A stretch of 64,000 bases of DNA from Carcharhinus amblyrhynchos (lineage: Eukaryota). The position numbers and the translations under genes were made by a program. The stretch spans positions 19,034,001-19,098,000 of the forward strand of contig OZ336879.1 of NCBI GenBank assembly GCA_965287045.1, read 5' to 3'. Under the pieces are notes generated by a model. It was given only the letters and a program-made list of their open reading frames with translations. It had not been told where the DNA came from and did not search any database. This document shows, piece after piece, positions 1-64,000 of the stretch (the stretch's first letter is position 1; each line of letters begins with the position of its first letter).

Positions 1-127
1 CAAATTACCGAGGAGTGTCCCCTCAATAGATGAGGCAGCAGACTCATCACCCAACGCTCAACAAATGAGAAGGCTATTGTTTGGCTTCGGGAATTTGCAT
101 TGGCCAAATAAATGAATACATTTAAGG

Positions 128-460
128 TGGCACGTGGTAGCATAGTGGTTAGCACTGCTACTTCACAGCTCCAGTGACCTGGGTTCGATTCCCGGCTTGG
201 ATCCCTGTCCATGTGGAGCTTGCATGTTCTTCCCACGTCTGCACTGGTTTCCTCCAGGTGCTCCAGTTTCTTCCCACAGTCCAAAGATGCGCAGGTTAGT
301 TCATTGGCCATGCTAAATTGCCCCATATGAGGGATCATAGGTTAGATGAATTAGTGGGGTAAATATGTGGGTTTATGGGGATAAGGCCGAAATGGGATTG
401 TTGTTGGTGCAGACTCAATGGACTGAATGGCTTGCTTCTGCACTGAAGAGATTCTATGAT
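128..460 (+). mobile_element. HE1-type V-SINE (tRNA-derived, CR1-type tail)
   Basis: A box (tagcatagtggttagc), B box (gggttcgattcc), central V-domain (gtggagcttgcatgttcttcccacgtctgc...tttcctcc) and CR1-like tail ending gattctatgat. Confidence 0.9.
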
Positions 461-1291
461 TTCCCTTCTGACTGTCCTATCATTTATTCCTCTTCCCAAC
501 CCTGTTTTTATCCCATTTCCCTTTTGTCAGCTTTTCCTTTTTCACTACTTTCAGTTACGCCACTAAAATTTCCCAGCTTCCCTTGGTTGCCAAACATGTT
601 ATGGTAATTCCACAATCAGACATTCCCAGCATAGAACAGTGCTCATGTACCAGACAGAGCATGATGTCTTATTTGTTAAAATTATTGACCAGCCAGAGAT
701 GTGCCCTGCACAGCAACCTACTGAGCTGGCACTTCCTAATTATCAGTGGGAGAACACTTCTAGAATAAGCTCCTCTGGGCATTGTAGGTGCTTTGAGAAA
801 TTAACCGTCTGTTATTAAGGCTCAGGTCCACAGATATCAGTTCATGTTGAGGAGCAGATCCAAAGGCAGGAGGTGCCATATTCTGAAAGGAAAGGTCTCA
901 GATGGCTCCTTCTGTTTTGGACTTAAGCATGGAGCTCGATTCTAAGACTGACTGTCAAAATACTCTGAAATCCATTGAACACTATTTTAATCTAAACAGC
1001 TTATAGAGTAGGCACACAGCTGTTAGCCAAGATTTTGACTTATTTCATTCTCTCAGGAGACAGAGAGAGAGACAGAACCAAACACATTATTAGCATTAGT
1101 GGCACATTATCATCTGCATCATACACAACCATATCCTAGCTGTTAACTCTTTATATTACATTTCCCCAGTATGTTATTCTACTTTATAACAAAAACATTA
1201 TTATTACTATTTATATTACATTTCTGTAATGCTCTTTTTACACCTATGTTCAAATCCACATCCTACTCTTCCCCTTCTTTGAATCACAGAC

Positions 1292-1448
1292 CTGGGGGTT
1301 CAATCTCCTTCAGTATTCTTGGCCCTGAAGGAAGATATTTTGGAGATCTGAGAACTTCCTTCAACTCTGGCAGGACATTATCATCTATGGAATAGAACAA
1401 CACTTCATCATGATTGGACGAAGCAGCATCAGTTTCAGGATTATGGAA
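1292..1448 (-). CDS. Candidate 157-nt exon (FHNPETDAASSNHDEVLFYSIDDNVLPELKEVLRSPKYLPSGPRILKEIEPP)
   Basis: Acceptor ttgttgtcctacAG before 1448, open frame, donor CAG/GTctgt after 1292. Confidence 0.25.
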
Positions 1449-4224
1449 CTGTAGGACAACAAGACTTTGTACTGAAAAACTAATCTAAGAAGATTGAAGA
1501 GAATGGACATCTGGGGCTAAAAGATAAGAACTCAGGACAGTCTGAGGTACTTATTGCTCTTTTTAGCAAGAAGCTTCAGAAGATGAATGATCGCCAATTC
1601 CACTGTGTTAGGAAAGACTATCACAGCTGTGTCAAAGACTGAAGAGTCATTAAAGATTCAAAATTATAGCGAATTTAGAAGGCTAGGAAGAAAGCAATAA
1701 ATCTCCTGTATGTCAGTCAGGAAAAGGAGAAGAGATGATTTCCCAGTGATCTTTCGGGAAGAACTTTTTACTTGCTGTATGATGAGGCAAGATTTTCTGT
1801 GTGAAGTTGCTCCACAATGGGAAAATGGGAAGAATTGCTGAGAATTTGGAGTCAAGACAGCCTCATCTTTCCTACACAATTAACAATGGGATAAGATTGC
1901 TTTTCAGGTTCTGCAGCTTCAGAAGTGCTAAAGATTCTGCCGCAGCTTCTGTGCTGATCTCCAGAACTGAGGAAGGAAGACTTTCAATTGGACTGAAATA
2001 TTAGTGTCAAGTTTCACTCTTAGAAGGTACCAGTTCATTCGCAGTGTGATCCTTCATGGACTCTGACCCTGAGTCAGGTAAGGCATTCTCTGTAGAAGAC
2101 TCTTCATGACTAACAGAAGATAAATTAGTGAATACATTGCCAGATTCAGGGGAAGTAAGATCAGCCATTAAAAACATAGCTGATTCTTATAAAAAAAGAC
2201 AAAAGAAATATCCTAATTTGGGAACAATGGGAAAGACGAATCATTCTCCGAGCGTTCACTCAGTATTGTGAGGGCTTCTTCCTCATCACTCTTTATGAAG
2301 AACAACTTTAGGTCCAGCACGTCATCATGAGGATGATCACAAATGCTGCTGTGCCTTCTGCGTCCGTTACTTCTGGTCTTAGTTCATGACAGCTTCCATG
2401 TCTGTCCTTGGTCTATTGGATGGTGAGAGAAAGGAACGTACTGTTGGGAGTACAAAAACTTCCTCAGCTTCTGAAAACTGAATTTCCACTGCTTCCAAAT
2501 AAAAGGCTGAAGGTTGTTGCAAGAAGGAGAGCCATTCAAATGATAAATATTGTCTGTTTTTTCCAGGATTTCTACAAGTATGCTGACAATATTAGTTAAG
2601 TGTTTATTTTGGGTGACAAAAAGATAATCAATGATTATCCCCTTGTAACAAAGAGGAGAAATAATCTTGACTTTAATTGGATGGCCTATGCCACTTAGAC
2701 TTTGTAATTTTCTAACTGATGGATAAAGGGTTATCGGCTGAAGCCAGTCGAGATCATCTGCTAATATGTTAAATCAGCTTCATTGTTGATGTCATAAGTG
2801 TTGAAATTTTAAACTGCAATTGACCAGGGGTTTATTAAGACTGTTTACATTCCCAAGGAACGGTTGTGTCACCGTTTTCTGGACTTCCAATTTCTTTGAA
2901 GGAATGTATTTCAGAAATACTTTCCAATCTGAGACATATGCAGAAATTCTAGAAATGTTCAGTTGTTGCCACACTGGAAGCAACTGTACTCCAGTTGTGC
3001 TGCTTTGAAATGTGTGTTGTGTTTTCACTTCACATTATAAGTATCTCAAAATTGCTGCCCGCATGGCCTTTCAGATCCTTTCACTTGGTTTAGTGAGATT
3101 TTGTGTGGACAGGGCTACTGCCTGTGAGCCTACCCAAACTGAGAGAATTATATGAACCTCAAATGTTGCCAGGAATTAGAGCCCAGTAAAATGTTCAAAG
3201 ATCAGCCAGTCTCACATTTTGGACTGTCAATCCAATATAAAATTATCTCTAGTGTGCGCAACTATGCCACCGTAGATTAGCTTGTCCTTCAGTATCCTGT
3301 ATCCACAAGAACTAGCTAGATGTGATCAGTCAGTTAGGAATAATTCAATTGATTTTCCAGGTTGTTGCATGTGCTAGTTGAAACATTCTCATTCAATTAC
3401 TAAATTTTGGGCTGAAATAGGTGTCAAAGACTTTAACAGAGTACAAAGCACCAGTGGATTCCTGCACACTCTAGTTTAGGAGAACATCATCCATTAATGG
3501 TGCATAGAGAATGAAACTAACTTAAGCTTTGGCTCTTTTTCATAAAGATCTGATGCTGCTCAGTACTGAAGATAATGGCACCCCCAAAACTCCCCTTGCT
3601 GACCTCTCTGGAGGTAATCAATTAAGCAGGGCAAGTATAGGCTCTGCTCATTAAGTTACTTCTCTTTACTGTTCCTCCTTCTGCTGCTGAAATTCGTTGA
3701 GCTGTATTCAAAGGCTTTGTCACTTTCTGATCCTTTCGGTAACACTGATTTTTTTTTTACATCAATGCTGCCTCTGCTGCTACCACGTTCTAAGATTGAA
3801 TCTTTCTGTTCTGGAATACAAGCACAGGATTTGATTCTTAGGCTGATGTGGAAATTCTTTCATATCTGCTTAACACTTGATTATTCACACTAATAAAGTG
3901 GATTATAATCTTAGCTGCTCTTTGGCAATGTTCTGGGTCAAGCGTACTCTACAGATGATCATTCTCATTTAAGGTTGAGAAAGATAGATTTCATCGGCAC
4001 TTAAATGGGCCTGAAACACTGATCTACCTTTCATTGAAGAAAAGGAAGGCAGCAGATAATATTACTGTCATCCAGGTAATTTTTTTTAATAAGTTGTAGC
4101 TAGGTTTTACCATCCTAGATATTATAATGTTCCAGAATCTCTTCTCAGCAATGTACTTTCCCACTGCAATACAGAGATGGATCCTGAGTTTGAATATAGA
4201 ACATTATAAGAGGCAATATACTTT
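1292..4224 (-). pseudogene. Putative decayed large S/E-rich coding exon(s), unidentified
   Basis: About 3 kb with no recognisable repeat. Minus-strand reading gives protein-like tracts broken by stops, e.g. MADLTSPESGNVFTNLSSVSHEESSTENALPDSGSESMKDHTANELVPSKSET* and DHPHDDVLDLKLFFIKSDEEEALTILSERSENDSSFPLFPN*. No homolog recognised. Confidence 0.25.
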
Positions 4225-4914
4225 CTACATTACACAACATTTATTAAAGAACAAAACAATCAATTCACTTTTGATGGTAATCACAACATTGATAGCTCTA
4301 GGAAAATTAAGTGTAATTTTGCTTCTAGTAGAGGATCCAAGTCTTATTAATGTTGCAGAGCAATACTTAAGATTTCCATCAATACTTAAAGTAGCATTTA
4401 TCTTGTCTCCCAGAGTAGAAAGTCGACGAGTCTAGCAAGGTGTCCCTATCCCAATTAAAGGGAGAATTATCCTCACTACATACAGCTGCTATGCCTTTGC
4501 ATTGGCAGATTTTTTAATGCCATAAAAAATTGAATAAATAGGAAGCATGCCAGGTACTCATGCTGGACAACATCCTTTGATTTTGGCAACCCCCTTCATT
4601 TTAGTTCTCATCCTTCAAGCAGACAGGACACTGAGAAATGCAGATAGTAACCCATTTCCATTCAGTTGGCACGTTATTTAGGGTTATCCTTAAGGCTATC
4701 CATTGTTAGATTGTGGGAGCTCACAATGTGCCAGTGCCTTGCTGGGGTGATGTAGAGGCCTGTTCCTTTATTTTTCAGAACTGACTTCTGTTAGATAATA
4801 TACCATTTTCAATGCCAGAGGATGTTGGTGTCCTTGAGCACCCAATCATGCCAAGGAATAGTAATCAACTTTTAAACCTTTGTGCAGTAGCTGAACACTG
4901 CTTTTAATTTTTAA

Positions 4915-5119
4915 CACAGTAGGAAGTCTCACAACATCAGGTTAACGTCCAACAAGTTTATTTGATAGTAAACCCACAAGCTTTCAGAAATGGTGTTCAA
5001 GGAGCAAGGTTTCTGAAAGCTTGTGGGTTTATTATCAAATAAACTTGTTGGACTTTAACCTGGTGTTGTGAGACTTCTTACTGTGTTTACCCCAGTCCAA
5101 CGCCAGCATCTCCACATCA
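4915..5119. mobile_element. Fold-back Penelope-like mini-element, family A
   Basis: Inverted arms (cacagtaggaagtctcacaacatcagg...aagctttcagaaa / tttctgaaagctt...cctggtgttgtgagacttcttactgtg); 12-bp TSD tttaatttttaa at 4903-4914 and 5120-5131. Confidence 0.8.
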
Positions 5120-6655
5120 TTTAATTTTTAATCCCTACTTCATGGGAAAATCATTAGTTTAGCCTTCCAACTCCATATTTATATCTGGATTCCCATAACT
5201 CCATGTTTATAGCTTCATTCCTTCAGATTACTTTTATCCCAGGGTACATAGTGGGCAGGTAATGTTTAGACATGATTCCAATCGTTCATTCCAGGTGCTA
5301 ACACTTGAGTAACTATTGCCAGTGAAGCATCATCACCTGTGTCAAACATTAGCAAATTCCATCTGTTAATCCTTCATATGATGAAAAAGCTCAGACACAA
5401 ACTTGTGGCTCATTGCGGAAGCTTTACATCAACCTCAGTGTGGGAGACAGTATGAAGGCCAGGAGGTAACAGGCTTTGACTTGGTGGTCTATGTCCACCA
5501 GGAATTTTAGACAGACATTTGATGCCAGGTGATGACAAGTCGGCTAGTAATAGATGTTATGAAGTGAGGAGTGGGGGTGAAAGGATGGGAGGGAGTGGGG
5601 GTGAAAAGGTGGGGGGAAGGAAGTGGGTGAGGGGAGGGGGGGTGTGGGTGCACAGTGGGGGGGGTGAAAAGGGGCCAGCTGGTCAAAGGGTGCCAGAGAT
5701 GGACTTGGTGACAGTACAAACTAAAAGTAGGACATAAGGCGCCAAATTGGATCATGGCAGAGGAAGCCCAGAAACTTTAATAAAACTGAAATAAAAAGTC
5801 ATTGAAACTTAAACAAATTTAAAATGAAACTTTTAAATTGAAATGGGAAGAAAGCTTGAAGGCAATTGAAAGCAGATAGGCACCAGGAGAGGAATGGAAG
5901 TTAGTAAAGCATAATAAATTTAAAATAAAACTCATAAATTTTAAATAAATAACTTACCTGCAGGGAACATGGTAGCCCAGAGAAGTTTAAAAGTTAAAAA
6001 TACATGTAAAGTTTAAATAAAATTTACCTTCAGTAGTGATTCTTAGAGACAAAGCTCGGAGGCTGCCACAGTGAGACTAAGCATGGAGAAGATTGGATGC
6101 CATGGAAACAGATCCTACAATTCATTATGCAGAAAAGAATAACAGAGAATGTGCCAGGCTGTGTCTGATAACCCTCATGGTCTTCCTCTAGCACTGATCC
6201 TGTCAGATGCCAGCTTTCCCTGGCAACTTTCATATCAAACATTATCCTGTGATACCCAATTAAAATAAACTGGTGTCTGATGAAGTCTTTCAGACCCTGA
6301 CATTGTCACATGAGCCCATCTGTGCCAGGCAGCCACAACCTGGGTGTTAAAATAGAGGAGGGGCGGGTGCGGGGGCAGCGTCACGGATGCAGGTTAAAAT
6401 TAGTCAAAAGTGATGAAGGTATTCAAACAATGAGAGTAATAAGTTAAACATACTTCAGGCAATTTTCAACCTTTTCCTGAATAAAATTTTGCTTATTATC
6501 GCCAACAGCGAGTCCCACTGAGCTCAAGTCCACAATAGGTTAAATGTCGATATTTGCAGAATTCCATTAACCGTCACATACATCTTAAAGGTACAGTTTC
6601 AGAATCCTCATTTATCACATAGCTTGCAGGGCATGAGCACACATGGAAAAATTGT

Positions 6656-7133
6656 GGGTGGAATTCAACCATGGGGGATTAAATCCTGTGGCAGGCATAG
6701 GTACAAGGAATGTTTCCCACTACAGAGCCAATGAAAAATCCCACAGTATCTCCATCCCTCTATGAAGCTGCGATCCTGAGAATAAGCATTCCCTGAATGC
6801 TGCAGCGTACAAAATATCCATGTGGTTTAATCAGTGTTGTGCACAATGTCCAACTGTCCATTTGGTGGAGGCCTCCACCTTCACATTGGATCCCTGCAAG
6901 CAGCCCAAAATCATCTTAAAATAAGTCCCGATTTTTGCACGTCACTTTGGTCCAGACATGTTCTAGACGGGAGTTATTTCCCATTGGCATCATGTACGAT
7001 CAGGCATGGGTCGTAATAGATAATCCTACTGTCATTTCACATCGGCATGAAACTGATTTTTGGACCTCCTGTCAAAATCTCCCTTCCGGACCACCATTAA
7101 ACCTACAGACGGGGGATTGGGAGAATTCCATCC
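6656..7133. mobile_element. Non-autonomous TIR element (PIF/Harbinger-like MITE)
   Basis: Ends gggtggaattcaacc ... gggagaattccatcc are inverted repeats; no coding capacity. Confidence 0.65.
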
Positions 7134-7869
7134 TGAGGCTTATACTTCTCAAATGCATTTCTGTGACATGAAACATGCATTGTAAGGGCTTGGAAATTCT
7201 ATCATCAGATGTGTTCCTTAACAAGTTACCTCTGATAAACAACATCGGTTTGCAGTTATAGACATTGATCCAGAAATGATCATCAAAAAGAATATCATAT
7301 GTGTTAGCATGCTATTGATAATTTGCAAGTATTACTTGAGAAGTGTTCATGCTTATAAAACATTTATAAGCATAAACTGCTTAAAATTGTGTGCATTTAA
7401 AGAGTGATTTTTGCTCCTGTTTTTTGCTCAAACCTATTTGCTTACTTACCACTAAAAATAAAATCTTTCATGAATTAACATAATCAGGCAATGTCTTAGC
7501 TTTGTTTTTCTTTTAAATTTAAATTGAAAAGGATTCCAAGAGTGACAGTCTGGTGTAGATTTACTAACACAACCAAAAATGAGTTTAATAAGAAAAGAAA
7601 ACACTTTTAATTAAGAGTGTCTTCTTCAGCATCTATTATTAACCCAATTTAAATAACTCAAAATGATTCGAAGAAGTTGTCTGCTGTCTGTTCATATTAG
7701 TGCGCAGAAATCAGTTTCTTGGTATGTTGAAACAAACTTTTAAAATGTGCCTGCTAATGTGTCTCTGCACCCAAAAGAAGCTCAATTTTACACCTCTCCT
7801 CCTGAAAAGGCTTTCAAATGAGTACAATTAGTGAAAATTGGTCATGATGATTCATTCAGTGGGAGTTGA

Positions 7870-8600
7870 CTATGTTGTGGCAATGATACTCGGCTAGTAA
7901 TTCAGCTAGCCCTACGCTTAGAAACAAGTCTAAATCCCGCCTTGGTAGAAATTTAAATTCAATTAATTTAATCTGGAGCTGAAAACTAATTTTGATAATG
8001 GTGACAATGAAACTATCACTGATGGAGCGACAGAGGTTGAGGGGAGACCTAATAGAAGTCTACAAGATTATGAGAGGCATGGACAGAGTGGATGATCAGA
8101 AGCTGATGGAAGGGTCAATTACTGGGGGACATAGGTTTAAGGTGCAAGGGGTAAGGTTTAAATGAGATGTGCGAGGCAGATTTTTACACAGAGTAGGGAG
8201 TGCCTGGAACTTGTTGCCTGGGGAGGTAGTGGAAGCGGATATAGTGGTGACTTTTAAGAGGCGTCTTAATAAGTACATGAATAGGATGGGAATAGAGGGA
8301 TATGGTCCCCGGGATTGTAGGAGATTTTAGTTAAGTTGGGCAGCATGGTTGGTGCAGGCTTGGAGGACCGAAGGGGCTGTTCCTGTGCTGTAATTTTCTT
8401 TGTTCTTTATCCTTTCACTAATTCAAAGACGGGAATATGCCTTTTTAGCCAAATGTAACTCCAGATCTGCAGTAATAGGGTTGACTTTTAACTGCTGTCT
8501 GAAATGACTTGGTAAGCCGTAAGGTTCAAAGGCAATTGGGGATGGGTAATACATTCCAGCCTTGCTAATGATGCCTGCACCCCATAAATCAATATTTTAG
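7870..8600 (+). mobile_element. tRNA-derived SINE family B, split by a CR1 3' fragment (8020-8410)
   Basis: Head and tail match the 55480-55820 copy. The insert encodes the CR1 RT C-terminus (RLRGDLIEVYKIMRGMDRVD) and ends in ttctttgttcttt. Confidence 0.75.
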
Positions 8601-8799
8601 AAAACTGGGAAATATGGCCTGCTTTGTGAGCAGCTCCTTCTTCTAGTTGGATGGCGATAGGCTAACTGGCGGATTGAATTTGTGCCTGAAATTCCCCAAA
8701 TCAGCTGACATGGCTGACTTCAAGGTGAATTGAACTGTAAGAAAAAATGCACAAGCCATCGGAAACTGCAGCCCAATGATCTCAGTGTGAATTCCGGCC

Positions 8800-9097
8800 A
8801 GCAGAATTTTCTACTTTCTTTCCAGAGTGTCAACTTGGGTGGGCAAAGTGTGTGTAGCACTGCCAGCTATTCCCACTGAATCCTTGGACACTCTGAAGAA
8901 AAATCCTGGTGGCAGATCCCACAAAATCATGCTGGTGGCTCTGAATAACCTTTTATGGCAGGATCTCATGGGGAGGTGATGTGCAACCTGAGCAGGAAAC
9001 AATGCTGGCCCAAAAGACATTTAGTGGCCCCCGTTGGATTCTCCGACCCCACCCACTTTCTCGTCTATCGAAAATGGGTGTGGAGAATCCCAGCCCG
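8800..9097. mobile_element. MITE-like element
   Basis: Imperfect TIRs cagcagaattttc / gagaatcccagccc, same terminal style as other MITEs here. Confidence 0.5.
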
Positions 9098-9515
9098 AGT
9101 CTATTTGAAGCTTTAATGAATGTTTCATATCAATGTGAAACTACTGTCAAAGTAAATGATTTATTCCAATAAGCTAGGAATGTTTTTAATTGTATGCTGA
9201 ATCAACCTATTGCACTCTTATCTGGAATAGCTTTAGGCAGTTAGAAATATTAAAATTTCGAAATAAGTTTGCCTTGGCTTCAAAAAATTCTTGGCAAGAA
9301 TACCAGATAGTGGCATCAGTGACGATTCCAGGATATTGGGCTGCTGAAGAGGCCATTCTTGAAGAAAAGAAACTTCTGATGTTTATGATTCATTCGTGCG
9401 AATTCTGGAGGCACAGGCATTGTATAAATCAATAAGTTATTCATTCAATTGTGGAAACACTTCGAGGATTACAGAGAGTGAATTTAATTAATCTCAAGGG
9501 ATTTGGGGAAATTAA

Positions 9516-9651
9516 TGGCCAAAATTCTCTCACCTTGCCCACCATGGGAATCGTTGCAGGCGAGACAGGAAGTTCAGTGGACCAGTTAAAGGTCCATTGA
9601 GCTCGGGCAGGAATTCTGGCCTTTTGGTTTGCGAGGCCGGAAAATCCCAGC
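9516..9651. mobile_element. Short MITE
   Basis: TIRs ggccaaaattctc / gaaaatcccagcc. Confidence 0.55.
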
Positions 9652-10247
9652 CGGTGATTCTTTTTCACCCACGAAGTATTTGGTCCTTCAAGTGCTTGGG
9701 GGTGGGGGGGGGGGTGCGGTGGAGATTCTCCCAAGTGCATCCTCCTCCATCCTTTACCTATTATGGTCGTTCTATCATTTAATAAATTCCTACATCAAAA
9801 GCTGTTCAGGAATTGGGTCAAAGATCACAAGTTATAGGTGAAGAAGGTTAAATCCTCCACGGGAACCAATCTGTGTTAATAAAACCAAGAAAACTCTGCA
9901 ACATGGAAGGTTGGGGAAAAAAGTAACCATATATCCAATCACCCTAGTATCAACTGAAGTGTTATCATAGGAGAAGAAAGTCCTATGGGCACAATCTCAT
10001 TGGAATTGGAAATCTCTACCGTTTGTCTATTTACATTTGATTCATTCATTTCTCTTGTCTTTCAACATTCATATCAAAGTTCAGAAATTGTTTTCAGTAA
10101 AGCTTTCAGTCACCTGCTGTTCAGGGCTCGCTCCCAGGTTGAAGATCTGCAACAACTGGGTGATTATAATCTTGAGTCTGCTATAGCTGGCATGGACAAT
10201 AAATTGTGAAATCAAAATAGTGATATATTTTATGCTGCATTTGTCAG

Positions 10248-10361
10248 ACCGGTGAGCAACATTTGGAAGGTGATGCTGTGAGACAAAATATGATTTTCAG
10301 CGAAATACGAAAGCAACTGAGTGAATTGCATGCGCAGCCTAATAGGTCTTCTGCCATTTGA
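10248..10361 (+). CDS. Weak candidate terminal exon (TGEQHLEGDAVRQNMIFSEIRKQLSELHAQPNRSSAI*)
   Basis: Acceptor gctgcatttgtcAG, 37 codons to TGA, several retained CpGs; no upstream partner exon identified. Confidence 0.2.
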   Translation, partial: TGEQHLEGDAVRQNMIFSEIRKQLSELHAQPNRSSAI

Positions 10362-10445
10362 TGTTTTATTTAAACTGTTTTTGTTCTTCCTCTCTATGTT
10401 AAGCGGAGGTAGAAAAATATGAATGTGCAGATACATGGATTTGGG

Positions 10446-10703
10446 CCTGTGTCTGTGGGAGTTTGCGCATTCTCCCTGTGGTTGCGTGGGTTTCCTCCGG
10501 GCGCTCCGGTTTCCTCCCACACCCCAAAGATGTGCTCTTAGGCTGATTGGTTTACCAAATTGGCACTATTCTCCCCTGAATCTGGCTAAGTTAGGGGTTC
10601 CACTCGTAGAAACGCAGGGTAGAATAGGTGTAGGAGGATGCGGCGGCGCGGGCTCGTTGGGCCGAAGGGCCTGTTTCCCGTGCTGGGTTGTTCTTTGTTC
10701 TTT
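10446..10703 (+). mobile_element. 5'-truncated, CpG-rich V-SINE variant
   Basis: V-domain core without tRNA head, divergent spacer, CR1-type tail gggccgaagggcctgtttcc...gttctttgttctttg. Confidence 0.8.
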
Positions 10704-11044
10704 GATTAAAGGTTCGCCCATTTGAATCGATGGGTGAATTAATTTGGTTGAGATGGCACCATGATGGGCTGCACTGAAGAACAATAAATTGCTGGAGAAA
10801 ATAGACCTGAATGTGTGAGAGCAAAATAAAATTTAACAAGGTACTGCCTGATGCGATTCTACCTGACAACATGATTCTATGCAATACTCTACAGCATGTG
10901 ATGTAGCTTCTTCCTCCAGCAGTTTAATAAAATGCCATTCAACCACTTGAGACTTTACTGAAAAACTGAAGTTGTAGAGGTAAAGTAGGAATGCAAGGAT
11001 CCCAATGCAAGGATCTATTTTGATGCTACTGACATTTTAACATT

Positions 11045-12466
11045 GGGCCCGATTTTACCAAAAATTTGCACCTGAAATCACAGTAAATTCAGGTGTGGGC
11101 CCTGCAACGCGATCTGCACCCGAAACTGGGCAGATCGCTCCTTTACCGACACCTGATTTGGGCATGAATTAAATTGACTTAATGAGCCACGCGCCCAATT
11201 GTACCGCCAAACCCCACTTCACCATCTTCGGACCCGTTCTGGACCTGTGCTGCGATCCACCTACAGAATCTAAATCCGAAGCAAATTCCTATTCTCCTCG
11301 AACACCCTTCGCAGACCCCTCGCTAACCAACCCGGCAGAGCTGCACCCCTCCCCTACCCAACCGCAGTCAGACCCCCCTGGGAGGCAGGCCCCTCCCCCG
11401 GCAGACCTCCAACCACACCCCCCCCGGCAGACCTCCAACCCCCCCCCGCCCAGGCGATCGGACGCCCCTGGGAGGCAGGCCACTCTCGGCAGAGCACACC
11501 CCCAACCTACCTGGATTGCTGCTGTCCCTCCACCATCCTTCTGACCTGCACTCAATGTGGAGATGCCAGCGCTGGACTGGGGTCAACACAGTAAGAAGTC
11601 TCACAACTTGGTGTTGTGAGACTTCTTACTGCACTCGTTGAAGAGCCTGCAGCACCTCCCGGGCCTTCCGCTGGCGTCTGCCGGAGTTTGGGGGGGGGGG
11701 GGGGGTTGGTGGTGAGCAGGCTCAGATGGGTCTCTGCTTGGGGGTGGGGGGGGGGTGGAGATTCTCCCAAGTGCATCCTCCTCCATCCTTTACCACCCCC
11801 CAGAGTTCCATCTGAGCCCGCCCCCCCACCCCCTTCCGGCAGACGCCAGCAGAAGGCCAGGAAGGTGCTACAGGATATCCAACAACTGCAGTAAGGAGTC
11901 TCACAACACCACCCCAACAGGACTTTAACCTGGTGTCATGAGGCTTCTTACTTTGTTCGCCCCAGCCCACCATCAGCGTCTCCACATCAATGAGTGCAGG
12001 TCAGAAGGGTGGTGGAGGGACAGCAGAAATCAAGGTAGGTTGGAGGTGTGCTCTGCCAAGGACGGGGCCTGCCGCCCGGGAGGTGGTGGGGGCGGGAAGG
12101 AACGGGAGAGTGGTCTGCTGGGGAGCTGTCTCCCAGGGGTGTCTGATTGTGGGGTGGGGTGGGGGTTCTAATCAGGGGCGGGGGGGGCGGTTGCTGCCTC
12201 CCAGGGGTGTCTGATTGTGGCTCATCCCCTCGCAGCTCTCTCTGGTTTTGTCTTTCGTGCCTGGATGAGCTGTTTCAGGTTTTCTTTCAAACTATGCATG
12301 CACAGTTCAGATCTCCAATCGTTCCGGTAGCACTAAGCCCCACCCCACAGCGCAGACCAGACCAGAGCTGGCAGAAAGTGGACGGGCGCGCTGGAACGAG
12401 GATTCCAGGCTCGGATCCGTTTTACATCCGGATCCGACACAGCCTCCGATTGGTAAAACCTGGTCC
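11045..12466. mobile_element. Large PIF/Harbinger-type non-autonomous element with internal inverted arms
   Basis: TIRs gggcccgattttacca / tggtaaaacctggtcc; 3-bp ATT on both sides (11042-11044, 12467-12469); C-rich arm about 11360-11700 is mirrored by G-rich arm about 11820-12215. Confidence 0.75.
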
Positions 12467-12909
12467 ATTATGTGCAAATTAAAACAAAAAAATAATTTGA
12501 TTGATCACTTTTTTTATTAATACGATGTCCCTTATTTAATATCAGTTTTTCTATTATCATTTCCAGTGGTAGTTCTTTTTTACCATAAAACTATTCCAAT
12601 TAACAACTGAGAGTTGAGAAGGAGGGATGCTGAGATGTCCACAGAAAGAAAATGAGAAGTGAGAGGAACATTGGTTCTATCATTAATAATAGTAACTCAT
12701 TGAAATTGCAATGATAACTAGTAGTAGTCCTGGCAACACACAGCCTCCCTCACATTAACAGTAATGTAATAAATTACTGATCGTCTCTAAATAATGCATA
12801 ATAATAATTGAAATGCACCTGTGTCCTACCTATAACTAGTAATAATTTTTTAACCCACTAATATTCATCTGAAAACTGGAACCTGAATTCCCCTGCATTT
12901 GACAGAGTA

Positions 12910-13385
12910 AGGTAAAGTCACATTCGTCCCAGGTGACCATAGGTTGCCTTTTAGAACATAAGAACATAACATAAGAAATAGGAGCAGGAGTAGGCCATCT
13001 AGCCTGCCCCGCCATTCAATAAGATCATGGCTGATCTGTCGTGTCTCAGTTCCACATTCCTGCCCTCTCCCCATAACCCTTAATCCCCTCGCTTATCAAA
13101 AACCCATCAACCCGCGTCTTAAAAATATTTAGCGAGGCAGCCTCCACCACCTCAACGGGCAGAGAATTCCAGAGATTCATCACCCTTTGAGTGAAGAAGT
13201 TCCTCCTCAACTCCTCTTTGAGAAGGAGAACTGACTGGTGATGATTTTAAACTCAGGATCACCACACCTCAGTCAAGGGACAAGGTTGAGAATAACCCCA
13301 ATTGGTATGGGAATTGAACTTGTGCTGCTGACGTCACTCTTCAGCATTAACCAGCTCTCCAGCCAGCTGAGCTGAATCAACCTCC
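12910..13385 (-). mobile_element. tRNA-derived SINE family C, split by a minus-strand CR1 3' fragment (12952-13213)
   Basis: Minus strand reads ttcagctcagctggc (A box) ... aagttcaattccc (B box); the CR1 tail (agaacataagaacat) interrupts its 3' part. Confidence 0.65.
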
Positions 13386-13499
13386 CATAACAGTAAAGCA
13401 TGGCATTTATGTCTCTCTTTATAGTTGGCTTCGAGTTTGAACTTAGGGTCTGTGTGAATCTGAATTGGAACTCTCAGTCCTAGTGGGAGAAATGGGTAA

Positions 13500-14220
13500 T
13501 TTTCACATTGGCAAACTGTAACTCGTGAAGTGCAGTGAATAATGCTGGGGCCTCAATAACTTACAACCTCTAGTAATGAATCGGATAACTGAATGTGTGA
13601 TAGCTAAATTTGCTAATGATATAAAGATAGGTAGCATAGAGTCTACAAAGACAAATAGGTAAAGTGAGCCGGCATAAATTTGGCTGACAGATAACTTTAT
13701 TGGAAAGATTAGAAAATCAGAAAGTTATTTATGTAGAGGGAGACTGCAGAATACTCTGGTACAGAGGGATCTGAGTGTCCTTATACACGGGTCACAAAAA
13801 GATAAATGGAATGTTAACTTTTACTGTAAGGGGGATGAAATATTCCAGAAAGGAAGTCTTGCTACAACTGTACTGAGTATCAGTGAAAATGCACCTAGAA
13901 TACTGCGTATGGTTTTATAGGAACATGGGACTAAGGAGTAAGAGTAGGCCATTTAGCCTTTGAGTGTGCTCCACCATTTGGTAAGATTATGATTGAACTG
14001 ATTGTGGTCTGAATTCCATTCCTTTGGCTCCCTTGTCTATCAAAAATATATCTAACACAGTATTGAATAAATGACCCAGTCTCTACTGCACTCTGGGGTA
14101 GAAATTTCCATAGAATAATGATCAATTAAGGGGAAAAAAATCCTCTCCTCCTAAAAAGGAGACTGATTACTTTTAATCTGCACCCCTCTCATTCTTGTCT
14201 CTCCCACAGGAGGAATCATT
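13500..14220. mobile_element. Degenerate CR1 LINE fragments (+ 13500-13920, - 13930-14220)
   Basis: KFA(N)DIKIG, RDL(S)VL and HLEYCV remnants, followed by an inverted CR1 3' tail. Confidence 0.7.
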
Positions 14221-14224
14221 CATC

Positions 14225-15248
14225 TGTTACGACCACAGCAGATGATATTGTTAAGATAGATCCCAGAGAGGATCTTATCCTATTGATCATAAACATTTTA
14301 TTTGCATTTGAAAACAAGGAGGGAGAGCTACTAACCCCAAAAGCATAGAACTACAGTATAACCTTGGGGAACTTAAAAATTTTCAAAATGTATTAAAAAG
14401 AAAATAAAACCTAAGCACAAAAGTTTGGAAGTTACACAGTTCAAAGAGAATGACAGAACAACTCCCAAAAATCCACTTGGTTAAAACACAAGTAAACTAA
14501 TTTTTGGGGAGCAAATCCCTTATAGATTTTGACTTGAAAAATCCAGTAATATTCCCTAAAGGAAAGAATTGTTGTCACTTTAATAAAGGTATACCATAGA
14601 ACGTCTCAAACATTTCCACTCTGATGTGCAATTCCATAAAGAAAATTCAGTTCGGAAACAAACTGCTTTCTAAAAGCAGATCCTTTTTCTGGCTTGAAGC
14701 CAGGTGACTGCTTCAAGTGCAATACTTTCACACCTTCTCAGCATACAGATCTCTGGTCTTCAACACTTGTCCCCAAACAGCCACACAACTCAGCTAATCA
14801 TCTTTTCTTAAGTAATTTTCCCTCTGTCATTTCAAGTTTCATTGCACTCAAACACCTCTTTGAGCTCAACATTTCCAAATATTAAAATCTTTGAATTCCT
14901 ATTGCTTCAACTTGCAGGTCAATAAGTTTTAATATATCTTCCCCTATTTACCTATAAAACCCTTTGTAAAATTTCCTTGCAACCTTTGAACTTTCCTTTG
15001 AAATTCAGTAAATCAACAACCAAGTCTCCACTGATCTCATAATGCAAATTTTAGATCCAACCACTTTGCTTGTAAATCAAATGCACCATAACCCCTCATA
15101 GTCTCCTCAATCTAATACCGTTATGCTTTTATCTCAGTTTTCACAGGCAAACTGCCTCTGTGACCTGCTTAGTTTAATTAGTAATGGACACACACACACA
15201 CGAAAACACATACGTATACACACACACATGCACATCCCAAATTTTACA
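14225..15248 (-). mobile_element. Probable solo LTR
   Basis: Begins tgttacg and ends tttaca, about 1 kb non-coding, interrupts a CR1 fragment; no TSD recovered. Confidence 0.5.
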
Positions 15249-15299
15249 AAGGTGAGGAAAGGTAGTTAATTGTTTGCAATTTAAACTTAAATCCACCAT

Positions 15300-15478
15300 T
15301 GGACCAAGGCTGTGCGGGTTAGGTTGAATGGCCATTCTAAATTGATCTAGTGTCAGGAGGGGTTAGCAAGGTCAATATGTAGGCTACAGGAATAGGTCCT
15401 TTGTGGGATTGTGGTGGGTGCAGACTCGATAGTCTGAAAAGCCTCCTTCTGCACCGTAAGGTCTCCATGGATTCTATA
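15300..15478 (+). mobile_element. HE1 V-SINE 3' half
   Basis: tgtgcgggttaggttgaatggccat...ccttctgcaccgtaagg tail. Confidence 0.75.
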
Positions 15479-16299
15479 TTTTTCCTCCGTGCTCTTCCCC
15501 TTAGAGCATGTCCCATAGTTTGGGCACTGTTGAAATAGGTTAACTGTTAGAATTTCTTGGAAATGTGCAGAAAATACTCAAAGACTAATGGAATAACTCA
15601 CTTCATATCCTGATGACTTGAATACAAGGGTTGGACATGATGCTGCAGCTAAGCAAATATGGTGTTGTATCACACATGGAGTATTAGATTCAACTTTGTC
15701 TAGCTACACAATGCATTTCATTTTGCATTCAATTTGGTATTTAACACTCATAGAATTTTACCTGATATGTTGATTGATTTTCACCACTTTGTTTCACCTT
15801 CTCTGAACTTCTTCCAATGTGATTATGTTCCTCCTTAGGTAAGGTGACTAAAACTGTGCATGAGACTCTAGGTATGATCTCATCAATACCCCCAGTATGA
15901 CTCATTGTTATTTTACTTGCTCCATCTCCTAGCTCAACACCTGTGGGCTGAGAACATTTTGTCCAAATTTTATGCCAAGCTCTAAGACTGTGGCAGTATA
16001 AATCCTCAAAATGCTTTGAACCCAGAGGACCGTTCAACTGAGCTGCTGACCTCCATGTTCTGCTCTTGCTGCCACGTACAGTATTTTGTTGAGAATATCA
16101 CTTCCATAAAGACACTCTTTGGCCTGGATGTGTCATAGTTAAGACAATCAGATTCTTAATCATTGACTAATCGTTGCATGTTTTTGCTCAAGGGAATCTC
16201 AATGCTGGTTTCACAGATCTGTCTGAGATAAGAATATTGGGCATCTGCCAATTCTGTGAAGCCTTGACTAAAGATTAGCAGTACTTTTTGCCAAATAGA

Positions 16300-17372
16300 T
16301 TGAAGCTGGATACAATCAGATGCAAAGTTTTGAAATCAATGAATAAGCTGCTGATGCAAAGATAGGTAGTGTTATAAGGAGTGTATATGGAAGTGTAAAA
16401 TTTATAGACTTGGCTGGGATGGTGGGTGGAGGGGGGACACAGTTGGCCATCATGTGGATTTGATTAATGCCCTTAGCAGATTGTTTGTTTGATCCCTGTT
16501 GTTCAAGTTGAGATAGACTCAGGATCTGCCTCCTTACCTCTCCGACACAAAGTCTGAGGACTTTGCCATCCATTGTCTACCAAATTATTATTGAGGATCC
16601 ATTTTCAGGCAAAGAATTGAAGAAGGAGATTAATAGATTAAGGTGATTGGGAACATCTGTGGCTGGCCTTCAAGATGGGCATCCATTTTGGCCCAAAAGA
16701 ATAGGATAGGATACTTCCTGGATAGTGACCCACTAGAAGTGGGTCCAGACACACAAATTCTGAAAATGTTATGAACAGTTAAATAAAGTAATCAAATGAG
16801 GCTAATGGAATGTTATCTTTTATATAAACATTGGTAACTATACAAAACCTGGTTAGGCTAACACCTGGAGTACTGTGCGCAGCCTGGGATTTTAGAAATG
16901 ATATATTGACCTTTGAGAAAGTGCAATATGGATTTTCAAGAATTATACTTGAAGTGCAGGGAATAAATTGTGAGGTGAGATTGCCCAAAGTAGGGTTGTA
17001 CTCCATGGTATTTCGAAGAGTGAGATGTTATTTTTCATGATAAAGGGGATCCAATAAGATACATCCAGGCAAACATTCTGCCAGTTAGACAGAATAAGAG
17101 TAGAGGGCTGGTCTGATAATTAGAATGAGAACTTTCAAGAGTGAATGAAGGAAACAGTTTTGTAGAGTATGGTCAAAGATTAGAGCTGCCTTCTGCAAAA
17201 CCTGCAGTATGATTTGGAATTTTAAAAGTGAGATCGATAGACTGTTGTTATCCAAAAGTATTAAGAGATATTGACAAACACAAGTAAACAGAATTGGGTT
17301 TCAAATCCAACCTGTTTGCCTCATGGAATAATGGAACAGGCTCAAGGGGCTAAATGGCTTAATCTTGTTCCA
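16300..17372 (+). mobile_element. Old CR1 LINE 3' fragment with an internal insertion (about 16390-16610)
   Basis: Eroded (LY)KTLVR..LEYC..W and RVRC motifs; tail aaggggctaaatggcttaatcttgttcc. Confidence 0.65.
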
Positions 17373-19334
17373 CGCTAATTCTGCCTACGCAGTGCCTGAG
17401 CATTAAACCTGAAGTTGTAACAATTCCAGACAAGTTCTAATTGGAAATTAGCAATCCGGACAAAAGCCTATGTTAACATCAGACTTTCAGAGAAGTGTAT
17501 CTTATTAACACCATGCCCATTTGGCAGCTTTTTTCACCCTTTCACCCAAAAATCTCTTGACAATGTCAAGAGAGTACAAGCTTTCCAAGATACATTTCCA
17601 AAGAATCACTATTTTTGGCTTGTTTAGAATTGTTGTTGTAAATGTGGGTTTGCAGAATCTTCGCACTGTTGCACACTGATTCCATTCACACCAGCAATTT
17701 CCTGTTGATACAAACCATTATTAATACTTTGAGTTATTTTATAGCAGCATAATAATGCTTAGCTTCCTCATCATTGCTTTTATGGAACTGAACCAGCTAG
17801 GAATGAAAACAATCGCCAGGATTGACTTTCACTGTCGCAGCTGCATAATTTCTATTATTTTACAGATTTGCCTTTTCAGATGTAACAAATTTACACATCA
17901 ACACTGACTCACTTGATCAGTTCATCCCATTTCTGGCTAATGAAATATAATGGACCAGGCAAAGTGTTGGCTTTTTATCCAGTCTACTGTGCCTCTCCAT
18001 TCCTTCCTTCTCTTGATCAAAGTCTCAAGTGTTGGGTAATTGAACCATGATTTCTACTGCCTCTACAAGTAATTCATGCCTGCTCTCTCAGTTCTCTTGG
18101 GCATGTCCTAATTTATTAATGGTCTCTCTACAGCGGAACCATATCACATTGGATGAAGATTTGCATCCAAAATACTGATTGAAAATTCCAAGCTACAATT
18201 TCATATGCAAAGTACCTCCTCGGAAAATACTTCTGGAGGAAAGAATTGGTTGTTATATGGTATTAAAATATAAACATACTCTTCTCAAGTAAATTATAAT
18301 GTTGCTACACACAAAAGCCAAAGCAATTCTTAGACCAACGCACATATTGTTTTGTATTTTACATGCCCTCACTGGGGTATTATTCATTCATTAACCAATA
18401 ATATTATTCATTAATTAGGCTCATTGTTCAGCCATTTGACCCTGATAATACACTGCCTTTCCCATAAAACATTTGATGTGGGCAGTCCGGTGGAACTGGG
18501 TAGCTGGATGTTTTAAAATACCTTCGAAGGGAGGGAAGGAAATGGTGGGGGAGGGTGTTCTATAATTGGGACTGCCCTTTGCTGATTGAGGACGGATGCT
18601 CCCCCTAAGATTGAATGCCCCATTTCTTTCTACCTGCAGCTTTAGCCTCACTTCACCCTCAATACCCACCCACTGCCTTCACCCCTTTCTCTGACTCACC
18701 CTTCTATGACTCCAGATTTACCTGGTTCTGGGATCCATGGGCCTTCTTCGTCAACCCTCTCTTGCAGTCCTGTCAATGCTCACTAACACACTCTTAGCTG
18801 ATAGAGCTGCTGGCCAGTCAGATTGGTCCATAGATCTTCAGGGCAACATTTGGTCTCCACTGAGGGCAGAGGTCCCACACTGGCCCTGTTAAGCCCAGCT
18901 GCAGTGCTTTAAGACTGCATGATGAATTGAGGTGGACCGGGTTGGTTCCATGCTGACTTTGCTTCCAAGGTGGGGGAGTGAGCTGTTACCCCCAATAATT
19001 TTCAACCCATTGTTTTAAAAGTTGGTACCCTGAAGTCACAAAAAAAAACAGGCAGCTCCTTGTAAATGTAATCTTATGTATTATTTTACAAGGAGGTAAA
19101 TTTGGGACTCTTAGTGATAATCTCCTGATTGTGTGGGAGTATTTAGAAGCTGTACTGTATCCATGTACTGGCCTAATTAGATACTATAAAATAATTGAAG
19201 TTTATGTAAATCATGTTGTGCATCAAGTTCCTGTTGTTCAACTGAATGCAGCTCCTCCCATACTCAGCAGCCTTATGGGACAAGTGCTCCAGCAAAACTC
19301 CAAGCAGTTGAATCCAGACATCCATCACAGGAGG

Positions 19335-19705
19335 AGGTGAATGATCCTGATAATTGTATTATCACTAGGCGATTAATCCAGAAACTCAGCTAACTTTCTG
19401 GGGACACAGGTTCGAATCCTGTCACAACAGATGGTGGAATTTGACTTCAATGAAAAAATCTGAATTAAGAATCCATTGATGAAGAACAAAAAAAAACAAA
19501 ATTACAGCACAGGAGCCTCCAAGCCTGCACTGACCATGCTGCCCAACAGAACTAAAGCCCCGTACTCTTCTGGGGACCATATTCCTCCATTCCCATCCTG
19601 TTGATGAACATGAAACAGTTGTCAGTCGTTGGGGGAAAAAAATCTGATTTATTATTGCCCTTTAAGAAAGGAATCTGCCATTCTTACCTGATCTGGTCTA
19701 CACAA
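19335..19705 (+). mobile_element. SINE family B (5' part) split by a CR1 tail (19483-19600, minus)
   Basis: taatccagaaactcagctaactttctggggacacaggttcgaatcc head, as in the 55480 copy. Confidence 0.75.
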
Positions 19706-19714
19706 CTAGAGATG

Positions 19715-21040
19715 TTTCAGAGAAGGTGCCTATGCTTTGGATTATACTCTTTGGAGTTTAAGAAAATGAGAAGTGGACTTACTGAAGCATGCAAGAACCT
19801 GTGTGCACTTGACAAGGTGGGTGCAGAGAGGATATTTACCCTTATTGGAGAGACTAGAACTCAGGAATGTAATTAAAAAAAAGCGTCCTCCCATTTAAGA
19901 TGAAAAAGGAGGAAGAATTTCTTCTCACAGAGGTTTGTTAATATTTGGAACTGAATATATTCAATGCTGAGTTAGATAGATGTTTGCTTAACAAGTGAGT
20001 CAACGGTCATGGGGGCAGAGTGGAAAATGGAATTAAGGCCAGTTGACGGGGTTTTCTTTGAGGTTATGTGTTGTTAAACTTAAGCTAAATACAGACACTC
20101 GTGAAACTCAGTGTACTGATTTTAAGACGTGTTGTTATTAACTAAACGATCAAATAGGAAAATGATATAAAGAAGCCTAGCACTCGAGACAGAGAACGCA
20201 GGCAGACCAATGTCACCCTGAAAAGCAATCCTCCATGAGGGCAATCATAAATTCTCAAAATCATACTTCCCACCTTTCTGGTTGGCATTATCTAGTAAAC
20301 ATTAATATAAATCAATCAATAACCATCCCTGTTACAAACTCCAACCAATAACAATTTACATCCTGACTTCATGGGATCTTATTTGTCCTTAATTTTGGAT
20401 GTTAACTCCCTCAGTTGCCCAGCAACACAGGATGCTGGACAGTGAAATGGAAGAGTGATTCCCACAGATACAAAGCCATGTGACACTTGTCCATGTCCTG
20501 AGAAAATCCTTATGCCCGCCATGCACCAGCGTTATGAGTTTTGAGCTGTATGGTTCTATTCATCCAACTGGCATTGGTAGTCATCTTTTTCTCATCAATG
20601 GCTGATAAAGTGGCTGCATTCAGTAAAACCATTGTCCTAGGAAATGCAGGCTACATCTACATCTACAACTTATCCCATCAAGCTCTACTGTATCGTGCTG
20701 ATGGCTGAACTTTTTCAAAATGCATTCGAAAAGCAAACTGCATCCATTTTAAAAATTCAAAATACGTGTTTTAAATGAGAAATACTTGTTATTTAGTCAG
20801 AGCTGTCTTTAAGTGGCAGCCCTAACTAACTGGCAGCACTTGCTAGAGTGTAAGATCATTCACTCTTAAGTCAGTATTGTGTTAGTATTCTCAAACCATA
20901 ATTATGCATTTCTATTAGTCTAATTTATTCCCCCCTACATTAAGGCCATGTTGAGCTCGGTCATAATCTTATTGAATTCTGGCAAAGGCTTGAAGGGCCA
21001 AATGGGCTACTCCTGCCCCTATTTCTGATGTTCTTATAGA
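19715..21040 (+). mobile_element. CR1 3' fragment interrupted by a 0.9-kb insertion
   Basis: GLYSLEFKKMRSGLTEACK (ORF 19601-19876); the tail resumes at 20949. Confidence 0.75.
20042..20938 (-). mobile_element. Unclassified LTR-like insertion
   Basis: Flanked by 10-bp direct repeat attaaggcca (20032-20041, 20939-20948); the minus strand starts (T)GTAGGGGGG like an LTR. Confidence 0.55.
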
Positions 21041-21339
21041 GGGATGGCTGGCTAAGGCAGTCAACCATCAGAACAGTTTGCAGCCATGGTTACAGCAATG
21101 GTTTGTTGCCTGCCAACCAGAGGCAGGCAGCCAAATGAGTTTGAGAGCTTTGTGGATAACGCATTTTACAGCTGTGATCACCCTGCAGCTTAATCATCTC
21201 TAGTAGGAGGTGATGATGTTGTGGTATTTTCACTGAACTCATAATCCAGAGACCCAGATTAGTGCTCTGGGGACCTGGGTTTGGTCCCATCATGGCAGAT
21301 GGTGGAATTTGTAATCATTAAATACCTGAATAAACTAGA

Positions 21340-22500
21340 TCTATGAGCACCAAGGTGAGTATCTCTGGGCTGGTGGGGGCTGTAGCTGAATGCTGTGATG
21401 GCAAGAAGTCATGCTCATCCTCCTCTGAGATCTCCTGCAGGCTGGAGCTAAGTTCAGGTGTGGGAACTGACTTCACCCCATTCCCACTTGCACCTGGAAT
21501 CAAGAAAGGAGGGAATGAGTGATTGCTTAGGCTGCGTCTTACACTGCACAGAGCCTGACTCTCTGGTTCTGACTTGCAGACATTTAGCATGCTTCCTCAT
21601 TGCAAGCTTTGGGGGAGGCTGACCTCACCCTCGGCACAGGCACGGTTATGATCCCCCTGAACCAGCTTAACAAACAGCTGTTCAAACTGTATGAGGGTGC
21701 CCCTTCCCATCTCTTCCCCCTCTCAATAGTTGTGCAGGGTCTTCACCTGCATAAGGACAGGTCGATGGATTGAGAATATGTCAGATGCTGTAGCAGGTCA
21801 AATGTTGCTGGTCCCGTGACTGGTACATGACATTGTGTCTCCCCAGTGCCTGTCTACCACACACAAGGCACATGTGTGGGTGTGAAGAAATATTGTCCAT
21901 TGCCTGGAAAAATGCAGGATAAAGCAGCTCCCTCCAGACTTGCGAGCTCTAGCAGGTAGAAGGTCAAGCACAACAAAGGCATGGCATCAGCGACATCTGC
22001 AATTTGTACTCTCTTCCAGCCTCCCCACCCTTCATCATGGCTGAATCTGCAGTGTGGTTTGCTCAGCAAGTCACAGTTTTGCTTCCACCAGCAGATCACA
22101 TAGACTGCAATGGACAATGATGTAACAGAAACTTCTCGAGGGCTGTTATTAATGGGCAGCACAAATGCTGGCCTCGCCACAGATGCCCATACTCTTTGAC
22201 TGATTCAGAAAATGGTGAGGTGAGTCCGGAGAGCACAGGGTTCACTTACACTGGTGGAGCGGATTAAATAATTTATGTGTTTTCTGCACTGCAGGGCACA
22301 CCATCTCAGCACCTTTGTGTCACTGACTATCATGGTGACTTCTTCCCAGGCCACTGTACTCCCATTTTTTGGAGAGAACTGATGGCTTCTCTGATTAATG
22401 GCCTGGAGGAGAGTCTCGAGGAAGGTATCATTAAACCTTTCAGCTGGTGCATGCTGCTTTCTGGAGACCAGCTCGGTGCTCAGAAGTCTTGGCATATTGA
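21340..22500 (-). pseudogene. Harbinger Myb/SANT-like DNA-binding gene remnant
   Basis: ORF 22205-22495 ERFNDTFLETLLQAI...AWEEVTMIVS...RWCALQCRKHINYL fits the Myb/SANT trihelix pattern, with GTAAGT after it; downstream acidic S/T-rich tract (EISEEDEHDFLPSQHSATAPTSPEILT). Confidence 0.7.
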
Positions 22501-22699
22501 ATCATTGGCCATCCACGTGAAGTTAACATATGGCCCCCAGTCATGGTGGCAGGGTGTGCGATTTGCTGCCTGCCTCGTCACATAATACTTAGTGGTCCTC
22601 CAGGCTGCATCATTAATCAAGTGAGCAGTGTACGTTTTGACATATTCACCCACCCCACTCTCTGGCGGAACTCACTCCGACCCCTCAATTACTCCGTTA

Positions 22700-22930
22700 C
22701 GTGAAGCCACCAAACTTCTCCTGATGCTGCTTCCATGACCTTGCGGCTCCACTCCTAGCAATCTTTTCTCTAACTATCTGTTCCACTGCCTTCTCATCAT
22801 GTGGCTGGAGTGCCTCCTGCCCCCAATCACTCCACCCCAGCCCCAACTCAGGTAAAGGACACATCTCCTTTCTATCATCTCCACCAAGACTTCCAGAGCA
22901 GCACTGAAAGACATGAAGGTCTGATCCCTC
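22700..22930 (-). pseudogene. Second Harbinger Myb/SANT-like remnant
   Basis: Minus strand FSAALEVLVEMIERR...GRRHSSHMMRRQW...ARSWKQHQEKF. Confidence 0.55.
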
Positions 22931-25279
22931 CTATGATCAACCATTCTCCTATCTTTCCTGGGTTAGATTCAATTGTGTAATAACTCACTGTTGCAGCCAC
23001 AACAAAACTCCTCTTGAAGTGGTGCAGGCTAACTTCAAGTAGTGAAAGCGATGAATGATATTGTGCCCTGCTCGTGTGTAGGTAGTGCAGGCTAATTGCA
23101 GTCATCATTAGAATTAGTAGGCAGCACAAAGTTTGTGTACTTCCTGTACTCTATTCACCAGGCATAGATGACTCATTTTCAGGAGCTACCGATTTATATC
23201 CCAGTAACTTAATGCCAGTTTAGTCGCGTACTGGTTAGTTTGAGCGTAAATCTCTTTATCCAGCAAGTGCTCTAGCTCAATCACAATCTCCCAACTTAAT
23301 TTCTCTCTGATGGGAAGACCACAGAACTAGGAGATTAGTTTTGCACTGTTCACTCAAAGAACTAGCAAAGATACGATTTGACAAATGGCTACCTGTAATC
23401 ACAGGCATTCACTAAGGCATTGCTCCTCAAGAATCCCCATGTAGCTCTACCGAGTACACTACAATTTATGACCACATACTTTGTGTTTCTTCATCATGTA
23501 AGTCATCCTCTTCTTTTCTTTCTAATCCTCCTCAGCCAAGTGATACATAGGTACCTGAATTGACCATTTTCAACACCAAAAAATATTAGCGTGTCCAATA
23601 GGTACATCTATTTTGTGCCAATAGAGACTTAGCAGGTCCTTGATTGTTGCATGGTAGTTTTTCAGTGTACACTGCTGGCTTGCAGCGATGCAAAAAGGAG
23701 AGCTTAATGTGCAAGTCTCCCCCCTGTCATTGTGCAGTTTTGTAATCATCAAGTCCTCTGCGGTGACATATAGAAACTTGATACCTTGCAACCCTAAGGT
23801 AAAGGTTCACAATAACTTGGAGAGGGTTTTCCTCCCAGATATGCAGTGTGCTGATTGTAACATCTTCCGGCAACTCCTATATTCAAACTTGTACCAAATG
23901 CAGCATTTTGCATTCTTTTACAGCCAGAGAGGTCAGGAGGCAGTTGAGGCAGCTCAGGCTTGTACTCAGGCCAAGGCACTCCAGTTTTGCTGGAAAGATG
24001 AAGACAACATGGGAGAAAACATTTATAAGTGATGAACCCATCTCGAATGGTGTAGGAAACGGATGCTCTAGGTTGTCACTGATGTTGAGAGGGACCATCA
24101 TATCAAAATATTCAGCTAGTGCTGACCTCAAGTGGGGCAGCCCCTCCTAACCAAACCACACTACCCCCTCCCTGAGTAACCCATCCTGGTCTACCTCCTA
24201 CCTGCTTCACTAAGTGGATGGCACTTAGAGTCTCAGCTCCACAGGCAGATCAAATCCATTGTACCAGGTCAACAAATGAAACAAGCAGAAGGAAAATACT
24301 AGCTTATGGATTGCAAGCTAGAACATCTGAATGGGATGGATAGTAATGTTTCAGTTGGATGACGATGTCTGCAAGGCAGTCATGATTGACATGGACTAGT
24401 TGACTGAATTTATTCATTGAAAGAAAGCCATTGCACATTCATCTGGAAGGGAAAGAGTTCGTAGGAAATGCATCAGCAGGGTGCACATTGTAAGTAATTT
24501 GCTGCTCTTGATGATAGAATCCCCAACAAATGGTTTGAGCCATGTTCTCTCCATTTGCCTGTGAACTCAAACAAGGCTAGATAATCTCAAGATTATCTCT
24601 GCTCCAGCAGAGATAAAAGACCAGTTCTATGAGGAACTTAAAACTGCTATTAGCAGAAATCTTAAGTCAGAACATTTTCATCTACTGGGGAATTTCAAAG
24701 CAATATTGGAAGCAGGTTATGGGGCATAGTCCACTTGCCTTGGAAAGATGCATTAAAACTGACAGAGATTAGTTTTGCTGCTGCCATGATGTCTAACACT
24801 TTCTTTCAGAATAAACTCTATAATAAGGTATTTTGGAGCCATGGAAGGAGAGGACATTGACATCATCCGGACCTGATCATCACCAGGCATAACACATGCA
24901 ACAGCACCCTCAGCATATGCGATTGCCATAGTGCTGACTGCAACACAGATCACTGCACCAGAGTCAGAATACATTGAAGTATTACCATTAAAGCAAAAAA
25001 AACTGTCTCAGTATCAACATCAACCATGATTTTCATGCTGTAAACCTTTATCAACAATACTGCCTCACCAGGTAGTTTCACAATTACATTGAATAGGCCC
25101 TCTCCTACATTCACACACAGTGTAGAAGAGAAATGGAACATTCCCTGGATTACCACTTACAATATTGCACTTGCAATATATGGGAAACAAAAATTAAAAA
25201 GATATTGACATGGAAACCAGATAACCACTGTTAATGATTATAAGAAATATCCGGGCAACAAGGCTCAACACTGAGTTTA

Positions 25280-25640
25280 ACAGGTTTTAATCCATGTTCC
25301 ATTTTGCTTCCCTCCGTTTGCTTGTTTCTTTTTTTCAGTCAGCAGCACACCTGATCTAAGCACTTTTTTTTTCTTTTCTTGCCCCATCACCATTTCCTTT
25401 CACCATTATTTCCCCTTTCTTCTGTCATTCAATCTCTCCTCTCTTCCACCCGATCACAGACTTTACTTTTGTCCCATCTGACACTTGATCAAAATCTATT
25501 ACATCTCCAACATATCCATGTTCTGATGAAAGGTCATAGACTGGAATCATTAACTGTCTGTCTCTCTCCATAGATGCTGCCATAATCTATTGAATATTTC
25601 CAACATTATTCACTTTTATTTCAGATTTTCCCAAACACAG
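25280..25640 (+). mobile_element. Penelope-like 3' end, family B, with degenerate hammerhead core
   Basis: Pyrimidine-rich tract, then ttCTGATGAaaggtcatagactgGAATcattaactgtctgtctctctccatagatgctgcc. Confidence 0.65.
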
Positions 25641-25808
25641 AATATTGCATTTTGATTAGAAACTATCCTGAATGCCAGTGTCACTTTGGAATGGGAAAAT
25701 TGACAATTCACATGACCTTCTCAATCTGTTGCAACTGAAATATGGAGAACAAAGGATGCCACCATATATTGTCTTAATTGATTTCGACAAGGCAATGAAC
25801 CATGTGAG

Positions 25809-27400
25809 TGTTGTAATATACATTTAAGGGAGCTCGGCGTGACATTAGAAGGGAAATGTGTCACATGATCCAGCCTTAGTTTCACTTTTGCTTTTAACGG
25901 AGTACAGACACATTTCTGAGGCCTTTAAACTTTATATCCAAGTATAACTGTTCTCAGAAAATGCTGGAAAATTTCCACAGGTCTGACAGCATCTGTTGAG
26001 AGAGAATAAAGGCAACATTCTGAGTCTGGATGACCCTAAGTTAGGTCTCTGACAAAGGGTCATCTAGACTTAAAACATTAGCACCATTCTGTCTCCATAG
26101 ATGTTGTCAGACCCACTGAGATTTTCCAGCATTATCTGTTTTTGTTTCAGATTCCAGCTGTTCTCATGTCCCTAGTCTTAATAAATTTACCCACGACGTA
26201 TAGCATGATTGGTGTTTGTGTCTTGGACAGTAAAAATATCAGGAATTGTATTATCATAATATATACAATGTGATGATCAGCAGTGGTCAGAGAGGTGGCA
26301 GCAAGATTAAGTACAGGCACCACGAGGTGAACAGCTTTCAAAAGTGCTATGTGACAAGAGAAAACCCTTACATTTGCTCAGACTGCAACAAAGTTGCAGC
26401 ATTGGCGAGTATTAAAAATGCAATTTTGTGATTATGAAGAAGAACGATAGAGTCATATTGCTGAGCTCGTGCTCAAGAGCTGGGAAGCAGAGCTCCTGGA
26501 GATGTTGAAGCACAAAGCTTGCCATTTCGGTGAGTGGGAAAATAATATTGAGCACTGGGTTAGCTCAGTTGGAAAAGGTAAGTGACCAGGGGTGGGCAGG
26601 TCAATAGGACATAAGAGTAGTGAGAGTCAAACAAAAGGTCATAAAAATCAGGCCCATGAAGATTACAGCTACATTGAGTTGCCTTAAAAGTTTCTAAATA
26701 TTAATTGAATAAAAAGTAAAGACATCATTACTCCATGGTGCAATTCTGCCACAACCCATTTTCATAGGTGGAGCTTAAGAAAAACACCTGGAAGTGGCTA
26801 CAAGGACACTCATCCCAAATGTTGCAGAAGAAAGATATTCAAAGAAATATTGTCAGGATGCTCTCAAAATGCCACAATTTGAACTGGAATGCAGCTGACT
26901 TGCTATCGAAATTCTAAGTGTTTAAACAGCATAAAAGCTATGGTTTGTTGATTCAAGCTGTAGAATTTCATCTAACAATTGAGAATGAAGGTTAACACAG
27001 ACTGAATGCAAGAAGAGCTAACGAGTCTTCAAAAGATATGGACTACATTGCAAGACTGGATCAGAATCAGCTTAAAACTTCTGCATTCATTGGCTAGCGT
27101 CCATATCATTTTGACAAAAGCCTACAGTGCCCATAAACCACTTCATCAGCAGATGCAGATAAAGGATGCACGCTGTGATTTTTCAAACGCAGAGATAACA
27201 AACAGAGCTGTTGAGTTGATAATTACATCCAGTCCCATGGAAGCACTCCAAAGGCGATCTGCTAGACAAGCACAAAATGGATTGCATCAACGAGCTACTC
27301 AAGGAGGCACATAAACACAAAGAAATTCTCGCAGGACAACAAAGCTCACAGGCCCTAAGAACAACTATAATTGTTGACACACTCAAATTGGCTGCCAGCT
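25809..27400 (+). mobile_element. Gypsy-type LTR retrotransposon remnant (5' LTR + gag)
   Basis: TG start (tgttgtaatata), AATAAA near 26180, PBS-like tggcagcaag about 26296; gag-like WNAADLLSKF*VFKQ and HFISRCR...CDFSNAEITNRAVELII. Confidence 0.6.
25956..26157. mobile_element. Fold-back Penelope-like mini-element, family B
   Basis: Arm about 25956-26037 is the inverted copy of about 26056-26140; 8-bp TSD ctgttctc (25948-25955, 26158-26165). Confidence 0.75.
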
Positions 27401-28429
27401 GAAGCTTCTCATGTGCCTCCTTCCTAACATAAAATGAAGATGGTCAACAATGACAGTGCAGCATTGAACCCTTTGAGATCCACAATCGTATCAACAAGGT
27501 TATATTATGATGCCAAAATCCTTGGCATATCCTTTATTTTGCTGCTGTCATATTCCTTCATTTCACTTATCGAGTCTGTCGAATGACATTCCAGGACTGG
27601 AGAAAGCTCTTGAGCCTTGCCTGAGATTCAAGATGGAACTGTGCCAAGTCTTCATTCGAAAGTTGCTCGAGGTAATGATGCCATGTTAGCATTCTATATC
27701 AAGGAACATCTTTAGTGCAAATGGACAAACTTTCTCATATCTGTAAAGAATTTGGTTTGACCATCAGCATCAGGAAGATTAATGTCATGGTCCAGAACGT
27801 TGCCATGCCATTAATCCCATTGACAAGGGGAAATTAGAAGTTGTTGATCACTTCACATATCTAGACTTCACCATCAGTAATCTGTCACTTGATGCTGAAA
27901 TTAGCACAAGCGTTACACATGTTCCAGCTGTTACATTCAAGTAAAAGACTGTTGAACCAAAGCAACCTGACTGACTAAAGTGCAGCTCCATCAAGCCTGT
28001 GTCTTTAGTGCATTCCTATTCTGTGCTGAAGCTGAAACAACATTTTCTAGGCAGGAGAAAAGGTTGGACAATTTCCATCCTTGCTGTTAACTGCTCTGTT
28101 CCCCCACCCATTACCACCACTACTCCCCTTGGCTGGATAATATAATCATCTCAAAAATCCTGGGGGCCTGTCAACTTTTACTCAATACAAAATACCTGCA
28201 TTGGCTTCACTACGGTAGTTGGAACTGCTGGGTATGCATGGCTCTGTTATGATCAGAAAATGAAAATGGTGGAAGTCAACACAGCTGCCAATGGACAGAA
28301 CATTTGGAGGCTGACTTTTCAGAGGGGTATCAGATGATGTGGAGAAATGGAAAACTCAGCAGCCTCTGAAGAAAATAGAGGTCAGCAAACACTGCCCCTC
28401 TTAGTCTATCTCTATCAAATGCAGCAGAG

Positions 28430-28740
28430 GGGGCAGCACGGTGGCACAGTTGTTAGCACTGCTGACTCACAATGCCAGGGACCCGGTTTTGATTCCCCGC
28501 TTACTGTGTGGAGTTTGCACATTCTTCCCGTGTCTGCATGGATTTCCTCTGGGTGCTCCGGTTTCCTCCCACAGACCAAAGATATGTGGGTTAGGTGAAT
28601 GGATCATGCTAAATTGCCCCTTCGTGTCAGGGAGACTAGCTGGGGTAAATGCATGGGGTGATAGAGTCTGGGTGGGATTGTGGTTGGTGCAGGCTCGATG
28701 GGCTGAATGGCCTACTTCTGCATTGTAGGATTCTGTGATT
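28430..28740 (+). mobile_element. HE1 V-SINE
   Basis: gcagcacggtggcacagttgttagcactgc head, V-domain, CR1-type tail. Confidence 0.9.
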
Positions 28741-28889
28741 GCTGAAGTGGGATGCCTAAGCCACACCAGGTGATACATAATGCAAAGTCGAGGAATAAAC
28801 CACCATTCCACAATTATCCTTTCCATGAATACATTTTTAGCATGTAATGAAGCAAAATAAAATGTGCACTTTAGAAAAAAAAGTGTTAT

Positions 28890-29340
28890 TCACTTAATGG
28901 ATGAGGTCAACCTGGTAAACATTGTCTATTTGGATTTTTAGAAAGTTTTTGATAAAGCAGCTCACAAGCAACTATTATACTCTTGTGCAATGAGTGGCAT
29001 TCTGCTGCAACAAGTTAAGAAGTGGTTGAATTCTCACAGACAGCAAGTTATTGTTCATGGATTTGAATCAACTTGACACTGATTATCATTTGGGATTCAG
29101 AGCTTTGCTCTTCCAAAAGTGATCTAATTCTAAGTATTGGGAGAATGATCTGCAAGTATATAGATGGTGTAAATTGTGAGTTTTAAGACTATAGAGGGTG
29201 CTAAACTGCTGCAAGCGGTGTTGGCAATATTTTAATGAAGGAAGTGCTCTAAAATGCAAGTGGGAAAGGAGGTTTGTAAATATACAAAGACTTTATGGGT
29301 TGCAGAATTAAAATCAGGAGTGAATTAAAAAAGATTTGTT
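28890..29340 (+). mobile_element. Ancient CR1 RT fragment
   Basis: VNIVYLDF*KVFDKAAHKQLL remnant. Confidence 0.6.
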
Positions 29341-30253
29341 TATTTTAATGTGTTAATTTCAAATATTCACAACCAGTGTTGTAAAGCTGTATGTAAAAGA
29401 AACAGGGTGCTGCAACAACAATTTGCATTTATGTGGGACCTTTAATGTGATAAAATACCCCAAAGGGCTAGTAAAACAAAATTTATCATGGACCCACTCA
29501 AGCTGATACAACAGAAATAAGACTAAGAAATGTTGTGACTCATCTCTTGATATCAACCAAAAGATGTTTCCTGACTTGAATGGAGCATTCTGAAACCAGG
29601 ACAAATATTTTCTCAAACCCCCTGACGTGAAAGTCTACAAACACTCACTCAGGTTGCGACTAATCCACTGAAACACGCTATATTTCAAAAAGGATAAAGT
29701 GGAAAACCAAATGACAAGACAGCCGGAATGGTCTCTCATTTAGTCTTTAAGTGTTGTCTACAACAACACACCAAATGTAGAAAAGGCAATACCATTAATA
29801 CTTTAGGATCTGGAGACTGCAAAATTATAAGATTGCTAAGCCTTTTCCTTTTTAAGTCCACCAATACAGAAAATCAAACTACTGGTAACAAGACTATAAG
29901 ACTACTAACTTTGTGATCTGTAAGACAACCTCTTTGGAAGAATCCTGCAATAACTCTCGTATTTGATTTTGCTATCAAATTTACCTAACTATACTTATGG
30001 AATGAATAAACTTTCATCTTCATACTGATTTATAAAATACCTTTAAGAGAGATTTGTGCATAGGTAATATGACACAATAGCTACATGTTTTGTAATATAT
30101 TTAGGATTAGTTGAGGCTCCTAAGCTAAAAAGATGAAAGAAGAATGTTCTAGGCTGGCACCATGTGTTTTCCAAGTTGAACCAATCAACTGAATTATAGA
30201 CTATTCCTTGTTTGTAAGTTATGGAAGTACACTTATATTTTCCCTGGGTGGGG

Positions 30254-30417
30254 TGTGTGTGTGTGTGTGTGTGTACACCTGATGTAGCATTAAATCTGTG
30301 GGATCAACGCATGAATAAATAATCCTCTTCTTTTAAACTCATGAAAAGTTTGCTGCTGGTTACTCAAACTGATTTTACACTTAGGGGTTAAGAAATGTGT
30401 ATACGTATGCATGTGTG

Positions 30418-30456
<39 letters not shown>
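30254..30456. repeat. (GT)n and (CA)n microsatellites in inverted orientation
   Basis: GT run about 30254-30273; AC run about 30421-30456. Confidence 0.9.
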
Positions 30457-30462
<6 letters not shown>

Positions 30463-30984
30463 TTGTGCATGTATATATCATGCAAAGAACACTGATATAT
30501 AAAATACCTTCAAGAGAGATTTGCATAGGTAATATGATATAAGAGTTGGATGTCTTGTAATGTGATTAGGATCAGTTGGGGCTCCTAAGCTAAATTACAC
30601 TCCTGAGCTAAAAAGATTAAAGAAAACTTTTTTTAGATGATTCCTCCTCAGTTGACTTGGATTTCTGTCTGTTTCTGTTTTCCTTTTCTCTCATAGCTCT
30701 GTGTGGGTTTAGAATAGCTGTATCAAAATGCGGAATGCATCTCAACTGTACGGGATGGGATAGATGAGCTTGCTGGTCATTCCCTGTCCAATCTTGTTTG
30801 TATGAAACTGCTGCCCTTTAATCATGAGCAGTGCAAAATTACTGGTGAAGCCAGCATCATTTATCAGGCTCGAAAAGATAAATGACTTTCATAAAGATCT
30901 TTTATGTTACATCATGTACGTAGCTCTATCCATGTTGTATCCTAGCTGCCTTGTCATCAGAAGCTGTGTGTAGATAGTTTTTAG

Positions 30985-31270
30985 AGTTTAGTGTCACAAG
31001 TAGGTCTGCATTAACACGGCAATGAAGTTACTGTAAAAATCCCCTAGTTGCCACAACTTTGGCACCTGTTTGGGTACACTGAGGGAGAATTTAGCATGGC
31101 CATTGCATCTAGCCCAGCACATCTTTGGATATGGGAGGAAACCGGAGCAAACCTATGTAGACATGGAGATAATGTGCAAACTCCACACAGATAGTGAGCC
31201 AAGTCTGGAATCGAACCTGGATCCCTGGCACTGTGAAGCGGCAGTGCTAACCACTGAGCTACCGTGGCAC
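30985..31270 (-). mobile_element. V-SINE, alternative-tail subfamily
   Basis: V-SINE head and core with the tail ...cagtaacttcattgccgtgttaatgcagacctacttgtgacactaaa. Confidence 0.85.
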
Positions 31271-31484
31271 CCTTGCCGATAATGTTCTCGACCTTTCTTT
31301 AAATGAACCATAGTTTTTAGTTGGAGGCAGTTATTATGGACAGTTATTTTGACCGAGAAATATTTATCTTAATGAAGAGTGCAGAATTTTGGGCCTTGGA
31401 CCTCATTTCCACTGAGCTGGCCACTTATGGATAGATACAACAGCTCGCCAGTTGCCAAAAAACGCTTCATTAATCACTGAAAAT

Positions 31485-32620
31485 GATTACTCTTCAAGAA
31501 CTCAGAACATTCTGAAAGAACTGGTGTTTTGAAAAGACATTGTCCCTTAAAGGGTTAATTCAAGGGCTCTGGTTGCTGCTGTTCCTGGAAAATATAGCAT
31601 TTTACAAGAAGAGCAATTGAGCAGATTTAAAGAAGCTCATGACGTTGGTGGGCCATTTACAAAAGGGTCATAGGCTGGTTTCAGGTTTTAAGGGAAAAGG
31701 CCTGGAAAACTGAGTTTAAAAGCTATTTTGGGTTTTGCTTTGGAGGAAAAAAATAAGAAGCAGCAATTGCTGGAGTAGAGAAGACTTCAGCACCTGATGT
31801 AGTCCAAACCAAAAAGTGAATGGACGTCACTTATAAATTTTTCGACCTGCTGAAATTGACTGTCTACAAGTTTTCTTCAACGTCCATCTGAAAAGTGGTG
31901 CAAGAGTCATCGATTGATTCACGGACCATTGCTGAGAGACCAACCAGATAACCCAGAGGCCATTTTGAGGATTCCTTCATCTGTCCTTCATCGATTTCTA
32001 ACTTTTTCAGGAAATCATAGAATCCCTACAGTATAGAAGGAGGCCATTTAGCCCATCGAGCCTACACTGACAACAATCGCACCCATGCCTGATCCCCATA
32101 ATCCCACGTATTTATCCTACTAATCCCGCCCAACACTAAGGTCAACTTAGCATGGCCAATCTACCTAACCTGTGCATCGTTGAATGGTGGGAGGAAACCG
32201 AAGCACACAGAGGAAATCCATGCAGTCATGGGAAGAATGGGTACATTTCACACAGACAGTGACCAAGGCCAGAATCGAACCTGGGTGCCAGCACTCTGAG
32301 GTGCTAACCACTGTGCCACGTGCTGCCAGAGTTCTTCTATTTTATTTATGTTTTGGTATGTGTATGTATGTAAATTAGAGTATTTAGAAAGCATAATTAT
32401 TCTAATTTCATCTTTTATGCTGTATGTTAATAAGATTTGCCTTTCCACTTGATAAGTCCAGTTTTACAACAAATTAAAAACGCTGGTTTTTTTTGAAGAA
32501 ACCTGGACCTTGAGCGCTCGTTCTGAGTTTCCTAGGCAAAACACATGTTTGACTGTGTAGCTAACTGGAAAACCAGTTAAACGCACGTTGTGACCCATGG
32601 AGTAGTGAAAGTAGAAACAG
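31485..32620 (+). mobile_element. Probable solo LTR remnant containing a SINE
   Basis: Non-coding LTR-like composition with a 3' gttgtgaccc...gagtagtg motif; boundaries uncertain. Confidence 0.4.
32015..32325 (-). mobile_element. HE1 V-SINE
   Basis: catagaatccctacagt tail ... gctaaccactgtgccacgtgctgcc head (reverse). Confidence 0.9.
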
Positions 32621-33059
32621 ATGCCAAAATCTTGCTGGCATTTACACTGGCAGGATCTCACGGTTCCACTGACACCACACCTCTGCTGTGGGTTTCCCAG
32701 CGCCAGAGGGTACATTCAACAGGAAACCCCATTCATAATGCTGGGGCCATAAGATCCCACCACCGAGTGGAACACTGCCTCCTGCTGTTGTGAAACACAC
32801 CTGCGAAGGGGGAGGAAAATCCCACCCAGGCAGTGCATTCCTCCCATCTCATTCAGAGCATAATGGGATTGGAGACTTGGGGGGGCTGCAAATCCAATGG
32901 TGACAAGAGGTGGAGTGGGGGGTGGATATTGAGAGAGTTTACAAGGTTGGGGTGGGGTCATGTATGGGCATTTAAGATTATTGGGGAAAAGGGAGGTGTT
33001 AGCGGCCTGTATTCTTTGAATGTGGGTCAGGATGAGAACTCTTGTTTCTCGCTGCTCCA

Positions 33060-33620
33060 CATTTTAGGTGCACAGTACCTTAAGTAAGAATATTATTAAG
33101 CAAGAAAGTGTGCAGAAAATATTTACTAGGATGCTACTGGGTGTTGATGGTTTGAGTTAAAAAGAGAGGTTGGATAGACTAGGATTTCTTTTTCCCCTGG
33201 AGTGATGAAGGCTGAGGGGGTGAACTTATAGAGGTCTATAAAATAATGAGAGGCACAGATCAGCTGGATAGTCAACCTTTTCTTTTCCAAAGGTAGGAGA
33301 GTCTAAAAACTAGAGGGTATAAGTTTAAGATGAGAGGGGAGAGGGGAAAGATACAAAAGGGTCGAGAAGGACAATTTTTTCACACAGAGGGCGGTGAGTG
33401 TCTGGAACAAGCTGCCAGACGTAGCAGTAGAGGCAGATACAATTTTGTCTTTTAAAAAGCATTTAGACAGTTGCATGGATAAGATGGCTATACAGGGATA
33501 TGAGCCAAATGCAAGCAATTGGGGCTAGCTTAGTGGTTAAACAAAAAAAAGACGGCATGGACAGATAGGGTCGAAGGCCCTGTTTCCATGCTGTAAACCT
33601 CTATGGCTCTCTGACTCAAT
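33060..33620 (+). mobile_element. CR1 LINE 3' fragment
   Basis: VQKIFTRMLLG, ERLDRLG, LIEVYKIMRG and FFTQRAVSVWNKLP remnants with tail. Confidence 0.85.
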
Positions 33621-34164
33621 AACGCATTTTACAATCTTACTGGCTGCCAGGACATCATTAGCACAGGCACTCAGCACCATATTTGCATTAATATGCCTGT
33701 TTCATATTGGAGAAGTATTTGCTGCCTAAGAAAAGGGATTGCATGAGCAAACGTCTAGTATTTCTCCGTACAGTATTTCTATTTAGAATCGTTAAAAGAA
33801 GTCAGTAACAGGAGGAGAGAGAAAATAGTAACACGTCAAAATGTTCTTTCTTTTCCCCTCAATATATTCATTCCCAGCACTGAAATGCATCTCATTACAA
33901 TGCCATTCCTTGGCACATATCCAGAGTTCTCCAAAGCGTAAAAACTTGAATTAGCATATGATAGCAATGACAACCATAAAAAAAATGATTAATTTAATGC
34001 TAGTTTCATTATCATTGGAGATATATTTCTTGAGCCATCACTCGAGCCTTGGGATTTAATTCCTTCTGAAACATAAGAATGAGCAATGCCACAATAATTA
34101 GGACAGGTGAAACAGACTCCTGGAAGAAAGTTTATTTTACTTCGAGTGGCCATGGCAATAAGAT

Positions 34165-34710
34165 CTTAAGGAATAGGAACAGGAATAGACCATACGGTCC
34201 ACCAAACGTACTCTGTCATTCAATAATATCATAGTTGATCTAATTGTGGCCTTAAAGGGGAGAGGGGAAATTAACTTTTGACTCTGTTATTGGTCAAAAA
34301 ACTGTATCAACCTTGAATATATTCAATGATCCAGTCTCCACTGCTCTCTTGGAAAGCAAACTCTGAAGATTAACAACCCTTTGAGAGAAGAAATTCCTCC
34401 TTGTCTTATTCTTAAATTGAAGACCCCTCATTCTGAAATTATGTCCCCTAGTTCTAGATTCCCCCACAATGAAACATCCTTCGAGCAACAACTGTGTAAT
34501 ACCCCCTCAGAATCTTACATGTTTCAACATGATTATCTTTCATTCTTCTAAATTCCAATGAATAGAGGCCCGAACTGGTCAAGCTTTCCTCATAAGACAA
34601 TACTTTTATTCCAGAGATCAGACTCGTGAATCTTTGTTGAGGGGGTTCCAGTGCAAGTGTATCCCTCCTTAAGTAAGGAAACCAAAACTGTGCAGAGTAC
34701 GCCAGATGCA
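34165..34710 (-). mobile_element. CR1 LINE 3' fragment
   Basis: ORF 34294-34491 GESRTRGHNFRMRG...RRNFFSQRVVNL. Confidence 0.85.
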
Positions 34711-34969
34711 GTGTTTTGGCTATCAGGCCACTTTGGCTTTGTATTATTATCTAGAAGTGTTCAGACTTTCAATAATCTGAGCGTCTTCTGGAATTATCGT
34801 TTGAGTTTGAATTTTCTTTGCATCTCAGTGATTAGTGACCAACTAGACCAATCAGGTGAGGGAGGACAGGCTGTGATCAGGCTTCCTTTTCTTCCCCTTC
34901 CCCAGTGCTGTAACTACAAAGGTCTGCTCTGTCACCTTACGAAGATACAAACTCCACACATGTCCTGAC

Positions 34970-35700
34970 CTCTGGAGAGCATTTTTATACTGCTTGTGTG
35001 CAGGGCGATGACTGAAGACCGTTGATATCATCCTCCACTTGACCCTATAGCCATTTTCCCATTGACTGAGGGCTTGTTAGGCTGATATGCTAGTTGAATT
35101 GCTGACCAACCTTCATGCTGAGTACAGATAAGTGGGTGATGCTTGTGCAGAGCCGCTCCCACTCTCTCTTGTCCTAGGTGGTTAATGCTGTACTGGTCCA
35201 ACATGTGACACAAGTTCAGCAGCTGGAAGGTTGTAGGTTTTAACTTTGGAGTTGTCTTGCTCCCAGATGAGCTGCTAAACAAACTGGGAAACCTCAACTG
35301 CTTTTTTCGCATTAACATCTGGTCCACTGGCATGGTCTGTTTTCTGCTGCACTGTCAGCTGGTGAAGACATTACAGCAGGAGGTTGCAAGGCAAAGTTTT
35401 GTTCTTCTCGTTATGCTGCCAAATAAGGTTGATAGGTCCCGCCTGCCCAGCATTATCTGATTTTGAGGTGCCATGCACTTGCCTTCACAACTTTGCCCAC
35501 AGTTCTAGCAATTTTGCCCACGGTTCTAAAGCAGTGAAGATCAGCAATAGAATCTTGATATGGAGAGGTTATTTGAGAAGCTAACATTATGGGAACTTTG
35601 CAGATGAAGAGCATCTCAATTATTTCATCTTCCAATCAAATGGCACTTTATTATTCATGGGAATTACAATTATGCAGGAAAATTTCCTGCATTTGGTGCT
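34970..35700 (-). mobile_element. Eroded RTE-like 5' region
   Basis: Weak resemblance to an RTE 5'UTR and endonuclease start; heavily degenerate. Confidence 0.35.
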
Positions 35701-36631
35701 CACTCAAACAATGATTACTGCTATGAACATGTTGGGACCCAGAGGGCAGAAGGATTGTCACATGGTAAATGCTCTGAGATAGTCCTTCTTATCTGCAGAC
35801 TCTAGGCTTGGTATTTGGTTCCTAGACAAAATATAATCATTGTCTGGTACCTGATTAACACTTGTTTACTTGAGTACTCCAGAGGAATTGAGAGAGAATC
35901 CTAGAGATAGAGTCTAACACATAATTGACTGGTATCAGTGATAAATCATCATCTATGTCTTACATTAGCATACCACATCTGTTAACTCTTTATACTACAG
36001 TGAAATAGATAGTTGATTGACGGACTATCACTTTCATTAGAAGTGGTGGAAAGATTTAGACTGTGACGTCCAAGCTAAGCTGAGTTAGAAATGGAGAAGA
36101 CTTCCAAGGGAACCTGTCTTCTGATGCACTTTGCAGCAATCATCGAAGTTTCATGTGGGTGTGCAATAACCTAACAGCTTGTTGCAGGTAACTATGGATC
36201 CACCACAACCATGTAATGTTGTAATCCTGCCTGAAGTGCAGAGCAGACTATCTCTCTTTGGACACTTAGACTGCAGCATATGCATGATCCAATCCCCTCC
36301 CAAACTCTCCAGACAGCAAAAGTGCATTTTCAACAGCATCTGTGGATCTGATTGTCACATCAGAATTCTTTAAGGAAAGACCAAACTTCCTGCATATTGG
36401 CCATTGATATGGAGCCTCTAGTTATCTCACATCCTCTACTTGTTGAGAGAATGGTGGTAAATGAGTGGGTGTTTTGTGGTCACTGCCAATACAATTTATG
36501 CCCCAATAACGGGATTCTTGAAAGTTTACGGGTCTTAAATCCTAAGGTGCTGATTTGCAGCATGGCATTCATTGTAATTATATGTTACTACACAAAGTGC
36601 ACTTGTGTAAGGTGATCTACAGATTCATCAT

Positions 36632-36977
36632 TCATAGAAATTATGGAAACCCTATAGTGCAGAAAGAGGCCATTCAGCCCATCAAGTCTGCACCGACCAC
36701 AATCCCACCCAGGCCCTACCCAATATGCCCACATATTTACCCGTAATCCCTCTAATCTACGCATCTAGGACACTAAGGGGCAATTTTAACATGGCCAATT
36801 GACCTAATCGGCACACTTTTGGACTGTGGGAGGAAACCGGAGCACCCGGAGGAAACCCGCACAGACATGGGGAGAATGTGCAAACTCCACATAGACAGTG
36901 ACCCAAGCCGGGAATCAAACCCAGGCCCCTGGCGCTGTGAAGCGGCAGTGCTAAACACTGTGCTACCGTGCCGCCCC
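36632..36977 (-). mobile_element. HE1 V-SINE, well preserved
   Basis: Full head, V-domain and CR1-type tail on the minus strand, CpGs retained. Confidence 0.92.
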
Positions 36978-37629
36978 AGACTATTGTTTTCTCCACCATC
37001 TGATGGTGTATTTAAGACTGCATAAACACAGTCATATAAACCACTGAACACCTTTGAAAACAAAAACATGTAAAACCTCTGCACAGTGTTACAAATTGGG
37101 GAAATATACATCCTTTCTGCACTGGCTGATTTGCATTCTATACATCTCAAGAGAACTGCCTTCAACTGTCTCTGTTGCCAAGGCCAGCAACATCTTCAAG
37201 CTTTTCTCTACAGAGGAACCTCTCCAGTGGCTGTCTTGCCCTCCAGGTTGTAAGTCAGTTTTATCTCTGGAAAAATGACATGTCAGCTGCAGCACAAGTT
37301 TGTTTGGCCACACTTATGTGATACTGTGTTAGTCCTTTGCACCGTCATGCACATTCATTGCAAGTATCAGAGTGCCCTACACTCTTTGAAATGTAGGGCA
37401 CCTTTGCTCAATAACTCATGTTTAGAAACAGCAGTATAATTTCCATTCACTAACACCTGAATGCCTTAAGCTGTCATATTTAAATATGTCTTGGTTGTCC
37501 AAGCTAAAGCAGACAACATTTCAGCATTACACTCTCTTTATAGATTGCCTCTAGTCATAAAACAGTTTTTTTTTTCAGTTTCCTTCCAAGGCTTTAGCAT
37601 TTCAGAGCTGCTATAGTTAAGAAAGCCTA

Positions 37630-38045
37630 TCAATGCCTCTACTTTCCAGAAGGCTAAGGAAATTTGTAGCACAGTCCATTATGCAAATTAGCCTCCCATC
37701 CATTGACTCCATCTACAGTTCTCACTGCCTTGGGTATGCACCTAACATAGTAAAGGATCAAAGACGCCCCAGGCATACTCTCTTCCACCTTCTGCTGTTA
37801 GAAAAAAGATACAAAAGTCTAAAAACACATATCAACCAACTCAAGAACAGCATCTTCCCATCTACCACCAGACTTCTGAATGGTCCTATAACATACTAAA
37901 GCTACTATATTCTGCACCCTATCCTTTCCTTCTCCCCTATGTACTCTATGGACAGTTTGCTTTGTCTGTATAACATGCAAGAAACAATACCATTCACTGT
38001 ATCCCAATACATGTGACAATGATAAATCAATTAAATTCAATTCAA
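37630..38045 (+). mobile_element. Rex1/Babar-type LINE 3' end
   Basis: RRLRKF...SLPSIDSIYSSHCL...NQLKNSIFPSTTRLLN; tail catgtgacaatgataaatcaa. Confidence 0.75.
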
Positions 38046-38112
38046 ATAGCCAAAGTAATTCCGGTTTGTTTATGGATAAACGCCTTCTCCTGAAAAGATC
38101 ATCCTCTTTATC

Positions 38113-38260
38113 AAAATAAAAGCAACAGACTGCAGACATTGGAATCTGAAACAAAAACAGAAAATGGTGGAAAATCTCAGCAGGTCTGACAGCATCTCTG
38201 GGGAAAGAATAGAGCCAACATTTTGAGTTTAGGTGACACCGAAGGGTCATTTAGACTCAA
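38113..38260 (-). mobile_element. Penelope-like family B end
   Basis: Reverse copy of the 26056-26157 arm, plus a short fold-back (gaagggtcatttagactcaaaa). Confidence 0.7.
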
Positions 38261-38399
38261 AATTTTCTGTTTTTGAAGGAAGTCATTGGTGAGTGGATTC
38301 TGTTTTTGATCCTATTATCAACTTGGCTGCCAATGAGGATATCTACATCATGGCTTAACAGAGAGGGTTAATGACTAATGTGTTTGGTCATACATAACA

Positions 38400-38720
38400 T
38401 TAAGAAAGACATGCATGAACATGGTATTTTACATGTCATCCAAATGTGACTCACAGTCTGAGAAGCCCTTTGGAAATGTCCTCACTATTATGAAGGAGGA
38501 AAAGGAACAACCAATTATCACACAGCCAGATCCCACAAAAAAAACATTGAAACAATGATCACGCCATCTCTTTTAGGTGTTGGTTAAGGTTGAGGAACTC
38601 TCCATCTGAAAGTGTTTTCAGAGACCCTCATCACATATACTGCAGCAGCTCAATGAGAAGATCCAGTGCTATTTTCTCAAAAACAATGTGGGCTGGACAA
38701 TAACTATTCACACTTCCAGC
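38400..38720 (-). mobile_element. Ancient Deu-SINE (SacSINE1-like) remnant
   Basis: caaccaattatcacacagccagatcccacaaa...tgttggttaagg resembles the reverse Deu domain. Confidence 0.5.
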
Positions 38721-38849
38721 AATGCTCATGCCCTAAGAATGAATACATCAAACTCATAAATTCACAGAATTCTTCTCCCCAGCTTTCTTCCATTTGCCCA
38801 CAATTTAGCATACCTCTTCACATCTCTTTTTTGAGACACTCAAACATTC

Positions 38850-41800
38850 ACTATGAACAGGCAGAAGGCATTCTGAAGGGAGAGGGTGAACAGCCAGATG
38901 TTATGGTACAAATTGGTACTAACAACATAGGTAGGAAGAGTGATGAGGCCCTGTAACAGCAGTTTAGGGAATTAGGTAGAAAGTTAAAAAGCAGGACCTT
39001 TAGGGTTGTAATCTCAGGATTACTCCCTGTGCCATGTGCTAGTGAGGCTCAGAATAGGAAGATAGTCCCACTCAACACAAGGCTAAATAGCTGGTGTAAG
39101 AGGGAGGTTTTCAGACATCTGGACCGTTAGGGTCTCTTCTGGGGCAGGTAAGACCTCTACAAGAAGGATAGGTTGCATCTAAAACTGGAAGGGCACAAAT
39201 ATTCTTGAGGTTTGCTAGTGTCACAAGGGAGGATTTAAACTACTTTGGCAAGGCGTTGGGAACCAAAGCAAAGGTGAATTAGCTGAAGGGGAATCAGAAA
39301 GTAGGGCCAGTAAGACTCACCCAAGAAAGAGCAGGCAGAGTGTGGTTGCTAATCAAAGATGGGCTGGTGGACTGAAGTGCCTTTATTTCAATGCTAGAAG
39401 TGTAACAGGTAAAGCAGATGTTCTTAGAGCTTGGATTCGTACTAGGAATTATGATGTTGTTGCCATTACAGAGACTTGATTAAGGGAAGAACAGGATTGG
39501 CAGGTTAATATTCCCAAGATACAGATGTTTCAGGCAGGGTACAGATGCATGAAAAAGGGATGGGGGAGTTTCACTATTGGTTAAGGAGAATATCATAGCT
39601 GTACTGCGGGAGGGCACCACGGAGGGCTCATACAATGAGGCAATATGGGTAGAGCTCAGGAATAGGAAGGGTGCAGTCATAATGTTTACTATAGGCTGTC
39701 CAACCGCCAGTTGGAGATAGAGGAATAGGTATATAAGGAGATTTTAGCAAGGTGTAGAAATAATAGGGTTGTTGTGTTGGGAGTTTTAACTTTCCCTATA
39801 TTGACTAGGACTCACTTAATGCTAGGGGCATGGATGGGGTAGAGTTTGTAAGGAGCATCCAGGAGAGCTTCTTGAAATGGTATATAGATAATCCAACTAG
39901 GGAAGAGGCCATACTGGACCTGGTATTGGGGAATGAGCCCAGCCAGATGATTAATGTTTCAGTAGGGGAGCAGTTTGGAAACAGTGACCATAATTCAGTA
40001 AGCTTTAAGGTATTGATGGATAAAGATATGTGTAGTCCTCATGTTAAGATGCTAAACTGGGGCAAGGCTAATTACAAAAATATTAGGCAAGAACTGAAGA
40101 ATGTAGTTTGGGGGCAGATGATTGAGGGCAAATCAACATCTGGCATATGGGAGGCTTTCAAGTGTAAGTTGTAGGGATTCAGGACTGGCACATTCTTGTA
40201 AGGATGAAGGATAAGTATGGCAAGTTTTGGGAACCTTGGGTAATGAGAGATATTGTGAGCCTAGTCAAAGGGAGGAAGGAAGCAATGTCAAGGCTAGGAG
40301 GCTGGAAACACATGAAGCAAGTGTGAAATACAAGGAAAGTAGAAATAAACTTAAGCAAGGAATAAGGAGGGCTAAAAGGGGCCATGAAAAAGCATTGGCC
40401 AGCAAGATTAAGAAAAATCCCAAGGATTTTTACACATATATAAAGAGCAAGAGGGTAGCCAGAGACAGGATTGGCCCACTCAAGGGCAGAGGGGGGAATC
40501 TATACGTGGAGCCAGAGGAAATGAACGTAGTATTAAATGAGTGCTTTGCATCAGTATTCACCAAGGAGAAGGACTTGGTGGGTGATAAACCTGGGGAAGA
40601 GTGTGTAGATCGTTTGAGTCAAGTTGAGATCAAAAAGGAAGAGGTATTGGGGTTCTTGAGAAACATCAAGGTAGATAAGTCCTCAGGGCTTGATGGGATA
40701 TACTCCAGAATACTGAGAGAGGCAACGGAGGAAATTACTGGGGCCTTGAGAGAAATCTTTGTATCCTCACTGGCTACAGGAGAGGTCAACACAGTAAAGA
40801 GTCTGACAGCACCAGGTTTAAGTCCAACCGATTTATTTGATAGACTCACTGGGGCTTTACTGTCTACTAGTGAGTCTACTATCAAATAAATCGGTTGGAC
40901 TTAAACCTGGTGTTGTCAGACTTTTTACTGTGTTTACCCCAGTCCAACACCGGCATATCCACTACAGGAGAGGTCCCAGAGGATTGCAGAATAGTCAATG
41001 TTTTTCCTTTGTTTAAGAAGGATAGCAAGAATAATCCAGGTAATTACAGGCCAATGAGCCTTACATCAGTTGTAGGGAAATTATTCGAGAGGACTCCTTG
41101 AGATAGAATTTATTCCCACTTGGAAATAAGTGGATGTATTAGCGAGAGACAACATGGTTTTGTGAAGGGGAGGTCATCCCTCACTAACTTGATTGAGTTT
41201 TTCAAGGAAGTGGCAAAGATGATTGATGAGGGTAGGGCAGTGGATGTTGTCAACATGGACTTTAGTAAGGCCCTTGACAAGGTCCCTCATGACAAACTGG
41301 TGCAGAAGAAGTCGCATGGGATCAGAGGTGAGCTGGCAAGGTGGATAAAGAACTGCCTTGGTCATAGAAGATAAGGGTAGCAGTGGAAGGATGCATTTCT
41401 GAATGGAGGGCTCTGACAAGTGGCATTCCTCAGGGATCAATGCTGGGACCCTTGCTGTTTGCAATATATATATATGATTTGGAGGAAAATGTGACTGGTT
41501 TGGTTAGTACGTTTGCAGATGACACAAAAATTGGTGGATTTGCGGATCGCAATGAGGACCATCAGAGAATACAGCAGGACATAGATTGGTTGGAGACTTG
41601 GGTGGAGAGATGGCAGATGAGTTTAATCTGGACAAATGTGAAGTAATGCACTTTGGAAGGTCTAATACAGATAAGAAATATACAGTAAATGGCAAAACCC
41701 AAAAGAGTATTGATAGGCAGAGGGATCTGGGTATACAGGTATACAGGTCACTGAAAGTGGCAACACAGGTAGAGAAGGTAGTCAAGGAGGCATACAGCAT

Positions 41801-42410
41801 GCTTGCCTTAATTGGCCGGGGCATTGAGTTTAAAAATTGACAAGTCATGTTGCAGCTTTATAGAACCTTAGTTAGGCCGCTTTTGGAATTTAGTGTTCAA
41901 TTCTGGTTGACACACCACCAGAGTGATGTGGAGGCTTTGGAGAGGGTACAGAAATGATTTACCAGGATGTTTTCTGGTCTGGAGGACATTAGCTATGAGG
42001 AGAGTTTGGAGAAACTTGGTTTGTTCTCACTAGAACGATGGAGGTTGAGGGTCGACCTGATAGAGGTCTACAAGATTATGAGGAGTATGGACAGAGTGGA
42101 TAGTCAGAAGCTATTTCCCAGGATGAAAGAGTCAATTACTAGGGGGCATAGGTTTAAGGTGCAAGGTTTAAAGGAGATGTACGAGGCTTTTTTTTTTACA
42201 CAGACAGCACAGGGCGCCTGGTGGAGGTGGTTGAAGCAGATAAGATACTGATTTTTAAGGGGCATCTTGACAAATACATGAATAGGATGGGAATAGAGGG
42301 ATATGGTCCCCGAAATGGTAGGGGATTTTAGTTCAGTCAGGCAACATGGTCAGTGCAGGCTTAGAGGGCTGAAGTGCCTGTGCTGTAATTTTCTTTGATC
42401 TTTTTCTTTG
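38850..42410 (+). mobile_element. Long 5'-truncated CR1 (HER1-like) LINE, ORF1 end + ORF2, inactivated
   Basis: ORF1 esterase end (EGILKGEGEQPDVMVQIGTNNIGRK); APE (CLYFNARS, EAILDLVLGNE, SDHNS); RT (PGNYRPMSLTS, QHGFVKGRS, GIPQGSMLGPLLF, FADDTKIG); many stops and frameshifts; 3' tail. Confidence 0.95.
40788..40961. mobile_element. Fold-back Penelope-like mini-element, family A, inserted in CR1 ORF2
   Basis: Near-perfect inverted arms; exact 14-bp TSD ctacaggagaggtc (40774-40787, 40962-40975). Confidence 0.9.
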
Positions 42411-43871
42411 ACTACAATCTTCGTCACCCAGAACTCAAAGGTTATCAGTTATTCTACCATGACTAGAATGTGCTTCAAGTACCTTAGAAGGCACTACTAA
42501 CATATCCTTTTCTTTCTTGTAGGCAAAACTGATAACATACGAGAAACAGCCTGTCTCCACATCCTCTCTCGTTTATCAAAGAAACCGTGCTTGCCCTCTT
42601 GGGCAGGGTCAAGATTGTTTCAATAGGCAATTCCAGAGGAAATAACATACAGGATTTCTTCTTAGCTAATTTTTTTTTTGTCTGTTTTGACTTCTATCTC
42701 ACACCACGCACAATTGCATTACGAATTACAGGTATTCTCACCACTGACTTCCTTAACTTTGCTGTATTTTTACACCAAAAGATGACTTCTATCCTTTCTT
42801 TGATTCCATATGTTGAGAATGGTGCAGTGGGGGAGGAGCAGAGTAAGCTCAGGGATTTGCATGGTCAAACAACCTGACTCTTGCGAGTATTAGTTCACAT
42901 TATTAATATTGCATGCACTTTAAGAGTTAAGGCTGTAAAAATCTGTTGTTTAGCACTTGCATATTTGATGACATGAGCGCCATCTTAGGTTCAACATGGT
43001 ATGTGCCCCGCGCGTGTGCACATTTGGTGCTGCCTGCACTGGGCACCGTTTTGGCTGAGGGTGTTAGCATAGCGGCAGGAGTGCGAACAGCAAGCATGCA
43101 GAGTGTTCAGATTGTGCAGTCTTCAGTTAGTCACAAATGCTGTTCTCATGCATTTGCTGTCATTTTTGACTTAAACAGCCCAATGATTAAGAACCTTATG
43201 CAGATGAACATACATTCAGAAGCAGAAAGCATCCCTCAGCAGCGCTATTTGAAGGAGCCACCAATTACGCTCAGATTTATTGCTGACTGATTCCTATTGG
43301 CTGCTGCTGAGAGAGTGGAAGTGATTCCTGGCTTTTGCTGCTGCTCAAAGTTGCTGAACTCTACAGGAAGTGGTGTGACATGTGCTGACAGACATGACCT
43401 TGACTTTATGGGTTTTGTTCAGCCATTCACTTAAGAAATTAATGCAGTTGTTCCTATCCGCTCAGGCCTAGAGTATGGCAGGGAGAAGCAAGAGAGATAA
43501 CGAGAACAAACTATTCAAAGCATTAGAAAGAAGGGGGAAGATCTCAACACAAAGCCATGTCCAACTAGAGTCTTTGGAGAAAAATTCTCCTGCCTGAACC
43601 TTGGTACAAAACAGTGTGTTATAAACCTTTGCTTCTCTAAGGAGGTCCTCACTAATGCCCGACACTTGTTGCAAAGGATCAGGTGAAGATGGTCAATGGG
43701 TGTGTCAGTGACCATAGCAATGAACCTTTATTCATCGGCCTCCTTCCAGGCTGAAGCAGGTAGTATTTGCAGCAGATCCTAATTTGCCATTCACTGTTCC
43801 ATATGGGATGTCAATGATAGCCACTAGATTCGTTCCTGGGAAGATGGGGCTATCCTGTAGTGAGATATTGA

Positions 43872-44540
43872 TTTCTTTTATTTTTTATTCACGGGACGTG
43901 GGCTTTGCTGGCTTGGCCAAAACTTTTTGTCCATCCCTATGTGGCCTTGGTGGTGTGCTGACTTCCTGAACTGCTGCAATCCATGTGTTGGAGGAACACA
44001 CGCAGTGCTGTTAGGAAGAGAGTTCCAGTATTTTACCAATACTGAAGGGATAGTGATAGATTTTCAAGTCAGGATGACATGTGACTTGGAAAGGAACTTG
44101 CAGAAAATTGTGCTCCCGTACATCTGCTGCTCTTGCCCTTCTAGGTGATAAAGGCTGTGAGTTTGGAAGGTGCTGTTGAAGGAGCTTAGTGAGTTGCTAC
44201 AGTGCACACTACAGATGGGAAGCACTGCTGCCACTGTGCATTGGGGTGGAGGGAGCAAATGTTGAAGGCAGTGGATAGAGTGCCAGCCAATCTGGCTGCT
44301 TTGACCTGGATGGCATAGAGCTTATTAAGTGCTGTTGGAGCTGCATTCATCCAGGCAAGTGGAGAGTATTCCATCAAATGCTTGAATTGTGCCTTGTAGA
44401 TAGTGGACGTGCTTTGGAGAGTCAAGAGGTGAGATACCATCTGCAGAATTCCCAGCCTCTAACCTGTGCTTGTAACTGCAGTATTTACATAGCTGGACTA
44501 GTTCGCTTTCTGGCTAATGGTAACCTCTAGGGTGTTGATA
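43872..44540 (-). mobile_element. CR1-group LINE 3' end (distinct from HER1-like CR1)
   Basis: ORF 44186-44440 IYKAQFKHLMEYSPLAWMNAAPTALNKLYAIQVKAARL; tail shared with SINE family B. Confidence 0.8.
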
Positions 44541-44544
44541 ATGA

Positions 44545-44900
44545 CCTATCAAAATCGGGGCAAAATGAGAGGCAATCTCATAGAAACACATATAACCCTG
44601 AAGCATTTTGATGGGATAGATTTTGCAAGACTGTTTCTGCTGGTTAGGGAATCTAAAACACTGGGACAGAGTCTCAGGATAAGGGGCCAATCATTTAGGA
44701 CTGAGATGAAGAGAAATAATTTGACTCAAAGCGTTGTGAATCATTGGAATTCTCTACTCCAGATGATTTTGGATGCTCAATTATTGTACATAATTAAGGC
44801 TGGGATTGACTGATTTTTGGTCTCTCAGGGAATCCAAGGATATGAAGATTGGGGAGGAAGGTAGAGTTAAGTCCAAGATCAACCATAATTGTATTGTATT
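44545..44900 (+). mobile_element. CR1 3' fragment
   Basis: MRGNLIETH...ESKTLGQSLRIRG...TQSVVNHWNSL. Confidence 0.8.
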
Positions 44901-45399
44901 CTGCTTTGCCAGAGTGCAGTAGAAGGAAAACTGAACTTATTGCTTTGACAGGCTTCCCCATGCTGGAAGGTTTCATTGACTGCATACATGTTGTTTTGCC
45001 ATCACTGCATGTAAATTTGGGAATGTACCACATCTGGAAGGGATTCCACTGCCTCAGTGTCCAGTTGGTGTGTGACTGTACTCAATGCAAAATGCAGATC
45101 AATTGCCCAATATCCTGGCAGCAGTCATGGTGTCTTCACTTGGCAGCAATCTGCATTTTCATCTGCTTCTGTGACAACATGACAAATTTGGCTACTGAGA
45201 GACAAAAACTCTCTGCTCAACAATGGCTCATGATTCTGGTGTACAATCCATGCACATGTGGGAATCATGTATAAAACAAAAACCATGCTGCACACTAAAT
45301 ATCATCAAGTAGAAAATTGGGCTGCTTGAGCAGTGATTATCCCACTTGGACCACTCTGGAGAAGGCCTACAGTACCCATTAGAATTTGAATTTTGATTT

Positions 45400-45930
45400 G
45401 ATCTGTATTATTATTGTCACATGTATTGGTATATAGTAAAAAGCATTGTTTCTTGTGTGCTTTACAGACAAAGCATATTATTCATAGACTACAGAGGGGA
45501 GAAGGAAAGAAGAGGATGCAGAATGAAGTATTACAGTCATAGCTAGAGTGCAGACAAAGCAGAAAGGTCAACTTAATACAAGGTAGGTCCATTTAAAAGT
45601 CTGATGGCAGCAAGAAAGAAGCTGTTCATGAGTCAGTTGGTATGTGACTCAGAGTTTTGCATTTTTTTCCCAATGGAAGAAGGTGGAAGAGAGAATGTCC
45701 AGGGAGCGTGAGTCCTTAATTATACTGACTGTTTTCTGGAGCAGGGGGAAGTGTAGACAGAGTCAATGGATGGGAGGCTGATTTGCATGATGGACTGGGC
45801 TATGTTCAAAACCCTCTGCAGTTTCTTGCAGTCTTGGTCAGAGCAGGAATCATACCAAGCTGTGAAACATCCGGAAATAATGCTTTTGATGGTACATCTG
45901 TAAAAATTGGTGAGAGTTGTAGTGGACATG
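45400..45930 (-). mobile_element. Rex1/Babar-type LINE 3' end
   Basis: ORF 45720-45929 MSTTTLTNFYRCTIKSIISGCFTAWYDSCSDQDCKKLQRV. Confidence 0.85.
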
Positions 45931-46829
45931 ATTCATTGTAACCTGCCACACACATTCCACACTGCACAACTTGGTCATCATGTACAACATAAAGCACAGC
46001 AAGCCACAAACTGATATTATTGAAACATTCCCCCGGGCCATATTGTGAGAAGTCATAAACCTTCATATGCACCAACATCAGTGCTTGAAGACTCCATTAA
46101 AGGATTTAATTCATAACACAATTTAGCTGGTGCGATGTGTTGTCATGTAGCTTTATGAGCCAAATATGGAGGAATAGCCTTCATACTTCATGCTGTGGAA
46201 GGACAAGGAATGGGGTGGTGGTGTTGGCACCTTTGAAACAAACAGTCTGGTCGCTGCAAATAAAGCATGATGAGCTGCCGTGGGAGCTCTTACAATTACA
46301 ATTAATAATAGTAATGGCGGGTTGTATGAAGGAAGAGACAAAACATTGTGGGTCAATGAGACTCTGGATTTGAAAGTGATCTATAATCTGTGTCATTTCT
46401 CCCCCGAGCCCTGTGCTGCTGCTGCCTTTGGCTATCCATGGGGCGAAAACAATAAAATTGTTTGTTCTCGCAAACACCAGCATCAACCAAACTGCATAAT
46501 GCAAGCATGAACTACTGAATGACTAATGTGACTAATATCCCCATCTGCCAGCATGGAATGAGCTGGAGGCAAAAAACTTCAAGGCTGCTGTGACCCTGAC
46601 TGCAAATAAAACGTTGTCCTTTGTTGATACAATTTATTGTGAATTTGTTTCCCTGCAGCTGTGATCTCTGTTCACACTTTCTGTCTGCTTATCCCCTTGT
46701 CCTCTTACAAAGAGTGGAAACAGGAGATGGATGCCCATAAAAATAGAAGTATACAGGTCAAAGCCCATTAAGAGTTCAAACTGTTGTCATGTCACTACAA
46801 TTCCTTTGAAATGGTTTAGGTCACCAGAA

Positions 46830-48880
46830 AAGGAGGCTTTCAAAAGTGTGTTAACCAGGATTCAGGGCAAGCACAATCCTCTTAGAGTGAAAGGCAAGGC
46901 TGGCAGAAGTAGGGAACCCTGGATGACTTGGGATATTGAGGTTCTGGTCAAGAAGAAGACGACATGCAATAGGCACTGGGATCAAGTAAATCCCTTGAAA
47001 AGTATGGGGGGTGTAGGAGTAGAGTTCAGAGAAAAATCAGGAGGACGAAAAGAGGACACAAGGTTGTTTTGGCAGACAAGGCAAAGGAGAATCCAAAGAG
47101 CTTCTACAAATACATAAAAAGGCAAGAGTAACAAGGGAGAGAGTAGGGCCTCTTAAGGATCAAAGTCATCTAAATGTGGATCCACAAGAGATGGGTGAGA
47201 TCCTAAATGAATACTTCTCATCAGTATTTGCTGTTGGGAAAAACATGGATGTTAGGGAACTTAAGGAAATAAATAGTGATGTCTTGAGGAGTGTACATAT
47301 TACAGAGAAAGAGATGCTGGAAGTCTTAAAGAGCATCAAGGTAGATAAATGCCCTGGACCTGATGAAGTGTATCCCAGGACATTTTTGGAGGCCAGGGAG
47401 GGAATTGTGGGTTCCCTACCAGAGATATTTGAATCATTGTTAGTCACAGGTGAGGTGCCTAAAGATTGGAAGGTGGCAAATTGTTGTGCCTTCATTTAAA
47501 AAGAGCTGCGGGAAAAAGCCTGAGAACTACAGGCTAGTGAGCCTGGGTAAGTTGTTAGAAGGTATTTTGTGAGACAAAATCTACAAGCATTTAGAGATGC
47601 AAGGACTGATTAGGGACAACCAGCATGGCTTTGAGAGTGGAGAATCATGTCTCATAAATTTGATTGAGTTTTTTGAAGGGGTAACCAAGAAGGTAGATGA
47701 GGGCAGAGCAGTTCATGTTGTCTACATGAGAACAAGGCCTTTGACAAGGTACCATATGGTAATTTGTTGCGTAAGATTAAATCCCACAGGATCCAGGGTG
47801 AGATATCTAAATGGATACAAAATTGGCTTGATGACAGAAGCCAGAGGATAATTATAGAGGGTTATTTTTCAAACTGGAGACCTGTGACCAGCAGTGTGCC
47901 TCAGGGATCAGTGCTGGGTCCACTTTTATTTGTCATTTATATTAATGATTTGGATGAGAATATAGGAGGCATGCTAGTAAGTTTGCAGATGACATCAAGA
48001 TTAGTGGCATCTTAAACAGTGAAGAAAGTTATCTCTGCTTGCAACGGGATCTTGATCAATTGGGCTGACGAAAGGCAGATGGAGTTTAATTTAGATAAAT
48101 GTGAGGTAATGCATTTTGGTAGATTGAACCAGGACAGGACTTACTCAGTTAATGGTAGGGCATTGGAAGAGCTATAGAACAAGGAGATCAAGGGATACAT
48201 GTTCATAGCTCCTTGAAACTGGAGTCACAGGTGGACAGAATGATGAATAAGGCATTTGGCATGCTTGGTTTTATTGGTCAGAACATTGAATACGGGAGCT
48301 GGGACATCTTGTTGAAGTTGTACAAGACATTGGTAAGGCCACACTTGAATACTGTGTACAGTTCTGGTCACCCTACTAAAGAAAGGATATTATTAAACTA
48401 GAAAGAATGAATAAAAGATTTACTAGGATGCTACTTGGACTTGATGGTTTGACTTACGAGGAGAGCTGGATAGATTGGGACTTTTTCCTCTGGAGTGTAG
48501 AAGGCTGAGAGGTGATCTTACAGAGATCTATAAGATAATGAGGACATAGATCAACTAGATAGTCAATATCTTTTCCCAAAGATAGCGGAGTCTAAAACTA
48601 GATGGCATAGATTTAAGAGTGGAGAGATACAAAAGTGTCTAGGGGGGCATTTTTTTTTCCCCACACAGAGGATGGTGAGTGTCTGGAACAAGTGCCAGAG
48701 ATAGTCATAGAGACAGGTACAATTTTGCCTTTTAAAAAGCATTTAGACAGTTACATGGGTAAGATGGGTTTAGAGGGATATTGGCCAAGTGCAGGCAATT
48801 GGGAATTCGGGGTTTAAAAAAAAAAGGGCGGTATGGACCGAAGAGCTTGTTTCCATGCTGTAAACCTCTGACTCTAAAAC
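46830..48880 (+). mobile_element. 5'-truncated CR1 LINE (RT to 3' tail), degenerate
   Basis: [52 protein letters not shown]. Confidence 0.95.
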
Positions 48881-48969
48881 AAAATGAAACATTCCAGAAT
48901 TTTGCCTGAGGATTGCTGAGGGACCATTTAAATTCAAATATACAATCACTAACTCATGGGGTTGAAGAT

Positions 48970-49400
48970 TTTATTTATGCATTCATGAGATGAGAGGTGT
49001 CACATTCAGTATTTATTGTCAATCAATAATTGTCCTTGTGAAGGTGGTGGTGAGCCAGCTTTTTTTACTTGCAAGCGCAAAGGTTTTCATACAGGTGGGT
49101 CATTTGTTAAGCTAATTTAGAGGACAATTAAGAGACAACCCCATGGCTGTAGATGGGGAGTCACATCCAGGCTAGACCAGGTGGAGGTGACCACTATTAT
49201 TCCTTCAGGAACTTTAGTGAACCAGATGGGTTTTTACAACAATCTGGTGGTTCTATGGTCATTATTAATTATATTAGCTTCTTTCAATTCCAGTCTAATT
49301 AATTGAATTTTGATCCCCCAGATGTTGTGGTGGGATTTGAACGTATGATTTTAATGATCTATCAAGGCCTTTGAATTACTTATTCAGTTACCTGCCTAAT
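48970..49400 (-). mobile_element. SINE family B
   Basis: Reverse of the 55480 family: tttatgcattcatgagatg tail, gtgaaccagatgggttttt core, gtgggatttgaac B box. Confidence 0.75.
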
Positions 49401-50023
49401 GCCTTGTTCCCCATATATTTGTGTTGGCAATGCAGGCAGAGGTGAAAACAATGTCAGAGGCTTTGACAGCATCATTTGACCTGCTTTCTTTTTTTCATGA
49501 TGCTGCCAGCTATTTCCATCAGGGTTTCCATCTGCTCAAATCACAGTCGAGCTAAAAAAAAAATCAAAATGTGTGGCAGTTCAGTTCTCCACAAGATTTT
49601 AGTCCCAATATCAGTCCAATTGCAGTTGTAAATGGGACAGTGATGAGATGAAAATTGACCTCACAAACTCCAACATCAAATGGTCAAATTTGTTGATGAT
49701 ACCAAAATGGAACGAGATGGAGCACAGATAATCAAACCTATGCAAACAGCTCTAAAATTAGTGTTAGCGCAACAAAGTAACTGTGTTGACAAATGAACAA
49801 AGGGTGATATTTAATGCAGACATCAGTGAACTTCATGTGGGAAATCATGTACACTTGCTCAGATAGATCCAAGGAGCAAAATAAGCAGCACCTATAATCT
49901 GTGAATGTATTGAAACATGTGAGGTGGAAGCAGGCTTGATAGACTTGTCAATGAACATTATCCAAGTGTTTCACAACAACAAACTGCAAAGGTAATATAT
50001 TCACTGACTACATATCTAAAAGT

Positions 50024-50224
50024 GTGGAGATGATGGTGTTGGACTGGGGATGGGCATTGTAAGAAGTCTCACAACACCAGGTTAGAGTCCAACAAGTTTT
50101 TTGGAACTACAAGCTTTTGGGGCGCTGTTCCTTCATCAGGTGAGTGAAACAGCAGCGCTCTGAAAGCTCATGATTGCAAATAAACTTGTTGGACTTTAAC
50201 CTGGTGTTGTGCGACTTCTCACTA
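50024..50224. mobile_element. Fold-back Penelope-like mini-element, family A, retaining hammerhead core
   Basis: Inverted arms; degenerate TSD tacatatctaaaagt / tacatacctaaagt; minus strand cCTGATGAaggaacagcgccccAAAAgctt (about 50140-50111). Confidence 0.85.
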
Positions 50225-50289
50225 TACATACCTAAAGTCATTGAATAGAAATTTCATAAAAATGAAATGTATGTGGTGAGGCCACACAT

Positions 50290-51560
50290 GTCACAGTTTT
50301 TGTCAAAGGAGGTCATTTGCGCTATCAAGTCCATGTTGGTTCTTCTCAGAAATCCAGTGAGTCCCAGACCCCTCCCCTTCTCACTCTCCTTCGACACCTG
50401 AAGCCCTGCCAATTATTTTCCTTCCTATCCAATTTTCTTTAGAAATGATTGATTTTTTTTCCTGCTTCACCACTCTTGTGGATGGCAAGTTCCAAGTCAT
50501 TGCCACTTGATGCATAGAAAACTCTTCTTCACATTCCGCCTGCATCTCCTGCCCAAAACCTTAAATCTGAGTCCCCTAACCCTCGTACCATCAGCCAGTA
50601 AAAAGGTTTTTCTTGTCTTTCTTTTGAAGATCCGTCAAAATCTTGCACACATCTATCAAATTTCTCCTAAATTTCCCTTCCTCCAAGAAAACCAACCCCA
50701 GACTCTCGAATCTAACCTTGTAAATTAAATTCCCCATTCCTGGATCCATTCTGATAACTATCTTCTGCCCTCTCTCAATTCGTCTCTAACCCTCAAAGCC
50801 TTACCAAAGTGTGGTGACCAGAACTGGATGCAATACATTCCACTTGCGCCCTTAACTAGAGGTTCATGAAAATTTGGCATAACTTCATTGATTTTGTACT
50901 CAATACTTCAATTTAAGTAACTCAAAATCCCACATACTTTGCTAACCACTCTCTCAACAAGTCCCAGCCACCTTCAGTTATTGTTGCAGATGCTCTGGTC
51001 ATTTTGTTCTCACACACTCTTTATATCCAACCATTAAGTGTATATTGCCTCTCTCTATCCCGTCTGCCAAAATGCAACAGTCACACTTCTCTATATTAAA
51101 TTCCAGCTGTGACTCACCTGCTGATTTTTCTAGCCTATCCATGTCAGGTTGCAAGTGATCCATATCATCCTTACAATTTCTCCAAGTTTGATTTCATTAG
51201 AAAATTTTAAAAATTCTACTCCGTACGAAGAAAAGCAGTTGTCCTAGCTCAAAGTCTGAGGAAACAGCACTGTCCACCATCCTTCAGTCTCAAAAATACT
51301 CATCTATTAATGATTCGCTCTTTTCAATCCTTAAGCCAATTTTAAAAATTCTGTTCCATCAGCATCAATTTTTGCTAACCAGCCTTTTATGTGGTACTTT
51401 GTTGAAAGCCTTCTTAAAACCCATAGGCACAACATCTGTTGCATTCCTATCATCAAACTTTTCCATTACTTCAATAAAAGATATCAACTGGATTAGTCAA
51501 AGCTGATCTGTCTTTTGCAAATCCATTCTAGCTCTCCTTAATTAAGTCAAAGCTCCAAAT
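50290..51560 (-). mobile_element. CR1 LINE RT/3' fragment
   Basis: Reverse YCIQFWSPHF and YGFKKAFNKVPHKRL remnants with CR1 tail at the left end. Confidence 0.75.
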
Positions 51561-51720
51561 GTGTCTGCAGATCTTTAGTAATTGAAATACAAAGGAAATA
51601 CTAAACTGGAACCAAAGCGAAGAAGAGTCATAAACATCAAGGAGGTAATGGTGTCATGAAAAGCTCAAAAAAACTTAAGCTTTTTGACTCCAGAGAGGAG
51701 ACATCTGAAAATTAATTGCA

Positions 51721-53112
51721 AGGCAGCATGATTGCACAGTGCTGCCTCACAGCACCAGGGACTCGAGTTCAATTCCAGCCTTGGATGACTGTGTGGAGTT
51801 TGCACATTTTTGCCATATCTGTGTGAGTTTCCTCTGGGTGGTATAGTTTCCTCCCACAGTCCAAAGATGTGCGGGTTAAGTTAATTAGCAGCGCTAAATG
51901 GACCCTTAGTGCCCAATTTTACCAACAAATTGCACCCATTTTCAGGCACAAAATTTTGGTAAAGTCAGGCGTGAGGCCAGTAGTGTGACCGACAACTGCC
52001 TCCACACGGGTTCCCCCTTTTACCAAGTGGCCGTGATTGGGATCATGCCAGAAACTGGTGCAACTGGTGAAAAATGACTCAGTGGACTGAATCCTCAAAC
52101 TTATCTGCATTTCCCCCTTTACCACTGTGTTCGCCTATCCAGATTCAGCATGAGACATGGTCCACAAATGTCTGTTTCAGATGTTCCAACTTCTGAGGAG
52201 GTAAGTTCAAAGTTTCCAGCAGCTCTCTGACTCAAATCGTTGGTGGGGGGGAAAAAGGGAGATGGGTCAAATCATTCTCTAGTGGTCGGGAGGAGGAGAA
52301 GGGAAGAGGAAGGGGGTCAGATAGATCTCTGGTAGGGGTGGGAAGAGAAGGAGGGAAGCAGGCTAGATTGCTCTCTGGTGGGGTTGGGAGGGAGGTGGGC
52401 CAGGTGGATTTTTGATGGGGGTGGGAGGGAGGCAGGCCAGATGGATCTTTGGTGAGGGAGGGCTTGGGGGAAAAGGTGAGCCAGATCGTTCTCTGGTGGG
52501 GGGAAAAAGAAGGGGGATGTGGGTTAGGTGGAGCTCTGGTGGGGGGGCGGGGGGGTGGTGTGGAGGAAGGGGGTTCCGTTGCCCCTTTGTGTGTGATCAA
52601 TGGGGGGGGGGGGGGGGAAAGAGGGGTCTGCTACCACTCTGCATGTGATTGGTGGGGAGGAAAGTGGGGCAGGGGTTAGTGATCTGTCTGGTTAGTGGAG
52701 GGTGATGGGTGGATAAGAGGGACAGTTACGTTGTGGGGGCAACAATATCTTTGTGGCCCTGAAGCAACATGGCAGGGGAGCATTTTTCAAATTTATTTAA
52801 CTGTGCATGTGTAGTTGATGGCCCTGATCGAAGCAGCAGAGTTTCGGGTGTAGTAATCCCCACCCACATGCTTCTGCAGTACGACTCAGAACTACTGCTA
52901 TTTTTTCAGTCAGAGCACTGGAGAATAGGTCTAAAAGTCAGATCTGAAACATTCCCAGATTCAGCACTTAGAATCAAAATGGTAAAAAAATTGGGCTTTT
53001 AGTGTTAGGGAGATTAGCAGAGTAAATATGTGGGTTTATGGAGATAGACCCTGGGTGGGATTGTTATCAGTACAAACTTGATGGGCCAAATAGCCTCCTT
53101 CTGCACTGTAGA
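51721..53112 (+). mobile_element. HE1 V-SINE split by a MITE
   Basis: 5' part 51721-51908 and 3' part 53002-53112 join into a normal HE1. Confidence 0.85.
51909..52998. mobile_element. PIF/Harbinger-type MITE with TTA TSD
   Basis: TIRs gtgcccaattttacca / tggtaaaaaaattgggctt; TTA at 51906-51908 and 52999-53001; G-rich internal tandem units. Confidence 0.85.
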
Positions 53113-53567
53113 CGATAAGTGATTCCAGAGGTATATGCAGTAGGAAATCAAATGGAAGTGAATTGTGGGAGTACTATAAGGAAACAAAAGTTCAACCCTG
53201 TAAATTTTACCTAAGAAATGCTATCAGGGAGTTTGCCATCCTGAAGAGAGTGATCAATACTTGGAATGGACTTTTCAGTAGGATAGTGCAGACAAGTACT
53301 CTGCAATCATTGAAGAAGCTATTAGGTCCAACAATGGGCATGTAAGTGTCTGGATGTACAAAATAATCTTCCTCACTTGCTGTTGAGTCAGTGTATGGTT
53401 TATGCAAAGACATCATTTTAAGATCTTTCTGCCTATGCAATTACAGTTAAATACTAACCTTAAAAAAACACTTTAACTTCACTACATTTTAAAACTCAGA
53501 AGGCATGCTGGGTTAGCTAGAAAATTGACTGCATTTTTGAAAAATACAATGCCAGCAAAATCAGGCT

Positions 53568-53573
53568 TTTATT
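53568..53573 (-). terminator. Candidate polyadenylation signal AATAAA
   Basis: tttatt on the plus strand, downstream of the candidate terminal exon. Confidence 0.3.
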
Positions 53574-53732
53574 AGCCAAACAAAATTTCTCGTAAACAAC
53601 ATCTACAAGGCCAAGTCTGTTTCTCCAAGATAGAGACAGCATGTGCCAAACAATTTTGATAACAAGATAATGAGTCTCATATATTGTCATTTCAGCTCAT
53701 TTTTTCAGTGTAGTCCAGCTTTGTTTTTGAAT

Positions 53733-53952
53733 TCAGTTTGTGCTCAGTACAGGGCTGGCAGGAAAAGCGAATCTTTTTCTCTCCGGCTCTTTTTTCTCTG
53801 TTTGCTTTTGTAACGATTTAGTTTTAAATTCTGTCCAATAAAATAAATTCATTGTACCAATGCCATCTTCATCTATTCGAAGGAATGAGTGGATCCTACA
53901 CCTGCGTTCGTCTTGTGGTCTTATTGAAGGAGTTAATGTAAACCTTAAAAAC
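53733..53952 (-). CDS. Candidate terminal coding exon of an unidentified gene (xFLRFTLTPSIRPQDERRCRIHSFLRIDEDGIGTMNLFYWTEFKTKSLQKQTEKKEPERKRFAFPASPVLSTN*)
   Basis: Acceptor tttatttttgtgatgtcAG, 72 open codons to TGA, CpG retention, unique sequence, AATAAA about 160 nt downstream. Confidence 0.45.
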
Positions 53953-54695
53953 CTGACATCACAAAAATAAATACATGTCCAGTATTACCTTAGAGATGCT
54001 CTCACAATGACCACAGAGCTCCCTCAGAACCATGATGGGAATGTCCGTTTATCAATGTTAATGAAGTTTACTCTGTATTCAGCGTAAAGTAGCTGTGTGA
54101 AGGATAGGTTCTCAAAAACCTCCCAACAATATTCACTTCCAAAACAGCTCTGAAGAAAGGTCTATAATGAAGGCCACTGATTTAATGCAAACTGAATAAT
54201 TTAAATCCATTTTTTAAATTAGATAAATTTTGGGATTTAAGATAGATCTTATTCTGCAATTCAGTTTGTTCCTCTGTGTAAACTGCAATCTAATGATCTC
54301 ATATATGACACACAAAATGAAATAATTAGATGTGTAGAGGGACATTACTGCAGCTGTTATTCAAGGGAAAAACAGGAAGAAATCTCACTGAAATTACGGA
54401 TGAAGCAATGTAAAAATTGGACAATAAGATAAATCATAGAAGCAGCAACTGAACTTTTAAACATCTCCCAAAGTCAATTGGAATTTTTCTGCATTGCCTG
54501 AGGTGGAATTTTAATAACAATAGTAGCAACATCTGCTTATATAAAATAAAACATCCCATGCTGTTTCGCAGCAGCATGATAAAGCAAACTTTGACACTGA
54601 GCTACATAAAGAGATATTAATGCAGACGGCCAAAAGCTTAGTCAAAACCTATGTTTTAGTGAGTTACTGAAAAAACAAAAGAGATTTAGTAAACA

Positions 54696-55013
54696 TGGCA
54701 AGGTGGCACAGTGGTTAGCACTGCTGTCTCACAGAGCCAGAGACCCAGGTTCAATTCCCAGCTTGGTTCACAGATTGTATGGAGTTTTCATGTTCTCCCC
54801 GTATCTTTGTGGGTTTCTGCCAGGCGGTCCAGTTTCCTCCCACAGCCCAAAGACGTGCGGGTTAGGTGGATCGGCCATGCTAAATTGCCTTTAGTGTCAG
54901 AAGGTTGAGCTAGGGTAAATGCATGGGGTTATGGGGATAGGGCCTGGGTGGGATTGTGATTGGTGCAGACTCGATGGGCCAACTGGCCTCCTTCTGGACT
55001 GTAGAATTCTATG
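54696..55013 (+). mobile_element. HE1 V-SINE
   Basis: Complete head, core and tail. Confidence 0.92.
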
Positions 55014-55137
55014 AGGGGGAGAGGTTTGAGGAAAGAATGTCAATGCTGAGAGCCTGGGCAACTGAAAATATATCACCAGTGATGGAGTGATTAAAATTGG
55101 GAATGTACCAGAGGCCAAATCAGAGATGAGCAGGTAT

Positions 55138-55340
55138 CATAGAATCCTTACAATACAGAACTAGTCCATTTGGTCCATTGAGTCTGCACCAACTCTCCTA
55201 CAGAGCCTCTTGCCAAGGCTCAGCCCACCCCACCCCGTGCTCTATTCACTTAACCTCACACCATTTACTCAACTCATTCCCCTATGCTTGGGACACTAAT
55301 GAGCAATTTGGCATGGCCAATTCCCATAACCTGCACATCG
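55138..55340 (-). mobile_element. HE1-like SINE 3' half
   Basis: catagaatcc tail ... ggcatggccaattcccataacctgcacatc. Confidence 0.7.
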
Positions 55341-55479
55341 TTGATATCTTAGAGGGATGTAGGCTGGAGGAAGTCACAGAGATAAGAAAAGGCAAGAACG
55401 GGTAAACCTGGATGACATGTTCTTTATGGTGCAGTCAGTTAATGGCCTCTTTCTGCACTGTAGAGATTCTTTGATGCTA

Positions 55480-55820
55480 TGTGACAGCCTAGATATATTG
55501 TCACTAGACTATTAATCCAGAAATTCAGCTCATATTCTGGGGACCCATGTTCGAATCCCACCATGGCAGATGATGGAATTTTAATTCAGTAAAAAACATC
55601 TGTAATTAAGAATCTACTGATGACCATGAAACCATTGTTGATTGTTGGAAAAACCCATATGGTTCACTAATGTCCTTTAGGGATGGAGATCTGTTGTCCT
55701 TACCTGGTCTGGCCTATATGTGACTCCGGCAACGTGGTCTCAACTGTCCTTGGGCAACTAGGGATCGGCAATAAATGCTGACCAGCCAGTGACGCCGTGT
55801 CCCACAAATGAATGAAAAAA
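55480..55820 (+). mobile_element. SINE family B, near complete
   Basis: B box atgttcgaatccc, core ggttcactaatgtcctttaggga, tail gcaataaatgctgaccagccagtgacgcc...atgaatgaaaaaa. Confidence 0.85.
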
Positions 55821-56989
55821 TGGTAACTGACTCAGGCAGAGAAGGCAATTCTGCCACTGCCTCCAAGCCTGCAGCACGTAACAGAATGAGGAAAACAGGG
55901 AAGACAACTTCTGCCAGGAGTGATGGAGCAAGCAGAAAAAAAGAGTCAGAGGAGGAACATGAGGAAGCAGGGAAGAGGCATCTTGGACCCCAAATAACTA
56001 GACAGCGTAAAAAATAATGGATTGTGAGCTTCCGGTTCCACTAAATAAAATATACCCATCTCAACCTGGACCTAAATCATCGCCCTCACATTCATTTCAC
56101 ACTATCCCATCACATACTCATCTTGCTCAATGTCCAGTGTAAGCCAAAGTATTATTTACCCACTCATTTTGCAATCACTTTTTGACAATGTAACCTTTTC
56201 CTTATTTATTTTATATTAATCAAAATGGACTTGTGCTGTAATCCTGTGTGTGTAGAGTCTGTTTCATGCTGATGACATGGAACGTCGAGGTAAAAGGCAT
56301 GAAGACTGAAGACACAAAGAATTATATTAATCGGCATTGCGGACTCAAAACACAAAGTATTATAGTCAATTTAGTCAAGTTTAAGCTTTCCTAGCATCAG
56401 CAAAGATCTACATTATGGGTGGGATTTATTGGCATGTCCTCCAATTCTGAATTCTGTACGATCCCACACAAGGCCACTGGAGAGTGCCGTTCTCTGACCC
56501 TCACCCATCCCTGGAATCAGGGTGGGCATATCGGTAAAATTCTGGCCAATGACTTAAACTGTAGCAGGATCCGTATCAGAAGAAATAAGCATATGGAGTC
56601 TCATGAATAGGCAATAAATGTGTTGCTTTCTGCCAGCTTTGGAGATAGATAACAGTGTTGGAGATAAGAAAGCTGAGTCAAACTGGCTATGGTATTTCAA
56701 GTGTGACCTTTGAATGTGGCCTACCAGGGGACACTGCGAAGGCATAGAAATGGGAACTGATGTAATTGAAACCAATTAAATGGATTAAAAAAGATTTTTC
56801 CTTCTCTGGCACATGCCCATTGCAAAAAAAAATTTGAAGAAAGATCCCACAGAACCATTGGGGCTGCAGTGTTTAAAACAATTTTTCAGTTTGTTCAGAG
56901 AAGGCCCATTGATGAACTAAGCAACTAGTATGGTTATGAGTATTTACTGCTTCCTGGTTTAATAGAGGTGTATCACCTAGCCACACTAA

Positions 56990-58160
56990 CTCTCTGAAAG
57001 ACTGTTCTGCCTAGTCCAACTCCTGCGCCCTATCCACATTATTTTGCAAATCTTTCTTTTCAGATAGCAATCTAATTCCCTGTTGAATGACTTGATCAAA
57101 TATATCTCCATTAACATCTCAAGAAATTCATTCCAGACCCGCTGAGTGAAAAACATTTTCCTCACATCACTTTTATACTTCTTGTAAATTATTTTGAATC
57201 TTTGCTCTCTCATCCAATATGATCTGAGTGGGAACAGCATCTCACTATTTACCCTATCCACATTCCTTAGGATCTTGAAAAGCTCTGTCCAGTTTTCTCA
57301 TAGCCTTTCTCTCCTTCAACCTTTTCAGACTGCTCGAGGAGTCCGTATACCCCTTTGAGCATTGAGGTCTACTCAAGGTGGAAGCTGTCTGGTTCAATAT
57401 GGTGGAATCTAATGATCTCCATCAGGGTCTTCACTGTAGCATTGATATGTTGGAGGATATGTCCTGTTTTCTAGTAGAAGTTGAGACAGTGGCCACCAGT
57501 TATTCCATCAGCAGTGTGTGTCCAACAGTGTTGCCATAGAGTTGAACACCACTCCACAAAAGGACAGGTTCCAAGCTCATATAAAGGATTACATGCACAG
57601 GAAATGGGCCCCAGAAGCAAGGTATATGACCCAACCACTCTATGTCAATGTTTATGCTCCATTCAGTTATTCATCCACTTTCCTTCATCTAAATCTATCA
57701 GCGTAATCTTCCATTCCCTTCTCTGCCTTATGCATTTCTAGCTTTCTCTTGAATGCACCAATATTGTTTGTTTCAATTACTCTCTGTCATCATAAGTTCC
57801 ACACTGTCATCACTCTGTGGTAAATAAATTCCTTCTGAATTCCCAATTGGAATTTTTTTGATGAGTATCTAATACTGATGGCCCATGGTTATGCTGTTCT
57901 CCAATAACTTGGTATCCAATCTATTAACCTTTTCATAATTTTAAAAACCTCTATTAAGTCACTCCAAATCTTTATTTAATGGGATATGACACCTAACCAG
58001 TCAATCACTTCCAGATATGCACGTCCACACATTTCTATTATCATCGTAATTTTTTTCTGCACCTTCTCCAGTGCTTCTAAATATCTGCACACAGCACTCT
58101 TACATTTGGTTTCATCAGGTTTGATACTGATCTAGCATTACATTCCTCCTTTTAACATTG
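56990..58160 (-). mobile_element. CR1 3' fragments (56990-57310 and 57680-58160)
   Basis: ORF 56986-57261 MDRVNSEMLFPL...FFTQRVWNE; second eroded copy. Confidence 0.7.
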
Positions 58161-58163
58161 GAG

Positions 58164-58455
58164 TTAATTGGAGTTGGACACCTCTATGATCCTGCTGAGT
58201 GACAGAAGATTTTCCAGTAGATCTGCCATTGCCTCAAGTATCTCAATGTACATTGCCATTAGCATTCTCCTGCGTACTGCCCAGTCCAGCATTGTTGCCA
58301 CACACAAGATGCCAAACCTCAGGTATTCACCACAAGGATGGCATCCTCCCATTCCCTCTACAGGTTGTACTTTTAAGGCATCTTTGCCATCTGGAGAAAC
58401 CATGCTATCCTGCTAGATTCCACCACAATGAAGAGTTCTGTGTCATTACCCATCA
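58164..58455 (-). pseudogene. Harbinger Myb/SANT partner-gene C-terminal remnant (tentative)
   Basis: AVRRRMLMAMYIEILEAMADLLENLLSLSRIIEVSNSN resembles the helical C-terminal part of such ORFs. Confidence 0.35.
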
Positions 58456-58459
58456 CCCA

Positions 58460-58785
58460 TTGACTTTGTCTATACAGAGCCACAATAATTAAGGAACTCA
58501 CCCAACCCAGACATATTCTCTTCCACCTTCTTCTGTCAGGAAAAAGTCTGAGGACACATAGCAACCAACTCAAGAACAGCTTCTCCCCTGCTGCCATTAG
58601 ATTTTTGAATGGACCTACGTCACATTTAGTTGATCTTTCTCTACACCCTAGCTGTGACTAACACTAGACTCTGCACTGTCTCCTTTCCTTCTCTATGTAC
58701 GGTATCCTCTGTCTGTACAGCACGCAAGAAACAAGACTTTTCACTGTATACCAATACATGTGACAATAATAAATCAAATCAAAAT
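58460..58785 (+). mobile_element. Rex1/Babar-type LINE 3' end
   Basis: NQLKNSFSPAAIRFLNG; tail ttttcactgtataccaatacatgtgacaataataaatcaaatcaaa. Confidence 0.8.
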
Positions 58786-58995
58786 TAAAATGGGGACCCC
58801 TCATCCTTCCAATGATTCAACATGATTTTCCATCAGCCATGAATTTCAGATGCACAGTCTCTCTTTAGTGATCAGAACATCCTTAAGAGGAACAAGTGCC
58901 TAGAATGCACAATGTTGCTGGACTGGCCCCCATCGCAACTGCAGAGGCCAGAGGCAGCATGGAAAACAAAGAGTCTGGATGAGTAAGTCATTTGA

Positions 58996-59068
58996 TGTGG
59001 AGATGCCAGCGTTGGACTGGGGTAAAAACAGAAAGAAGTCTTTAAGCTGGCATTCTGAGACTTCATTC
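58996..59068. mobile_element. Minimal family A insertion
   Basis: tgtggagatgccagcgttggactggggtaaa; 16-bp TSD tgagtaagtcatttga / tgagtaaatcgtttga (58980-58995, 59069-59084). Confidence 0.75.
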
Positions 59069-59238
59069 TGAGTAAATCGTTTGACATAACAGCAGTGTCA
59101 ATCAGATGAGATGGGTGTACAATCATTGCATTCTGCCTGACACAATTTAAATAGATATGGGCAGATTGTGAATTGTAACCCCATGTTGAAAAAGCAGGGC
59201 AGATCAAATTTGACCCCAAAAGGTTGAATACACAATAC

Positions 59239-59313
59239 CGTTTGGATTACACAATACGAGAAGAATCCCTTTAAACTGAAAAATGATGCATCCCGATTTA
59301 CTAATGAAACTTG
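59239..59313 (-). CDS. Weak candidate internal exon (QVSLVNRDASFFSLKGFFSYCVIQT or alternative frame)
   Basis: Strong acceptor tttttttttcAG, donor ACG/GTattg, 75 nt, two frames open. Confidence 0.2.
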
Positions 59314-59744
59314 CTGAAAAAAAAACATTGCTGAATGAAAGCTCATTTAAATCGTTAGTGGAAAGATCTGCGGGCAGTGAAAATACATCAGATGTGTCAT
59401 TAAGTAGGATGTAATTTCAACACTATGTAGTCTTGTCAACAGTTCCTGTTTTAATGCAGCCTCTGAGTATTTTATAATATAGTCTTAAACATAACATTTT
59501 CTGAAACTGCCTCTCATTATGGTAATAACAACTGAAAGTGCAGATTTAGAAGCAATGATGATCTGTCATATTAAGACAAATGGAACACTTTAAGAATGAC
59601 TGGCCAGATGAAATATTATTGCATTGTCAATACCCAATTTCCTGAGGGGAGCGAGAGACAGCTTTGAATGCCCAAAGGGTATCTCAGCATCAAGTGATTA
59701 ACTGATTCAACCATTCAGCTTATGTTGAGTGAGTTAAATTGAGA

Positions 59745-60110
59745 TCATAGAATCATAAAATCATAGAATCCCTACAGTGCAGGAGGCCATTCAGCCCATC
59801 AAGTCTGCACTGACCCTGACAGCACATCTTACCTAGGCACTTGCCCTCGCCCTATCCACATAACCCCAGACATTTACCACGGTCAATCCATGTAACCTAC
59901 ACATCTTGGAACACAAGGTAATTTTAGCATTACCAATCAACCTAAGCTACACATCTTTTAGGGTAAGGGAGTAAACTGGAACACCCGGAGGAAATTCACT
60001 CAGACACAAGGAAAAGGTACAGACTCCACACAGACAGTGACCCAAGGCTGGAATTGAACCCGGATCCCTGACGCTGCGAGGCAGCAGTGCTAACCACTGT
60101 GCTACCGTAC
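59745..60110 (-). mobile_element. HE1 V-SINE
   Basis: Complete reverse copy with (catagaat)n tail. Confidence 0.9.
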
Positions 60111-60259
60111 TGTCCCTGCAAGGCAAGACACAGCCATCAAAAAAAAGATGCAAGTTGCTAGAATGCTGCTTTTCGCAGCTTAGTCTGTTAGTTTTTTATA
60201 GTCCATTTTATATAGTAAAATCTTTTAACCACAAAGTTGGTCTAAGTACAAATGAGGGC

Positions 60260-60660
60260 AACAGGATGTCTAGAACATTGATGAAAGATGGAATTGTTTA
60301 TCTCCTTAAGATTGTGACCTATACCTCCATACAAAAACGAGAATTGAAGATGGAGGATATTGACACAGACAGACAGTCATAGATGACCATGAACTCTCAA
60401 GGTTGACAATACGTAGGGGCAACAGAAGAAGCAAGTAGAAGTGACAAGCTCAGTTGGCTGTGAAGAGAGTCCAGAAAAAACAGAGGGCAGAAAATCTTGC
60501 ACCTTCCCAACCCACTGCCTTCAAGTGCAACAAAGTGGCAGAGTCTGCCATGTCAGAGCAGGGCTCTTGTGTCACGTCAGGCAATGTTTAACACAGAACT
60601 GGCTACCAAGCAGCAAACCATCATCACCTGAGATGGAAGGATGTCAATGAAGACGCATGT
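60260..60660 (+). mobile_element. RTE LINE 3' end
   Basis: C-terminal Cys/His motif FKCNK-GRVCHVRAGLLCHVRQC; tail ccatcatcacctgagatggaaggatg. Confidence 0.65.
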
Positions 60661-60809
60661 CCTTCAGCAATGTGACTTAAGGATGGAGAAATAAACAGGA
60701 CTGAGAAAAGGCGGAATTCTCAAACATTTTTGTTTAATGGTCCTCTTTTCGAATAGAATAATTATCATGGATACCCCACCTAAACTTCAGTATTTTATAA
60801 TACACTTGC

Positions 60810-61760
60810 TATAGCAGGGAGTGCAGTAAAGGATTACCAGGCTGATTCTTGGGATAGCAGGTTTGTCATACGAAGGCAGACTCAGTCAGTTAAAGTTTAA
60901 CTTTTATTTATTAGTCACCAGTGGGCTTACATTAACACTGCAATGAAGTCACTGTGAAAATCATTTAGTCATCAGACTCTGGCACCTCTTCAGGTACACT
61001 GAGGGACAATTTGGCATGGCCAATGCATCTAACTAGCACAACTTTCAGGCAGTGGGAGGAAACCGGAGTACCCTGAGGAAATCCACACAATCACTGAGAG
61101 AACGTGTAGACTCCGCACAGTGAACCCAACGGAATTGAACCCAGCTCCCTGGTGCTGTGAGGCAGCAGTGCTAACCACAATTCTGCCTTGGAATTTAGAA
61201 GAATGAGAGAGAGAATCTCATGTAAAATAATAAAATTTAAACAGAATTAAACAGGGTAGATTCAGAAAGAATGTTCCTGATGGCGGGGGAGTTCAGATCT
61301 AGGGTTCATAGCTTAACAATAAGGGGTAAACATTTTAGGATTGAGATGAGGAGAGATTTCTATCCCCAGAGAGTGGTGAATATGTGGAATTCACTACAAC
61401 ATGAAGTAGCTAAGGCCTAAACATTGTGTGATTTGAAGAAAATTAAATATAATTCTTGGGCTAAAGGGATCAAGGAATATCAGAGCGTAGGGTGGGTGGT
61501 CGGGGATAAGGGATGAGGACATTGTTATTCTGGTTGATCAGCAAATTCAATGAATGGTGGAGCAAGTTTGAAAAAGGGCCAAATGAACTACTTCTGCTCC
61601 TATTTTCTCTCACACCCTTGTGTGGTTGGGGTGTGGAGGTGAGGGGCGGGGGGGGGAGCGTGGAGCGTGGTTTGGGAAAAATATCAGCCACAATTGAATG
61701 GCGGAGAAACTCGATGGACCGGGTGGCCTAATTCTACTCCATGTCTTATGGTCTTATGTG
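60810..61760 (+). mobile_element. CR1 3' fragment containing a minus-strand alternative-tail V-SINE (60905-61180)
   Basis: TRLILGIAGLSYEGRL ... RRDFYPQRVVNMWNSL; SINE insert between them; tail atgtcttatggtcttatg. Confidence 0.85.
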
Positions 61761-62192
61761 CATGGAGGGGTGCAATGCACATTCTTTACCATGACCATGA
61801 AGGGTGAGCGCTAATGTTGACCATCAGTGAGGCCAGCCCTGAATCGTACCCCTGCAGATTCAGTCTCTGGACTTCAGGGGTCTGTGGAGATCAGTCTGAG
61901 AACTAATAACTTAGCCTGGGTGAATTAAATGCTAAAATCAGGTATATCTGTCCTGTTCTCCTTGTACCTACTCCCATCAGGAAGTCTGTTGTCATGTTAT
62001 GGCATGCTCACCTGATTTGTCATGTCCTCACACATCCACTGCAGCATGCCTGCAAACTCCCGATGACATTCATCATCCAAGTATGCTGAGGTCAACGCCT
62101 CTTTCTGCTGTCCGGCACTTTACCCTCTAGAAGGGATCTCTATGACTTTACAGTTGGGGCCAAAAAGCTGAAAGCCTGCCTGTAGTAATTCA

Positions 62193-62287
62193 TGATTTGG
62201 AGATGCCAGGGTAAACACAGTAAGAAGTCTCACAACACCAGGTTAAAGTCCATCAGGTTGTGCTTCCAAATAAACGTCTTACTACGA
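62193..62287. mobile_element. Truncated family A insertion
   Basis: ggagatgcc...aacacagtaagaagtctcacaacaccaggttaaagtcc; 9-bp TSD agtaattca (62184-62192, 62288-62296). Confidence 0.8.
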
Positions 62288-62564
62288 AGTAATTCAGCTA
62301 AATATCAGTTAACCATTACCGACACACTTTGTTGGACAACAAAGGAAATGACCATTTCTGTGACTTACAATCAGGTAGTCTTCATCTCAGGACCTATAAC
62401 TCCTGTCTGGGTAAAGTTATAAGCTTAAAAAACTACTCCTGGCTCAGTCCCATTGTGAGTCTCCACTTACTCAGTAAGGCAGAGGCCCCATGTTTACATC
62501 GATTGAGCTTTCATGGCCATTATAATGCTGACATTTTATTTTCTGCATGTCACTCTAAATAAAA

Positions 62565-62863
62565 TGGGTGGCACAGTGGCTCAGTTGTTAGCTCTGCTGC
62601 CTCACAGCGCCAAGGACCCGGTTCAATTCCGGCCTCGGTTCACTGTCTGTGCAGAGTCTGCACGTTCTTCCCACGTCTGCATGGGTTTCCTCTAGGTGCT
62701 CCAGTTTCCTCCTACAGTCCCAAAGACACGCTTGTTGGGTACATTGACCATGCTAAATGCTCTCTGTGTACCCGAACAGGTGCCGAAGTGTGGTGACCAA
62801 GTGATTTTCACAGTAACTTCATTACGGTGCTAATGTAAGCCTACTTGTGACATAAACAAATAA
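62565..62863 (+). mobile_element. V-SINE, alternative-tail subfamily
   Basis: V-SINE head and core; tail gattttcacagtaacttcattacggtgctaatgtaagcctacttgtgacataaacaaataaa. Confidence 0.9.
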
Positions 62864-63267
62864 ATTCTCACTGAGAACTACAAAATAAGCACCTTAAAAT
62901 AATTGCTAAAAAACCGAAGAAGGACCTGACTTCCATCCCTGTTGGCAATGGAATTTTAAACAATCCATTCAATAAATAAATAAATAAAGGAAGATTAGAT
63001 TGAGGGAGTGAGGAAGAAGCAGAGAAAAAAAAGAAAATTTATAAAATTTAAAACATGACAGTTTTAAACCCACACAGCATTTCAGTACATAAAGGAACGA
63101 GACTCCACACTTTATTCGCTTTCTGGGTGCATGAAGTCAACTGGCAGCCATTAACAGTTATCACATCATAAAATGTACACAAATATTATCAGTTACTGGT
63201 TTTAATTTCCTGGGTAAAGTTTGTTGGTCAACTAATATGTGAAAACACTGCAACTTCATGAAACTGA

Positions 63268-63550
63268 GGCATGGACGGCAAAGTGATTGGCACTGCTGTT
63301 TCACAGCACCAAGGACCCAGGTTCAATTCCCGATGTGGGTCACTGTCTGTGTGGTGCCTGCACGTTCTCCCTGTGTGTGTGGGTTTCCTTCAGGTGCTCA
63401 GGTTTTCTCCCACAGTCTGAAAGATGTCCAGGTTAGGTGCATTGGCCAGGCTACATTATCCCTCAGTACCCGAACAGGCACCAGAGTGTGGTGATTTTCA
63501 CAGTAACTTCATTGCAGTGTTAATGTAAGCCTATTTGTGACACTAATAAG
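63268..63550 (+). mobile_element. V-SINE, alternative-tail subfamily
   Basis: Same structure; tail cctatttgtgacactaataa. Confidence 0.88.
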
Positions 63551-64000
63551 CAAATTTAAAAAATGCTGCTTTGACCTAGCTAATGGCAAAGCGCTGCAAA
63601 TCATTCAGCAACTTGTGGTGATTCATAATTCAGGGCATGTCTCTTCCTCTCCACAGGTTGCTGGTGATTTGCACATTAATAATGGCTTGTGCCCAGACAC
63701 TTATCTTTTTCCAGCAAAATCCAGGTCAATGTGCTCATTTCTTGGAGAATCAGAGGAGTAAGTCATGAACCAAATCTGACAATGCACCAGATGCAAATTT
63801 GGCTGTTATTCTACAAAATTGGAATTGTAAATCAAAGGAGAAAAGACATTTATTTATATCCGTACAAGAATCAATATCCTCAGCTTAATCATGATAAATC
63901 TGAATGCCTTCAGCTATCAGTAAATAATAAAATCAAACAAAAGATATAACAGGATGTCAATCTTTATTCTGCAGCTGCCTTTCATCCAGTGTATGGAATT

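What the first reader, a model, noticed from the sequence alone, without database searches (positions are those of the whole stretch)
4915..62287. Family of 70-200 bp fold-back insertions with long TSDs and a minimal hammerhead core (Penelope-derived, retrozyme-like mini-elements)
Seen: at least seven copies (4915, 11556, 11888, 40788, 50024, 58996, 62193) share the terminus gtggagatgcc..ttggactggggtaaacacagtaagaagtctcacaacaccaggttaaagtccaac. Most fold back on themselves with variable loop points. Five have TSDs of variable length (12, 14, about 14, 16 and 9 bp), which fits retrotransposition rather than cut-and-paste. Established: Penelope-like elements carry minimal hammerhead ribozymes in their terminal repeats and often insert with an inverted 5' copy of the 3' end. 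Inference: these are extreme, non-coding products of that mechanism and may propagate as a SINE-like hairpin RNA family.
Basis: partly seen in the sequence, partly recalled or inferred. Interest (0 to 1): 0.7.

Follow-up and report, generated by a model that had tools for sequence, protein, structure and literature searches.

The report
Fold-back stubs of a Penelope retroelement
These short mirror-image repeats are cut-short insertions of a very abundant Penelope-type jumping gene, laid down in a pattern already described for that class; they are likely dead ends rather than a family that copies itself, and two of the seven were carried here inside an unrelated element that is likely a DNA transposon.

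Summary
The seven fold-backs are real. They are the 3' end (pseudo-LTR plus ~35-bp tail) of a Neptune-type Penelope-like element: the same terminus follows RT + GIY-YIG frames in this genome and two variants have 5,133 and 4,674 exact hits. Among 178 sampled loci, 117 show tail arm + inverted arm, from about 86 bp to 2.9 kb, with a ~12-bp TSD in 96 (control 8 of 1,500), the same in short and long copies. Junctions mostly differ; recurring ones sit on microhomologies and cross subfamilies. So no SINE-like or retrozyme family is supported. None of the seven window copies has an intact hammerhead core. Copies 11556 and 11888 are one old insertion carried in both arms of a 1.4-kb TIR element with 3-bp TSD. 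Both arms share hypervariable markers and stop preferentially at one pLTR position (483 vs 69 hits), which fits two-ended priming on one RNA (inferred). The layout is in print, and this scan has reported it many times in this and other genomes.

The parts
4915..5119 (+). Fold-back stub 1: tail-less inverted arm, junction inside hammerhead stem II, sense arm ending in the tail; TSD 4903-4914 / 5120-5131 (12 bp)
   Evidence: no CUGANGA box
11045..12466 (.). 1,422-bp non-coding element with ~16-bp terminal inverted repeats and a 3-bp TSD (11042-11044 / 12467-12469); inner palindrome 11467-12080 carries stubs 2 and 3. Likely a non-autonomous DNA transposon; Harbinger-like in TIR and TSD length only
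   Evidence: 11 of 15 distinct two-ended copies have an exact 3-bp TSD, the other 4 differ at one base
11554..11628 (-). Fold-back stub 2, centre shortened relative to its siblings; passenger in the left arm of the TIR element; 8 bp of TSD left (11546-11553 / 11629-11636)
11892..11988 (+). Fold-back stub 3, the same ancestral insertion as stub 2, in the right arm of the TIR element; decayed 12-bp TSD (11880-11891 / 11989-12000, read by eye)
40788..40961 (+). Fold-back stub 4, second subfamily; both arms end within 3 nt of the predicted ribozyme cut; exact 14-bp TSD (40774-40787 / 40962-40975)
50022..50224 (-). Fold-back stub 5; TSD 50009-50020 / 50225-50236 (12 bp, 1 mismatch); predicted to fold into one long hairpin
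   Evidence: z -13
50107..50144 (-). Decayed minimal hammerhead in stub 5: CUGANGA box and stem II present, GAAA box mutated
58996..59068 (-). Fold-back stub 6, shortest and most decayed; possible 16-bp TSD with 2 mismatches (58980-58995 / 59069-59084)
62193..62287 (-). Stub 7: tail arm with a deletion, short and internally deleted return arm; exact 9-bp TSD (62184-62192 / 62288-62296)

Best explanation
The fold-backs are extremely 5'-truncated, head-to-head insertions of the 3' end of an endonuclease-bearing, Neptune-type Penelope-like element, each likely made once from the parent's RNA and likely unable to copy itself further. Shown: link to RT + GIY-YIG frames, a tail that ends at the ORF's start codon, ~12-bp TSD, continuous lengths. 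Inferred mechanism: the protein nicks both strands about 12 nt apart; both DNA ends prime reverse transcription on the same RNA (or RNA of one source locus) at two start sites about 35 nt apart; both cDNAs stop early, often at one position just upstream of the ribozyme that is likely the RNA's 5' end; the two cDNA ends are joined by microhomology or short templated patches.
For: 13 of 20 loci picked for long frames have a >=300-aa frame ending in the same C-terminus, with the terminus starting 250-262 bp after the stop. RVT_1 E 8.6e-10 above cut-off; GIY-YIG E 3e-4, just below cut-off; Cys-rich linker between them. Tail abuts the ATG in tandem copy L064 and extends up to 17 nt into the ORF start in some copies. 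117 of 178 loci are tail + inverted arm; TSD in 96 of 117 vs 8 of 1,500 shuffled pairs; median 12 bp in both <=300-bp (68 of 81) and longer (28 of 36) copies, p 0.96. Arms carry the same stem II variant in 22 of 23 (other copies 28%) and 7 of 11 (4.5%). The tail-less arm is longer in 49 of 89, the tail arm in 24, so simple copying of the tail arm cannot make most of them. 30 of 89 junctions overlap by microhomology. Arms stop at +45 from the ribozyme cut 483 times vs 69 at +54 (about 84 after correction), and 30 of 30 inspected are true ends. In vitro, an anole PLE cleaves and extends both strands and starts RT at two adjacent internal sites (PMC11167929, parts 1-2 of the text read). De novo PLE insertions of median 128 bp are reported (PMC9977147, passage).
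Against: Arm concordance is also what later arm-to-arm conversion would give. Arm lengths are correlated (rho 0.68, n 111), which later central deletion of palindromes would also give, and siblings of one insertion inside the TIR element do have remodelled loops. The +45 stop lies 21-23 nt from a TATA-like box, shorter than the usual spacing (recalled), and 10 of 30 such ends use a 3-nt microhomology that could favour them. 61 of 178 loci did not fit the complete layout (truncated loci, nested insertions, single arms; not resolved one by one). The sample is the first listed exact hits on one contig, so biased to young copies.
Confidence: 0.88

Rival explanations
1. The stubs were born as longer palindromes and collapsed later by central deletion, with arm-to-arm conversion keeping the arms alike; origin is still Penelope.
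Against: The younger subfamily has as many short copies as the older (44 of 59 vs 37 of 58 at <=300 bp); arm-arm identity does not track length (rho -0.01 and -0.28, not significant); a fixed stop at +45 with many partners is not expected from random collapse.
Confidence: 0.2
2. Snap-back: one cDNA folds on itself (or an antisense RNA self-primes, as proposed in PMC3846280) and the second arm is copied from the first.
For: Arms share variants; short templated patches at junctions; PMC3846280 discussion passage.
Against: In 49 of 89 the tail-less arm is the longer one, and it lacks the tail, so neither arm can be a full copy of the other without a return to RNA or a later deletion.
Confidence: 0.2
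3. A SINE-like or retrozyme-like hairpin RNA family that is transcribed and re-inserted by the Penelope protein.
For: One junction recurs: 10 of 30 inspected +45 ends, 'AC' after the stop in about 4 of 10 listed hits; a second recurs in 12 of the first 50 loci (read by eye).
Against: Those copies differ in stem II, have the tail on either arm and all 9 TSDs found differ; same-junction pairs cross subfamilies; no tandem units; 0 of 7 window copies have an intact core; a stub lacks the ORF start beyond the tail, which the anole protein needs in vitro (PMC11167929); a hairpin is predicted to trap the ribozyme. A family above ~10% of tail-bearing copies would very likely have shown in the sample; a rare one is not excluded.
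Confidence: 0.05
4. MITEs of a DNA transposon.
For: Hairpin shape; two window copies did move inside a TIR element.
Against: Ends are asymmetric by ~35 bp, TSDs are 9-18 bp and variable, and the sequence continues into RT + GIY-YIG frames.
Confidence: 0.01

Closest known systems
Insertion units of endonuclease-positive Penelope-like elements: inverted 5'-truncated copy, pLTR, one-sided 30-40-bp tail, TSD (PMC8557442 passages; PMC3846280 passages; PMC2377424 passages)
   Same: Head-to-head arms, tail on one end only, 8-10-bp TSDs in rotifer vs 9-18 here, partial tandems, microhomology junctions.
   Different: Here most units have lost the whole ORF (81 of 117 complete units are <=300 bp) and copy number is very high; the passages read give no statistics on arm ends.
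Neptune clade of PLEs (PMC8557442 passage)
   Same: RT, Cys-rich linker, C-terminal GIY-YIG in one frame.
   Different: No tree was built; Nematis shares the linker. That vertebrate families with the linker are Neptune is recalled.
Minimal hammerheads of metazoan PLE pLTRs (PMC4209133, parts 1-2 read)
   Same: In parent copies: core boxes, extra base before stem II, variable stem II, palindromic bases in place of helix III, 4-6-bp stem I. The paper already notes motif pairs 100-700 bp apart on opposite strands and ascribes single motifs to truncated PLEs.
   Different: The window copies have lost or never received the core.
Non-LTR retrozymes (10.64898/2026.07.22.740005, parts 1-2 read)
   Same: Non-coding, hammerhead-related, derived from PLE pLTRs.
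   Different: Defined there as tandem repeats with a complete ribozyme in at least two consecutive units; these are inverted, single and mostly ribozyme-less.
PIF/Harbinger non-autonomous DNA transposons (for 11045-12466; PMC3014272 passage)
   Same: TIR of 14-25 bp and 3-bp TSD.
   Different: TSD is AT-rich but TTA/TAA in only 1 of 11; no transposase partner was sought.

Membership tests
EN+ Penelope-like element (parent) | Single ORF with RT and C-terminal GIY-YIG | tested here: met
   (GIY-YIG 21.4 bits, just under Pfam's 22.6); longest frames 668-693 aa lack the N-terminus
EN+ Penelope-like element (parent) | pLTR formed by partial tandem, terminus both after and before the ORF | tested here: met
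   L064
EN+ Penelope-like element (insertions) | Inverted 5'-truncated copy plus 30-40-bp one-sided tail | tested here: met
EN+ Penelope-like element (insertions) | Variable-length TSD | tested here: met
   96 of 117, 9-18 bp, control 8 of 1,500
EN+ Penelope-like element (parent) | Minimal hammerhead in the pLTR | tested here: met
   195 intact cores in fetched loci (overlaps not removed), 91 stem II variants; stems >=5 bp in 26 of 91 vs 12% of chimeras, a modest margin; stems I and II predicted (z -1.7). Cleavage not tested
Neptune clade | Zn-finger-like linker between RT and EN | tested here: met
Neptune clade | RT phylogeny | not tested
   no reference PLE proteins fetched
Non-LTR retrozyme | Tandem units, each with a complete type I hammerhead | tested here: not met
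Non-LTR retrozyme | Abundant circular RNA | not testable with these tools
   only contigs of runs not on record as RNA were offered
SINE-like non-autonomous family | Copies descend from a fixed master (same junction, same markers, different flanks) | tested here: not met
MITE (for the stubs) | Symmetric TIR ends and fixed short TSD | tested here: not met
PIF/Harbinger (for 11045-12466) | TIR 14-25 bp and 3-bp TSD | tested here: met
   11 of 15 exact
PIF/Harbinger (for 11045-12466) | TSD sequence TTA/TAA | tested here: not met
   1 of 11 (criterion)
PIF/Harbinger (for 11045-12466) | Autonomous partner with matching TIRs | not tested

The most novel reading that the evidence does not exclude
The stubs are a genome-wide fossil record of two-ended target-primed reverse transcription: one RNA, two start sites 35 nt apart, a 12-nt stagger, and two cDNAs that run off the 5' end of the element's own pLTR-started transcript, so the +45 stop maps that RNA end and explains why a Penelope family makes mostly stubs. 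A bolder add-on, that a second class was copied from hammerhead-cleaved RNA (in vivo proof of cleavage), got only weak support (about 0.15).
Probability: 0.45. Interest if true: 0.5.

Novelty: new member of a known kind. Interest (0 to 1): 0.24.

Why it matters
As a class it is ordinary: known layout, known ribozyme, and found repeatedly by this scan. Its use is statistical. How Penelope-like elements build their inverted ends is still open in the papers read (PMC8557442, PMC11167929, PMC3846280), and a genome with thousands of young stubs lets arm ends, start sites and stagger be counted directly. It also warns annotators: these hairpins mimic MITEs, miRNA precursors (sub-threshold Rfam hits) and retrozymes, and one stub was amplified passively inside a TIR element.

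Tried and rejected
DNA search of the genome with the 82-bp terminus returned nothing because common words are skipped; no information. Rfam: no hammerhead family hit at E <= 1, only sub-threshold miRNA-type matches. No solved structure matches the ORF at E <= 0.01. Hammerhead-cut hypothesis: in 89 short palindromes the longer arm ended at -6..+2 of the predicted cut in 20 and at +3..+11 in 1 (noticed after seeing the data). Genome-wide counts were 68, 161 and 44 at 0, +2 and +4, about 225, 200 and 95 after dividing by chance factors of my own, so only about a twofold drop; and the partner arm was short in 10 of 23 at 0 but 15 of 23 at +4 (by eye). A sharp edge is not confirmed. The count at -2 was swamped by a subfamily variant and dropped. 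Searches used a looser end-mapping that lost copies; one search replaced them. De-duplication dropped 12 of 190 loci by flank similarity; about 5 of these are probably independent insertions into the same repeat or tandem junctions. RNA: no RNA holder listed; four contig sets laid cannot show starts or ends. Loci could not be cut out, so those 69 hits were not inspected. Literature: a search for shark + Penelope + Neptune + transposable element gave 1 unrelated paper; a search for a PLE insertion mechanism since 2022 with 5 of 6 terms gave 0; one search gave 9 listings, only PMC3846280 to the point. Repbase, Dfam and subscription journals were not searchable, so the family may be catalogued; supplements were not read.
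Full report
Observation. Seven related fold-backs lie at the stated places. TSDs are 12 bp (4915), 14 bp (40788), 12 bp with one mismatch (50024), a weak 16 bp (58996) and 9 bp (62193); 11556 keeps 8 bp. None has an intact hammerhead core: only the 50024 copy has the CUGANGA box, with a mutated GAAA box. No ORF piece lies in the window. The genome is 2.9 Gb; its repeats look like those of a cartilaginous fish (recalled, and so called in earlier notes; not tested).

Parent element. Two 40-base variants of the terminus have 5,133 and 4,674 exact hits, reversed controls 0. Six more copies lie in 130 kb beside the window, so the total may be of order 10^5 (rough). Longer copies run into a GIY-YIG-like frame, which has 28,500 first-look candidates. 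Of 20 loci that I picked from the 150 scored for long frames, 13 have a >=300-aa frame ending in the same C-terminus with the terminus starting 250-262 bp behind it. A 668-aa frame holds RT (E 8.6e-10), a Cys-rich linker and GIY-YIG (E 3e-4, just under cut-off): a Neptune-type element by the linker criterion of PMC8557442; no tree was built. In tandem copy L064 the tail ends exactly at the ATG. Parent pLTRs carry a minimal hammerhead with a hypervariable stem II, as described in PMC4209133.

Short and long copies are one series. I took the listed exact hits (100 of 5,133 and 90 of 4,674, all on one contig), dropped 12 with similar flanks, and found tail arm + inverted tail-less arm in 117 of 178; lengths run from about 86 bp to 2.9 kb, 81 at <=300 bp. 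A TSD is present in 96 of 117 against 8 of 1,500 shuffled pairs, median 12 bp in short and long alike. This is the layout given for PLEs in PMC8557442, PMC3846280 and PMC2377424 (passages), and very short new PLE insertions are known (PMC9977147 passage).

No separate hairpin family. Of 4,005 pairs among 90 palindromes <=400 bp, 13 passed a loose filter and about 4 share a junction by eye; these sit on microhomologies and differ in subfamily markers. The commonest junction genome-wide (10 of 30 inspected) occurs with many stem II variants, with the tail on either arm and with 9 different TSDs in the 9 of 11 where one was found. Retrozymes as defined in the 2026 preprint need tandem units with complete ribozymes, which is not met. 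A transcribed stub is predicted to be one long hairpin. The exception is passive: 11556 and 11888 share flanks with each other and with 139 exact hits; they lie in a 1,422-bp element with short TIRs and a 3-bp TSD (11 of 15 distinct two-ended copies exact), and 6 of 15 loci of the smallest hairpin class belong to it. Loops vary among these siblings, so variable loop points alone do not prove separate insertion.

Mechanism (inferred). Both outer ends are element 3' ends, 35 nt apart on the RNA, and both inner ends are truncation points. Arms share the stem II variant (22 of 23 vs 28%; 7 of 11 vs 4.5%). The tail-less arm is longer in 49 of 89, the tail arm in 24, which simple snap-back from the tail arm cannot give without later deletion. 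Junctions show microhomology in 30 of 89 and extra bases in 55, some templated and a few alignment failures. This fits priming from both sides of a ~12-nt staggered cut at the two start sites found in vitro for an anole element that cleaves and extends both strands (PMC11167929). Arms stop at +45 from the ribozyme cut 483 times against 69 at +54, about 84 after correction; 30 of 30 inspected are true ends. Because the start sites lie at the ORF's 5' end and the Drosophila promoter lies in the pLTR (PMC2377424), an RNA begun in the pLTR would yield only ~140 nt of cDNA; +45 is therefore likely the RNA's 5' end, but a splice site, an RT pause or microhomology are not excluded and no raw RNA reads were available. 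A pile-up at the ribozyme cut (20 vs 1) shrank to about twofold genome-wide and failed a partner-arm check. Later collapse and arm conversion remain rivals; against them, the younger subfamily is as short as the older and arm identity does not track length.

Prior work. My reading was set. The scan already holds 11 notes with these words in at least 5 genomes and 22 Penelope notes in this one, several with the same two-ended model (unchecked AI notes). One gave the lead to PMC2377424. The passenger in the TIR element was not among them by my words.

Verdict. Real, Penelope-derived, known in kind; the retrozyme or SINE-like reading is not supported. Confidence 0.88 in the identity, about 0.45 in the detailed mechanism. 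Interest 0.24.

Noticed in passing
window 11045-12466; L161-L190: Family of 1.1-1.9-kb TIR elements with 3-bp TSD and a variable GC-rich inner palindrome that carries one Penelope stub in each arm; 139 exact junction hits, 3 of the first 100 hits.
   Followed up: partly
window 40774-40787; L064, L101, L261: The same site of an abundant LINE-like repeat appears to have been hit independently four times, which suggests a target preference helped by homology to the ORF start.
   Followed up: partly
window 25955-26138 and 38140-38237: A second, unrelated fold-back family with a decayed hammerhead-like centre, possibly another Penelope family (assignment is recalled, not tested).
   Followed up: no
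window 126-463 and about ten more copies: A ~340-bp repeat with a tRNA-like head (ARAGORN hit 120-205), probably a tRNA-derived SINE.
   Followed up: no
window 9693-9758: 66-bp isolated piece 91% like the loop of the TIR element's inner palindrome.
   Followed up: no
L001, L002, L005, L006; L012/L013; L206/L209: Stubs or longer copies multiplied with their flanks by segmental or tandem duplication.
   Followed up: no
window 62255-62287: The return arm of stub 7 starts at the first base after the predicted ribozyme cut and looks like a different subfamily variant from nearby copies (read by eye).
   Followed up: no
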